DNA from: Leucoraja ocellata
Taxonomy: Eukaryota
Assembly: GCA_036785375.1 (NCBI GenBank)
Contig: JAWMAR010000107.1
Coordinates: forward strand, 2,728,001 to 2,792,000
Reading direction: 5' to 3'
DNA length: 64,000 nt
Part shown: positions 1 through 64,000 of the stretch, piece after piece
Layout: each line of letters starts with the position of its first letter
Numbering within the stretch: position 1 is the first letter of the stretch
Notes under the pieces: model-generated
What the model was told of the DNA's origin: nothing
Databases searched by the model: none
Seen by the model: only the letters and a program-made list of their open reading frames with translations
Position numbers and translations under genes: made by a program

Positions 1-629
1 TAGTGTGTGGGTGAGAAGTAGAGAATAAAAATAGTAATAGTGAATGAGTGCTTGACTCAGTGGGCCAGAGGGCCTGTTTCCATGCTGTATGAGGTGGCAA
101 TGGATAGGTGGAAAAGTCTTCTAATCAGGAAAAGGTGAAGCAAGCACTGGAGGACTTTATCTGCAGCTGAGAACAGTAATCACTTTCAAATCCCACCATG
201 GGGTTTGAAAAACAAACAGTGTTGGGGTGGTAATGCAAAGAATGAACAAGTTAAACAGTTCCACTTGGAATAAAGCAACAAAGCCCAAAATATTCTCGCT
301 GTGTCCACAAAGAGACGATCTCCAGGGGCTGACTTTTAATGTTTAACTGTTTTGATAATTTTGGGTGGCACCCCTTTGCCATGCAAGAAGATTCAGCCCT
401 GAACCTGAACCAACTGTATTGCCTCACCCTGGTTAACTTTCCACCCACTACTTTTGGTTAAAGATTATTTTGTTGCAGTGGGAGCAAATTTAATTGTAAC
501 ATTTAAATTGAAAATTAGTAACTATGTGAAAAGTTGTGTTAATGATTGCTGGTCTGAGCTGTAGCTGCAACCGTTTGTCTTTCTCCAAGAGGCTGCATGA
601 TACCAGGATTCGCGTAAATTACTCTGCAA

Positions 630-1095
630 TATAGAGTCGTACAGTACAGAACCAGGCCCTTCAGCCCAACTTAACCATGCCGACCAAGATGTTCATCTAA
701 GCTAGTCCCATTTGCCCATGTTTCCACATCTCTCTCTCAAAATGTTGTATCTGTGTAATTGTCTACGTGTTTTTAAAATGTTGTTATGGTACCTGCCTCA
801 ACCACTTCCTCTGGCAGCGTGTTCCAGATATGTACCATTTCCAGGTTTCTATTGAATCTTTCCCCTCTCACCTCAAACCTATGGCCTCTAGATCTTTATT
901 CCCACTGGGGGAAAAGATTGTGCATTCACATTGTTTATGCCCCTCATGCTTTTCTACACCTCCACATGACCGCTCCTCGGCCTCCTGTGCTTCAAGGAAT
1001 AAGGTCCTAGCCTGCCCAACCTCTCCCAATAACTCAGTCCCTCAAGTGCTAGCAACATCCTCGTAAATCTTCTTTGTCCTCTTTCCAGCTTAATG
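630..1095 (-). mobile_element. CR1-type LINE 3' fragment
   Basis: Reverse-complement homology to 50483-50950. Confidence 0.8.
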
Positions 1096-1399
1096 CTTGG
1101 CTGGTCGGTGTGGACTCGGTGGGCTGAAGGGCTTGTTTCCGCACTGTATTTCTAAACTAAAGGTGTAGCCTATACCCCATGTTCTGCACCACAGCAGTCA
1201 CCCGAGCCATCTTCCACTTCATCTTGAGATCCAACATGCATTTTGTCCATGGGGGTGCCATTTAAAAACCTCCTGAGTGTGTGGCTGCATCGAGCTGTTC
1301 ATGGAGCTTGGGCGCACAAACACCATGTGTTTCTCTATGCTGAGGCTCTACCAGTCCCTGATATTGGAAAGGATGTGTCTGACCTTGATGCTGTGCAAC

Positions 1400-1845
1400 A
1401 TTCCATACAACGTGATCCCACCATCCAGTCACATCCTCCCCCTCTCTGCCTTTCCCATCTCTTCCCACTCCCTTCCCAGACACTTACCCCAACAATCATA
1501 GGAGATGTAATATGTTCTTATGCCAGCCACATCTCCCTTCCCCATCCCTTTCTGCTTTTCGCAAGGGCCTTTCTCTCCGTGGCTCCCTCCCCGCTTATAC
1601 CCCCCTCCTCTCCGACCTTAGACATTTTAGCACCCGTGTCTAGAACTCCTCCCTCACCTCCATCCAGTCACCTAAACTACCCTTCCAGGTGAGACGGAGG
1701 TACACCCTACACCTCCTCCAGCCTCACCAATTACATGCAGTGTTCTTGATGGGGCCTCTTGATGTGGCCTCTACACTGATGAGACCAAGCCCAGATGAGG
1801 CAATTGTCTTTCCGAGCAGCTGCTTTCTGCCACTGAGGCCATCCT
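1400..1845 (+). mobile_element. Old Penelope-like linker/GIY-YIG fragment
   Basis: Patchy similarity to 40570-40930 (CAACGTGATCCCACC, CAGGTGAGACGGAGGT, GAGACCAAGC). Confidence 0.6.
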
Positions 1846-2170
1846 GACCACAGATGCTGTCTGTATGGAGTTTGTACATTCTCCCTGTAACCTCATGGGC
1901 TTTCTCCAGGTGCTCCAGTTTCCTACCACACCCCAAAGACGTACAGGTTTGTTGGTTAATTAGCATCTATAAATTGTCCCTAGTGTGTTGGAGAGAACTA
2001 GTGTACAGGTGATCCTAGATCTGTGTAGGTAAATTGGCTCTGGCTTTGAGCAAAATTATAAATTGTCCCTCGTGTCCAGGATAGTGTTAATGTGTGTGGG
2101 GATCGCTGGTTAGCACGGTGGGCTGAAGGGCCTGTTTCCGCATTGTATCTCTAAACTAAACTAAACTAAT
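1840..2170 (+). mobile_element. SINE (HE1-like), 5'-truncated with internal duplication
   Basis: Core plus two TAAATTGTCCCT segments and a (TAAAC)n tail. Confidence 0.8.
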
Positions 2171-3944
2171 TAAGGGACTGAACCCTCGTATAATGGAATA
2201 GGAATTATTGTAATGGTGATATAATATAGAGCATGCGGGGGGAATAAAATGGCTTGCACGGCGAAAGGTGATGAATGAAGAGGGTACAGCTGCCACATTA
2301 GATGGCATGATTGCCCCATGAACCTCTCTCTAGCAGTACCAGTCACCCAGGCTGAATCCTGACCTCCTGATTCTAAATCCTAATTCTTACACTGTCGGCA
2401 TGGAGTTTGTACATTCTCCCTGTTACCACATAGATTTCCTCTGGTGATCTGGTTTCCCCTCACATCCCAAAGATATGTGGGTTGGTAGGTTTGTGAAACT
2501 GAAGATGCTGGAATCTAGAAAACAAACTACTGAATGAACTCAGCGGGTCAGGCTGCATCGGTGGAGGGAAATGGTCTAGTCAGACATTTCAGGTAGAGAT
2601 GCGTCCTTCAGACAGAGTCCCGAGGCAGGGCCCCTACCTGAAACATTGAGTGTCCATTTCCCCCCAGTGAAGCCGACCTGACCTAATCCAATGATGCCGC
2701 GTGGTTATTCCTCCATTGCCCATGTTCACACTGATCGGTCACCCAAGGGACCCTCTGGTAAGACTGTCCCAACCTCAGAAAGGGGTGAGGATGAGGAATG
2801 AGACAAGGAATAGAACAGCCACAGTGCCAGAGCTTGCGGTTTGAAACCGTGGCGCCTCGCATGAAAAATCAAAGCCACAATAAAAGAAGTTGCCTCAAAA
2901 ATAGGGAAGCCCAAAGTCTGAGATATTTTCGCTTCATGTACAGCCAATCGGGTTTCAGTTTATTTGCAGACTTTCCTGAACAAAAGGGCTCATGTCATGA
3001 GTCACATCGTTCATCTTGCTGATCTTATATAATGTTATGTTTTTGCATTGAAAAATCGGCATTCACCTTGCTATGCTATCTGCGGCCTCAAGGTGGAGCT
3101 CTTCGACAAGTTATGGTGAGGTTTGTGCAGTGGTTCAACCATGCATGTTGCCTAGATTCCCAAAATAGGTTGCAAATCGGCCTGTGATATCTATTACAGA
3201 ACTACTAAACCCCTGGGTGCCATTACAGGATACTGATAATAGGTCCATTACCATCAGGTCCTTTGTGCTGAGGCAATGATTATTGCAAAAAGCTTCACCC
3301 GGACACTGACAGAAGGGATTTGTAACAACAGTCCCCCGCTGCAATCTCATCATTGCTATTTTAATTTATTTCTCGTGGGGCTAAAAGAACCTTAAAAATG
3401 TGCATATATGAACACTGGCCAAACGTTTTGATTCAGTAAGATACAGATTTATTGGAAAGACTGTTTGTGTAGGGGTTTGTGAGATTTTATTGAGTAAAAA
3501 AAAAAGTGTTGGAGGAACTCTGCAGATCAGGTAGCATCTATGGAGGGAAATGGACAGTCATCGCTGCCTCACAGCGCCAGAGACCTTGGTTCTCTGTTTC
3601 CGCGCTGAATCTCTAAATTAAACTAAACTAAACTAAACTAATCAAGAGATGCAGCATGGAAATAGGCCCAACAGCCCAACTGGTTTTAGCAACAATTGAG
3701 GTTAACTGGCCACCTTACAAATCCTTCTGAAAATAGATGTGATGAGGAAATCCTCCTAGAATTATTTTTCAGGGGAACTGTTTTGTTATTGTTTTGTTTA
3801 CAAGGGCACATTGATGCATTGTTTTTCTGCAGTATTTAAAACAGTGCATCAAATGAGACAAGGAAATGGAACAAGAAGCAGAGCTCGATGAGCCACTGCT
3901 TCAAAGCTCTGGCAATCTTGGGTTCAGTCCTAATCTCAGGAACT

Positions 3945-4118
3945 AGACACAAAATGCTGGAGTTACTCAGCGGGACAGGCAGTATCTATGGAGTGAAGGA
4001 ATAGGTGATGTTTCGGGTCGAGATGCTTCTTCAGACTGAGATGCTGCCTGTCCCGCTGAGTTACTCCAACATTTTGTGTCTATCTTCAGTTTAAACCAGC
4101 ATCTGCAGTTCCTTCCAA
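3945..4118. mobile_element. Inverted pair of Penelope terminal modules
   Basis: AGACACAAAATGCTGGAG...GGCAGTATCT is mirrored by AGATGCTGCC...ATTTTGTGTCT. Confidence 0.75.
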
Positions 4119-4451
4119 CTAATCTCAGGAGTTCTCTTTGTGGGGGTTGCACAATCTGCCAAGTAACAAGTCTAAGAAGGGTAAAAACAACTAATCCCCA
4201 TTAAAGGTAGTAGCCGTTCCACCAATGTCACTGATGGGCACAGCAATGTGTCAGAGGTCAAACAATATGATACGCCCAATTCTGAAACATGAACTTTCAA
4301 ATTTCACTGTACCTTAATTGGTACATGTGACAATAAACTGACATTGAAACCTTGAACAGTTACGATGAGAAGAGCATGATCATGATAAAATGAGAGTACA
4401 CATATTACAAACTATCATCCCCTTTAACTTCCTGAACAAGACATTGTAAGT

Positions 4452-4752
4452 GAGTGGCACGGTGACACAGCAGTAGAGTAGCTGCCTCACAGCGCCAGAG
4501 ACCCGGCTTTGATCCTGACACTGGGTGCTGTCTGTATGGAGTTTGTACGTTCTCCCCGTGACCATGTGGGTTTTCTCCTGGTTCTCTGGTTTCCTCCCAC
4601 ACTCCAAAGACGTACAGGTTTGTAGGTTAATTGAACTTTGGTAAAAATTGTAAGTTGACCCTAGTGTGTATGATAGTGCTAGTGTACAGGGACTGCAGGC
4701 TGGAGTGGACTCGGTGGGCCGAAGGATCTGTTTTCATGCTGTCTCTCTGAAC
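4452..4752 (+). mobile_element. tRNA-derived SINE (HE1/V-SINE-like)
   Basis: A/B-box-like head, core GGAGTTTGTACGTTCTCCCCGTG...GGTTTCCTCCCACACTCCAAAGAC, CR1-like 3' end. Confidence 0.85.
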
Positions 4753-4754
4753 TT

Positions 4755-5095
4755 TGAAGATTGTTCCCGATGTTGGGGAAGTCCAGGACAAGGGGTCACA
4801 GCTTAAGGATAAGGGGGAAATCCTTTAAAACCGAGATGAGGAGAACTTTTTTCACACAGAGAGTGGTGAATCTCTGGAACTCTCTGCCACAGAGGGTAGT
4901 TGAGGCCAGTTAATTGGCTATATTTAAGAGGGAGTTAGATGTGGCCCTTGTGGCCAAGGGGATCAGAGGGTATGGAGAGAAGGCAGGTACGGGATACTGA
5001 GTTGGATGATCAGCCATGATCATATTAAATGGCGGTGCAGGCTTGAAGGGCCGAATGGCCTACTCCTGCACCTAATTTCTATGTTTCTATGTTTA
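4755..5095 (+). mobile_element. CR1-type LINE 3' end
   Basis: TTTTTCACACAGAGAGTGGTGAATCTCTGGAA (FFTQRVVNLWN) and a (CTATGTTT)n tail. Confidence 0.85.
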
Positions 5096-5599
5096 ACTAG
5101 ATAGATATGCCATTTATTGTCACTATACATGTACAGAGCTATACAGATATTGTCACTATACATGTACACTATACATGCAACTAAACTGAAGTGCAACATC
5201 AAACCCATCTTTGTTATCATACATTTGTTGCCCTCTCAGTTATCACACATTTCGTCTCTACGTGAATCTGTTGAAATTAGGACAGAATTGCATGTAATCT
5301 AAAAGTGAGCGCTGCGTTTTTCCAAACCAGGGTCTGATGAATGCATTCTATGCGCTCCAATCAGCAATAGTCCCCCAGGTAAACGGGTGCACCTGCAGAG
5401 CATTGTCACTGGGGAGTTGATGCAACAACATGTCGTGACAGCCAGGAGGTAAACCTGCGCCTCGTGCATGCTTCAGTGGTGGAATATTCCCAGCAGTTCC
5501 ATCGTTAGTCTGCAGACAGGAATCACCGCAATGCCAAACAAGGATGTTACGGATCATGAGACTGTAAGTAATGTGTCATAGATGAGATAGCATGGCATA

Positions 5600-5883
5600 C
5601 TTTGTTTCGTTTCGAGATACAGCGCGGAAACAGGCCCTTCGGCCCGCTGAGTCCGTGACGGCCACACCCCCGCACATTAACACTATCCTACACACATTAA
5701 GGACAATTATACCAAGCCAAGTAGTCTCCTGTCTTTGGAGTGTGGGAGGAAACTGGAGGTTCCAGAGAAAACCCACGCAAGTCACGGGGAGAACGTACAA
5801 ACTCTGTACCCATAGTCAGGATCGAACCCGGGTCTCTGGCGCTGTAAGGCAGCAATTCTACCACTACGCCACCATGCCGCCCT
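5600..5883 (-). mobile_element. tRNA-derived SINE (HE1/V-SINE-like)
   Basis: Reverse complement of the same consensus, with B box GGTTCGATCC. Confidence 0.85.
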
Positions 5884-5884
5884 A

Positions 5885-6772
5885 CATTAGTATGTTCACA
5901 GATGACACAAGTTTGCAACGAGTGATATTGTTGACAGTCAAGATTGTTATTAAGAATCACAGCAGGATCTTGATATGCTAGGCAAGTGAGCCAAGGAATG
6001 CCAAATGGAGTTTAATTCTGATATGTGAGATATTGCATTTTGGGTAAAACCAAGGCAGGACCTTCACAGTGAATAAATGGTAGGGTGCGAGGGACTACTA
6101 GAGGGATCCAGCAGCACAAGAATATACTTCCATCAATGTGGTGTCACAAGTAGATAGGGAGGTGATGAAGGCTTTTGGCACGTTGACCTTCATCGGCCAG
6201 GGGAATGAATATAGACGTTGGGACATCGTGTTACAGTTGTACAAGACACTGGTGAAGCCGCATTTCAGTTCAGTTTTGGTCAGCCTGCTATTGGAATGAT
6301 GCCATTAAGCTGGAAAGAGTGCAGAGATGTATGAAGAAGTTGCCAGGACTCAAAGGGTCTGAGCGATAGGGGAAAGTTATGGAGCAAGCTATGATTTTAT
6401 TCCTTGGAATGCAAGAGGCTGAGAAGTCAGTTTATAGAGATGTATATAACCATTGGTGGAATAGATAGGGTGAATGCACAGAAGCTTTTATCCAGGGTAG
6501 GGGAATCAAAATGAGGGGGCAAAGATTTAAGGTGAGAGAGAAAGATTTAAAGGGAACCGAAGGGAAAGATTTAATAACATTTTCACACAGAAAGTGATGG
6601 GTATATGGAGTGAGCTGCCACAGGAAGCAATGAGGCAGATACCATAACAACATTTGAAACATGGATAGGAAAGGTTTATTGAAATAAGGGCAAAACGCAA
6701 GCAAATAGGTAGGGAATCTTGGTCATGTTTGTTGGGGACCCTGTTTCCATGCTGTACGATTCTGTGACTCTA
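5885..6772 (+). mobile_element. CR1-type LINE RT/3' fragment, decayed
   Basis: From a FADDT-like (FTDDT) segment through WQMEFN-like sequence to the 3' UTR. Confidence 0.8.
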
Positions 6773-7640
6773 AATAACTCCTCTCCAATTCCACCACTCT
6801 CTTACACGAGGGGGGGTTTACAGTGGCCAGTTAACCAGTCATCATGTTTTTAGGGTCTGGGAGGAAACCGGAGCAGCTGGAGGAATCCCAAATGTCGCAG
6901 GGAGAACGTGCAAACTCCATTCAGACAGCGCCGGAGCTGTGGATCAAACCCGGGTGCTCGGTACGGTAAGGCAGCAACTCCTGTTGCTCCACCATGACAC
7001 CAGCTGATTAACAACAGCTGATGGACCCGTAGTCTAAATAAGTAGAAATGGTTCCTGAGAGCAGAGGAATGGACTGAAAGGACAACATCGATTGCATCCG
7101 AGCAGGGGTCAGGAATATTTCACCTCTAAAGTAGCTTGGTGTTATTTCCTCTTCACTCCAACTCAGGAAATGTATGATAACAGAGAGGGAAGCGGATGGG
7201 TTTAATGTTGCACTTGGATCATGTTGTTATTAGAAGTTGAAAGACAAAATAATGGAGTTGTTGAGAAGGGTGAAGGGGTTGCAAGGATTGGATGGGAAGG
7301 GATTAGCATGAGAGTTGGTTGCCAGAAGATATAGAGATTTTTGTTAGTGGAGAATGTGGATAGAGATGGCTTTGGAGGGGATACAGAGGAATTATATCAG
7401 AATGATCCCCAGGTTGAGGGACCTGTTGAGTTGAGTTGAAGATTTCAGAAGCTGCCGTTGTTCTTCTTGGATCTGACCAAGGCTCCCCCTTGGGGCTGTG
7501 AGGACATGTGGGAGATACCAAAAATCATGAAGACTATAGATGACAAAATCATTCCCATTAGTGGAAGGATTAAAAATCGGCGTGTAGAATGTTGGTGATA
7601 AAACCAGAAAAAAAGCATCACAAAACAGGTGAAGCAACTA

Positions 7641-7737
7641 GGTTACACAAAAAAGCTGGAGAAACTCAGCGGGTGCAGCAGCATCTATGGAGCGAAGGAA
7701 ATAGGCAACGTTTCGGGCCGAAACCCTTCTTCAGACT
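7641..7737 (-). mobile_element. 97-bp Penelope-terminus mini-insertion with hammerhead-like motif
   Basis: 13-bp TSD GGTGAAGCAACTA (7628-7640, 7738-7750). Minus strand starts AGT-CTGAAGA-A-GGGT-TTCG-GCCC-GAAACGTT. Confidence 0.85.
7704..7737 (-). ncRNA. Putative minimal type I hammerhead ribozyme motif
   Basis: CUGAAGA core, extra A, helix II GGGU/GCCC with UUCG loop, GAAA, palindromic AACGUU helix III, GUU triplet. Helix I is only ~2 bp. Confidence 0.55.
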
Positions 7738-9202
7738 GGTGAAGCAACTAATCTCTTTCCTCTGTGATCCTCAATTTCTCCTTCTCAGCATAAGCATTTT
7801 CTCCCTCCACGGTAAATTTTCCATTGGGAAAGGCGAAATTGAAAAGATATTTGAAATAGATTTGAAAGCTTCATTTGAATGGAAACTGAATAAATCGATT
7901 AAAGTTAAATAATTCCAGAACTGAGGGGAAAGGGCATCAGTGTCCTTGCGCAATGGTTCCCCCGCATTTCAATATTCCATCTGCTGAATTCTCCACAGTT
8001 TTGCTTATTAATATGTACGAAAATAATCGTGCAACCCCTTCCGTACAGTGCTCTTGCATTGTAAGCTGATGCATTCAGCCAGTTAGATTAGTTTAGTTTA
8101 AGATTAGATTAGATTAGGTTCCTTTATTGTCATTCAGACCTTTCGGTCTGAACGAAATTTTATTTCCCTGCAGTCATACATATAATAAAAAATGACAAAA
8201 ACACACAATCAACACAAATTTAACACCCACCATAGTGAGTTCACCAAACACTCCTCACTGTGGTGGAAGGCAAAATCTTAAAGTCTCTGTCTCTTCCCTC
8301 TTTGTTCTCCCTCTGCGCCGAGGCGATCCAGGCTCCAGATGTTGTGACCCCACCGGGTGATGGTAAATCCCGCGGCTCAACTGTGCTCCGCGAACGGGCC
8401 GGTTCAAACTCCGCGGGTGGTCGCTGCCGCCGCCGCAGCTCCGAGGTCGAGTCGGGTTAATTTAGTTTAGTTTAGTTTAGTTTAGTTTAGTTTTGAGATA
8501 CAGCAAGAAAATAGGGCCTTCAGTCCATTGAGTCCACTTGGTTGATGTCGACGAGTTGGGCTGAGGGACCTATTTTTGTGTTATATGACTCTATATCTGC
8601 ACTACATTGTCTTTTACATTAAATGCTCTCCATCACAAGTGCCCTAAATATTGACAAAATAACAGGAGTTTCCTGTTGAGGACTAAATGTTAGAATTAAA
8701 TTGGTGATGTCATATTTTCGTATGAATTGAAAGGAGACCATTTAGCCCAGTGTGTCTGTTCCACCGCTCAGAGTGTTTTCACAAACCCTCTCCTCCATTT
8801 TCATTGTAACCTATTCTCCTTCACATGCACAACAATTTCCCCCAGATTTATTAACCACCAAAGCAATTTAGAGCGACCTTCCAACCCGCCGGCTTTGGGA
8901 TGTGGGAGGAAACCAGAGCACCTGAGGGAAATCCACAGGAAGAACGTGCAACCTCCACACAAACAGCAGCAGGCTTCAGGGTGGAACTTGGTTTTGCAGA
9001 GATGGGTGGCAGCAGCTCTATCAGATGCATGTGTTTTGTGAGTTTTCCATTGATCTGTGTATAAATGTTTCTCTTTAATCTGCGGTAGTTCAACAAACTA
9101 CAGCTGATGATGGAAATGTGTGCAGGTGTCCATGTTCCTGTTTGTTCTTCAAATAATTCCTGATTCTTTTTTATTCCTTTTGAAAGAGAAGGATAACGGA
9201 GA

Positions 9203-9330
9203 CTGAAGAAGGGCCTTGACCCGAAATGTTACCTATCCATGTTCTCCAGAGGTGCTGCCTGACCTGCTGATTTCCTCCAGCATTTTGTGTCATTTTGTGT
9301 ATCGACCAGCATTTGTAGTTCTTTGTTTCT
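9203..9330 (+). mobile_element. Penelope terminal module
   Basis: CTGAAGAAGGGCCTTGACCCGAAATGTTACC...TCTCCAGAGGTGCTGCCTGACC. Confidence 0.7.
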
Positions 9331-10789
9331 GTGGAAGAAAGATGAGACTTTGTGGCCCTGTCATGTAAATGAGGGTTGAGTATCAGGCAGTGTAGACCTC
9401 TCCTGACTAAGTCCATGTTGCACTCCAGAAATCTGACAGTGTGATCCCAGATGATATCTCAGTACAGGACCAGGGGAAGGATCGCTGTTGTATTTCAGAC
9501 AAGGCAGCAGAATCCTGCCTCTAACAGTTCCTTAGGTACTTTTGGAAAAAGAACTGGGTCGGTGGGAGTGGGGCTGTCCTGATCAATTTTCATCCTTTAA
9601 CCAACATTCCCTGCAGCAAAATTGATTATTCGGGTCTTTTTTTCATTCAATTGTACTCCCGGAGCCAGTATTTATCGTCTTTGCCAAGCTGTAGATAATC
9701 CAATCCTTCAACGGGGTGAAGATCATCACTCACACACAGACTGTCCATATGTCATGAACACCTGACCTATGGACACCCCCACATACATACCAGTTCCCAC
9801 AACAATGTTAAATTCAAAAATCCGACAATTATACAAATGTTCGATCCTACAAGTGCCAGATCTAGTCTCCTTTCTCTCTCTCCCCACTTTTAGTAATTGT
9901 TCATTCTTTCCCGGTTTTGTGTACTTCTGATGCCATTCCTTACAATTACAATGCCATGGATGTATGGTCACCATATCCAGGTGTTTCGGTGCACTTTCCA
10001 ACGAATGGACTAAATGGACGTGGACATCTGTAAGATATTTGTTTGTTACCCAGCATAAGCATAACACTAATATACAGGAGCCGGAGAAGGCTTATATTCA
10101 TGCTGTGTGCCAGTCGATGCTGCCAGAGGAAGTGAATCAAACAGGTTGTAGATCAGCGTCTAGAGTGGTGGTGGTTGGATCTGAAGATTGTTGTGAGTGG
10201 CTTGGCCGTCCATTTCAGTTGTTAAATTAGGTGGAATTTATGCATTCACATTTCCAGTATTTTAGTCAAAGTCTCTGACAGACAGTCCAGTGCGATGACC
10301 CCTTGTCATCTGTACAGAAACATTAAAAAACAAACCTGCAGATGCTGAAGATCTGAAATAAAATCAGGAAACGCTCAACAAATTAGGCAGCATCTGTCGG
10401 AAGAGAAACAAAGCTAACATTTCAGCTTGGAGATCTTTCATCAGAATGAGGAAAGAGAGATAAGCATGGTCAAGATGGCAGAGGGGATGGATAGGACAAA
10501 GGGAAAATTTGCGATACCGTGAGGGCTGGTTAAACAACTTGGCTACCTGTTGCCTGTGGAAGTTTACTGCCTGCTATTTGGCTCCTGTGTTTCCTTCCTT
10601 ACCATGGTAACCAGGGTTCAGCTCTGCTTCACCAGCAGTGAGGCAGCCTTGAACTCTGCAGCTAAACCCCTGGTCATTCATTGTTTATTGTGAATAGAAC
10701 AGGCCCAACGATAACATGCAGTTTGCAATTGCAACTGCGAACAAGGGCATGGTGGCAGGTAGTATCTCATGTCCTGCAATATTGATCCA

Positions 10790-10990
10790 TGGGTTCAAAT
10801 CCCATTGTGGCAGCTGGAAAGTTTAAGTTCAACCTGGTAAATACATTTAGAATTGAAAAGCTGCCACTGCTAATGGTGGCCATGAACCCACCAGATTGTT
10901 ATTAAAAAGCCTGTCTCTTTCACTCAGACCCATCAGTAATGGAAATTTACCACCTTTACCCAAAGTAGCTACAATTAACCTGAGACTCCT
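10790..10990 (+). mobile_element. Ancient DeuSINE-like (SacSINE1/AmnSINE-type) relic
   Basis: GGGTTCAAATCCCATTGTGGCAGCTGG ... TAATGGTGGCCATGAA ... GGAAATTTACCACCTTTACC resembles the Deu-domain SINE consensus as recalled, not searched. Confidence 0.5.
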
Positions 10991-12942
10991 CTTCTGAAAC
11001 AGGAACATGGAATCATATGGCACCGATACAGGCCCTTTGGCCCACTACATCCACGTTACCCCTTGGACCTATCTACACTAATCCCTTTAGCCTACATTAG
11101 AAACGTCTGAGTAAGCCACTGAACTCAGAGGGCAACTAATGAAAGCCAGTGAGTGATGATCTGGAGTCGATAAATGCAGTGAACAGGACTGAAGATCTAA
11201 GATGGGTGGAGGAAAGATGTGGGGTTGGGGGGGAGGGGGAGGGTGGGTGAAGGAAAATGCACTGGCTGCTTTCCACCCATCAGAAGGAAGGAAGGATTTA
11301 AAGAGAGTGGTTGGAACATCGCAGACTATTTCCCCTCTAGACACAGCCTAAGTACAGTAAGCGTTCGTGGTGCTTGAAGTACGTTTCCTCTGGGGATAGA
11401 GGAGCGAGGAGCACTTCTGGCAACATGCCCATTTTCCACCGTATAAACGTCAGTCTTATTCACTCTTGTTGGTTTCTGGATGAAACTTAAAGCTGTAAAT
11501 TCACAGCGGAGGGCAGTCAGGAATATCTGTTTTACAGTTACAACTCGTCATAACATCATCAAACTCAAATTTCACTGTATCGTAGTTGGTTAAGTGACAA
11601 TAAACTTGAACTTGAACTTGAAATTCGGCAAAAAAACCTACCTCCTGGCATGTTCCGGGTCTGCACTTTCCTACAAAGGGGAACTGTCATCATAAAGATC
11701 ATGTGGGCAAACATTATGGAGGAATGGAGTTGAGTGGAACGATAGATCATTTACTCCTGGTTCACCCAAATGAGGTATAGCTTCGCATTTAATGTGGTTT
11801 CCATTGGTGCGGACTCGGCGTTGTGAACCATCCAGTGTTTTGTTTAACTCTTTTATTGCAATCCATGAAACAAGCTTTCTCAGGGAAAAAAAGCTTTCAC
11901 AGCTCTTTTTCCCAAAGAAGTCTCAAACTTTCTAAGGACTGCACATTGTTAGCAGGCGAGTAGTGATATCCTGTATTCATTTCAGTCAATTCCGAACAGC
12001 ACTTTCAAATTCCCCATCACCCACCCTATAGTCACAGCGCAGTATGGCCTTACTTAAATTAAAATTGCTTGTTTGGAGCTTGTGCTTATTCTGCAAGGTG
12101 GAGGTAGATCAGAGTTCAGTGCTGTATGGAGAGGAGCGTGTGGGAGCCGATGAAGGGGCCAGGTGAAACTGGATGGATGCACTGACTCATACACAGTCTA
12201 TTTATAGGCCTTCCTGAGGCCTGTGCCCTGGCTCTGATTAGACAGCGTGGAGTTTCCTCTCGTCTGTGTCACGTAATGAGCATGAGAATTTTTGTTTCTG
12301 CCTTTTCACAGTGTGCATTGAAATTACTAAATGCTAACATTGTGCGCAGCTTTCAACACCAGATAACAACAATACATTCAAGCTTTTTTTTAAATTCCTT
12401 ATTTGGATTTTTTTTTTCCATGCCCCCTGTATCATGATAATTAATAAGGACAATGCAATCACCTCATGGGATATCCTTGCATCACACAATGCTCCATATG
12501 AAGTATCTGCAAGGGATTCTCATGCTTCTTCTTCTTGCATTTGAGGCAGCAGAAGTTTGCAGCAGGGTGATGCCATCCGGTTCGACATCCGTAGGTGCCC
12601 GCCCTAAAAAGGGCGCATGCTCCGGGTTGGCGCCAAGCTGCGGTGCTGCTGCTGTCTCTGTTTGCCTGACTGAGGTCAGTTGACAGGGCTCACCACAGGG
12701 AGGTCGACAACATGAGCACCATTCTCATGCTAACTCTCTTTCAATGACTGTTGGGACATGGTTGAGCATGGAGGGCAATGTGTTGATAACTCTGAACCGT
12801 CCTCTCCTCTCTGGAAGTGCATCCAGCCCGGAGATAGAATGGAACTGATCCTTGTCCGCTGCTCTAGTGTTACAGGTTGTTTCCCCGCACACATGAAACT
12901 CAAGACTCTCCAGGTGCGTCCTTTCTGCGAACATGATACATG

Positions 12943-13245
12943 TGGGCCGATGCAGCGGTAGAGTCGCTGCCTTACACCCAGTGCCAGAGACCCAGCTTCA
13001 TCCCTGACTACTCGTGCTTGTCTGTACGGATTGGTATGTTCTTCTCGTGACCTGCCTGGGTTTTCTCCAGGATCTCCAGTTTACTCGCACACTCTAAAGA
13101 CGTATAATTTTGTAGGTTAATTGGCTTGTTATAATTGTAAAATGTCCCCAGTGTGTGTAGGATAGCATTAATATGCAGGGATCATTGGTTAGCGTGGACT
13201 TGGTGGGCCGAAGGACCTGTGTTCTGCGCTGTGTCCATAAACTAG
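12943..13245 (+). mobile_element. SINE (HE1-like)
   Basis: Consensus head, core and tail. Confidence 0.8.
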
Positions 13246-15767
13246 AGTCACTCATTTGCACAACATGGAAGGAGATTATTCGACCCCTCGAGTCCATGCT
13301 GGCTCTCAGAGTAATCTCATTCTCCCATTTATTTCCCTATAGGTCATGCTCCCATCAACTCCACCACTCACCTGGACACTGGGGGTCATTCATAGCAGCT
13401 AATTAACCCACCAACCCAGATGTCTTTGGGCCCTGGGAGCAAACCAGAACACATTTCTTAGTAGAAATGTTTTGTAAAGGGAAGATGGAATTAGATATGA
13501 TCACTATAGTTAGACAGACAAATACAAAGGTATACAGTCCTGGTGGAGGGATTTTACAGATGGGCAAAATAGGTCAGCATAGATGTGATGGGCCGAAGAC
13601 CCATTTCCGCTCTCTATGCCCCTATGAGGCATATACTTCACCCAGAGAAACCACATGGTTGCAAGAAGAAAGTGAAACTGTGCACAGATAGCACCAGAGG
13701 TCAGGATTGAACTTCCCACAGAGAGTACTGGAGGTCAGAATTGAACCACTGTTGCCGAATTTGCAAATGTGGCTTAACCAAAGCTTTATAAGACTGCAAC
13801 ATTATTTGCCAACTTTTATACTCCATGCCCGGCTGATGAGGTCAAGCATGCCAAACGCCTCCTTTATCATCCTATCCACTTATGTTGCCAATTACAGCAA
13901 ACTATGAACCAAGATCGTTTTATACATTTGATCTGAACATGAAAATAAAAACAACTTCTGATATAGGGTGCATTTTCTGTTTTTAGTTTTGATCTGAAAT
14001 TATTTAAATTCATCCAAATATGCCCAGCAGCAATAAAGTTCTATTAAAGTTCATTAACATGAGACTGACTAAAAAAACAATATAACTGATGCTAGCAACA
14101 CGGAAGTAAATAAAAGAGCATAAACAAGTAAGGGAGTGGCACTGATATGAAAGAGGGAATCGAGTGGTGGAATACTTTGATTCAGCATTTGGCTATCTCA
14201 GGGGGCACTAAAGGAGGATTGGGAAGAATGTCCCAGGCAGTCATCGAAGGGTTTGTAGAAGAGTTGCTAACAAAACAGCATAAGATTAACATTAGCGTTA
14301 GCTGTGATCTTCCAAAATTCCTCGGATTCTGGAAAAGTCACAGCCAAATAGAAAATCTCAAAACATAATGCCCTTATTCAGGAAAAGAGGGAGACTGAAA
14401 GCAAGAAACTGTGGGGCAATTAGTCTGCTGTGTTGCCACTACGTGGATGCTGGAATCCATTAGTAAGGGTGCAATAGCAGGGTGCTTGAACATTATGTAT
14501 GATTAAACAATATCAATATAGTTTTACGAAAGAGAAATCACGTTCATTGTGATATTCCTCGAATCTTTCTATTTTTATGATGCCCGGCCATTGCTGATCT
14601 CGTTACATTATCTTTTACCTCTTCAAAATTAACTTTACCCTTCCTTATTTATGCTCGCTTATTTTTTTCGGTGTCGCTCGCATTGGTTTAATTTTTAAAA
14701 ATCAACTTAATTTTAATATTTTCATGTCAATATGTGTGAAGATATAATCGGTTGGGTTTGGGAACACTGGTTTGGAGAGAGGTTGGGTGAGAGTGGGCTG
14801 GCAAGGGCCGGTGCTGAACCTGATGGACATTTTCTAGTGATCCAAGATAGGGTTTCATAGTGCAGATAAGAGGCAACGAGAGTTTTCCAACTGAGTGATC
14901 GGCAGAACCGAAGGAAAAATTAATACCCTAATACCACAGGTTTAGTCAAGCACAACGAACAGCTTCAAAATCACAAGTGCGATTGGAAAGCGTGGTCAAT
15001 GAAAATGCAGACCAAGCATTAGCGGAAATATGTCCAGCTGCTCGCTGAAAGATATGTGGGAGCCATGAAAATCAGTGGAGGCGACCTCTTCATGTGCAAG
15101 GCTTGGTCTTCCCAGTTTGTTTGAACAGGTCGACAGCTGCACTGCTTTTGACATCTTCACACAAGCCCAAATGTTTAAACTCCACACAGTATTTTGCAGA
15201 GCTAAGTTCTTTGGATCCGCACTGTACATGCCTGTTGGACACTTGGAAGAGATCCAGTTCGTGAGCAGTTCCAGGAAGCCTTTTGCTAGCAAACAGAGTC
15301 CTTCTATTTCCAAAACAGTGCCTGTGACCCTCATTTGCTGCATCAGCTACTTTAAAATGTAACATTTGCTTGTGTATAGGCAGCCTTGTTTGTGCACAGT
15401 AATCGGTTTCTTTGCACACTTGCGTGGAGGACTGTTTGGTAAATAGTATTCCAAGGATATGTGCAAAATATTCCTTGGCACAGGTTATACTTTGAAGGAA
15501 ATTCTTGTGCTATTTGCAGACTTGAACAGTTGCCTGACCTGTAATCATTCAAATTCTGATTCATGTACAGCTAAATTATTCCAATTCCACGTCAGTTTTC
15601 CCATTTCCTAATCCATTGGCGAATGCCAACTAAATATGCAACAACACATTATGTGACGCAGGCACATGTAACCTTAAAGGTCATCGCCCCCGCACCCACG
15701 ACCATCCACCCCCTGGCCCAGAAAGTGACACACTGCAATGGGACGACACGTGAAGGACCAAACAGAA

Positions 15768-16092
15768 GGGCGGCACGGTGGCGCAGCGGTAGAGTTGCTG
15801 CCTTACAGCGCTTTCAGCACCAGAAACCCAGGGTTAGATCCCGACTACAGGTGTTGTCTGAACGGAGTTTGTACATTCTCCCCATGACCGAGTTGGCTTT
15901 CTTTGAGATCTTTGGTTTCCTCCCACGCCCCAAATATGTACAGGTTTGTAGGTTAATTGGCTTGGTGAAATTGTAAATTGTCCTGTGTGTGTAGGATAGT
16001 TTAAGTGTGCGGGTGATCGCTGGTCGGCGCAGACTCAGTGGGACTGAGGGCCTGTTTCCATGCTGTATCTCTAAAACTAAAAACTAAAACTA
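15768..16092 (+). mobile_element. Full-length SINE (HE1-like)
   Basis: Head GGGCGGCACGGTGGCGCAGCGGTAG, (TAAAAC)n tail, possible TSD AAACAGAA (15760-15767, 16093-16100). Confidence 0.88.
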
Positions 16093-17218
16093 AAACAGAA
16101 AGAGTTAATGACCCTGGAACAGAGGCTGCCATGTTACCTCTGAATGCATTGCCTTTGTGCGGAACCACCGGTGGCAGGCTGATTAAGCAACCAGATTGCG
16201 ACTTCATGGTGATGTTGAAATGAGCTAGAAACTGGGAAAAGAGACGTTGAAAAATCCCAATTTGCTCACCAATTTGAATGAATGAATGAATTCATACTTT
16301 ATTGTCACATGTGAGAAGTCTCAATAAAATGCTTTGCTTGCTTACCCAGGGTATGCAAATAGTCACCACATAAAGAGCACCGACAAAGTTACAAAGTATC
16401 CCGCACCAGGTCTACCTTTGTTCTTCCCCCGTTCCCCTCCCTCATGGTGGACTCACCACGCCGGGTCCTCCATTGTCCATTGTTCTTCCCCCTCCCATGC
16501 CTGGACCCAACCTGACCCACAGAACTTTGGACCCAAAGTAACTGGCTAACTCCCTCTTGTCCACAGAACTGGTAAAATCACCCAAACCTTGGATGGCAAT
16601 CTGTGCTGGAGTCCTCAGGGAATTCTGGCCACAACAGTATTCTTGGGCGGTAGGGAAGACATTTCCAGCAACTGGGCAGCTGGCGACACCACTTCAGATG
16701 GGAGTCTGGTACCTGGCGTGCACATCACACAGAGACCAGACATGGTAATGATGGAAGGTTTCCTTCCTTAAACACTAGACCTTTGTAAGCTTTCACTGTT
16801 GGCTTAACAGTTCAATGCATGCAAAGTCTAGTTTACAGCTCTCCCTCAACCTGTGCAGACCTGAATATCTGCCATATTTGGTAGATTTCTGTGTGAAGGA
16901 TTTATAATTCCACGCACACACTGATAAATTGTTTTATTTTGGAAGCATGACCGGTTTAAAACTCATTGTAAATGATGGATCAAAGATGTGATGAGATCAA
17001 AGCCACCGCCTCACTGCCAAAGTGTGCCCGTACTGATCAGTGACCCATAGTTGAAGGGAAATATTTCTATTAGCCTGAACCTTGGACTTCCTTTGACCCG
17101 AGTTGCTCTGCCATTTGTACAAAGGAAAGACATCATTGCAGAGCTAGTTCCCAATCTTGGCTGAGAAAGTCCTTCAGAAATCATTCACCAGGTAAAGTCA
17201 GGGGACATCGGGAAAGAA

Positions 17219-17533
17219 AGTTTAGTTTAGTTTAGATTAGAAATACAGGTGGAAACAGGCCTTTCGGCCCACCAAGTCAGTGCCGACCAGCGACCCCCAC
17301 ACACTAACACTACCCTACACACACTGGGACAATTTTACAATTTGACCAAGCCAATTAACCTATAAACCTGTAGATCTTTGAAGCATGGGAAGAAACCAGA
17401 GCTCCCAGAGAAAACCTACACTGGTCATGGGGAGAATATACCAACTCCATACAGACAGCACCTGTAGTCATGATTGAACCCGCTCTCTGGCGCTGTAAGG
17501 CAGCAACTCTACCGCTGCGCTACTGCGATGCCC
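17219..17533 (-). mobile_element. SINE (HE1-like)
   Basis: Reverse-complement consensus with (GTTTA)n tail. Confidence 0.85.
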
Positions 17534-17569
17534 GAAAGATGGTAGAAAAATCAGAACACGTGTCTACCA

Positions 17570-17820
17570 CAGACACAAAATGCTGGAGCAACCCGGCGGG
17601 TCAGGCAGCATCTCTGGAGAAAGGGAATAGGTGGCGTTTCAGGCCGAGACCCTTCATCAGTATCGGATGAAGTAAAAGGACTGAAGCCTGAAGTCATGAG
17701 TCTGATGAGGGGGCTCAACCCAAAACCTTTTCTCCTGAGATGCTGCCTGACCTGCTGAGTTACTCTAACATTTTGTGTCTATCTTCGGTGTTAACCAGTA
17801 TCAGCTGTTCCTTCCTACAT
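17570..17820. mobile_element. Inverted pair of Penelope terminal modules
   Basis: Minus copy with CTGATGAAGGGTCTCGGCCTGAAACG and plus copy with CTGATGAGGGGGCTCAACCC, separated by ~40 bp. Confidence 0.75.
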
Positions 17821-18838
17821 ATTTTGTCTACTACATGCCAGTCTTGAATATCCCCTAGCAACTCATGGCAGAGTGACATTGACATAGAATGGGCTACACA
17901 TCAGAGACATGAGCACAACTGTGTAATATCAAGTAAATGCTGTTGTTCATGTGAAATGTTACTTATAATCCCTCGTCTGTCCTCTCATGTGCCAACTAAG
18001 GATTCTATGGTAGCATGCCATAGAATGGAGCAGCTTTCCTAATATTTATCACTACACCAACTGCACTAAAATGATTATCTGGCCAATTACATGTTGCTAA
18101 TCTGTGTGCTCTATGCAGACAGATTGGCTTCATATTTCACCATATAATGGTATCTATACTTCAGGATGTTCAAGGCTGCAGCATCTTTCTGGATGTCTGG
18201 ATGTTCAGGATGTTGGGTCATATGTGGTATGAAAACAAGTCCAATTTTTTGTCTAACACTGAGAACCATGCATCGACTTAATTCAAGTAGCCTCGGGAGA
18301 ACGGTTGCAACTATAATCCCAGGATCAAGGAATCATAAAATGCTTCTAGCGCAGAAGGTGTCTATTCGGCCTGTACTTGAGCAGCTCACTAATTTCAAAC
18401 CCAGCCCTCTTTCTGTGGCCTTGCAATTTTGTGGATTTATCCAAGTCCCTCTGGAAAGCCACAATGCAACCTGGCCCCATCACTTCATGCACTATTCATG
18501 TGCTTGTTACTTCCTTTCCCCTCAACCTTATACCCATGCCCCCAGTGCTCACACATACACTATTGCGAGCTGTCTTCCTTCATCCACTCTGTGCACGCCC
18601 TTCATCATGTTATATCCTGCCGTCAGACCTCTGCTCGGTGTTCTCTTCTCTGAGGAACCCAGTCTAGCCTCCCAAATAATCCATCCCACTGTAGTCCCTT
18701 TGCCCAGGATTCTTTACTGGACCTTCTCTAATGCCTTTATATCCCTTCCATAATGGGGAGATCAGAACGGAACTCAATGCTCATGTTAAACTCAGACCAG
18801 AGTTTCATGAGGGTTCGACCTAACTTCCCTGCTTTTAT

Positions 18839-18967
18839 GTGTAGGAAGGGACTTCAGATGCTGGTTTAAACCGGGCGGACACAAAAAGCTGGAGTAACTC
18901 AGCGGGTCAGACAGGATCTCTGGAGAAAATGAATAGGTGACGTTTCGGGTCAAGACCATTCTTCAGA
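18839..18967 (-). mobile_element. Penelope-terminus mini-insertion with hammerhead-like motif (GUC subfamily)
   Basis: CTGCTTTTAT repeated at 18829-18838 and 18968-18977. Minus strand reads AGTCTGAAGAATGGTCTTGACCCGAAACGTCACC. Confidence 0.8.
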
Positions 18968-20639
18968 CTGCTTTTATACTGTATGCCACTAGTGATAAAT
19001 CTCAGTATTAACCACTGTCCAAACCTCCCCTGCCACATGCGCTGGGGTGCAGTCCCAATTCTCCAACCTACCTCAACGCAGACATTGGATTGTTCTCTGG
19101 TAGTGTTACGCTACAATTCTGAGAATTATTCTGCACTTTGCTATGTTTCTCTCTGTTCTCTCTATTGTGCGTGTTTAGATTAATTGTGCTCATATATAGT
19201 GTTATCTGGTGTGATTATACAGTACGTAAACAAAAGCTTTTCACTGGAGCTCGGTACACAATGATAAACCTGGACCTAAACTTAAACCCACCCATCAGCC
19301 CACAGAAATGTTCAGTCTTGGCAGGCGGCTTCAACACAGGGATAAAAGCCAAAACTATTTTATCTTCATTAATATTCCTGACGTCAAATTGGTCTAGTGT
19401 GCATCAGAGGAAATCCTGCACATTCACCTGCTAGTTAAAACAGCATTCAAAAACAACAACTCTAGCCATTTTGGAGGCAAATCCTCCAACGCTTACAATT
19501 CACTGGTTCAATGTCCTGGGATCTATTGTAAAATCCATGGCTACAAGGGCAGCTCAGGGGCTGGGGAATGTGCGGTGAGTGCCTCATGTTCTGACATCCC
19601 CGGATATTTCCACCCTCCACCAGGCACAAGTCCGGAGTGTAATGGAATACTGTTTGGAGTTTGTTTGTTTTTTGCACAAAGTCCGCGAGCATTGCCACTT
19701 TTCATTTCATTGCACATCTCGTATGTGCATGTGACGAATAAACTTGACTTGACTACTCTCCGCTTGCCTGGGTGTGTGCCGCAACACCAGCTCACAACAA
19801 GCTTGACACCATTCAAACCAAAGCTCATTCGGCACCCCACCAACCACCCTAAACATTCATTTCCTCCACTGCCAGTGCACGGTGGTGCAGTCTGCCCCGA
19901 CTACAAAACACATTGCACCCTCACTGCATTCACATTGCAAACCCATCCACGCTGCTCCAACAGCAACTCCCAAACCTCACCCCTTTACCACCAAGAAGCA
20001 CAGGGGCAGCAAGTGCAGGGAACTCCGCCACAGGTATGTTCACCTCCAAGGCACACTCTGACTTGGAAATTCCCAGCCCCTGAGCTGCCCTGTAGCCATG
20101 GAGGCCAGTCCTTCATTGCCACTGGGTCTGAATCTAGGATGTCCCTCCCCTACATCTCTGGGGAAGCACCTCCACCAGAAGGACTTTTCAGTTCAGTTTC
20201 AGTTTAGTTTATTGTCACGTGTACCAAGGTACAGTGAAAAGCTTTTGTTGCTTGCTAACCAGTCAGCAGAAAGACAATACATGATTACATTCGAGCCATT
20301 TACAGTGTATAGAGGGAATAACGTTTAGTGCAGGGTAAAGCCAGGAAGGTCCAATCAAGGATAGTCCGAAGGTCACCAAAGAGGTAGATAGCAGTTCAGG
20401 ACTGCTCTCTGGTTGTGGTGGGATGATTCAGTTGCCTGATAACAGCTACAGTTCCAGAAGGTGCTTCACAAGGGTCTCGACCCAAAATGTCACCCATTCC
20501 TTCTCTCCAGAGATGTTGTCTGTCTCGCCGAATTAATCCAGCATTTTGTGTCTTCACCCCTACTTTCTCCGAGGCAGTTGGGGATGGATAATAAATGCTT
20601 GCCTTGGCACATCCTGAAAAACATAAATAAATGGAAAAT

Positions 20640-20815
20640 ATTCCAAAGAAGTACAGGTTTGTAGGTTAATTGGCTTGGTATAAGTGTAAAATTGTCCCTA
20701 GTGTGTGTAGGGTAGTGTTAGTGTGTGGGGGTCGCTGGTCGGTGTGGACTCGGTGGGTCGAAGGGCCTGTTTCCGCATTGTATCTCTAAACTAAACTAAA
20801 CTAAACTGAACTGAA
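20640..20815 (+). mobile_element. SINE (HE1-like) 3' half
   Basis: GTACAGGTTTGTAGGTTAATTGGC ... TATCTC(TAAAC)n. Confidence 0.8.
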
Positions 20816-21759
20816 CAAAGCAGTCTGTATCGTTCTGGCTGGCAAATCGCTCCGTGAGTTCCAGGCTTAAGCATGTGGGCACGCCCTTCTTCAGCAAAAA
20901 CAAGTCAACAAAGAGAAGTGATGTAATCTAATGCCATAATCTCCGGGTGGGGCACTACCAGTCTCCGAGAACAGTCTAAACAAGTTCTTCACACACAATC
21001 AAACGGTGGAGGTCCACCTGCCAAATTCAGCCCCGGATTGGAGTGAAAGAACCCACACTCATGAAAAAGCCACCAGATTCACCCCAGTAAGGCAGGCTGC
21101 AGCAAACTGCTGTGTAAACGTACGGCCGGCCCACAAGCCAGGCTGCATCGCTCAGCTGTAAATACCAGACAAGTCCTACACTGATAGACTCAGCTGCAAC
21201 TTCAGGCATTGGCAATATATCCCTCATCTCACAGAACGCCTCAATACTGGTGGGTGCCTTTTACATGGGAGAAACTAATCAGGAATATTTTAGCTTTATT
21301 AATGTTCTGTAATATTTTCTTCTGACATCAAATTAGGTCAGCGTGTGTGAGTGGAAATCCTGCATATCCACTGACACTTGCTATTTACTGGCTCTACTCA
21401 CGTGGTGTCGAACGTGTTCAACTTGTAAGGGGAAACAACGTAAGGAGAAGAAATGGCAAATAAGTTGTAAGTCATTGCCCGTGATAATGCCAGCAAAAAT
21501 AAACCCCGCCATCTTTCTAGAATGGGACCTTATTATCTGCTCTGCATTAATCCATTAATGCTTCAATGTTTTTCTTTCACTGGTTGAGAAAGTTCTAGAA
21601 ACAATGCCCAATGGTAATTTATGAACTAATATCTGTATTCAAAGTCTGCAAATTTAAATCTTGCATTGGAATGAAAATAAAGTGAGTACAAACATTTAGG
21701 AAGGTAAGCCTTCATTACAAGAGGGTTTGAGTATAATAGCAGAGATGTCTTGTTCCATT

Positions 21760-22765
21760 GAGCAGCAGAGTGGTGCAGCAGTAGAGTTTCTGCCTTACAG
21801 CGCCAGGGACCTAGATTCGATCCAGATTACGGGTGCTGTCCATGACGAGCGAGCCTCTACTGTCTCCCTGTGACCACGTGAGTTTTCTTTTTTTTTTAAA
21901 TATTTTTATTAGAAGCAAACACATATTATAAACATTTCATGTATATCAGTCGTACATTATTAATATTATCAATTGTGGATTGATTCTGCTTCTAGTTTAT
22001 TTTTTTAAAGATAGGAAGTAAGAGAGAAAGAGGAAAAAACCCCACAAATGTCAAAATAAAAAAAAGAATGGAATGATTTACTAATAATACGTCATTGGAG
22101 ATAGTTTTGTGGATTATAAAGTATAACTTTTCATCTAATCCTGAGTTCAAGCTTCAGGTTCCCGTGCTGAACCGATCTACCCCTTTAAATAGTCAATGAA
22201 TGGAGACCATATTCTAACAAAATGTTCTCGTTTGTCCATTAACACAAGTCTGATTCTTTCCAGGTGTAGGGTCTCTGACATTTCCATAATCCACATTTTG
22301 ATTGTGGGGGTTATAGGGCCTTTCCAAAATTTTAGTATTAATATTTTCCCAGTTATTATACTGTAGTCAAGAAAGTTTCTTTGGCTTGTTGTGAGTGTTA
22401 GACCTTGTTCTGATATGCCAAGTATTATTAGTTTTGAATTGGGATCCAATTTAATATTGATAATTTCAGAAATTATTCTAAAGATATAAATCCAGACATT
22501 TTTGATTTTTATACAGTTTACAAAAGTATGTGTTAGGTTAGCCTCTAGATGCTGACATTTATCACATTTATGACTGGGTGAGTTTTCTCCGGTTGCTCCA
22601 GCTTCCCCCCACACTACAAAGATGTGCAGGTTTGTAGGTTAATTGGCTTCTGTAAATTGTCCCTCATGTGTGGTATAGAACTAGTATATGGATGATCATT
22701 GGTCTGCGTGGACTCGGTGGGCTGAAGTCTCTGTCTCCACACCGTATCTCTATCTCGCTCTAAAT
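21760..22765 (+). mobile_element. SINE (HE1-like) split by the L1 insertion
   Basis: Head 21760-21888 and remainder 22578-22765 join at the L1 TSD. Confidence 0.82.
21889..22577 (-). mobile_element. 5'-truncated L1-clade LINE (ORF2 C-terminus, 3' UTR, polyA)
   Basis: CDKC..H..C zinc knuckle and ILKFWK..W..LHLERIR..F..IWSPF (22177-22570). AATAAA and polyA on the minus strand. 11-bp TSD GTGAGTTTTCT at 21878-21888 and 22578-22588. Inserted in a SINE. Confidence 0.88.
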
Positions 22766-24254
22766 TTATACAGGACCCTGGTGGGACCTCATTTGAAATG
22801 TTTGGGGCTGGTCTGTTTCACTTAGATGATTCAAGATGAAAGGAGTGCAGCAAGGATTTAGCAGGTCGGTGGGTGAGATTGTCAGCTGTGTCTAGCTCTG
22901 TAGAGTTTAGAAGATTGAAAGGTGATCTTGTTGTAATGTACAGAATTTGTTTTGGGCTGAAAAGGATGGAAATGGGATTGATGTTTCCCTCAGGTAGGTT
23001 GTCTAGAATTAGGGATCATGGTCACAAAATCAGTGGTTGACCATTCGGAGCAGAGATGACAAGATAATGCCTCATCTCAAAGAATCCTTTTGAGTTCTCT
23101 ACTCATGTGAGCCGTGAGATTGATAGATTATTGTTAAAGTTTAGTTTATTGTCATGTATATTGAGGTACAGTGAAAACCTTTTGTTGCATGCTAACCAGT
23201 CAATGGAAAGACAATACATGATCACCATCGAGCCATCCACAGTGTATATATACACATGGGAATGGGAATAACATGAAGGACGTTTCGTGCAAGATAAAGT
23301 TCAGTAAAAAGTCCAATCAAAGATAATCCGAGGTTCTCCAATGAATATTTGATATTAAGGGAATCAAGAAATAATGCAGGGAGGTGAGGCAGAGACAAAA
23401 GATAAGTCATTACCTTAAGGTCATAAGGTCATTAGGAATAGGAGTAGAATTAGGTCATTCGGCACTTCAAGTCTACTCCGCTGATCTATTTTTCCTAACC
23501 CCATTCTCCTGCCTTCTCTCCATAACCTCTGACACCTGTACTAATCAAGAACCTAGTGAATGCTAGCACTGGAATGAGGGGCTGAACGGCCCACTCTGCT
23601 TGTTATGAACAGAGTGATATTGGCCAGCACTGGGTGAATGGAGTGTGAATGAATCCACTGTTATTTTCTAGCCCAATGCCTTAGTGTGAAGGATTGTGAA
23701 AGTGACTTTGATATTGATTGGATTAGTTGATACTCCCAGTAAAAAACTTTAATGAATGAAAATGGCAAAGAATAGCTGGTGGGTAGCACTGATGTCTGGC
23801 CATCCCTGAGAGCCCCGTCTCTCCTGGCTTGAGAGGTCCTGGTAGATTCCCACACACCTGTCTGTGACCGGGATTAGCCAGCGCCACTTCCCCTCACACT
23901 GCGGCCCAGCCTCACGCCCCTCCTCTACTTGGCTGAACTCATTCTCACCCTCAGCAATTTCTCTTTTAACTTCACTCGTTTCCTCTAGATAAAGCACGTT
24001 GCCACGGGAACAGAGCGGGTTCCAACTGCGCCTGCACTTTTATGCAATTTTTGTTATTTTTGTAAACGTCCTCAGGTTTTCACAATGCTGCCATTTCGCC
24101 TGTAATCTGGGCCTGAAGAATGTCGTGTGAAAATGGCAGCCTGCCACTGCCTTCACCCGATGTTGAAAGGAACGATGTGGATTAGGTCCTTCCTAGTAAT
24201 TTATTTTTTATCTGACTTCACCCACTGTCCAAGAGCAAAACATAATGTCACATT

Positions 24255-24560
24255 AACAAAGGGGACATGACTTGAGAATTAAGGGACTGAAGTTTAGGGG
24301 TAACATGAGGGGGAACTTCTTTACTCAGAGAGTGGTAGCTGTGTGGAATGAGCTTCCAGTGAAGGTGGTGGAGGCAGGTTCGTTTTTATCATTTAAAAAT
24401 AAATTGGATAGTTATATGGACTGGAAGGGAATGGAGGGTTATGGTCTGAGCGCAGGTATATGGGACTAGGGGAGATTATGTGTTCAGCACGGACTAGAAG
24501 GGTCGAGATGGCCTGTTTCCGTGCTGTAATTGTTATATGGTTATATGTTATATGGTTATA
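24255..24560 (+). mobile_element. CR1-type LINE 3' end
   Basis: RGNFFTQRVVAVWNELP..VVEAG..FKNKLD and a (TTATATGG)n tail. Confidence 0.85.
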
Positions 24561-24722
24561 AGGAATAGCTGCTGGAGCTTTTGGGCAGCACAGTGGCACG
24601 GTTAATAGAGCGTTTGCCTCATGGAGCCAGAGTCCCAGGTTTGATTCTAACTTCAGGTGGTGTCTGTGTGGAGTCTGCACGTTCTCCATGTAACTGCTTG
24701 GACTTTCTCCGGGAGCACCAGG

Positions 24723-25005
24723 CAGTGGCGGAAATCCCAGGGGGAGCCAGTGGGGACATGTCCCCCCTCTGTTTTCAGAGGTGGGGACGATCCCCCCCCC
24801 CCCATTTTTTGTAATCCGGATTTTAAAACCCGGTGAAATCTCTGCTTTCTGCGAGACAGTGAGGGTGGGACTGCTGATGATTCAGCGCGATGATTGGACG
24901 AGAGAGACGTTGGTCAGAGGCGGAAGTAGGGGGGTGGGACTGAGGATAGAGTGCAGTGAGTGGAGGAAGGAGACGTGCCCAGGTGATAGGGTCACAACGA
25001 CAGTC
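24723..25005. mobile_element. Possible hAT-type DNA transposon end fragment
   Basis: Begins CAGTGGCGGAAATCCC, truncating an old SINE. GGGGAC/GTCCCC subterminal motifs. No partner TIR found. Confidence 0.4.
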
Positions 25006-25009
25006 CTGG

Positions 25010-25137
25010 GTACAGTGAAGATTTACGAGGATGTTGCCAGGACTAGAGGGCCAGAGCTATAGGGAGAGGTTGAGTAGGCTGGGACTCTATTTCATGGAGC
25101 ACAGGAGGATGAGGGATGATCTAATAGAGGTGTATAA
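25010..25137 (+). mobile_element. CR1 fragment split by the decayed DIRS (resumes ~28353-28655)
   Basis: FTRMLPGL..SYRERL..LGL..RRMRDDLIEVYK ends at the DIRS AAT. Confidence 0.8.
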
Positions 25138-25625
25138 AATAGTAAGATTAAACGAGAACTTACCAGTTTGAAGTTTGATCGTTATTTTATGAGGAGTAAC
25201 GTTGAGGGAATACGTGAAGAACCCCGCCAGGACGCATGCGTGTCATTCTTCAAAGCAGCGGTGTGAAATCACAGATAACTGTAATGACTAAACATAATAA
25301 GATTAGAGAAGAGATACCAGTTGAGTATATGATCAAGGGTGGGAGCGGAGGGCACATATTCCCTCAACGTTACTCCTCATAAAATAACGATCAAACTTCA
25401 AACTGGTAAGTTCTCGTTTAATCTTATTATTTTACTTCGGAGTCACGTGAGTGACTACGTGAAGATTTTAAAGCTCTGTGATTTCATGCCATGGAAACGA
25501 GTCCATGCATCACATCTGCCTTCATTATTGGGAGAATAGAGTTAACATCATTAGACATCAATACGATATTGAAACCCAACGATAAAAATATTAACACCAA
25601 TTATTGCCCCTATTTATGGGGTAAA

Positions 25626-26590
25626 TTATATTACAGAACTTAAATTTGTTTCTGCAAATATTCCAGGTTCAATGACTGGATTGTTATAAAGTCGTTGGAA
25701 AGTTTCCTCCGTTGACCATCCTGCTGTCTTGAGGATTTGGTCCATAGGAACGTCCAACTTCATAGCTGCCGATGTAGATGCAGCCCTGGTGGAGTGAGAT
25801 TTTAAAATGCTAGTGTCTACTCCAGCCTTTATTAGGACCTGTTTTAGCCATCTAGAGATGGTCTGGACTGTCACTGTTTTGAGTGACTGTTTGTAGCTGA
25901 TTAAAGTGACATTTCTTCCCTCTGATGATCTTAGTATACTCCATATATTCAGAGTGTGTTACAATACAGAGACGGCCATCTGTCGGGTAGGCCCTGAATA
26001 CTGTTTTTAGGCCTGCTGACCCCTGTCTGTTCTGTTTGACTATTTCATTGATGTGAAAAGTTAAATTTCCAGATGAAATAATCATGTTGTCCAACCTTTG
26101 TTTCTGTAGTGACTGGACCCTTTGTGCCGTGACCAAGGCCATCAGCATGACTGTTTTCTGTCAGTTTCTGTAGGGACAGAGCTGTAGCTGGAGACCAGTT
26201 TCTTAACATGGTCAGTACAATGCTCACATCCCATATTTGGGAGTACCTGGTTCTTGGGGGATTAATATTAAAATGCCCCTCATGAGTTTGGTTACCAGGG
26301 TGTGTCCCAACAGAATGCTGCTCTGTTCCTTGCCACAGGTATGTTGACAGAGCACTTCTGGCACAGTTGATGGCACTATGACTGAGCCTCTCATCGTAAT
26401 GGAGGCTTGCCAGGAATTCCAGAACAGACGGGATGTTCATAGATCTGTGGGTGATGTTTATTGTTGTGACAGTACTTCCCATTTCTTGATGACACCAAGT
26501 ACTGATTTTTTGGTGGACTGTCTGTGACCCGCTGAAATAATTTCACTGTTCGGTCCGTCAGTCCCAGGTGTAGTAGAGGTGCTTTCAACT
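25626..26590 (-). pseudogene. Frameshifted tyrosine recombinase of the decayed DIRS
   Basis: ORF pieces 26045-26482, 25852-26148 and 25626-25874 align consecutively to the intact YR (43/63 aa identical over the HSTR..Y block, counted by eye). Confidence 0.9.
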
Positions 26591-26932
26591 CTATAAATTA
26601 ATAGGTTTATATAATTATGACATGGGTAACTCCCCTTGTTGCGGGAAGAACCAGTAAATTAGGTCTATGATGGATGGTGATGCATGGTTCTAAAACCATG
26701 TCGATATCACCGGGTCCCATGGTTGAGTAGGCCAATCGGGTACTATCAAAATACCAGACGTGGAGTCTACTGTTTATTCCTAAATACCCGACTGATGAGG
26801 CAGAAGGAGGGAATGCATAAATAATCCCCCAATGCAGCGAAAATGCATCTGTAGCCACTGCCCCAGGTTCTGGTTTCCAAGAACCTAATTCGATAACTGG
26901 TGAGAGCATGGATGTGAATAGGTCGTGATCTG

Positions 26933-27168
26933 GTGTTCACCCCTGCAGCCATTAGATTTTATAATTCGGACCGCTAGGCTGTAGGGGGATGCATTCCTGC
27001 AATTTTTAATTTTTAATTGTTAATTATTGGTCTTTTTAAGTATTTATTGCTCTCAGGTAGTGTCCACAGTGTATTCTATGCATTTTCTATCTACGTTCGT
27101 TTTGAATCTGTGGGTTTGTTGGTTGGGGGCTTCTGGACATCTGAATTTCCCTGAGGGGATCAATAAAG

Positions 27169-27225
<57 letters not shown>
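26933..27225 (+). mobile_element. LINE 3' end (Rex/L2-like) with (ATT)n tail, inserted in the decayed DIRS
   Basis: Interrupts the DIRS RH/MT junction. Ends GAATTTCCCTGAGGGGATCAATAAAGTA followed by (TTA)n at 27172-27225. Confidence 0.65.
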
Positions 27226-27227
<2 letters not shown>

Positions 27228-29193
27228 GTGCTGTAATTCCAGCAATACATTTTTTTTTCTTTTTTTTTCTCCAACAGTGTTTTCATAGACTTAGCGTGAC
27301 CTGTAGTCTGCCATTAAATTCAGTTTACCTGGTAATTTGGTGGCTGATATCCAAATATCTTTCTGGATACATTATTGCCAAATTGTGTTGGCCAGATAGT
27401 CACATGATGTCGATATGTTTCCACCCATATGGTTGACATATGCTACCACGGTGGCGTAGTCAATTAATAGTCTAACATACTGGTGATATAACCCAGAACA
27501 ATATGACTTAAAGCCATGGAATGCACTCAACTTTCCCAGGTATTTATGCCCAGCGTTTGTAATGATGCCTCCTGTGCATTCCATCTCCCCCACAGCTGGA
27601 GATGGAATTGGTAGCATCCCATCCAAGTGCCCATGAGTATGTAGTTCCATAGACGGGTAGCTGTTAATGTTTGGATTGGAACAATGCCTAATGTTATGTT
27701 TCCACCATTTTAGTACCATGGTGGCCTCTGTTGGTAGCATCTTTGGTCTGTCAGAATGACCCCCATAATTTTTGAGTGCACGCATGTTTGCGCTCAGTAA
27801 TTTGATAATGTAAAGGTCCGATTTATGTGGCTGGAACACAGCCATTATAATGCCAATCATTCTACTACCAGTCTGATGGATGGTTTAGTTTACTGCAAGC
27901 CTCCATTAAGGCTGTAACCTTTTCTTACGGCAAAGTCACTGACATGTGAGCTGAGTTAAGGGTGAAACCGCAGATGATCCATTGTGTTAAATACATCTGT
28001 GGTCACCTCTAATGGGTACTGTATAGGAAGCATTTTTTAATACGATGCTTGCCATGTAGTAACCTAGGATCAATACCTTTGCAGTAACAAAGGTTCCCAT
28101 CTAGTAATTAATATAAAGTACGAAAGTATTCAAATTATTCAAATCTATGATGATGTGGCAACCACCATCTAATTTATGATAAAGATTTTTGGACACGAAT
28201 TCCTGTGGTTCGTGTTGGATGTCCTCCATTAGTCCTTTTTTATTTGGGCACTGTAGTTCATTATGCGCTTTTGATTATTTCTTGCCTGTAAGCATGAACA
28301 TTCAGTTCGGTACATGCTGAACTGGAGGATTATGTTTTGAATAATTCTATGGTAGAGTAGGAGAAATCAAGAATAAGAGGAATTCATTAAAGGTGAGAGA
28401 GGAAAAATGTGATAGGAACCTGAGGAGCAACTTTTTCACCCGGATGGTGGTGAATGCAACAAACTGCAGAGGAGGTAGTTGAGGCAGATACGTTAACAAC
28501 ATTTAAAATACATTTGGACAGGTAAATGGATAGGAAAGATTTTGAGGGATATGGGCCAAACAGGCAGGCAGGACTAGTGTAGATGGGGCATTCCTGGTCA
28601 GCATGGCCAAGATGGGCTGAAGGGACATGTTTCCATGCTTTAAGACTATGAATCAAAAGATGAATCAAAACATTTGCACTGTGTAGAGTGTGCTCTGCTT
28701 CCCAGCCTGTGGGGTATTATCTGGTGAGGCTGCACAGGACAGGCAGGTCTGGGCACCGGGAAGGGCAGTGAACTGGGGGAGAGATCTGGGGGAGGCTGGG
28801 AAAGAGATCCCAACATTCAGACGGGGAATAGGAATCATGCACTTACACCCCGAACATGGACACTTCAACCCACTGAGTCCACGCCAACAATCCAACACCC
28901 ACTTTTACACTGATCTGACAGTCAGCCATTTTATTCTTCCTTCTTTCACATCCTCAGCCTCCCAGATTCCACCACTCACCAACACACTAGCAACAATTTA
29001 CAGCAGCCAGTTAACCTACACACCCGCACATCTTTGAGATACGGAGGGAAACCAAAGACCCAGGGGAAACCCACTCGCATGTATGTGTGTGACTGTGTAC
29101 TGTGTGTGTAGGCAAATGTGTTTGTGTGCATGCATGCATGTGTCTGTATCTGCATAAATGCAGGTGATTGTGTGTCTGTGTTTCATTATGGGC

Positions 29194-29366
29194 NNNNNNN
29201 NNNNNNNNNNNNNNNNNNNNNNNNNNNNNNNNNNNNNNNNNNNNNNNNNNNNNNNNNNNNNNNNNNNNNNNNNNNNNNNNNNNNNNNNNNNNNNNNNNNN
29301 NNNNNNNNNNNNNNNNNNNNNNNNNNNNNNNNNNNNNNNNNNNNNNNNNNNNNNNNNNNNNNNNNN
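29194..29366. other. Assembly gap (N run)
   Basis: N bases. Confidence 1.
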
Positions 29367-29462
29367 CGCCACTAATTGATTTGATCACACTGAGAAGCTA
29401 AAGGTGAGAACTGTGCCTGGGTTTTTTCAGCAGGTGATTGTGTGTCTGTGTTTCATTATGGG

Positions 29463-29986
29463 NNNNNNNNNNNNNNNNNNNNNNNNNNNNNNNNNNNNNN
29501 NNNNNNNNNNNNNNNNNNNNNNNNNNNNNNNNNNNNNNNNNNNNNNNNNNNNNNNNNNNNNNNNNNNNNNNNNNNNNNNNNNNNNNNNNNNNNNNNNNNN
29601 NNNNNNNNNNNNNNNNNNNNNNNNNNNNNNNNNNNNNNNNNNNNNNNNNNNNNNNNNNNNNNNNNNNNNNNNNNNNNNNNNNNNNNNNNNNNNNNNNNNN
29701 NNNNNNNNNNNNNNNNNNNNNNNNNNNNNNNNNNNNNNNNNNNNNNNNNNNNNNNNNNNNNNNNNNNNNNNNNNNNNNNNNNNNNNNNNNNNNNNNNNNN
29801 NNNNNNNNNNNNNNNNNNNNNNNNNNNNNNNNNNNNNNNNNNNNNNNNNNNNNNNNNNNNNNNNNNNNNNNNNNNNNNNNNNNNNNNNNNNNNNNNNNNN
29901 NNNNNNNNNNNNNNNNNNNNNNNNNNNNNNNNNNNNNNNNNNNNNNNNNNNNNNNNNNNNNNNNNNNNNNNNNNNNNNNNNNNNNN
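29463..29986. other. Assembly gap (N run)
   Basis: N bases. Confidence 1.
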
Positions 29987-31120
29987 TGTGGGCGTGTGCG
30001 TGCGTATGTGTGTGTGCTTGCGTGTGCGTGTGCGTGTGCGCGTGTGCGTGCGCCACTAATTGATTTGATCACACTGAGATGCTAAAGGTAAGAACTTTGC
30101 CTGGGTTTTGTCAGTCACACCCCCTATTTTTGAAAGAGTGGTGATACACAAGGAGTCAAGTTTCATCAACAATGCTGCTGAATGCCACAACCTTTTTAGA
30201 GCATTTAAAGCAGTGTGAGATAGACGCGTGATTCAATGCCCAAAAATGGGCTCAGATGAATTTCTTGGCCCAGATCCCTTCTCTGAGCAGATCCATGAGT
30301 GTCACCACAAACCAGTTTGTGGTGACTGACTCCTGTAAGTATTGCAAATACTGCACGTGTACACTAGTTATTCAAAGCAAAGACCAAAGCTTCTGCCCAC
30401 TGAGTATCCCAGTGCCGTCAGTGTGAACGTCAGCCAATATCTTCACCCCTACAACAGTGAATATGTCGACTCTCTGACCACACTGCTGCTCACATGACAG
30501 CCCATTGTCACTTCCTGGAACAGCTTCAATTCCTCCTCCATGCACGAGTCAAACGCTGGCTGCCCTCTCAGTGCCTTGTTCACCGATCCCCTTCAACACA
30601 ACATCTCTCTAGGTCTGCTCCAGGTTTCCCAGCACTTGCAGGAAAGTCCCCTTTTACTTGAAGATCCACTTCCAGCATCGGGGCTATTGCACGACAGCTT
30701 CAAGGGAGATTGCTCTTCTGCATTTGCTCGGACTGTGTGGCGAGGTTGGCATCTCTTCATGCTTGATGCCGCCATTGGATCTGGACCTAATATCTCCTAT
30801 GGCTCATGATGACGTTTTAAAAATGGATTGATTTTCTGTGATCCGGGCAGTGCCAGCAACATTTATTGTCCTTCCTAATTGTCGTTAGGGAGATGGTGGT
30901 GCGCCATCTTCTCAAACCACTGTGGTCATTTTTAGTGACAATACATCGGACTGAATACTTCTTACTTAGAAAAGGACTTCCAGGATTTTGTCCCAGTACT
31001 GTTGAAGGAATGTTAAGTGAGTACAATGTGCGACTTGCAGGGGATCTTGTGGCGGGTGATGTTCCCACATGCCAGAGCTCTTAGTTCCTCTTGGTGTTGA
31101 GGTAGCAGGTCAGGGAGTTA

Positions 31121-31425
31121 CAGTTTAGGTTAGTTTAGAGATACAGTGTGGAAACAGGCCCTTCGGCCGACTGAGTCCGTGCCGACCAGCGATCCCTGCA
31201 CACTAACATTGTCCCACACACACTAGGGGCAATTTACAATTTTACGGATGTCAATTAGCGAACAAACCTGTACGTCTTTGGAGTGTGGGAGGAAACTGGA
31301 GCACCCAGAGCAAACCCATGCAGGGCACGGGGAGAGTGTACAAACACCATACAGACAGACCCATAGTCAGGATCGAACTCGGGTCTCTGGCACTGTAAGG
31401 TAGCAACTTTACTGCTGCACCATCA
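31121..31425 (-). mobile_element. SINE (HE1-like)
   Basis: Reverse-complement consensus. Confidence 0.85.
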
Positions 31426-33875
31426 TGCAGTTATAGTCAGTAGTTTAAGTGAGCCTTGGTGATGCATTACCTGTGCAATTTAAGGGAACCCCTACCTTGG
31501 TGGAGTGGCTTTAGGTGTTCCTCAGGATAACCAGCCTCTGATATCTGCCCTTGAAGCCGCAGTATATACTTCTCTGGATTTGATCTGAGGATAAACCTAG
31601 TACAAAGATGATGGACACATTGATGGGATATTAATGCTATTTCTCGATTCCAAACACTGGTCAAATTGCTTTTATTCTTTGTGCGTAGCCTTGGAAACAA
31701 ATGGAAGGAATGAGCCCGTGACAAAGCATGTCATTGCTCTTACACCAATACCTGCGGCATCACGTGCCAAGGTCCAACCCTTCATGATTCAAAGGTTCAA
31801 TGGTGCTCTATTGTCACATGTGCAAGGTGCAAACGCACAGTGAAATTATTTTCTTACAAACAGTCCAGTAGCGTATCATCATACCACCCCCGATTCACGG
31901 TACTGAGCCAAGTCATGGTACCCTACTGAACAGGGAGAACCTGGGTCTTCCTTGGATTCCTTTCAGGCTCCTGGCTCAGATTCACATTCTTTCCGAACAG
32001 GTGGCACAGCGGCATGAGCACCACCTGGCAGGAATCGCGAAGAGGACTGACCATAGCTCAGATACATATTCAGGCACTAGTGAAGGCCTCTGCTTTGTCC
32101 ATGCACCGTGTAAGTCATTGACGTCAGCCTCCATGCCAAAATGCAATGCTTCATGTTGGGAAAACGTACATTCAGTTCACATTGTGCTCGTGTTATCATC
32201 TGCACACTTCCCCTGAAATTAGCAGCTTTTATTCGGTGTGTTCCTGGCAAATATTCTGGTTTCATCTTAGTGATTCAATGCTTGCAACAGCTTCTCAATG
32301 GTGGTACTGAAAATCTTGAGCGAGGACTTCCTCCATTGTCTAATGATAGGTTTGGGCAGAGCAGATCTCTTTGTGCGTGCATGGATGACTGAAGACTGGA
32401 TGTTTGCTTACTTTCAATTATGTGCAGGAGAGCTGTAATTATATGAGTAGTGTTGACCTTGCCAACTTCACATGCAAACCTTGTGCAGAAATCATCCAAT
32501 GATTGTCACCTGGTTTTGTGTTATTATCATCTCCTCATGTTCACTGTACTTTGTCTGCAAGCAACACGACTTCTGCTGATTCGAGCGTTTTTGACCTGAA
32601 ACACTAACTCTCTCCACACTCCTGCCTGGCCTGCTGAGTGTTTCCAAAACTTTCTGCCTTTATTTCAGATTCCAGCATCGGCAAATTTTCCGATTCCCTC
32701 ACTGGTGTGGTCCCCTCACTCTGCTTCATCTTATTAAGCACCTTTTCTTCTAACCTCTCTAGTTCCTTGTGAACATGAGTCTTCAGGGCAGAGGGGACTG
32801 GTCTAAGCTTGGAGTAAACTCCCTTTTCACCCAGTCTGATTAGAATGTGCACATTGTAATAGTTATACTCTGGAGCTGCCTCCAAACATCTCTCAGATCA
32901 TTCCAACAATTCATCAACTTTGTAACAACAGTCCTCACTACATTCTTCCAATCGGGTTTGGGTTGTTCCCATCCCTATTACAGCTGTCCCATGCCCATGG
33001 TTTACTCCAACTCCTGGTACTTGTACCTTCCGTGTGTTGTGTTGCGCTGTGTAATCTATAGTCTAAAGCCCAGAGTCTAAAACATCTCACCAAAGCGGGC
33101 TTTCATTCGACAGTGCACTCCGTCAGGATTGTGCAACTGAACTTGCTCGAGTTAGTTTCCTGGCACATTGTCAAAGGATCTACAGCAGGATCAATGTACA
33201 CATCAATATATTATTTGGTAATCAACACTGTGATTGGAATGTCTGTTTGTTTGCTGCTGTTACTATTTGTGGTGTACATTCCGTACAATCCCAGCGCACG
33301 GCCACACTGTGTTGTTTTGAATTGTCCCCTGAAATTACTTTAGTTATTGTTCTTGGATCTGCAGCCTGTCAAAATGTGACAATATTTTTGGCACTAAACA
33401 TTTGGCTTTTCTAAATCATAAAAGTGCAGTAATTGAAAGCTATGGCAGCTGATTGACCTTCTGCTCGCTCTGTAGCCTTGGCCTGTGCCACATCTATCAC
33501 ACCATGGGTCACAGCCATGCCAGTCTGCCATGCCAGGCACCATTCTCAGACCTTCTTGGATGCCGCTTCCACTGACACAGCTGTAACATACACAGATCTG
33601 GAAGTCAGGCTGTGTGTGCTCAACATCTTTGACCACAGTAATTCATCTGCTTGTTCAGACACAAACATTGCAAAAGTACAATTTAAACATTGCAATGGAA
33701 ATTCAAATTCTGTAATGAAGCAATGCACTCATTAAATAGCTCACCCACTGAGGCCGTCCCCAAGCTTATATCCTGAAGCTATTTTAATAGCTTTGGATTA
33801 AAGTAATTATTTGATTTCTAGACAACACCTTCAAACAAGACATCGTTCATCTTGCGTCCTGGTCCAATCTCACAT

Positions 33876-34165
33876 TGGCGCAGCGGTAGAGTTGCTGCCT
33901 TACAGCGCCAGAGACCCGGATTCGATCCTGACTACGGGTGCTGTCTGTTCCGAGACAGCATGGGTTTTCTCCAGTTTCCCCGGTTTCCTCCCACACTCCA
34001 AAGACCTACAGGTTTGTAGGTTAATTGGCTTCGGTAAAAATTGTAAATTGTCCTTAGTGAGTAGGATAGTGCGAGTGTATGGGGATCGCTGGTTGGCGGG
34101 GGCTCGGTGGGCTGAAGGGTTTGTTTCCGCACTGTGTCTCTAAACTTAACAAAAGTAAAACTAAG
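33876..34165 (+). mobile_element. SINE (HE1-like)
   Basis: A box TGGCGCAGCGG, B-box-like GATTCGATCC, core and tail. Confidence 0.85.
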
Positions 34166-35227
34166 CGCACACCAGAAATAACCTATTCAACAGTAAACCT
34201 GGTGCTGGTTTGTTCAGTGAAGGTTAACACTGCTGTCACTTGTCACAGTGGCTTATTGTGCTGTGCATTCTTCACAGAGCATTTCAAGATATTGAGGAAA
34301 CAAGATACAATGTGAATGGTGACAGGAAAGCACCTGGAACTTGCGAAACAAGTGTCATGATGTCCAAGAATCCAGAAGAGAAGCAATCTGAGATCCCATC
34401 TCTGTTGCCAATTTGTAATTTGTGAGCACATAAAAGATTCAATGTTTATTGTAGAACAGGGCCCTTAGCTATCTCCACGTTGACTCATCCGTCTGAATGA
34501 CTCTGCCATTGTTACCTTGTTCTGGAGCTTGCATACGACCTGACTCTCTTGTCCCAAAGGGTTATGGTATGTGACCACACAAGTGTACAGCTAAACACAC
34601 CGTCAAACACAAGCGGCAGAATCATTTCAGGCTCCCTTAACTAACATTGCAGTACGAGAAATATTTCAGACCGTAGGTTATCTAACATGTAAACAAAATA
34701 TTTTTTTGAGACGTTCCCAAGAATATGGGGAGAGATTATTCAAACTAAAGTGCGAGTGAAAAACCTAGTCAGCATCATTTTGTTCAACTGCTGGAGGATA
34801 TTTCAGCCTTGGAACACACAGCAAGATCAGCTGTGAGGAGAGGTTGGAAAAACTTAATTGTCAAAGGCTGAGGGGGGACCTGATTGAAGTCTACACCATT
34901 ATGAGAGGCAGAGGTAGGGTAGATAGTCAGAGTCTTTTTCCCAGGGTAGAATTGTCAATTAGTATATGGCAGAGTTTTAAGATGAGAGGAGGAATGTTCA
35001 AAGAAGATTTAAAGCAGGTATTTTACACAGAGTGGTCATCATAGAATCATAGACACATACAGTATGCAAACATACTGACCAAATTGGCATTCTAGAGGAG
35101 TCCCATGTATCTGCATTTGTCCTATATCCCTCTCACACCATCCCATCCATGAATTGCCGTGTTTCTTGATAGTCACAATTGTATGGTAGATGTAGAACAT
35201 TCTGACAGATTTTGACCTGATACATAT

Positions 35228-35645
35228 TGATTTCCCTAACATCAAGTAACCCTTGCATTCCCTCCCTCTCCGTCCCTCCACCACCCTAGTTGTACTAGTT
35301 TCACTGTCGTCCTCTTGAGTTTCATTGTTATCACCTAATGGACCGTTTCCTTGATCATCGTTACTTTTTTGTATATCTTTCATTCACTTGTTCAAAATCT
35401 CTCTATATCACCATCTATATCTCTCGTTTCCCTTTCCCCTGACTCCCAGCCTGCAGAAAGGTCTTGACCCAAAACACCACTTATCCCTATTCTTCAGAGA
35501 TGCTGCCTGACCCGCTGAGTTACTCCAGATTTTTGTGTCTATCTTTGGTTTAAACCGGCATCTGCAGTTCCTTCCTACACATTAGCTCTGCTTCTCTTCC
35601 CACAGATGCTGCCTGACCTGCTGGGTATTGGCAGCATTTTCTGTG
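35228..35645 (+). mobile_element. Penelope-like 3' UTR and terminal module
   Basis: Pyrimidine-rich UTR homologous to 63745-64000, followed by a decayed hammerhead-like motif and GATGCTGCCTGACCCGCTGAGTTACTCC. Confidence 0.7.
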
Positions 35646-37344
35646 CTTGCCCCAAGGGGTATGCGACGCATGGTCCTAACTCCTACTGTGTAAAATCCCT
35701 CGTTGCAAACGGAAAACAAAGCACATTTGCCTAGTCACGGAGAGGAAGTGTGGCTGATGTAAAGAGTTAATATGCAGCAGCTTGCAGTTGTCTGCTTCAG
35801 ACTCCATGGGTTCGCTGCTGGAAGGCAGCCAACATCCATGATTGCGTGCTGCTGTGGTTGGCTCAGATGTTCTCCAGCAACACATATATTGCCTTTGGAT
35901 GAGACCAGTCACAGATATTTTGACACAGACTATTAGTTTCTGAAGAAGTGCTTTGAGAGCTTGTGCTTTCCCACGGGCACTTGTTTACATGACTGCATAC
36001 ATAAAAGAACAGCTTTGTATGCTGCAGTGACCTTTAGTCAGGATATACAAGAGGCAAATATAGCTATCATGTTCGGCTGGTGGTAAACACTCATGGCGCA
36101 AACATATTCCAGCCTGTGGATACTTTACCGTCAGTGGGATAAACTGTTATTGTGAAACCCTCTCTTTTTTTCCTGTTTATAAGCTATTGTTGCATTGGTC
36201 GAGTGATGCACTAAATCTTCCCCCATTCACTTCTGACATCTTGTACAATAGCATTCAACAAATATCTAGCCTCTTATTACGCCACTGAAGGTCAAGGGGC
36301 AAAGGTCATGCATCCATGTTGTGACGAGCTGCATTCTGACATCCAGAGGTTGAGACAGAAGCTGTGTAAATGCAGGTTTTTGAGTTTAGTTTATTGAGGA
36401 TTTAGTTATGGAGTTGTAGTGTGTCGTAGAGGCACCGAAACAGCCCCTTTCACCACTGAATCTGCAAGAAACATCAGTCCCTCCTCACATTCCCATCAAC
36501 TTGCCCCAGATTCCACCGCTCACTTACGCACTGGAAGCTATTCACGGCGGCCATTTAATCTACCATCTCCAACGCCTTTGGGAGGAAACCCGAGCAAAGC
36601 ACTGCAGTGTTGAAAGACACGGGTTAGACCACACCGGTCACAAGACTGTAGGAAGGATGTGATTATACTGGAGAGAGTGCAGAGGAGATTGATCAGGATG
36701 CTGCCAGGATTGGAGGACTTTAGCTTTGGAGAAAGATCAGATTAGCTGGGCTTGTTTTCCCTGGAGCAAAGGAGGTTGAGGGGTGACTTGAATGCAGCAT
36801 GAATGATTATGAGCAGGAGAGATAGGGTAGATTGAGTAAATCTTCATCCCAGAGACATCAAAAACAAAGAGGGCATAGATTTAAGATGAAAAGGGATTTT
36901 AAAAGGCCAATTAACTGGATGTTTTCACGAGAGAGTTAGATTTAGCTCTTAGGGCTAAATGACCGCCATTCAATATAATCATTGTTGATTGTCTAAAATC
37001 ATTACCCTGTTCCTGCTTTTTCCCCATATTCCTTGATTTCTTTAGTCCTAAGAGCTAAATCTTGAAAACATCCAGTGAATTGGCCTCCACTGCCTTCTGT
37101 ACCAGAGAATTCCACAGATTCACAACTCTCTGGGTGAAGAAGTTTTTTCTCATCTCAGTCCTAAATGGTCAATCCCTTATTCTTAATCTGTGACCCCTGG
37201 TTCTCAGCCAACATCGGGAACATTTTTCTTGCATCAAGTCTGTCCAATCCTTTAATAATTTTATATGTTTCTATAAGATCAGAGGATGTACTTCCTACGG
37301 CAGGTGAATCACGCATAATCTGCCACAGGCAATAATAGTCCAAT

Positions 37345-37860
37345 TCTATACAGCCATCGTAGAGTCTATCCTCACCTTCTCCATCATGGTCTGGTTTGGC
37401 TCAGCCAACAAGCACGACACCCGGGGGCTGCAGCGAATCGTCCGATCAGCTGAGAAGGTTATTGGCTGCAACCTTCCCTCCATTGACGAACTGTACACTG
37501 CAAGGGCCAGGAAGCCAGTGCGTAAGATCATCTCTGACCTCTCTCACCCTGGCCACAACCTATTTGAATCACTTCCCTCTGGAAGGCGAATCCGGACTAT
37601 CAAAGCTGCCACAGCCAGACAAAAACAGTTTTTTTTCCAGAAGTAGTAGCTCTACTCAATAGCCAAACATCTGTAGCCTCTTTTTAGTCTGGTATTTTTT
37701 TTGGTTCAAATGTTTGATCAATGGTGTTTTATTATTAATGTTTAGTGTTTATGTGTCATTCGTAACTGTCACTGTATGTCATGTTGTCACTTTTGGACGG
37801 AGCACCAAGGCAAATTCCTTGTATGTGAATACTTGGCCAATAAATTCATGCATTCATCCT
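37345..37860 (+). mobile_element. Rex1/Babar-type LINE 3' fragment
   Basis: YTAIVESILTFSIMVWFGS..LQRIVRSAEKVIGCNLPSI..HPGHNLFESLPSGRR, then 3' UTR with AATAAA and an ATTC-type tail. Confidence 0.85.
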
Positions 37861-38355
37861 TCTATTCCAGTGACCTGGTGTTGGTTGGAGGCTGGCAGCA
37901 GAGTCTGAATGACCATGTTTAGGCAGAGAAGATTGAGAGACTAGCTTTGGAATACACAAGTCTGGAGGTAAAGAGAAGGGGAGTTTCCCCCTCAATAGAT
38001 CTCCAAAATAAATTTCCTGGTGGTTATCAATTTGGCATTTGTGTGCAAAGTGAGTGATCAAATGTGCTGAAACTTAAGAGTGTAAACAAAACAGAGGCGC
38101 TAGATTGGCTGTAAACTGGCCAGAGACGATAAGATGATCCTGCAGAAATGTAAGTCTGTCTTTTACACTGAAGTGCGTCTGTTCCCCAGTGGATAAAAGA
38201 ACCCACCAGTGGAGACATTTTCCATCAAACTGTAACTATCACTGAGCAACGTTCAGAGATAAGTTGAAGCCTTTCCCCTGTGGTCTGCCAGGACTGTGTT
38301 GTGAGAGGGACTGTGTTCGTGTGTAAGAAGATCTGTGTTAGTGTTGTCATGGAAT

Positions 38356-38861
38356 TGTGTTTGTGATGTCAGAGGGACTGTGTTTGTGATGTCAGAGGGA
38401 CTGTGTTTGTGATGTCAGAGGGGCTGTGTTTGTGTTGTCAGAGAGACTGTGTTTGTGATGTCAGAGGGACTGTCTTTGTGATGTCAGAGGGACTGTATTT
38501 GTGATATCAGAGGGACTGTCTTTGTGATGTCAGAGGGACTCTGTTTGTGATGTCGGAGGGACTGTGTTTGTGATGTCAGAGGGAATGTGTTTGTAATGTC
38601 AGAGGGACTGTCTTTGTGATGTCAGAGGGACTGTATTTGTGATATCAGAGGAACTGTCTTTGTGATGTCAGAGGGACTCTGTTTGTGATGTCGGAGGGAC
38701 TGTGTTTGTGATGTCAGAGGGACTCTGCTTGTGATGTCAGAGGGACTGTGTTTTTGATGTCAGAGGGACTGTATTTGTGATATCAGAGGGACTGTCTTTG
38801 TGATGTCAGAGGGACTCTGTTTGTGATGTCGGAGGGACTGTGTTTGTGATGTCAGAGGGAC
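38356..38861. repeat. 23-bp minisatellite, 22 units, with 138-bp higher-order period
   Basis: Unit TGTGTTTGTGATGTCAGAGGGAC; diagnostic variants recur at units 7/13/19 and 9/15/21. Confidence 0.95.
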
Positions 38862-39617
38862 TGTTGTTAGAGGATAAAACCTCCATTACATGAACGCAGT
38901 GCCAATCTTATCAGACAAAGGGGTTTGTGCTGTCTAATCAAATGTGTTGTGTCTTCAGAGGTATAATGTCTTCTGTCTGAAACCAGGCCTTAAAAATGAA
39001 TAAACAAACTTATGAGGCATGAATTGGCTGTAGCAAATCAGGAAACTATTTGAAGAGATCTGGCAGTAAACAAGCAATAGCTTATTTTTAAATAATGATT
39101 ACGTGTGTTGCTGCAAATAAGGTTTTAAAAAAAAGCAAACAGGAAAGGTGGTCTGGTCGTGGTATCAAACAACTTTAAAGACAGTATTACTTCAAAGGAA
39201 AAGGCTTATATTGTTGCCAAAAAAGTACTCGGACTGGTAAAATTCCAAAATTCACTAAAGGAGGGCCATGGAAAGGTGAGGTAGACCAGCAGGAAATACA
39301 ACAATAAGGCTGTAAGAGTTTCAACAGATATGTAAAATATAAAGCACGTTAATGTGGGTCCCTTGCAGACAGAGAAAGGAGAAATTATAATGAGAAATAA
39401 GGAAATAGTAGAGAAATTAAACAAACATATTGGGTCTTTCTTCACAGATGAAGACATACAAAGCCTCCTGGAAATATTGGACAATAACATTGAGAAACAT
39501 AGGTTTAAGGTGAGGAGGAAAGATTTGATAGGAACCTAAGGGATAACATTTTTACACAAAGGGTAGTGAGTATTTGTTATGAGCTGCCAGTGGAGATAGT
39601 CGAGGCAAGTACTATTG

Positions 39618-41290
39618 CAGGAATGCCAATTCTCATGCATTGAGCGTGAGAATCACGCATTTTGACAAAATTCTCACGCTCTCACGCTGATGATAGAAGT
39701 TCCTACACTCAAAAAAATATTTTAAAATATAAATAAATAAATAAATAAAGCCACACTCCTCCACACTCACCAATGAGAAAAGTTTTCTGTCGGCAGGTTC
39801 CCTGTAAAGAACGAGCAATGGACATATTGGCTTAAGCACACTAATTAAAATGTCAATGTAGACAAAAATGCTGGAGAAACTCAGCAGATGAGGCAGCATC
39901 AATGTCTGAGTTTGACTCTAGTTCAGACTCAAGCATTTCTCCAGTATTTTTGTCAACCGCTCCATAGATGCTGCCTCACCCGCATTCACATTCCCATGCA
40001 GATGGTGTGATAGGTCAGTCAGTTGTGTGTGGGTGCAGGAAGTTGCACCAAAGCAGTCGGCTGCTTTGGTGCCACCTCCTGCACCCACACACAACTGACT
40101 GACTTCATCCACTTCACCACTAACTTCCATCCGGCACTCAAATACACCTAGACCATTTCCGACACTTCCCTACCATTCCTTGACCTCACTATCTCCATCG
40201 CAGGTGATAGACATCTGACCGACATCCACTATAAACCCACTGACTCCCATGGTTATCTGGGCTACACTTCTTCCCACCCTGCTTCCTGTAAGGACTTCAT
40301 CCCCTACTGCGAATTCCTCCATCTACGCCGCATCTGCTCCCAGGATGAGGCGTTCCACACCAGGGCATCTGAAATGTCCTCATTCTTCAGGGAACGGGGG
40401 TTGTCCTCCCCCACCACAGACTAGGCTCGCACCAGGGTCTCTTCCATACCCCGCAACACTGCTCTCTCTCCTCATCTCCCCACTCGCAACAAGGGCAGAG
40501 TCCCCCTCGTCCTCACCTTTCACCCCACCAGCTGTCACATACAACAAGTAATCCTCCGTCAGTTTCGCCACCTCCAACGTGACCCCACCACTTGCCACAT
40601 CTTCCCATCTCCCCCATGTCTGCCTTCCGCAAGGACCACTCCCTCCGTAACTCCTTTGTCAATTCTTCCCTTCCCTCCCGTACTACCCCCTCCCCGGGCA
40701 CTTTCCCTTGCAACCGCAAGAGATGCTACACTTGTCGCTTTACCTCCCCCCTCGACTCCATTCAAGGATCCAAGCAGTCGTTCCAGGTGCGAGAGAGGTT
40801 CACCTGCATCTCCTCCAACCTCATCTATTGCATCCGCTGCTCTAGATATCAGCTGATCGACATCGGTGAGACCAAGCGGAGGCTTGGCGATTGTTTTGCC
40901 GAACACCTCCGCTCGGTCCGCATTAACCAACCTGATCTCCCGGTGGCTCAGCACTTCAACTCCCCCTCCCATACCATATCCGACCTCTCTGTCCTGGGTC
41001 TCCTCCATGGCAAGAGCGAGCACCACCAGAAATTGGAGGAACAGTACCTCATATTCCGCTTGGGGAGTCTGCATCCTGGGGGCATGAACATTGAATTCAA
41101 CCAATTTTGTTAGCCCTTGCTGTCTCCTCCCCTTCCTATCTCTCCCTCAGCTCTCGGGCTCCTCCTCCTCCTTTTTTCCTTTCTTCTCCCTACTGTTGGA
41201 GGGGGGACACCCCCCTCCAACACCCTCCCCCCCCCCCTCGGTCGTTACGCTGCCTCGCAATTTCTCACTCACCCAATGTTGGCAGCCCTG
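39618..41290. mobile_element. hAT-like non-autonomous DNA transposon carrying nested Penelope sequence
   Basis: Imperfect TIRs CAGGAATGCCAA (39618) and TTGGCAGCCCTG (41290). CTATTGCA at 39612-39619 (overlapping the left TIR by 2 nt) and 41291-41298 is an 8-bp TSD. Subterminal TCTCAC repeats. CR1 sequence is continuous across the site. Confidence 0.75.
40059..41185 (+). mobile_element. Penelope-like element (Neptune-type), 5'-truncated: RT C-terminus plus GIY-YIG endonuclease, disrupted
   Basis: ORF piece 40592-41113 has a Cys linker CNRKRCYTC, NLIYCIRC..DIGETKRRL..AEH, PVAQHFN and E..LIFRLGSLHPGGMN. Upstream RT remnant has stops and frameshifts. Confidence 0.9.
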
Positions 41291-41807
41291 CTATTGCAAC
41301 ATTTAACAACACATTTAGACAGGTACATGGATAGGATAGGTTTAGGGGGATATGGGCCAAATGCAGATAGGTGGGACTAGTGTAGACAGGGCATGTTGGT
41401 AGTCTTGGGCAAGTTGGGCCGAAGGGCCTATTTCCATGCTGAATGACTGACTGTGGCTCTATAACTCTACATGTCCTGAGTGACTAAGGAGGTTAAGGAA
41501 ATCAGCATTAGCAAAATAATGGCATTGGGGAAATTAATGTAAATAAAGGCTAATAAATCGCCAGGACCCACAGTAAGATGCATCATACTTGCATTGTCAG
41601 CAGGCTCATGTTCACATTGCCAGAGGGGCCAGGTTTGCATCAGCAGACAGACTGTGTTGGCATTGAGTAGTGGGATGTAACCAAAGATCTTATAGCGGAG
41701 CTATAAGATCTTTGGCTGTAACTGCACTGTCAGAGAAACTGTGTTTGCATTGAGCAGTGTGCTGTAGCTGCACTGTCACACAGACTGTGTTTGCATTGTC
41801 AGGTGAG

Positions 41808-42346
41808 ACAGTTCCTGAGGAGACTGAAGAAGGTCCATCTGTCTCCTCAGATCCTGGTGAACTTCTACTGCTGCACCATCGAGAGCATCCTTACCAACTG
41901 TATCACAGTATGGTATGGTAACTGCTCTGTCTCCGACCGGAAAGCACTGCAGAGGGTGGTGAAAATTGCCCAACGCATCACCGGTTCCTCGCTCCCCTCC
42001 ATTGAGTCTGTCCAAAGCAAGCGCTGTCTGCGGAGGGCGCTCAGCATCGCCAAGGACTGCTCTCACCCCAACCATGGACTGTTTACCCTCCTACCATCCG
42101 GGAGGCGCTACAGGTCTCTCCGTTTCTTCCCTGCGGCTGTCACACTGCTCAACAATGTGCCTCGGTGACTGCCAATCACCCCGCAACCCCCCACCCCCAA
42201 CCCATCCGGACACTCCTCCCACAGGAAAAACACTATGTCTGTATACATGTAAATAGATTTATTTATTGAAATCATATTCTATGTCGCTCTTCCAGGGAGA
42301 TGCTAACTGCATTTCGTTGTCTCTGTACTGTACACTGACAATGACA
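41808..42346 (+). mobile_element. Rex1/Babar-type LINE 3' fragment (host of the DIRS; tail resumes at 47141-47152)
   Basis: FLRRLKK..FYCCTIESILTNCITVWYGNCS..LQRVVKIAQRITG..LPSI..HP..LFTLLPSGRRYRS is a typical Rex1 RT C-terminus. Confidence 0.88.
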
Positions 42347-42373
42347 ATTTTACTTCGGAGTCACGTGAGTGAC

Positions 42374-42409
42374 TACGTGAAGAACCCACCCAGCGCGCAG
42401 GCGCGGCAT
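42374..42409 (+). repeat. DIRS left inverted terminal repeat
   Basis: TACGTGAAGAACCCACCCAGCGCGCAGGCGCGGCAT is the exact reverse complement of 47032-47067. Confidence 0.93.
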
Positions 42410-42522
42410 TACGTCAGCAGTGCAACAGCGGCAGCAGCTGGAGCCAGGCTCTCCAGCTGCAGCATAAAGACGAGACCTCAGGTAAGTGCCTTTTTTGTTT
42501 CAGAGTCGCGCTAGAGAGAATA

Positions 42523-43734
42523 ATGGCCTCTCGCAAGCGACCAGCCAGGAGGACTGCCTGCCCTACTCCACCCGAGGACGGGTCCATAGCGGGACGGCAG
42601 CCTCTCGCAGCGGAGGAGCTTTTTCAACGCTCCCGCTCACCCGACACCGAGCCGCCCCCAGTGCTGCAAATCTCAACGCCCCGCACAGGGAGGAAGGCGA
42701 CACAGAAAACCGACCGGCCGGTGTCCTCCGATGATTCGGAGGAACGGGAACACTCTCCCCCACCGAAAAGGGGAGACGCTCGGATAAGCTGCATGAGGCA
42801 GCTCCTCGAACGTATGATTAATGAGGAGATGCGGCATCTCCCAGGAGGACGGGCTTTGGCCTCCTCCTCTCCACACCCTTCTGTACCCTCTATATTCGAG
42901 GGCAGTAAGGGAGGCCAGGACTGGGCTGGCCTATCCCAAGGGCAGGCGGAGGATATCGTCAGCATGCCGGGCGTGCCGGAAGAAGAGCTACTGGGTGTAG
43001 TGGGCCGATATGCGGCACCACCAACAACTGGGATGGTGTTGCCACCCAGAATGGCGGCAACTATAAACAGGCTGTCCAACAACCCGCTGCAGGACAAGGC
43101 TGTCCAGCAGGCCCTTGACAACTACATCGCGCCCGAAAATTGCGAGGCGCTGAGGGTCAAGACGGTAAATGGGCAGATCTGGAACCAGCTGGGGCAGCAC
43201 ATAAGGGCTCAGGAGGTCAAAATGCAGCGAGTCCTGAAGCTACACTCAGCAGCCGTCACCGCCTTTGCTCGGTCAGTTGGGGAGGAAGACCTGACCATAC
43301 CCCAGCAAGATGCCCTCGCACTGATGTGCGGCACCACGTACGAGCTAAACAACCTACGGCGGGACAACATCAGGCCTGCCCTCAACCCAACATATGCGGG
43401 CCTCTGTAAAGCTCCAGCGCCCGAACGACAGGCGCTGCTATTTGGTGCGGATCTGGCCAAAAGGCTCAAGGAGTTGGAAGAGGCGGCAAAACCAGTAGGC
43501 CTCATGAGGGCAGGGCCAGGACCGAGCAGGGCGAAGACACCCAGTTGGCCGCACGCCTCGGCAGCCACCAGCAGATACCGAGCTGGTGAAAGCCTGGTGA
43601 CCGCCTCCCACTACCCCCAGTGCTCTTTTTTAGAGCGGGGCCCAGGGCGGAGCCGTGGGAAGATGCGCCGCCCCACCGCAGCACCAACACGGACAACCTT
43701 GGGCCAGACCCACCGGAAACGACCCCACAAGTGA
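42523..43734 (+). CDS. DIRS ORF1, Gag-like protein (403 aa)
   Basis: ATG-initiated uninterrupted ORF, first in the element. Low-complexity N-terminus, central PENCEALRVKTVNGQIW segment resembling DIRS Gag-like proteins, basic C-terminus. Confidence 0.85.
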   Translation: MASRKRPARRTACPTPPEDGSIAGRQPLAAEELFQRSRSPDTEPPPVLQISTPRTGRKATQKTDRPVSSDDSEEREHSPPPKRGDARISCMRQLLERMINEEMRHLPGGRALASSSPHPSVPSIFEGSKGGQDWAGLSQGQAEDIVSMPGVPEEELLGVVGRYAAPPTTGMVLPPRMAATINRLSNNPLQDKAVQQALDNYIAPENCEALRVKTVNGQIWNQLGQHIRAQEVKMQRVLKLHSAAVTAFARSVGEEDLTIPQQDALALMCGTTYELNNLRRDNIRPALNPTYAGLCKAPAPERQALLFGADLAKRLKELEEAAKPVGLMRAGPGPSRAKTPSWPHASAATSRYRAGESLVTASHYPQCSFLERGPGRSRGKMRRPTAAPTRTTLGQTHRKRPHK

Positions 43735-43736
43735 AC

Positions 43737-45671
43737 ATGGAGGTAGGTGGGTCTGGTTCCTGTCAACATACACAGACAAAGGGTGTAGTATTAACAGGGG
43801 GACGTTTGAGGTTCTTCAAGCATGTTTGGTGCTCCCTTACTAACAATCAGTTTATACTCAACAGTATTAGTGGATACAAGATTGAATTCAAACCAGGCGT
43901 AGAACCGCCAGTTCAGCACATGCCCCAAAGGGTGTTCCTTCCCTCGGCAGTTGAGAAGGTAGAAGGACAAGCTGAACTTGATCGGCTCGTGGCTAAAGGC
44001 ATCATAGAAATGACCACACACGAGCCGCAAGAATTTGTATCAAATATTTTTCTCAAAACTAAAAAAGATGGTGGATGTCGCATTATTATTGATCTGACAT
44101 CACTTAATCAGTCTGTTGAGTATCAACATTTCAAAATGGAGACATTTGTCACTGCCAGACAACTGATCTCCAAGGGATACTACATGGCAAGCATAGATAT
44201 CAAAGATGCTTACTATTTGGTACCCATTCATAAAGATTACTTTAAATATCTGAAATTTATCTGGAGGGGCCAGCTATGGCAGTACCGAGCTTTGCCCAAT
44301 GGTTTAACGACAGCTCCCAGACTATTTACGAAAATTCTTAAAGTGGCCATGAAGAAATTGAGAGAATTAAAACATTTAGTAGTGGCCTATCTGGACGATG
44401 TTCTCATATTAGGAAGAACACGGGATCAAGCTGTCGCAGGAGTGTTAGCCACTAAACGACTCCTTGAAACTTTGGGTTTTATCCTCCACCCAGATAAATC
44501 AATATTGGAGCCTACTACTAACATGGATTACTTAGGCTTCACTATTGACACGATTCACATGACTGTCACTCTGCCCAGAAACAAAACAGTTTCACTCATT
44601 GAAGCTTGTAGCCATTTAATTGCCACACCGCAACCTAGAATACGGCATGTAGCCAGAGTTATTGGCTCTATAGTAGCAGCATTTCCGGCTGCCCAACATG
44701 GGCCCTTGCATTATCAAAATCTCCAAAGAGCAAGGACTCATGCATTACGCCTTCATAGGGGGCATTATGATCGCAAAATGGATTTACCCGCTGAAGCCAA
44801 ATTAGAACTTCAGTGGTGGGTTGACAATATTTGGCACAGTCACAGTCCTATCACCGTAACCAATCCTAACATAACCATTGCAACGGATGCCAGTGCTTTA
44901 GGCTGGGGAGCTACTAACTCCAAAGACAGCACAGGTGGCAGATGGACTAATTCAGAGGCATCGCTACTACACTCACTGGGCATTAACTTTTTGGAAATGC
45001 TCGCCGCCTTTTATGGGCTAAAAGCATATGCATCTGGTATGCGACACGTGCATGTTAGAATTATGATCGACAACACTACGGCAGTATCTTATATCCAGCA
45101 CATGGGTGGCATTAAATCAGTATCATGCGACAAATTAACTGCTATAATCTGGCAATGGTGTGTCGAGAGACATATTTGGCTATCAGCTGCCTATTTACCA
45201 GGCAAGCTAAATTTAGTGGCGGACACCAGGTCACGAAAATTCAACGACAACATCGAATGGATGTTGGACCCAAAATCATTTGCTAAAATTATCAAGCAAT
45301 ATGGTACGCCAGATATAGATTTGTTTGCGTCTAGGTTAAATCACCAACTACCCATGTATGTGGCTTGGGAACCAGACCCAGAGGCAGCAGCGGTAGATGC
45401 CTTCACGCTGGACTGGGGAAATTTCTTTTTCTATGCTTTCCCTCCCTTCTGCCTCATCAGTCGGGTACTCCAGAAAATTCAGGCAGACTCAGCCTCTGGC
45501 ATTCTGGTCGTGCCCGACTGGCCTACCCAACCATGGTTCCCAATGTTCCACGACATGGTGGTAGAGACACCAATGGTCCTTCAACACCACCCCCAATTAT
45601 TGACTCACCCGGTAACTGGCATTAGCCATCCATGCCACCAAAAATTGAAACTCCTGGTTTCCAGATTTTGA
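43737..45671 (+). CDS. DIRS ORF2: reverse transcriptase / RNase H / DAM-like methyltransferase domain
   Basis: Frame open from 43620; first ATG at 43737, 2 nt after the ORF1 stop. RT motifs IDIKDAY, LPNGLTTAPRLFTK, YLDD, YLGF. RNase H motifs TDAS..GWGA, NFLEMLA, DNTTA, ADTRSR. C-terminal DLFAS...DAF..DW...YAFPPF...VPDWPTQPW. Confidence 0.95.
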   Translation: MEVGGSGSCQHTQTKGVVLTGGRLRFFKHVWCSLTNNQFILNSISGYKIEFKPGVEPPVQHMPQRVFLPSAVEKVEGQAELDRLVAKGIIEMTTHEPQEFVSNIFLKTKKDGGCRIIIDLTSLNQSVEYQHFKMETFVTARQLISKGYYMASIDIKDAYYLVPIHKDYFKYLKFIWRGQLWQYRALPNGLTTAPRLFTKILKVAMKKLRELKHLVVAYLDDVLILGRTRDQAVAGVLATKRLLETLGFILHPDKSILEPTTNMDYLGFTIDTIHMTVTLPRNKTVSLIEACSHLIATPQPRIRHVARVIGSIVAAFPAAQHGPLHYQNLQRARTHALRLHRGHYDRKMDLPAEAKLELQWWVDNIWHSHSPITVTNPNITIATDASALGWGATNSKDSTGGRWTNSEASLLHSLGINFLEMLAAFYGLKAYASGMRHVHVRIMIDNTTAVSYIQHMGGIKSVSCDKLTAIIWQWCVERHIWLSAAYLPGKLNLVADTRSRKFNDNIEWMLDPKSFAKIIKQYGTPDIDLFASRLNHQLPMYVAWEPDPEAAAVDAFTLDWGNFFFYAFPPFCLISRVLQKIQADSASGILVVPDWPTQPWFPMFHDMVVETPMVLQHHPQLLTHPVTGISHPCHQKLKLLVSRF

Positions 45672-46642
45672 ACAGGCCTTACCGGGGATTGGGGTTATCA
45701 GACAGAACAATCACCACCATGTCGGCATCCCTGCGAGTTTCCACCAAGAAACAGTACCTGACCTTCATCAGGAAATGGGAACAGTACTGTCTGGACGCAG
45801 GGACATCCTACACGACGACTTCGATCTCGGATGTGCTGGAGTTCCTGGCCCACCTGCACCATGATCTCAAGATGAGCTACAGTGCCATCAACACGGCTCG
45901 GAGCGCACTGTCCGCATATCTAATGCCGATAGAACAGCATAGTGTGGGATCCCACCCTCTAGTCATCAGACTCCTTAAGGGGATCTTTAATACCAAACCC
46001 CCTACACCTAGATACACTCACATGTGGGATGTGAGTGTGGTTCTCACACACCTTCGAGGTTGGCCTCCGGTGGGATCCCTGAGCCTGGAACAGGCCACTT
46101 ACAAAACCCTCATGCTCATGGCGCTTGTCTCAGCTCAAAGGGTCCAGTCGCTCCATCAGCTTAATCTAAACTACATGGTGACCACCCCAGATACCATTAC
46201 TTTCACTATGCCGGGGTTGGTAAAACAAAGTAGACCAGGTACATCAAACTCCCCGATGATCTTCCGGGCTTACCCTCCAGAACCTAGGCTGTGTGTGGTG
46301 ACCCACCTTCAACATTATCTAGACACAACCCAAACGCTAAGAGGGAGAGAGAAAGCCTTATGGGTTAGCCACAGGAAGCCTTTTGGACGGGTAACCAGCC
46401 AAACATTATCCAGATGGTTGAAACAGGTCCTCAGCATGGCAGGGATTAACACTAATGTTTTTAAATCCCATTCAACCAGGGCAGCGTCCACCTCAGCGGC
46501 GGATAGGATGCAGGTTCCCCTCGACCACATCCTCAGGGCAGCGGGATGGTCAAGGGAATCGACATTCCAACGATTTTACAACAAACCGCTGATGGAACAG
46601 GACGTCTTTGCGGATACTGTTTTACAAACCGCAAAGTTATGA
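45632..46642 (+). CDS. DIRS ORF3: tyrosine recombinase (phage-integrase family)
   Basis: 336-aa ORF overlapping ORF2 by 40 nt. N-terminal SAM-like part (SYSAINTARSALS). Catalytic R (SAQR), HxxR (HSTR), W (AAGW) and Y (FQRFY). Alternative start at ATG 45719 (ACCACCATG). Confidence 0.95.
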   Translation: MPPKIETPGFQILNRPYRGLGLSDRTITTMSASLRVSTKKQYLTFIRKWEQYCLDAGTSYTTTSISDVLEFLAHLHHDLKMSYSAINTARSALSAYLMPIEQHSVGSHPLVIRLLKGIFNTKPPTPRYTHMWDVSVVLTHLRGWPPVGSLSLEQATYKTLMLMALVSAQRVQSLHQLNLNYMVTTPDTITFTMPGLVKQSRPGTSNSPMIFRAYPPEPRLCVVTHLQHYLDTTQTLRGREKALWVSHRKPFGRVTSQTLSRWLKQVLSMAGINTNVFKSHSTRAASTSAADRMQVPLDHILRAAGWSRESTFQRFYNKPLMEQDVFADTVLQTAKL

Positions 46643-46804
46643 TTTAAAGCCCATGGGAGCTATTTTGTTTTTGTTATAGTTAATAAATATTTCTTTTATA
46701 ACTAAACAAACTTGTTGGTCTCTAGCTACCACTTCCTCCCTCGATGACCTTTCGGCAGTGAGTGATATAACTGTTACACGGTTTGAAATCACAGACCTTT
46801 GAAG

Positions 46805-46917
46805 TCTTCACGTAGTCACTCACGTGACTCCGAAGTAAAATAGTAAGATTAAACGAGTACTTACCAGTACGAAGTTTGATCTGTATTTTATGAGGAGTTA
46901 CGATGAGGGATTACGTG
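46805..46917 (+). repeat. DIRS internal complementary region (ICR)
   Basis: 46805-46841 is the reverse complement of 42347-42383 (37/37). 46839-46917 is the reverse complement of 47062-47140 (79/79). The two halves overlap at AAT. Confidence 0.95.
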
Positions 46918-47031
46918 CCCTCCGCTCCCACCCTCATTATATAGATCAAATTCGGACTAATGTCTCGTTGGTCTTCACTATCTTTACTTCAACTAGTGTC
47001 TATCTGTGATTCCACACCGCTGCTTGGAAGT

Positions 47032-47067
47032 ATGCCGCGCCTGCGCGCTGGGTGGGTTCTTCACGTA
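47032..47067 (-). repeat. DIRS right inverted terminal repeat
   Basis: 36/36 reverse complement of 42374-42409, followed by the right-end extension to 47140. Confidence 0.93.
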
Positions 47068-48004
47068 ATCCCTCATCGTAACTCCTCATAAAATACAGAT
47101 CAAACTTCGTACTGGTAAGTACTCGTTTAATCTTACTATTAAAGTTGAATCTGGGGTTTATAATAGCAGAGGGATTGTGCCTGCAATGGCAGAGAGATAG
47201 AAATTTGTACTGTCAGAGGAACATTGTCAAGTGGACTGGGTTTGTATTATGAGAAGGAACGTGTTTGAGTTGTTGCGTGAACTGTGTTTGTACTGTCAAA
47301 TGGTCAGTGTTTTGTGCTGCCCGACCACTGGTGCTTGCGTATCAACATGCTGTTATTACCCGATCATGAGTACACTCCACATCGACCTTGCTTGTATTGT
47401 CTGATGGACTGTGCTGTGCCAGATAACCAGATTAAAGTGTTTGCTTGCTGACCCCCACCGCTCAAATATTTCTGCCAACTCTGCAAGGTCAGAGCATAGA
47501 TGTTCTCAGTGAGGTTACCGTTTGCTCTGTGTAAATTGGTTGGCATATTAACTGGCCAGCACCAGGAAATACATTTCAAAAGGTGTTTGTTGGAGGGAAA
47601 TCTTTCTGGGACATACTGAAACATAATGCAGATTTTACTTTCCACCTTATTCTTCCTTTAGAAATGGATTCTCTGAATACCTTCGGGGGGGTCACTGATG
47701 AAAGGTAAACCTCCATTAAAAGACAGCCGTTTTCAAAGGGCTTGATACATTAAAAGGACTGCCATTAAAGGGACATCCCCATTATAGGTGTGCCAATCTT
47801 AAAAGGGTAGTTCCATTAATAGAGGGCCATAAATAAAAACACACAACTGTTTGTGTTGGTCCCTAATGTAAGGACATTTGAATTGGCGCCTACATGTAGT
47901 GTAATCTTGCTGCACGTGTGGGATTCAGCAACATTAACCTCTGTGTTATAATTGAAACAAACATTGTGCTCATTTGGGAACACCCTTTTTTAATATATAG
48001 TACA

Positions 48005-48210
48005 GCACACTCGCACAGACAGACACACACACACGCACGCGTGCACACATACATACATACGCTCACTTGTGCGCATGCATACACATGTGGGTACATGCAT
48101 GCCCATGCACACATGCACAAACACACATACACATGCACACACATATGTGTGCATATACACGCACACGCTGCACATGCACCCACACACAGCACGAACGCAG
48201 GCACAAACAC
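48005..48210. repeat. Degenerate (CA/TA/CG)n microsatellite
   Basis: Alternating purine-pyrimidine tract. Confidence 0.85.
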
Positions 48211-48914
48211 AAAGTTGGAACAGATTTCCCCAATGTTCATCCCATTCTATCTCCTCCATCTCCATTGCTTTGCCCCACGGCCACAGCATGTAAAACAGAT
48301 CGCTTACCCACATTCCCTTCCATCTACATCCTTTCCTCTGGCCTCACAATTCAAGCCTCGCTCTCTTTATCTCACAGCCTGGTCACCTCTCGCCTTTGTC
48401 CACCCATCAGCCAACCAATCCCACTCACATGTATCCACTTATCGCTTGCCCAGCTTTGTCCCCACCAACCTCGCTTCCAGTTTTTTCCCCTCTACTAATA
48501 CTAATTTGAAGAAGAGTGCAGACCCAGAGCGTCACATATCCGTGTTCTCCAGAGATGTTGCCTGATTAGTTGAGTTACTTCAACACTTAAATGTTCTGCT
48601 TTATTTGCTGGTCAGTTGGCAAAAAGACTTGTTTTCACCTTGATTAAGTAGTTCCATGTCCTTGGTTTGCTCTTGTTTTGTTACTTCAGGTTACTCATTC
48701 ATTTACATTGTGAGATCCGTTTCCTTAGTCTGATTAGATTCATGTTTTCCAAGTAATATGACCAGTCCTACATAATCTCAGTCCCTCCCATTGCTGTGAG
48801 CAAGTGGTCAGATTAACATCCAGACCACTGTCTGAATGTCATTTAAACTTCAGTGTTGTCTTTGTTTTTTTCACCCTCTTCGAATTAACCCACTTTGGAC
48901 CCTGAGGAACCCTG

Positions 48915-49292
48915 TCATAGAGTCACAGTGTCATAGAGTCATACAGTATGGAAAGAGGCCCTCGGCCCAACTTGCCCACACCTACCAACATGTCCCCTCC
49001 ACACTAGTCCCACCTGTCTGCGTTTGGCCCTTCTAAACCTGTCCTATCCACACACCTGTCTAATTGTTTCTTATACGTTGCAATAGTCCCTGCCTCGACT
49101 ACTTCCTCCAGCAGCTCGTTCCATACACCCACCACACTTTGTGTCAAAACGTTACCCCTAGATTCCTATTAAATCTTTCCCCCTTCAGCTTAAACCTATG
49201 TTCTCTGGTTCTCGATTCCCCTACTCTGGCCAAGAGACACCGTACGTCCACCCGATCTATTCCTCTCATGATTTTAGACACCTCTATAAGAT
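48915..49292 (-). mobile_element. CR1-type LINE 3' end
   Basis: Reverse-complement homology to 50580-50950. Confidence 0.82.
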
Positions 49293-50482
49293 CATGCTAT
49301 CTTTCTGTGGATATATTGGACAGCAGACACCACCCCTACAAAACAATTGACTTATTTTCTGTGGTGAACTGTGGTGAATTTGCTACCCTCATGTGTTTGT
49401 CACGCAGCATATGTGAAGTACAGCAACCACCACTCTGCATCTCACTGTGCACCTCACCCTAGTAACTCCGCACTGGAGCTGAGCTCACCAAGCTTAGAGT
49501 CCGAGTGAAGAACTGCCTTGGAAAGTCACCATCTCCATGGTCAGTGAATATCACCCTTCACTCCACTTTCTGCTGAATTGCTAGTATTTATTTTTGCATC
49601 ATGTCCATGCTCTCACCAGGGGTTGTGCTAACACTGCATAAGGACACTGTCCTCTTGCAGCCATATTGACCCATCACATGGCAACTGACCCCAAGGTGCC
49701 TTCCCAGTATTGGGGAAGTTCTGCTGCGTGCAGCTGGAAAGAGTAGGTTGAAATATTTTCTTCAACGGCAATTCGAATCTGAACACATTCCAGTGGGTTG
49801 GGTCATGTGTTCATGCTGCTGCTGGACTGGTCTTTCAGTGAACGTTGGTTCAATCCTTGTGGTGCTGCCTCCTCACTGCTCAGTGACCCAGGTTCAATCC
49901 TGTCCTCCGGCATGGTCTGCGCTGAGTTTTGATATACTGTGTGTTTCCTACACATGCTCCAGTCTCCGCTTCCATCCCAAAGACATGTGGTATGGCAGGT
50001 TAATTGTCTGCTGCAAATTATCTCTCATGTGCAGGTGAGAGATAGAAGAAAGCAGGAATCAATGGGAGAACAAAATAGGATTCATGTAGGATTCATGTAA
50101 ATAGGTGGTTGAAGGTCAGCACAGACTCAGTGGGCCAAAGGGCCTGTTTCTGTGCTGCATGTCTCTCTCAAGAGTGTGTACTTATCAAATGCACCAGGAT
50201 ATGAAGTGGAACAAATACATTTTTACTTGCTGTAGCTTTAGAGACACACTCATTCCATGTTAGTTGGAATTGGTTCTTTGTTTCTGTGGCGTGAAATCAG
50301 ATGGTCTAGGAAGTTGAATTCAGTTTTCAAAATCATTTTTAATATTTTTTTGATACCAGCTGTTGGATTGCCAAAACAATGCTCTTTGCATTCCACCATT
50401 CAGGAAAAGAAGGTCCTAGCAGTGTAGAGTGCTTTGTATAGTTTAAGTCCAATTTTTAGTGAGAGAGTTAACATAATGGGAC

Positions 50483-51003
50483 TTTACGAGGATGTTGCCA
50501 GGACTAGAGGGTGTGAGCTATAGGAAGAAGTTGAGTAGGCTAGGTCTCTATACCTTGGAGTGCAGGAGGATGAGGGGTGATCTTATTGAGGTGTATAAAA
50601 TCATGAGAGGAATAGATCGGGTAGATGCACAACATGTCTTGCCCAGAAAAGGGGAATCGAACACCATAGGACATAGGTTCAAGGTGAAGGGGAAAAGATT
50701 TAATAGGAATCTGAGGGGTAACTTTTTCACACAAAGGATGGTGGGTGTATGGAATAAACTGCCAGAGGAGGTAGTTCAGGCTAGGACTATCCCAACATTT
50801 AAAAAACAGTTAGACAAGTACATGGATAGAACAAGTTTGGAGGGATATGGGCCAAGTGCAGGCAGGTGGGACTAGTGTAGCTGGGACATGTTGGCGGGTG
50901 TGTGTGAGTTGGGCCGAAGGGCCTGTTCCACACTGTATCACTCTATGACTCTATGACTCTATGACTATGACTCTATCACTCTATCACTCTATCACTCGAT
51001 GAC
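50483..51003 (+). mobile_element. CR1-type LINE 3' end with (CTATGACT)n tail
   Basis: Open 127-aa piece MLPGLEG..RRMRGDLIEVYKI..FFTQRMVGVWNKLP..FKKQLD. Confidence 0.88.
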
Positions 51004-51897
51004 TGGACGTGTGCGGGTGTTTGGCCAATCCATGATTCTGTTTGGCTGAACTCTACCTTTTGCCCCCTGATATCACCCTACTATCAATGGAGCATGGCAT
51101 TTGATGTGGCTAACTTAATTAAAAATCAAAAAGACTAATATTTTTTCCACCAAGCCACTTCAACATTGTTAATGTTAATCAAAAACCTGTCTGTCATACA
51201 CTGGTGCTCACTTAGAACTGAAGCCAAAAGGATTTATGGCCTTCATTTGCCAACCCCCCCCCCCCCCCCCCCCTCCCCTCCCCTCCATCAATCCCCACTC
51301 ACCAACTACTCACCATACTCTGCCTTGTTGTACAACAACTAATATTTTCTATTGGCAAGGCTTGGTACTGTCCTTGTACATGGACTCTGAGCACTCAATA
51401 TCCATTTTATAACAAGGTGCCCACGTACCACACCCTTTCCCAAGTGTAGTCTCATGGAACTTTGATAGGAGTTTAACATTAATTATTTGCTTTCAGTTCA
51501 CACCCTCTTGAAGTAAATCCTTGTCTTTCATTTACTTTTGCAATTTGTTTACCTTGATTAGCTTTCATATTCCCCAAGTAATATATGACCTCTTATTTTT
51601 TGTTACCAATATATCTTTACGACTATCTTCAGTTTAAACCAGCATCTGCAGTTCCTTCCTACACCTGGTCTCCCTGTCTGATAAGCTTCTCCACTCCTAC
51701 CAAGGAGTTTAAATCTTGACTGCCCATTAATACAGGGCTCTAATGGCCAAATTTAGCTTTAAGATAAGATGTAAAGATAAATTGGTAAGAAAAATAAGAG
51801 CTTATATTACTTGTGGAATATGAAATCTAATCAGTTCTTAGAAATAAAAAGGGGATGATCATCCCTACAGGCCTCCGAAAAGTCACTGGAAAGTTTC

Positions 51898-52080
51898 TAA
51901 GAAGGAACTGCAAATGCTGGAAAATCGAAGGTAGACAAAAGTGCTGGAGAAACTCAGCGGGTGCAGCAGCATCTATGGAGCGAAGGAAATAGGCAACGTT
52001 TCGACCCGAAACGTTGCCTATTTCCTTCGCTCCATAGATGCTGCTGCACCCGTTGAGTTTCTCCAGCACTTTTGTCTACC
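51898..52080. mobile_element. Fold-back Penelope-terminus insertion (74-bp hairpin)
   Basis: Arms 51930-52003 and 52007-52080 with one G:T mismatch and a 3-nt loop. 13-bp TSD ACTGGAAAGTTTC (51885-51897, 52081-52093). Confidence 0.9.
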
Positions 52081-53964
52081 ACTGGAAAGTTTCCTCAGGC
52101 AACACCTAGGCTACACAGGAGAGGGCAAAGCATGACCTACTCAGAGAATTAGCCAGGGCAAGTGACTGAAGTGTCAGTGGGCAAATATTTTGGAACCAAC
52201 GGCCACAGTTCTATTAGCTTTAATATGGATATAGATATTTTATAGATAAGGACAGAATTGTTAAAGTTCTAAATTAGGGCAAGGCCAACAATGGTATTAG
52301 GCAGGAACTTGTAATGAATGGTCCCGACCCAAAACGTCACCTATCTATTTTATCGAGAGATGCTGCCTGACCCATTGAGTTACTCCAACAATTTGTGCCT
52401 ATCTTTGGTATAAACCAGCATCTGCAGTTCATTTTTATTGTAACTTGTAAAAGTTGATTGGAGTAGGTTGTTTACGGGCAAAGTGACATCTGGAAATTGG
52501 AATCTTTTTAAAAGGGGTCACAGTGAAAGTTCAAGGTACGTGTGCGTTCCAGTTAGAGTGAAGGGCAGAGCAACTAGGAGTAACGGACCCTGGATGATGA
52601 GAGAAATTGAGGCTCTGGTCAGGAAAAAGATAGAGGCATAGGCTAGTGTGATCAAGTATATCCCTGGACGGGATCTGGGGATTGAGGAGTTTACTTAAGA
52701 AGGAAATCAGGAGGGCAAAATGGGATCGTGAGCTAGCTCTGGCAAATAAGGTTGTGGAGAATCCAATCATATTTTATAAGTATATTCTTGGAAAATGGAT
52801 AACTAGAGAGAGAATAGGCTCCTGTAATACACTGACAACATTTAAGAAGTGTCCAGATGAGTGCTTGAATCACTTTGCATGGAAGACCACTGAAGCCAAG
52901 CACTGGACGATGGTATTAATACAGAAGGGGGCCCATCGCTCAGTGTGGACATGGCGGGCTGAATGGCTGTTCCACATGATGTATGACTCCATGGCACTGT
53001 CCCATTGCAGCACAATGGCACGACTTGTTCCCATGATTGAGGGAGTGCTGCTCGATGGGTTTGCCCCTTTAAGAAGGCTGTAGAAGTTTAATAGCATCAA
53101 CCGAGATCCAACCCAAGGAATGTTTCACTCCTCGGCCAGAGTGTGACCCGCCTTGGGATTGTGGCTGGGTCCTGGCTAAGTGAATCAGCGGCTGCCAAGG
53201 AGTTTTATGCTTGGATCGGGATTCTAGACAAGTGCACATAAAACGAGTTGAATGTTTGATTCCTGAGCTCCAGCTCTCTGAGTGGGGAAGGGTGATAAAA
53301 AGCACTGGTCTCTGCCCTGCTGCAAACTCCAGACCATCCTGCCAGCTTTAGGCAGCCACGCTCGCTCGGCAGTGAGAGGAGTTGCAAAGCAGCTTTGCAG
53401 CTGGCTCAGAGTTTATGACTCTGGTCTTCATTTGGAGTTGTTTTGATCAGAATTGGCCTGGCACACTGGGGTTCTGTGCAGAGGATTAAACTGGATGGAA
53501 AGTGCCTTTAGCTGGAGCCAGCTGTGTATACACTCTCCCACCACATTGAAACTACCGCAGACGTCCACAGGGCCAGCCAGCACAGAGGCTGCCTCGCACA
53601 TCTTTTATTTATCACCGGTTTGTGCGCTGAGCTTGAGGACAATTGGCAACCTATGCAAGCTGATCCCACTCTCTGCTGATATTGAAGGGAAATGCACAGA
53701 GATAATAATCTCTGTTTTATTTAACTCTAACCATACCTGATGCAAGGTGACAGGAAGTTTCAAGGAACATCAAAGGTGAGGCCTATTTTTAGAAATCCTG
53801 AGGGAGAGTCAGGAACTCAGAGGTCGTGTTATATATTACACAAGTCCACAGCAAGGTTGTCAGTGAGACCATAAAATAGATCCTCTTCCAAATACTTAAC
53901 AGACTTAGTTTTAACATTGCAAATTGATGATGGCCACTGGAGAGAGAACAGAGAGTGACTGAGA

Positions 53965-54175
53965 GGGTCCGTTGTCTGACTGAGGGAGTCTGGGAGACTG
54001 AAGGGGGGGGAGTCTGGGAGACTGACGGGGGGAAGTCTGGGAGATTGACGGGAGGAGTCTGGGAGACTGACGGGGGGGAGTCTGGGAGACTGACGAGGGG
54101 AGTCTGGGAGACTGACTGGGGGAGACTGGGAGACTGACTGGGGGAGACTGGGAGACTGACTGGGGGAGTCTGGGC
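53965..54175. repeat. G-rich minisatellite (GGGAGTCTGGGAGACTGAC-based)
   Basis: About 9-10 variable units. Confidence 0.88.
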
Positions 54176-54319
54176 CACTGATGCTAGCTTCCCTTCTCTG
54201 AGAGGTATTAGTGAACCAACCCTCTAATCATTGATCATCACAAATGGCAAGGTTTTTTTTGGAGCTCCAGACGATTAATTGAATTTATTTACAGCAGTTG
54301 CTGATCAATTGGGTGGTGA

Positions 54320-54645
54320 AGATCCCCAATGTGAGGAAGAACCAGGGGCCACAGTTTAAGAATAAGGAGTAAGCCATTTAGAACGGAGACGAGGAAACAT
54401 TTTTTCTCACAGAGAGTTGCGAGTCTGTGGAATCCTCTGCCTCAGAGGGCGGTGGAGGCAGGTTCTCTGGATGCTTTCAGGAGAGAGCTAGATAGGGCTC
54501 TTAAAAATAGCAGAGTTAGGCGATATGGGGAGAAGGCAGGAACGGGGTACTGATTGGGGATGATCAGCCATGATCACGTTGAATGGTGGTGCTGGCTCAA
54601 AGGGCCGAATGGCCTACTCCTGCACCCGTTGTCTATTGTCTACTG
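54320..54645 (+). mobile_element. CR1-type LINE 3' end
   Basis: FFSQRV..LWNPLP, 3' UTR GAATGGCCTACTCCTGCACC and a CTATTGT tail. Confidence 0.82.
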
Positions 54646-56509
54646 AAGGGGGGATCGGGAGTGGGCGAGTGATGGAGATCACAAGCGTGAGGAAGGGTCA
54701 GAGTGATGAGTGATTCCACTGACCCGCTGATTAGAGTGGTTCAGTCGCAGTGATGCTGGATTCAGAGATGGGAAGTAAGTGAATTAAGTGAAGTCAGCAT
54801 TAAGCTGAGGGACCAATCGTTAATCGCTACCCCTCTCCCCGAGCCAGCCCAGCACTTATCCTCCTCTCGCCCTCTCACATCTGCCCCAACGGAGACCACT
54901 GAAGTCACAGACTAGTCACGCTAGCATAAGTGGTTGTGGGGAAAATAGCTGAGGTTGCCAGAGTAGAGCTTGCTGTGGAAAGGCAGACATTAATCAAGAT
55001 CAGCTTGGAGTGATGAAGGTTGTGCCTTGAATGCAGTTCTCGAGGTGGTAACAACAAAGATCGATGACCCAGGGAGCTGGCCCACGTGCAGATGGGTCGG
55101 ACAAGTTGGTGCAGGTGGGACTCAAGGGGAAGAGACAGGTTGGATCCATCACTGACTCAGTGGCAGGAATCAAAAGGCAGCAATCAAAGGTTGTTTCAAT
55201 CACTGGAAAGCAGTTGCATGTGAAGTCAAAAACTGGTCGGGGGGGGGGGGGGGGGGGACGGGGGGGGGGGGAAGGGGTGGTAGAGGTGTGGGAGATGGAA
55301 GGTCCTCCACAGAGGAGTGTGGAGTGAAAGGAAACAAGGCCTCATGATAGATCGTAGGGAACTCATATCCCAGAGGGTGTTGGAGCCCGAGCCCACAGAC
55401 TGAGCAAGGTGGAATCTTCAGATGCACTGACGGAGGAGGCACAAACAATGCTCGGCTCTACTGGCAGTGGGGTAGTGGAGACAAGTTGGGCAGTTCACGT
55501 AAAGGCCACCAATTACACAACTACACTCTGTTACAGGAAGCACCTCACAGCACAAGGAAGGACACAGGGAAAGTCCAAGGAAGTTGCCAGGTTTGGGGAA
55601 GTTTACAAATTAGGATCAGGAGTTGTCCATTTAGCCCTCAAAGCCTGTCACGCCATTTAATAAGATCATAACTGACCTACTGTAACCTCAGCTCCACATT
55701 TCCATCAATCACGCTAGTTTTTACACCAATTGCCACCTCATCAGTCCCTTTGCTTGTCAAATCACTTTCTACCTTTGCCTTAAAAAAAGACTTATGACAT
55801 TATGGAATAAAATTAATTTCACCTTCATCTCAAATGTGTGATCTCTAATATTGGAACAGTGACTACTCTAACATTTGCCCTGTGACAGATATGATGTCAA
55901 TGGGCCTGTGGTTACCTGATTACTGCTTCCCTTCCTTTTTGAACAAGTTTACTATCCTCCAACCCTGTGGAACATCCCCCCGAATCTAGGCGGTTTCCGT
56001 AAATGAAAGCCAGCACATCAACTATCTCCCGCCTGCCTTCTTTTAAAATCAAGGACTTCAGAACCCGAGGAATGCCGGCTCACAATTCCAGCAGTTTTCT
56101 CAGTACTGTGGCCCTGTCGTGATTCAGGTGTGCCAGCAGGGGCCACAGTATGGAATGCTCGTGGGATAGATGGGATTACAATGAATGTAGGGGAAGGCCA
56201 AAAATGTGTTTTGAAGGAGAATTGGAGCCTCTTATGGTTTTGAGCACATTTTGATCATTAAAATACTATCTTCAGTTGCCCAGATAAATGGTCGCAATTG
56301 TTTTTCGTAGGGTAGGGGAGTCTAAACTAGAAGGCGCATGTTTAAGGTGAGATACGACACATTCACAGAGTGGGTTTGTGTCTGGAACGGGTTGCCAGGG
56401 GGAGTGGTCAAGAACAGTACTATTACAAGGTGCAAGTGACATTTGGACAGATGCATGGATAAGAAAGATCTGGACGGATATGGGCCAAAGGGGATTAATT
56501 CAGGAGTTT

Positions 56510-56855
56510 GGGCGGCGGCACGGTGGCGCAGAGGGAGAGTTGCTGCCTTACAGCGCTTGCAGTGGCAGTGGACCCGGGTTCAATCCTGACTACGGGCGCT
56601 GTCTGTGCAGAGTTTGTACATTCTCCCCTGTAACCGCGTGGGTTTTCTCCGGGGTCTTCGGTTTCCTTCCACACTCCAAAGACATACAGCTTTGAAGGTT
56701 AATTGGCTTGGGATGGTATACTTGGTATAAGTGTAAATTGTCCCTACTGTGTATACACTTGCGGTAATAAGCGGAGATTGCTGGTCGGTGGGGACTTGGT
56801 GGGCCGAAGGGCCAGTTTCCACACTGTATCTCGAAACAAAACTAAGCTAAGTTTA
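56510..56855 (+). mobile_element. Full-length SINE (HE1-like)
   Basis: Head GGGCGGCGGCACGGTGGCGCAG, B box GGTTCAATCC, core and tail. Confidence 0.85.
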
Positions 56856-57524
56856 AGATGAGGTCAGCAAGATGAGTTGAGCCAAAAGGCCCGTTTCTAT
56901 AACGCTAAGGATATAATTTATTTTATTTAGCTCTTTATTTAGCATGTCTATTATGAGTGCTAATCGCATTCCACCATAGACTTCCCCGTGGCACAGATTG
57001 TTGTTCTTTACATATTGTTTTATTTCAGTGTTGGCAGCAGAACCAGTGCTTATTAGCAGTGGAGCGTGGCTCACATCCACTCGCTGGATGCAAGCAATTA
57101 CTCAGTGGGTCCCACTGGAAGCATAACTCACTCTGTCAGTAACCTTGTGCAAAGACACGGCCCCGAATGCCATGTTTGTGTTTGTGCCCCAGCGGAGTTG
57201 GTGAGCAGACCTGACGGGCAGCCCGGTAGCACAAGGGGCAGTGCCTGTGGATTTACAACTGGTTTTGGTGCAAGCTTGCTAAACCTTGTCCACATGCATT
57301 TGGCGCCAGAGAGAGAAACAGCACAGAGCCAGGCTCGTTGGCTCAACAAGTCCTCATCAACATCAACCATACAATTTTATACTAATCCTACCCTAAGCCC
57401 TTTTATTCACATCCCATCATCTCCCATTCACTTACACACTAGGTGTAATTTGCAATGGCACACGTCTTGGGGATGTGGGAGGAAAGCAGGCCCCACAGAT
57501 GAAACCCACGCTGTCAGAGGGAGA

Positions 57525-58400
57525 ACAGAGAGCATAGAACAGTACAGCAAAGGAACAGCCACAATGCCCGCGCCAGACATGATGCCAAACTAAACTAATA
57601 GTGTCATATAGCGTAGAACCAGGCCTTTCAGCCCAACTTGCCCACACCAAGCAACGTGCTATTTACACTAGTTCCACTTGCCTGCATTTGCCCCATATAC
57701 CTCTAAACCTATCCTATCCATGTACTGATCTAAATGTTTCATAAATGTTGTGATAGTATCTGCCTAAACTACCTCCTCCATCAGCTCGTTCTAAACACTC
57801 ATCGCCCTTTGTGTAAAAAAGTTATCCTCAGATTCCTATTAAATCTTTCCCCCCTCACATTAAACCTATGTCCTCTGGTTCTTGATTCCCATACGCTGGG
57901 CAAGAGACTCTGTGCCTTCACCTGATCTACTCCTCTGATGATTTTGTACACATTTATAAAATCACCCCATAGCTTCCTGCACTTTAAGGAATAGTCCTAG
58001 CCTACTCATCCTCTCCCTATGGCTCAGGCCCTCGAGTCATGGCAACATCCTCGCAAATCTTCTCTACACCCTTTCCAGCATGACATCTTTCCTATAACAT
58101 GTGGCCTCAAAAACATCTTATATAACTGTAACATGGCCTCCCAACTTCTATCCTCAATACTCTGAATGATGAAAGCCAATGTGCCAAAAGCCTTTTTGAC
58201 CACTCTATCTACCTGTGACGCCACTTTCAAGAAACTACGTACCTGCTCTACAATACTCCCCAGAGCCCTGTGTACCATTCACTGTGTAGGTCCTGCCCAT
58301 GTTAGCTTTCTGTATTAAATTCCATCAACCATTCCTCAGCCCATCTGTTAAACTGATCAAGACCCTGCTGCAATGTTTGACAACCATCCTCCTCTGTCTG
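57525..58400 (-). mobile_element. CR1-type LINE fragment
   Basis: LKVASQVDRVVKKAFGTLAFI..IE.RSW..MLQLYK..RPH on the minus strand. Confidence 0.82.
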
Positions 58401-60539
58401 CGTGTGATCCAGTTCCCTCCATTCCATCAATATGCAGAGCGTGCAAACTCCATACTCACAGCAGCCAAGGTCAGGATCGAACCAGTTTTGCTGGAGCTGT
58501 TTGGATCATAACCCAGATGTTCTGCCTGGTTTCATCCCCAGTTTAGCTTTGGAAGTGTCAGAATGCCGTGCAGGCAGCTTGCATTGAGTGCTGGCTGCTG
58601 TACAGGCTAAAGATGCTGGCGTAGCTGAGATAATCATGAGTGGTCACTGGCTGTCCTGCCCTTATGTCAGCAGCAGTGTCAACCATCACTTGCTGGAGTT
58701 AGGAATCACAGGTTTCTTTTGCCAGCTTTTCCATTTCCAGGTGCAAGGGGCTGAATGGTCTGATCCTGGCTTCCATCTACTGCATTCTTCTTCTGGCTTC
58801 TTTGATTGGTGACGCTGAACGTGTGTCTTTCTCCTCCAGAACGATGCAAAGCCTCTCAGGGCACGCCACTGTTTCCAGTTGTCAGCACTCCCACATGAAC
58901 TGGGCGGTCTGGTTGATGAGTAAATATAATACAAATCAAATCCACATTGGAATAAGCCACTGCTGCTCCTGCAGACTGAGCAAAAGACAAAACGGATGTT
59001 TTCTGAGATTACAATCAAAACCCTTTGCTTAGCTCCAAGTGTAGAATATGATGGAAAATGGTCACACTCATTCCTCTCTACCCCCATTTTATTCCTCAAG
59101 GTAGTAACCCCGCTCCTTACGGAAGAATCTTTGATCTATTCTACCCTGGCCACTTTGGCTGGAAGTGGATTTCATTTCCTCATCGTGTATGCGGAATAAT
59201 CTCAAGCCTGCATGTGCCGACCTTTCTGCCAGCTCTGGGCTCATTACCCAAACATCAAATGGCCACCTGGTGCCTCCTGGGCATGGATGGAGGTTACCAG
59301 TGCCAGTCATGGTGTTGGGTTATAGAAGGCTTGGCCTCTGCTGTGAGACTCTTCATAGCTTCTCAGTTCACAAACCATGAGGACTGCCAATAAAGGCAGC
59401 TACTGCCAGTGACATCCTGTAAACACCTGAAGTGAAACGGACGCAGCTGAACCATGCATCAACACATTTCCATGACTTATGTGGTGGGTCGCCTGATAGA
59501 ACTATATAGAATTACGAGAGGCATAGACAAAGTAGACAGTCAGTGTCCTTTCCCCAGGGTGGAGATGTCAAATACTAGAGAGCATAGGTTTATATCAGAT
59601 GGGAAAGGTCCCAACTGAAATGTCGCCTATCCATACCCTCCAGAGATGCTGCCTGACCAGCTGAGTTGCACCAGAACTTTGAGATCAACTCAAGATTCCA
59701 GCATCTGCTTGGTTTCTTGTGTCTCTACAATTATAAGGAGATTTGCAGGGCTTGTTTTTGTACACGGAGAATGGTAGATGCATGGAATGTGTTGTCAGGG
59801 GAGGTGGTGGAAGCATATGTAATAATGATGTTTAAGAGGCATTTAGGTAGATACAGAAATGGGCTGGGAATGGAGGGACGGACATAGGTCAGGTGCAGAT
59901 AGATGTGCTGTTTGAATTAGAATCATGGTGAGCGCAGATGGGGTGAGCCAAAGGGCTCATTCCTGTGCTGCACTGTTCTATGTTCTATGTGCTTGAGGTA
60001 TTATAGGCAGTCTATTGGTAATAATAGTTTGCCCAGAACCTGGCTCACCATGTGAACAGCAATGGGACCAATAGTTATCCTCTGGGTGGATGTCTCCACT
60101 CAACCATGCTACTTCCGCAGCCTCAGAAACCAGTGCTCCCACAGCAACTTGCAAGCTGAGCCAGTCTTTAAGCTACCGTTGCAGTAGGCTATAGTCAACA
60201 AATTACCTCACAGGCCCAACTTGGAAATAAACACACTGCAGGGGAAATGTAGTTTGCAGCTGAATGAAAGAGAAGACTTTGATTCAGGAAAGAGTATGGA
60301 ATGGGCTGATGGAAGAGGTGAGCACATTGGTAGACCGCTGACTGAAAGAAGAGGAAAACACTAATTTCAGCACGACTACAAACAAAGAACATTTCCAAGG
60401 AATGTATGACATCATGTGAGGATATAAATAACTTTAATAAGCAGCTTGTTGCATTAATGCTAGTTTTAGGGGAATGGATAATATTAGACTTCCTGACAAA
60501 GCGTGATCTCAGTAAAGGGGTTTAACAGGCAGTGGGTGG

Positions 60540-61310
60540 TGAAGAGGGAAGAGTGACAGAGGGGGAGAGGGAGGGGAGAGTGACAGGTGGGGGATAGATG
60601 GGGAGAGTGACAGGTGGGGGGAGAGAGTGAGAGTGACAGTGGGAGAGTGGGAGGAGAGTGAGAGAGGGGGGAGAGTGAGAGAGGGGGGTAGAGGGGGGAG
60701 AGTGACAGAGGGAGGAGAGTGAGAGAGGGGGTAGAGTGACAGGTGGGGGGTAGAGGGGGGAGAGTGACAGAGGGAGGAGAGTGAGAGAGGGGGTAGAGTG
60801 ACAGGTGGGGGGTAGAGGGGGGAGAGTGACAGAGGGGGGAGGGAGGTGAGAGTGACAGATGGGGGGGAGAGAGGGGGAGAGTGACAGAGGGGGCAGTGGT
60901 TAATGTAGGTCAGAGGAAAGTGAGAGTGGGAGGAAGTGACAGGCTGTGGAGAGAGCAACAGGCAGTGGTAATGTCAGGATGCGGCATGATGTGATTGTGG
61001 ATAGCAGGCGATGGAGAGTGACAGCTTGTGGCAGCGATGCGTTCGACTGTGACAGGCCATGGAGCATGACGACTGATGGACAATGATCTGGGAGAATGAC
61101 AGGCGATAGTGACAGGCGCTGAACATTGACAGGCGGTGAACATTGACAGGCGGTGGTGAATGACAGGTTATGGAAAGTCCAGAGACATTGACAGCTGGCG
61201 AACAGTGGCAGGTGGTGGAGAACAGTAGGCAGTGACAGGCAGAGGAGAGCGTTGCATGGTACAGACTGACAGTTGGTGGTATGTTACAGTCAGCGGTGTG
61301 ACATCTCACT
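60540..61310. repeat. Purine-rich tandem repeat (GGGAGAGTGACAG) grading into a degenerate GTGACAGGC repeat
   Basis: Visible periodic GAGTGACAG motif. Confidence 0.8.
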
Positions 61311-61544
61311 GCCAGTAATCCTGGTGTAAGTCCAGTTGTGTTTAGATAACTATTGGTGGGATGTCATTGGGAATAAAGCCCCCTGGCCAGGGTTTTTGGA
61401 ATCGGTATTGGAAAAATCCCAATGTGGAGCGGAGAGATCTGATTAAACAACTGTCTAGGTCAATGAGGGTTTTGCACCATTTGACCCTACAAAAGCAGTG
61501 TTGAACATAGTCTCACAGATGGCCACCAGTTTGTTGTCAATATT

Positions 61545-61837
61545 ATGTTTAGTTTTAGTTTAGAGATTCAGCTTGGCAATTGGCCCTTAGGACCCACCGA
61601 GTCTGCATCGACCAGTGATCCACTTACATCAACACTATCCTACACAATCGGGACAATTTACAATTTTGCCTAAGCCAATTAACCTACAAACCTATACATG
61701 TTTGGAGCGTGGGAGGAAACCAGAGCACCTGAAGAAAACCCACACAGGTCATGGGGAGAACGTCCAAACTCCATACAGACAGCACCCGTAGTCAGGATCG
61801 AACCTAAGTCTCTGGTGCTGTAAGGCAGCAACTCTAT
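61545..61837 (-). mobile_element. SINE (HE1-like)
   Basis: Reverse-complement consensus. Confidence 0.82.
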
Positions 61838-61925
61838 CGACCTTCATCACACAATTATCCAAAGGAATGGTGGAGATGATATAATTACAACGTTTAAGAC
61901 ATTCAGACAGATACATGGTAGGAAA

Positions 61926-62113
61926 AGTAGGCATGATGAAGTCAGTCAGTTGTGCGTGGGTGCAGGAGGTGGCACCAAAGCAGTCATCGATGTAGCAGAG
62001 GTAGAGGTCGGGGATGAGTCTGAAGAAGGGTTTCGGCCCGAAACGTTGCCTATTTCCTTCGCTCCATAGATGCTGCTGCACCCTCTGAGTTTCTCCAGCA
62101 TTTTTGTGTACCT
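61926..62113 (+). mobile_element. Penelope mini-insertion: inverted RT (YIDD) fragment joined to a terminus
   Basis: 14-bp TSD TACATGGTAGGAAA (61912-61925, 62114-62127). 61935-62015 on the minus strand encodes IPDLYLCYIDDCFGATSCTHAQLTDFI. Inserted in a CR1 3' end. Confidence 0.85.
62017..62050 (+). ncRNA. Putative minimal type I hammerhead ribozyme motif
   Basis: AGT-CTGAAGA(62020-62026)-A-GGGT-TTCG-GCCC-GAAA-CG-TT, identical to the motif at 7704-7737. Confidence 0.55.
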
Positions 62114-63022
62114 TACATGGTAGGAAAGGTTGGTGAGATATGGTGCAAATCTGTTCATGCAGAAAGGCACCTTGATCAGCATTGACAAGTTGGGGTGAAG
62201 GGCCTGTTCTCATGCAATACAACAACGAATCTATGAACCTAAACTGCACCAGGACAGGTCCGCACTGCAGCATGGATGAGCCTGGCAACGCCTCTGGCAA
62301 GGTGCAGGAGACAAACTCGCCCGTACCTTACCATGCCCTGTTTTGCAGACTTGCCTATTTTGAAACGAGCTCCCACTGTAAAAGCTAAGGAGGTCAGTGA
62401 GTTCACTGAGTGTGCCTCATGCCTGGCAGCAGAGCCCGTTCCGTTCACACGCCACTCTCATGAACCCTGATGCCGCCACAATAACTGCATTCACTCCAGC
62501 CTTGGCAGTCCCTGAAGTGAGGAGGTAAAGAAACGTGTGTTTACTGATTGGCTCACATTTAATGATCTTGCTAATACTGGCACACTTCATCAGGAGAAGT
62601 AATGTTACAGTATCTGAGCTCTGCTGATGAGAGAGACCAGATGTACAATGTGCAGGAAGAGTTTAAACACTATAATTCAGAGTTAATTATGACCATCTGA
62701 CCACTGACGTCTCATATAACTATTAGATTAGAGGTAAACTTTTTCAATCAGAGACGTTTAATTAAGGACAACTGGCCTTTCAATGCAGATCCTCGTTGAT
62801 GGAACTTCCCACACTGAACCTCTACATGACCCAATATCCACAGTGTACACTTCCAATTGGCTGCTCTGAAGCTAATTAAAAACAAAGAAGCCTCAATAAC
62901 AATCAAAATTTACGTAAAATTGCAATTCTTCTTTACCCCGGAGACTATCCAAACTTCCCTGGTGATGAAAAGTCCTGTTATTAGATTGAACACGGATGGC
63001 AACTGGACTAGCCCACATACAG

Positions 63023-63362
63023 TACACCCCAACATTCCATACCAGGATACATCCCAACATTCCACACCAGGAAACACCCCAACATTCCACACCAGGAAAC
63101 ACCCCAACATTCCACACCAGGATACACCCCAACATTCCACACCAGGAAACACCCCAACATTCCACACCAGGAAACACCCCAACATTCCACACCAGGATAC
63201 ACCCCAACATTCCACACCAGGATACACCCCAACATTCCACACCAGGATACACCCCAACATTCCATACCAGGAAACACCCCAACATTCCACACCAGGATAC
63301 ACCCCAACATTCCACACCAGGATACACCCCAACATTCCACACCAGGATACACCCCAACATTC
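63023..63362. repeat. 25-bp minisatellite (~13.5 units)
   Basis: Unit ACACCCCAACATTCCACACCAGGA(T/A). Confidence 0.95.
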
Positions 63363-63744
63363 AACATCTTTCCCCCCCCAACATCTTTCATCAGGATACA
63401 TCTCACCGTTCTCTGGAGTGCGATGCTGTGATTATCTCACCCGATCCTCCCACCCCCATCTCACACCCGATCCTCACACCCCCATCTCCCACCCCATCTC
63501 CCTCCGGAAGACACCAGACCAGTTGTGAGAGATTGACCCGAGAATCTGTTCCGTTGGTAGTGGGGAGGGATGTGAATTCTTGCGGGCACTGGGGATCACT
63601 GCTCAGGTCTCACTCAAAATTCTGTGCTGGAGATAAGGTTGCCCAACTCACCCCTTGCAATGTGTGTGAATGGTTCAGAGGCAAGACTGCTGCCCCTTAC
63701 AGCCCTGTTGTCTAGCTTAACGTTGTAAACCCAACAGGGGACCC

Positions 63745-64000
63745 CCACCCTAGTAGTCGTTCTCGTTTCATCGTCATCCTGATGAGTTTCACTCTCTGTA
63801 CCACTCGTTATCACCCAGTCCACAGCCAACAATGGAGCATTGTGGGCTCCACCTTTCCTTGATCATCATTATTTTTTGCATATCTTTAATTCATTTGTTC
63901 TATATCTCTCAATAATCACCTCCGTATCTCTTGTTTCCCTTTCCCCTGACTCTCAGACTGAAAAAGTGTCCCGACCCAAATCATCACCTATTCCTTTTCT
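63745..64000 (+). mobile_element. Penelope-like 3' UTR and terminal module (runs off the window)
   Basis: Homologous to 35280-35490; ends CTGAAAAAGTGTCCCGACCCAAAT. Confidence 0.7.

Follow-up and report, generated by a model that had tools for sequence, protein, structure and literature searches.

Short leader copies of a probable Neptune-type Penelope-like element share a one-nucleotide 5' hot spot in Leucoraja ocellata

Results

Module copies and insertions in the window

The window, i.e., the whole 64-kb stretch of DNA analyzed, harbored 22 clusters of copies of a short module (blast). A 33-nt stretch of this module had 29,991 exact matches genome-wide and its reversed control had 0, so its recurrence, as described in the initial annotation, was not due to chance. 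Three of the insertions listed there were indeed flanked by TSDs (13, 10 and 14 bp). The first (7641-7737, minus strand; TSDs at 7628-7640 and 7738-7750, plus strand) was a solo leader/pLTR stub of the young subfamily A, extending from index 0 to +96 and ending at the proximal 3' site. It matched the leader of L132, a tandem copy that bears an ORF, at 97/97 positions, and encompassed a minimal type I hammerhead predicted from sequence at 7705-7736 (minus strand; motif definition from PMC4209133). The second (18839-18967, minus strand; TSDs at 18829-18838 and 18968-18977, plus strand) was a solo stub of the older subfamily B that included the tail and ended at the distal 3' site; its start was ambiguous between -1 and +2, because the CAG of the element is also part of the right TSD (microhomology). 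In the third (61926-62113; TSDs at 61912-61925 and 62114-62127, plus strand), about 9 nt of filler and an inverted 82-bp piece of PLE RT coding sequence (61935-62016, minus strand), displaying the YIDD motif and 95% identical to the ORF-bearing locus L045, preceded a subfamily A leader stub (62017-62113, plus strand) joined to the RT piece at index 0. Of the three insertions proposed to start the module at the same point, the second is ambiguous and the third begins with filler and inverted RT sequence.

The other listed copies were also recovered. They comprised a head-to-head pair of B stubs at 3946-4119 (3946-4037 minus; 4038-4119 plus, with tail), a decayed B stub at 9200-9291 (plus strand, blast cluster), head-to-head decayed B stubs at 17572-17819 (17572-17660 minus; about 17698-17819 plus), a B stub starting within the ribozyme at 20470-20552 (plus), a decayed B stub with partial tail at 52316-52428 (plus) and a decayed B copy ended by the window edge at 63958-64000 (plus). 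The B copy at 35448-35580 (plus strand, with tail) retained the upstream pyrimidine-rich 3' UTR and showed no hot-spot stop. The window also contained a near-perfect hairpin at 51898-52080, made of two A stubs joined inside helix II, and a 5'-truncated Neptune-type remnant at 39858-41137, in which inverted leader pieces and an inverted RT piece came first, followed by the RT end and GIY-YIG endonuclease region (40058-41137, plus strand).

Mobilization of the module with TSDs was confirmed beyond the window, with TSDs of at least 8 bp in 20 of the 30 young solos that could be scored (3/33 could not), versus 0.8% of mismatched flank pairs.

Parent element

The repeats very probably represent the pLTR (terminal repeat) and 5' leader of an autonomous Neptune-type Penelope-like element (PLE) that is abundant in this genome. 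The parent element is still present at full length and the repeats are its end pieces, not a separate mini-element; the class of element is already known and no new class is involved. Locus L045 encoded an open RT and GIY-YIG frame (3428-7201; motifs DKG, YIDD and YIGET), followed by a 113-nt pyrimidine UTR and then by the module. The match of this ORF to RVT_1 (E=2.9e-6) was under Pfam's cut-off, its GIY-YIG domain had no Pfam match and was recognized by eye, and a protein atlas gave no result for the ORF N-terminus. The CX2-5CxxC linker between RT and EN, a trait of the Neptune clade, was present as CNRKRCNTC, and the clade placement is based on this motif. In tandem copies the module ran on through the tail to an ATG (L132:1497), and was located between the 3' UTR of one ORF and the ATG of the next. 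Partial-tandem pLTR, inverted copies and a 30-40 bp tail, by which EN+ PLEs are recognized, were all present. The initial annotation was right to assign the module to a Neptune-type PLE, as its minimal type I hammerhead region.

Leader/pLTR copies formed 586 clusters in 1.584 Mb, a sample consisting of the window and 152 evenly spaced 10-kb segments from large contigs and hence not strictly random. By extrapolation, stubs would number on the order of a million genome-wide. Another 40 regions were chosen for lacking the ATCAG extension, and therefore show what junctions look like but not how frequent each class is.

5' ends of the copies

The 632 copies found in 1.58 Mb started at -2 to +4 (149), inside the module (252), or at -3 or further upstream (231), the last class overlapping with chance overshoot so that no clean split could be made. 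A sharp peak was obtained at two positions, with 34 starts at index 0 and 40 at +1 (74/632) compared to 3.9 per nt across the interior of the module (P about 1e-45), while simulated uniform breakpoints put 14 and 16 starts there and displayed no such peak. The initial annotation was right that truncations are not uniform; the 252 and 231 starts elsewhere do not fit the fixed breakpoint that it proposed. The shared start is a hot spot rather than a boundary, and other 5' ends are mostly spread. An apparent peak at +23 (24 matches) came for about half from 66-bp tandem arrays, and +23 starts were excluded from the background for this reason.

Among young solos, 28/30 started at the G of GUCUGAAGA (index +1), in the outer pair of helix I. 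The modal first base was therefore this G, and not the A of AGT (index 0) given initially. Bases preceding the start G in young solos were near background (A10, G7, T7, C4). Exact genome-wide counts by start were 21,072 (+2), 19,431 (+1), 15,617 (0) and 11,005 (-3). A cap-derived extra G was rejected, as the base before the start G was itself a G in 38% of non-A cases (1,461/3,814) versus 37% in the background.

3' ends, junctions and RNA reads

Copies ended at two fixed 3' sites about 36 nt apart, delimiting the known PLE 'tail'. Coverage of subfamily A fell from 89 at +84 to 44 at +100, and from 41 at +124 to 0 at +140, and this two-step drop agrees with PMC11167929, where two RT start sites lie one on each side of the tail. 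Run-off-like junctions displayed slippage back into the module, or a jump either to +234 of the leader/ORF or into RT coding sequence; reads from a related organism likewise had loose ends at the same two positions. Among ORF-start-containing copies reaching +5, 2 of 11 distinct events stopped near the hot spot and 9 ran upstream, as judged by eye.

None of the sequencing runs listed as containing the sequence was recorded as RNA. Four RNA runs of the related organism, chosen by species label and made from fragmented libraries in which host-embedded copies predominated, gave no pile-up of read starts or ends, and the RNA 5' ends that the initial annotation suggested looking for were not seen. 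Among the joints listed, none was of the circle type at the cut; the libraries were oligo-dT and single-cell ones, which are not well suited to detecting such joints.

Predicted hammerhead ribozyme

The module was called as a minimal type I hammerhead region from its motif anatomy. At 7705-7736, the predicted ribozyme consisted of a 2-bp helix I, CUGAAGA, an extra A, a 4-bp helix II, GAAA and a palindromic CG, with a predicted cut after GUU, between 7707 and 7706. The hammerhead models of Rfam did not recover it: the scan of the window returned no hammerhead family and only miRNA-like matches on hairpins, all below gathering score.

The core (CUGAnGA, GAAA and UH), with helix II and a palindromic helix III, represented the commonest states in 233 copies, and was intact in only 50/370 copies. 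Helix II pairs were kept in 82-87% of copies, their common states showing one one-sided change (U-A/U-G) and no two-sided change. Non-CpG conservation was 0.94 in the core versus 0.88 downstream (0.93 in the better half of the downstream sequence); this core is rich in A, and conservation at its CpG positions drops to about 0.7. The lowest-energy predicted fold was a rival hairpin that would bury the hammerhead core, and leader fold stability was not above that of shuffles (z -0.27). No tandem arrays of whole hammerhead units were seen, the copies of the window being solos or head-to-head, and the arrays noticed were 66-bp units without the CUGAnGA half. Breakpoints showed no peak at the predicted cut (5 starts at +31 versus a background of 3.9 per nt).

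Discussion

Origin of the short insertions

The one-nucleotide hot spot likely records a step in the copying of the element. The short insertions probably derive from RT that started at either of two internal sites on uncut RNA and stopped early, the commonest stop being the first nucleotide of the predicted hammerhead. By analogy with the anole Poseidon element in vitro, the GIY-YIG domain would nick the target, and the nick would prime cDNA at about +97 or +135. The template would be uncleaved or re-ligated element RNA, because the cDNA extends beyond the cut site. Roughly one pass in three or four would then terminate at G+1, the most likely cause being that some of the template RNAs have their physical start there, a step to which we give roughly even chances as a whole. 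Such an RNA end could result from initiation at the initiator-like TCAGT, or from exonuclease trimming to the edge of a ribozyme-protein complex. Finally, microhomology and short templated insertions would link the cDNA end to the target, a second cDNA (giving head-to-head pairs) or a different part of the element RNA. Counting against the RNA-end step, no RNA end and no cap signature were seen, and in D. virilis Penelope the start site is found about 120 nt further upstream than the corresponding point (PMC2377424). In addition, with 2 of 11 ORF-start-containing copies stopping and 9 running upstream, only efficient strand transfer would allow every RNA to start at +1, and a per-pass roadblock would fit the 2/11 equally well.

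Such a roadblock is a possible, less favored explanation: the RNA would continue upstream, and RT or cDNA-end repair would halt on meeting the pyrimidine tract and YAG, for instance because splicing or poly-pyrimidine factors are bound there. The frequency of stopping was similar in 5' and 3' leader contexts (2/11 versus 9/25, both small numbers), the tract just upstream was 80% C in subfamily A, the upstream UTRs of all listed subfamilies were pyrimidine-rich and mostly ended in YAG, and the lack of a cap-G excess points the same way. The single-nucleotide sharpness at G+1 argues against it, as do ORF-internal breakpoints, which were not preceded by C-rich sequence (n=42; 0.36 versus 0.38 in the null, p=0.88); a C-rich roadblock as a general rule for the ORF was thus unsupported.

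A 'strong-stop' reading with a step resembling that of retroviruses, in which the RNA begins at the first nucleotide of the ribozyme and target-primed RT copies only about 97 or 135 nt, runs off and must transfer to the downstream leader to reach the ORF, appears rather unlikely. Were it true, stubs would be failed transfers, and successful transfers would explain the regeneration of the pLTR and of tandems.

Splicing would set the boundary if the UTR were an intron, extending from a GT at the stop codon to a CAG acceptor at helix I, with spliced or half-spliced RNA defining the edge. D. virilis Penelope offers a precedent for this position, and subfamilies A and B both have a GT at the stop codon followed by a pyrimidine tract and YAG. 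This explanation is nevertheless improbable, since the predicted spliced junction was found in 0 genomic copies and was absent among the 15/16 joints listed (UTR depth of about 1,200-1,600, one strand, two single-cell runs) as well as among those listed for the other read set, where 126 further joints were not displayed, and since solos retain the G that splicing would remove and display no constant upstream exon.

The initial annotation had proposed that the copies may be defined, retrozyme-like units. An independent family of 100-190 bp replicating from its own transcripts would account for the very high copy number, the TSDs and the preferred start; monomeric pLTR-related retrozyme copies have been described, and some solos could be read through by host transcription and then recopied. 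However, solos are identical to the ORF-bearing autonomous leader, and the three commonest young variants were common to stopped and extended copies (25/18, 7/8 and 6/2, respectively). In an unbiased young set, 16/25 copies extended into the 3' UTR or ORF, one of the three named insertions holds RT coding sequence, and 5' ends form a continuum. With no array of whole ribozymes seen, ends off the cut site and the core rarely intact, the view of an independent family is largely refuted, and we consider it quite improbable.

Self-cleavage of the ribozyme is refuted as the main source of the 5' end of the unit and very improbable as the process that sets it, although it may make a minor contribution: the expected U was absent before 15.8% of exact matches from +31 (53,302 versus 44,861) and 4/95 local copies (3 events) started exactly at the cut site, but 6/10 non-U local cases were a GUC subfamily variant with intact ribozyme, +31 starts scarcely exceeded background and the main hot spot lies 30 nt upstream. 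The apparent breakpoint peak at the cut site mostly reflected this GUU/GUC variant.

The preferred reading, i.e., early stops of RT on uncut RNA, bears on how PLEs regenerate their pseudo-LTRs and on the role of the hammerhead, questions raised in PMC2377424 and PMC8557442. The genome holds near-identical young junctions by the tens of thousands, from which the two RT start sites as well as a one-nucleotide stop site can be read, so that one precise question becomes testable, namely whether an RNA end exists at G+1. The hot spot is a testable clue to the copying mechanism of PLEs, hammerhead cleavage leaves almost no trace in DNA, and the genome supplies open ORFs for in vitro work.

Comparison with known systems

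No account of the 5' hot spot or of the cartilaginous-fish family was found in the literature listings searched, although Repbase/Dfam, subscription papers or supplements may hold one. Minimal hammerheads of metazoan PLEs were mostly single motifs genome-wide, attributed to truncated PLEs (Cervera and de la Pena 2014, PMC4209133). The module shares with them a type I core in the pLTR, an extra nucleotide after A9, G10.1-C11.1, a palindromic 15.2-16.2 and a short helix I, but its helix II is only 4-5 bp and its helix I only 2 bp long. Breakpoints of single motifs are not mapped in the consulted parts of that paper, and its supplements may list cartilaginous-fish motifs.

Unlike D. virilis Penelope (PMC2377424), the element displayed no sign of splicing, and its promoter placement is only proposed. 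With Neptune-clade EN+ PLEs (PMC8557442, PMC3846280) it has in common a single RT and C-terminal GIY-YIG ORF, a CX4CxxC linker, partial tandems, inverted head-to-head pLTRs, an optional 30-40 bp tail, TSDs, microhomology at the 5' junction and solo pLTRs. The extreme abundance of leader-only stubs and the one-nucleotide 5' hot spot set it apart, neither being found in the consulted passages of those papers or by the literature searches.

For the Anolis Poseidon element PAc (Frangieh et al. 2024, PMC11167929), uncut RNA was the dominant template and no reads began or ended at the cut site. Both features agree with our reading, as does the position of its two internal RT start sites at the edges of the tail; the start sites of PAc lie inside the ORF, whereas both are upstream of the ATG here, and the consulted parts of that paper describe no 5' stop site. 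Finally, non-LTR retrozymes (bioRxiv 10.64898/2026.07.22.740005) are likewise pLTR-derived, hammerhead-bearing, non-coding and dispersed as monomers. They are defined by tandem units with complete hammerheads, of which none were seen here, and, unlike them, the stubs described here track the autonomous element.

Abundance and identity of the repeat

The hammerhead-bearing module is a real, very abundant repeat of known kind, and it carries one precise, testable clue to mechanism. With the three natural copies as queries, 22 clusters were found within the window. Genome-wide, a 33-nt and a 40-nt piece of the module had 29,991 and 53,302 exact matches, respectively, and the reversed control of the 33-nt piece had none. 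A 1.584-Mb sample (the window and 152 evenly placed 10-kb pieces of large contigs, not a strict random draw) contained 586 clusters, extrapolating to about 1.3 million.

Three insertions (7641-7737, 18839-18967 and 61926-62113) had been described in the initial annotation as TSD-flanked units starting at the module. Their TSDs proved genuine on checking (13, 10 and 14 bp, respectively), and 20 of 30 young solos (leader-only copies) also had TSDs, of 9-14 bp. The third insertion opens with inverted RT coding sequence rather than with the module, and the CAG of the second belongs to the TSD, which leaves its start ambiguous.

Parent-element loci, retrieved using the module or the GIY-YIG remnant of the window as query, displayed a long open frame (RT motifs, CX4CxxC linker and GIY-YIG end) followed by a 113-nt pyrimidine UTR and the module. 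In tandem copies, the module was followed by a tail of about 36 nt and then, at index +167, by the start codon of the next ORF (positions with a + sign are counted from the A of TCAGTCTGAAG, taken as 0, which lies at L132:1330 in a locus collected for comparison and at window 7737, minus strand). As the module lies between the UTR and the next ATG, the 'mini-element' is the terminal repeat (pLTR) of a Neptune-type Penelope-like element (PLE), serving as both 3' end and 5' leader. The solo at 7641-7737 was identical to the parent leader (97/97), and young sequence variants were common to stopped and extended copies. Among the first 30 pattern loci, 25 copies reached +2, of which 16 continued into the UTR, 7 were solos and 2 were head-to-head.

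One PLE ORF had a proline-rich N-terminal extension of about 500 aa with short repeats and no Pfam match (L045:3509-5000). At L006 and L045, the 3' UTR of elements of the older subfamily B hosted insertions of the young subfamily A at a similar place. Over the ORF end and UTR at L132:901-1330, single-cell RNA-seq reads from a related organism (runs X21 and X22) were several-fold more numerous on one strand than on the other.

Ends of inserted copies

The 5' ends were spread continuously between sites far inside the ORF and the module interior, with a single hot spot. The shared 5' breakpoint initially proposed is a preferred start rather than a fixed boundary: 74 of 632 copies started at 0/+1, against 3.9 per nt within the module, and uniform breakpoint simulations gave no comparable peak. 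Genome-wide exact-match counts fell by 7.8% from +2 to +1 and by 19.6% from +1 to 0. Since G was present in 28 of 30 young solos and the base before it was near background, the most common first base is G+1, which sits in the outer pair of the 2-bp helix I. In subfamily B the hot spot occupied the same zone, with starts divided between 0 and +1. Junction features were microhomology, short inserts templated from nearby sequence, back-slippage into the module and jumps elsewhere in the element.

A possible second hot spot lay around the RT YIDD codons (L045:6098-6148; window 40014-40059 and 61935-62016), where 7 of 62 ORF fragment 5' ends fell within about 50 nt, often with inversions, in a small and partly selected sample.

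At the 3' side, coverage dropped at two points, around +97 and around +135, and of 88 subfamily A copies none extended beyond +140. The segment between these two end sites is the PLE tail, which PMC11167929 links to two internal RT start sites.

The predicted hammerhead

The motif matches the minimal type I hammerheads described from metazoan PLEs and is a predicted ribozyme that may be self-cleaving. Subfamily differences sat at tolerated positions, e.g., H17 (C/U) and loop II. Helix II covariation amounted to one one-sided change, the core showed no clear protection as inserted copies decayed (50 of 370 copies kept it intact), and the predicted lowest-energy fold was a rival hairpin burying the core. 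A third, older variant (CUGAUGA, different helix II) was seen at window 10420-10444 (minus strand).

No breakpoint peak was found at the predicted cut site (5 starts), from which we infer that reverse transcription used RNA that was uncut or had been re-joined; the genome-wide count drop there was mostly due to a GUC variant. Uncut or re-joined RNA likewise served as template in vitro for the Anolis Poseidon element PAc, according to PMC11167929.

Possible causes of the stop at G+1

A subpopulation of element RNAs may begin at G+1, a reading with about an even chance of being right, which is preferred because the stop is sharp and the junction jumps are run-off-like. A roadblock halting reverse transcription at the hot spot appears distinctly less probable: 9 of 11 ORF-start copies ran past the site, which is consistent with it, but ORF breakpoints were not predicted by C-richness. 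A capped transcription start at the hot spot, where TCAGT resembles an initiator, would be at odds with the lack of excess extra G at junctions and of any RNA read pile-up, the latter a weak test on reads of a related organism. Upstream UTRs of several subfamilies carried a branch-point-like CTGAC/CTGAT motif only 3-7 nt before YAG, too close for an ordinary acceptor. Splicing, with the hot spot as acceptor at helix I, agrees in position with the D. virilis acceptor, but neither a spliced genomic copy nor, among the read joints listed, a spliced one was found, and solos kept the G. Self-cleavage was rejected as the main cause, its cut falling at the wrong place.

Other elements in the window

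A DIRS-type retrotransposon (42373-46642, plus strand) held three open overlapping frames, of 453 aa, 693 aa (with RVT_1) and 338 aa (tyrosine recombinase), and a decayed relative lay at 26045-27884 (minus strand). Two further features were noted by eye: at 62830-63528, a tandem repeat whose two strands both carry open frames, and at 22177-22638, a frame similar to the C-terminal end of an L1/Tx1-type LINE.

Comparison with known elements

The literature describes hammerheads in PLEs, single motifs left by truncated PLEs, tails, pLTRs in inverted and solo form, and retrozymes derived from pLTRs. The one-nucleotide hot spot was described in no listing from our literature searches, which covered openly available papers. 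Head-to-tail 66-bp arrays (L021-L023, L059, L075 and L093) corresponded to +23..+88 of a subfamily B leader, without the CUGAnGA half of the ribozyme. The earlier proposal of independent, retrozyme-like units was not borne out, as no whole-ribozyme tandem was seen, ends lay off the cut sites and no separate lineage emerged. Non-LTR retrozymes are defined by tandem units with a complete hammerhead apiece. The stubs described here behave like PLE insertions cut short at the 5' end and are members of the PLE family.
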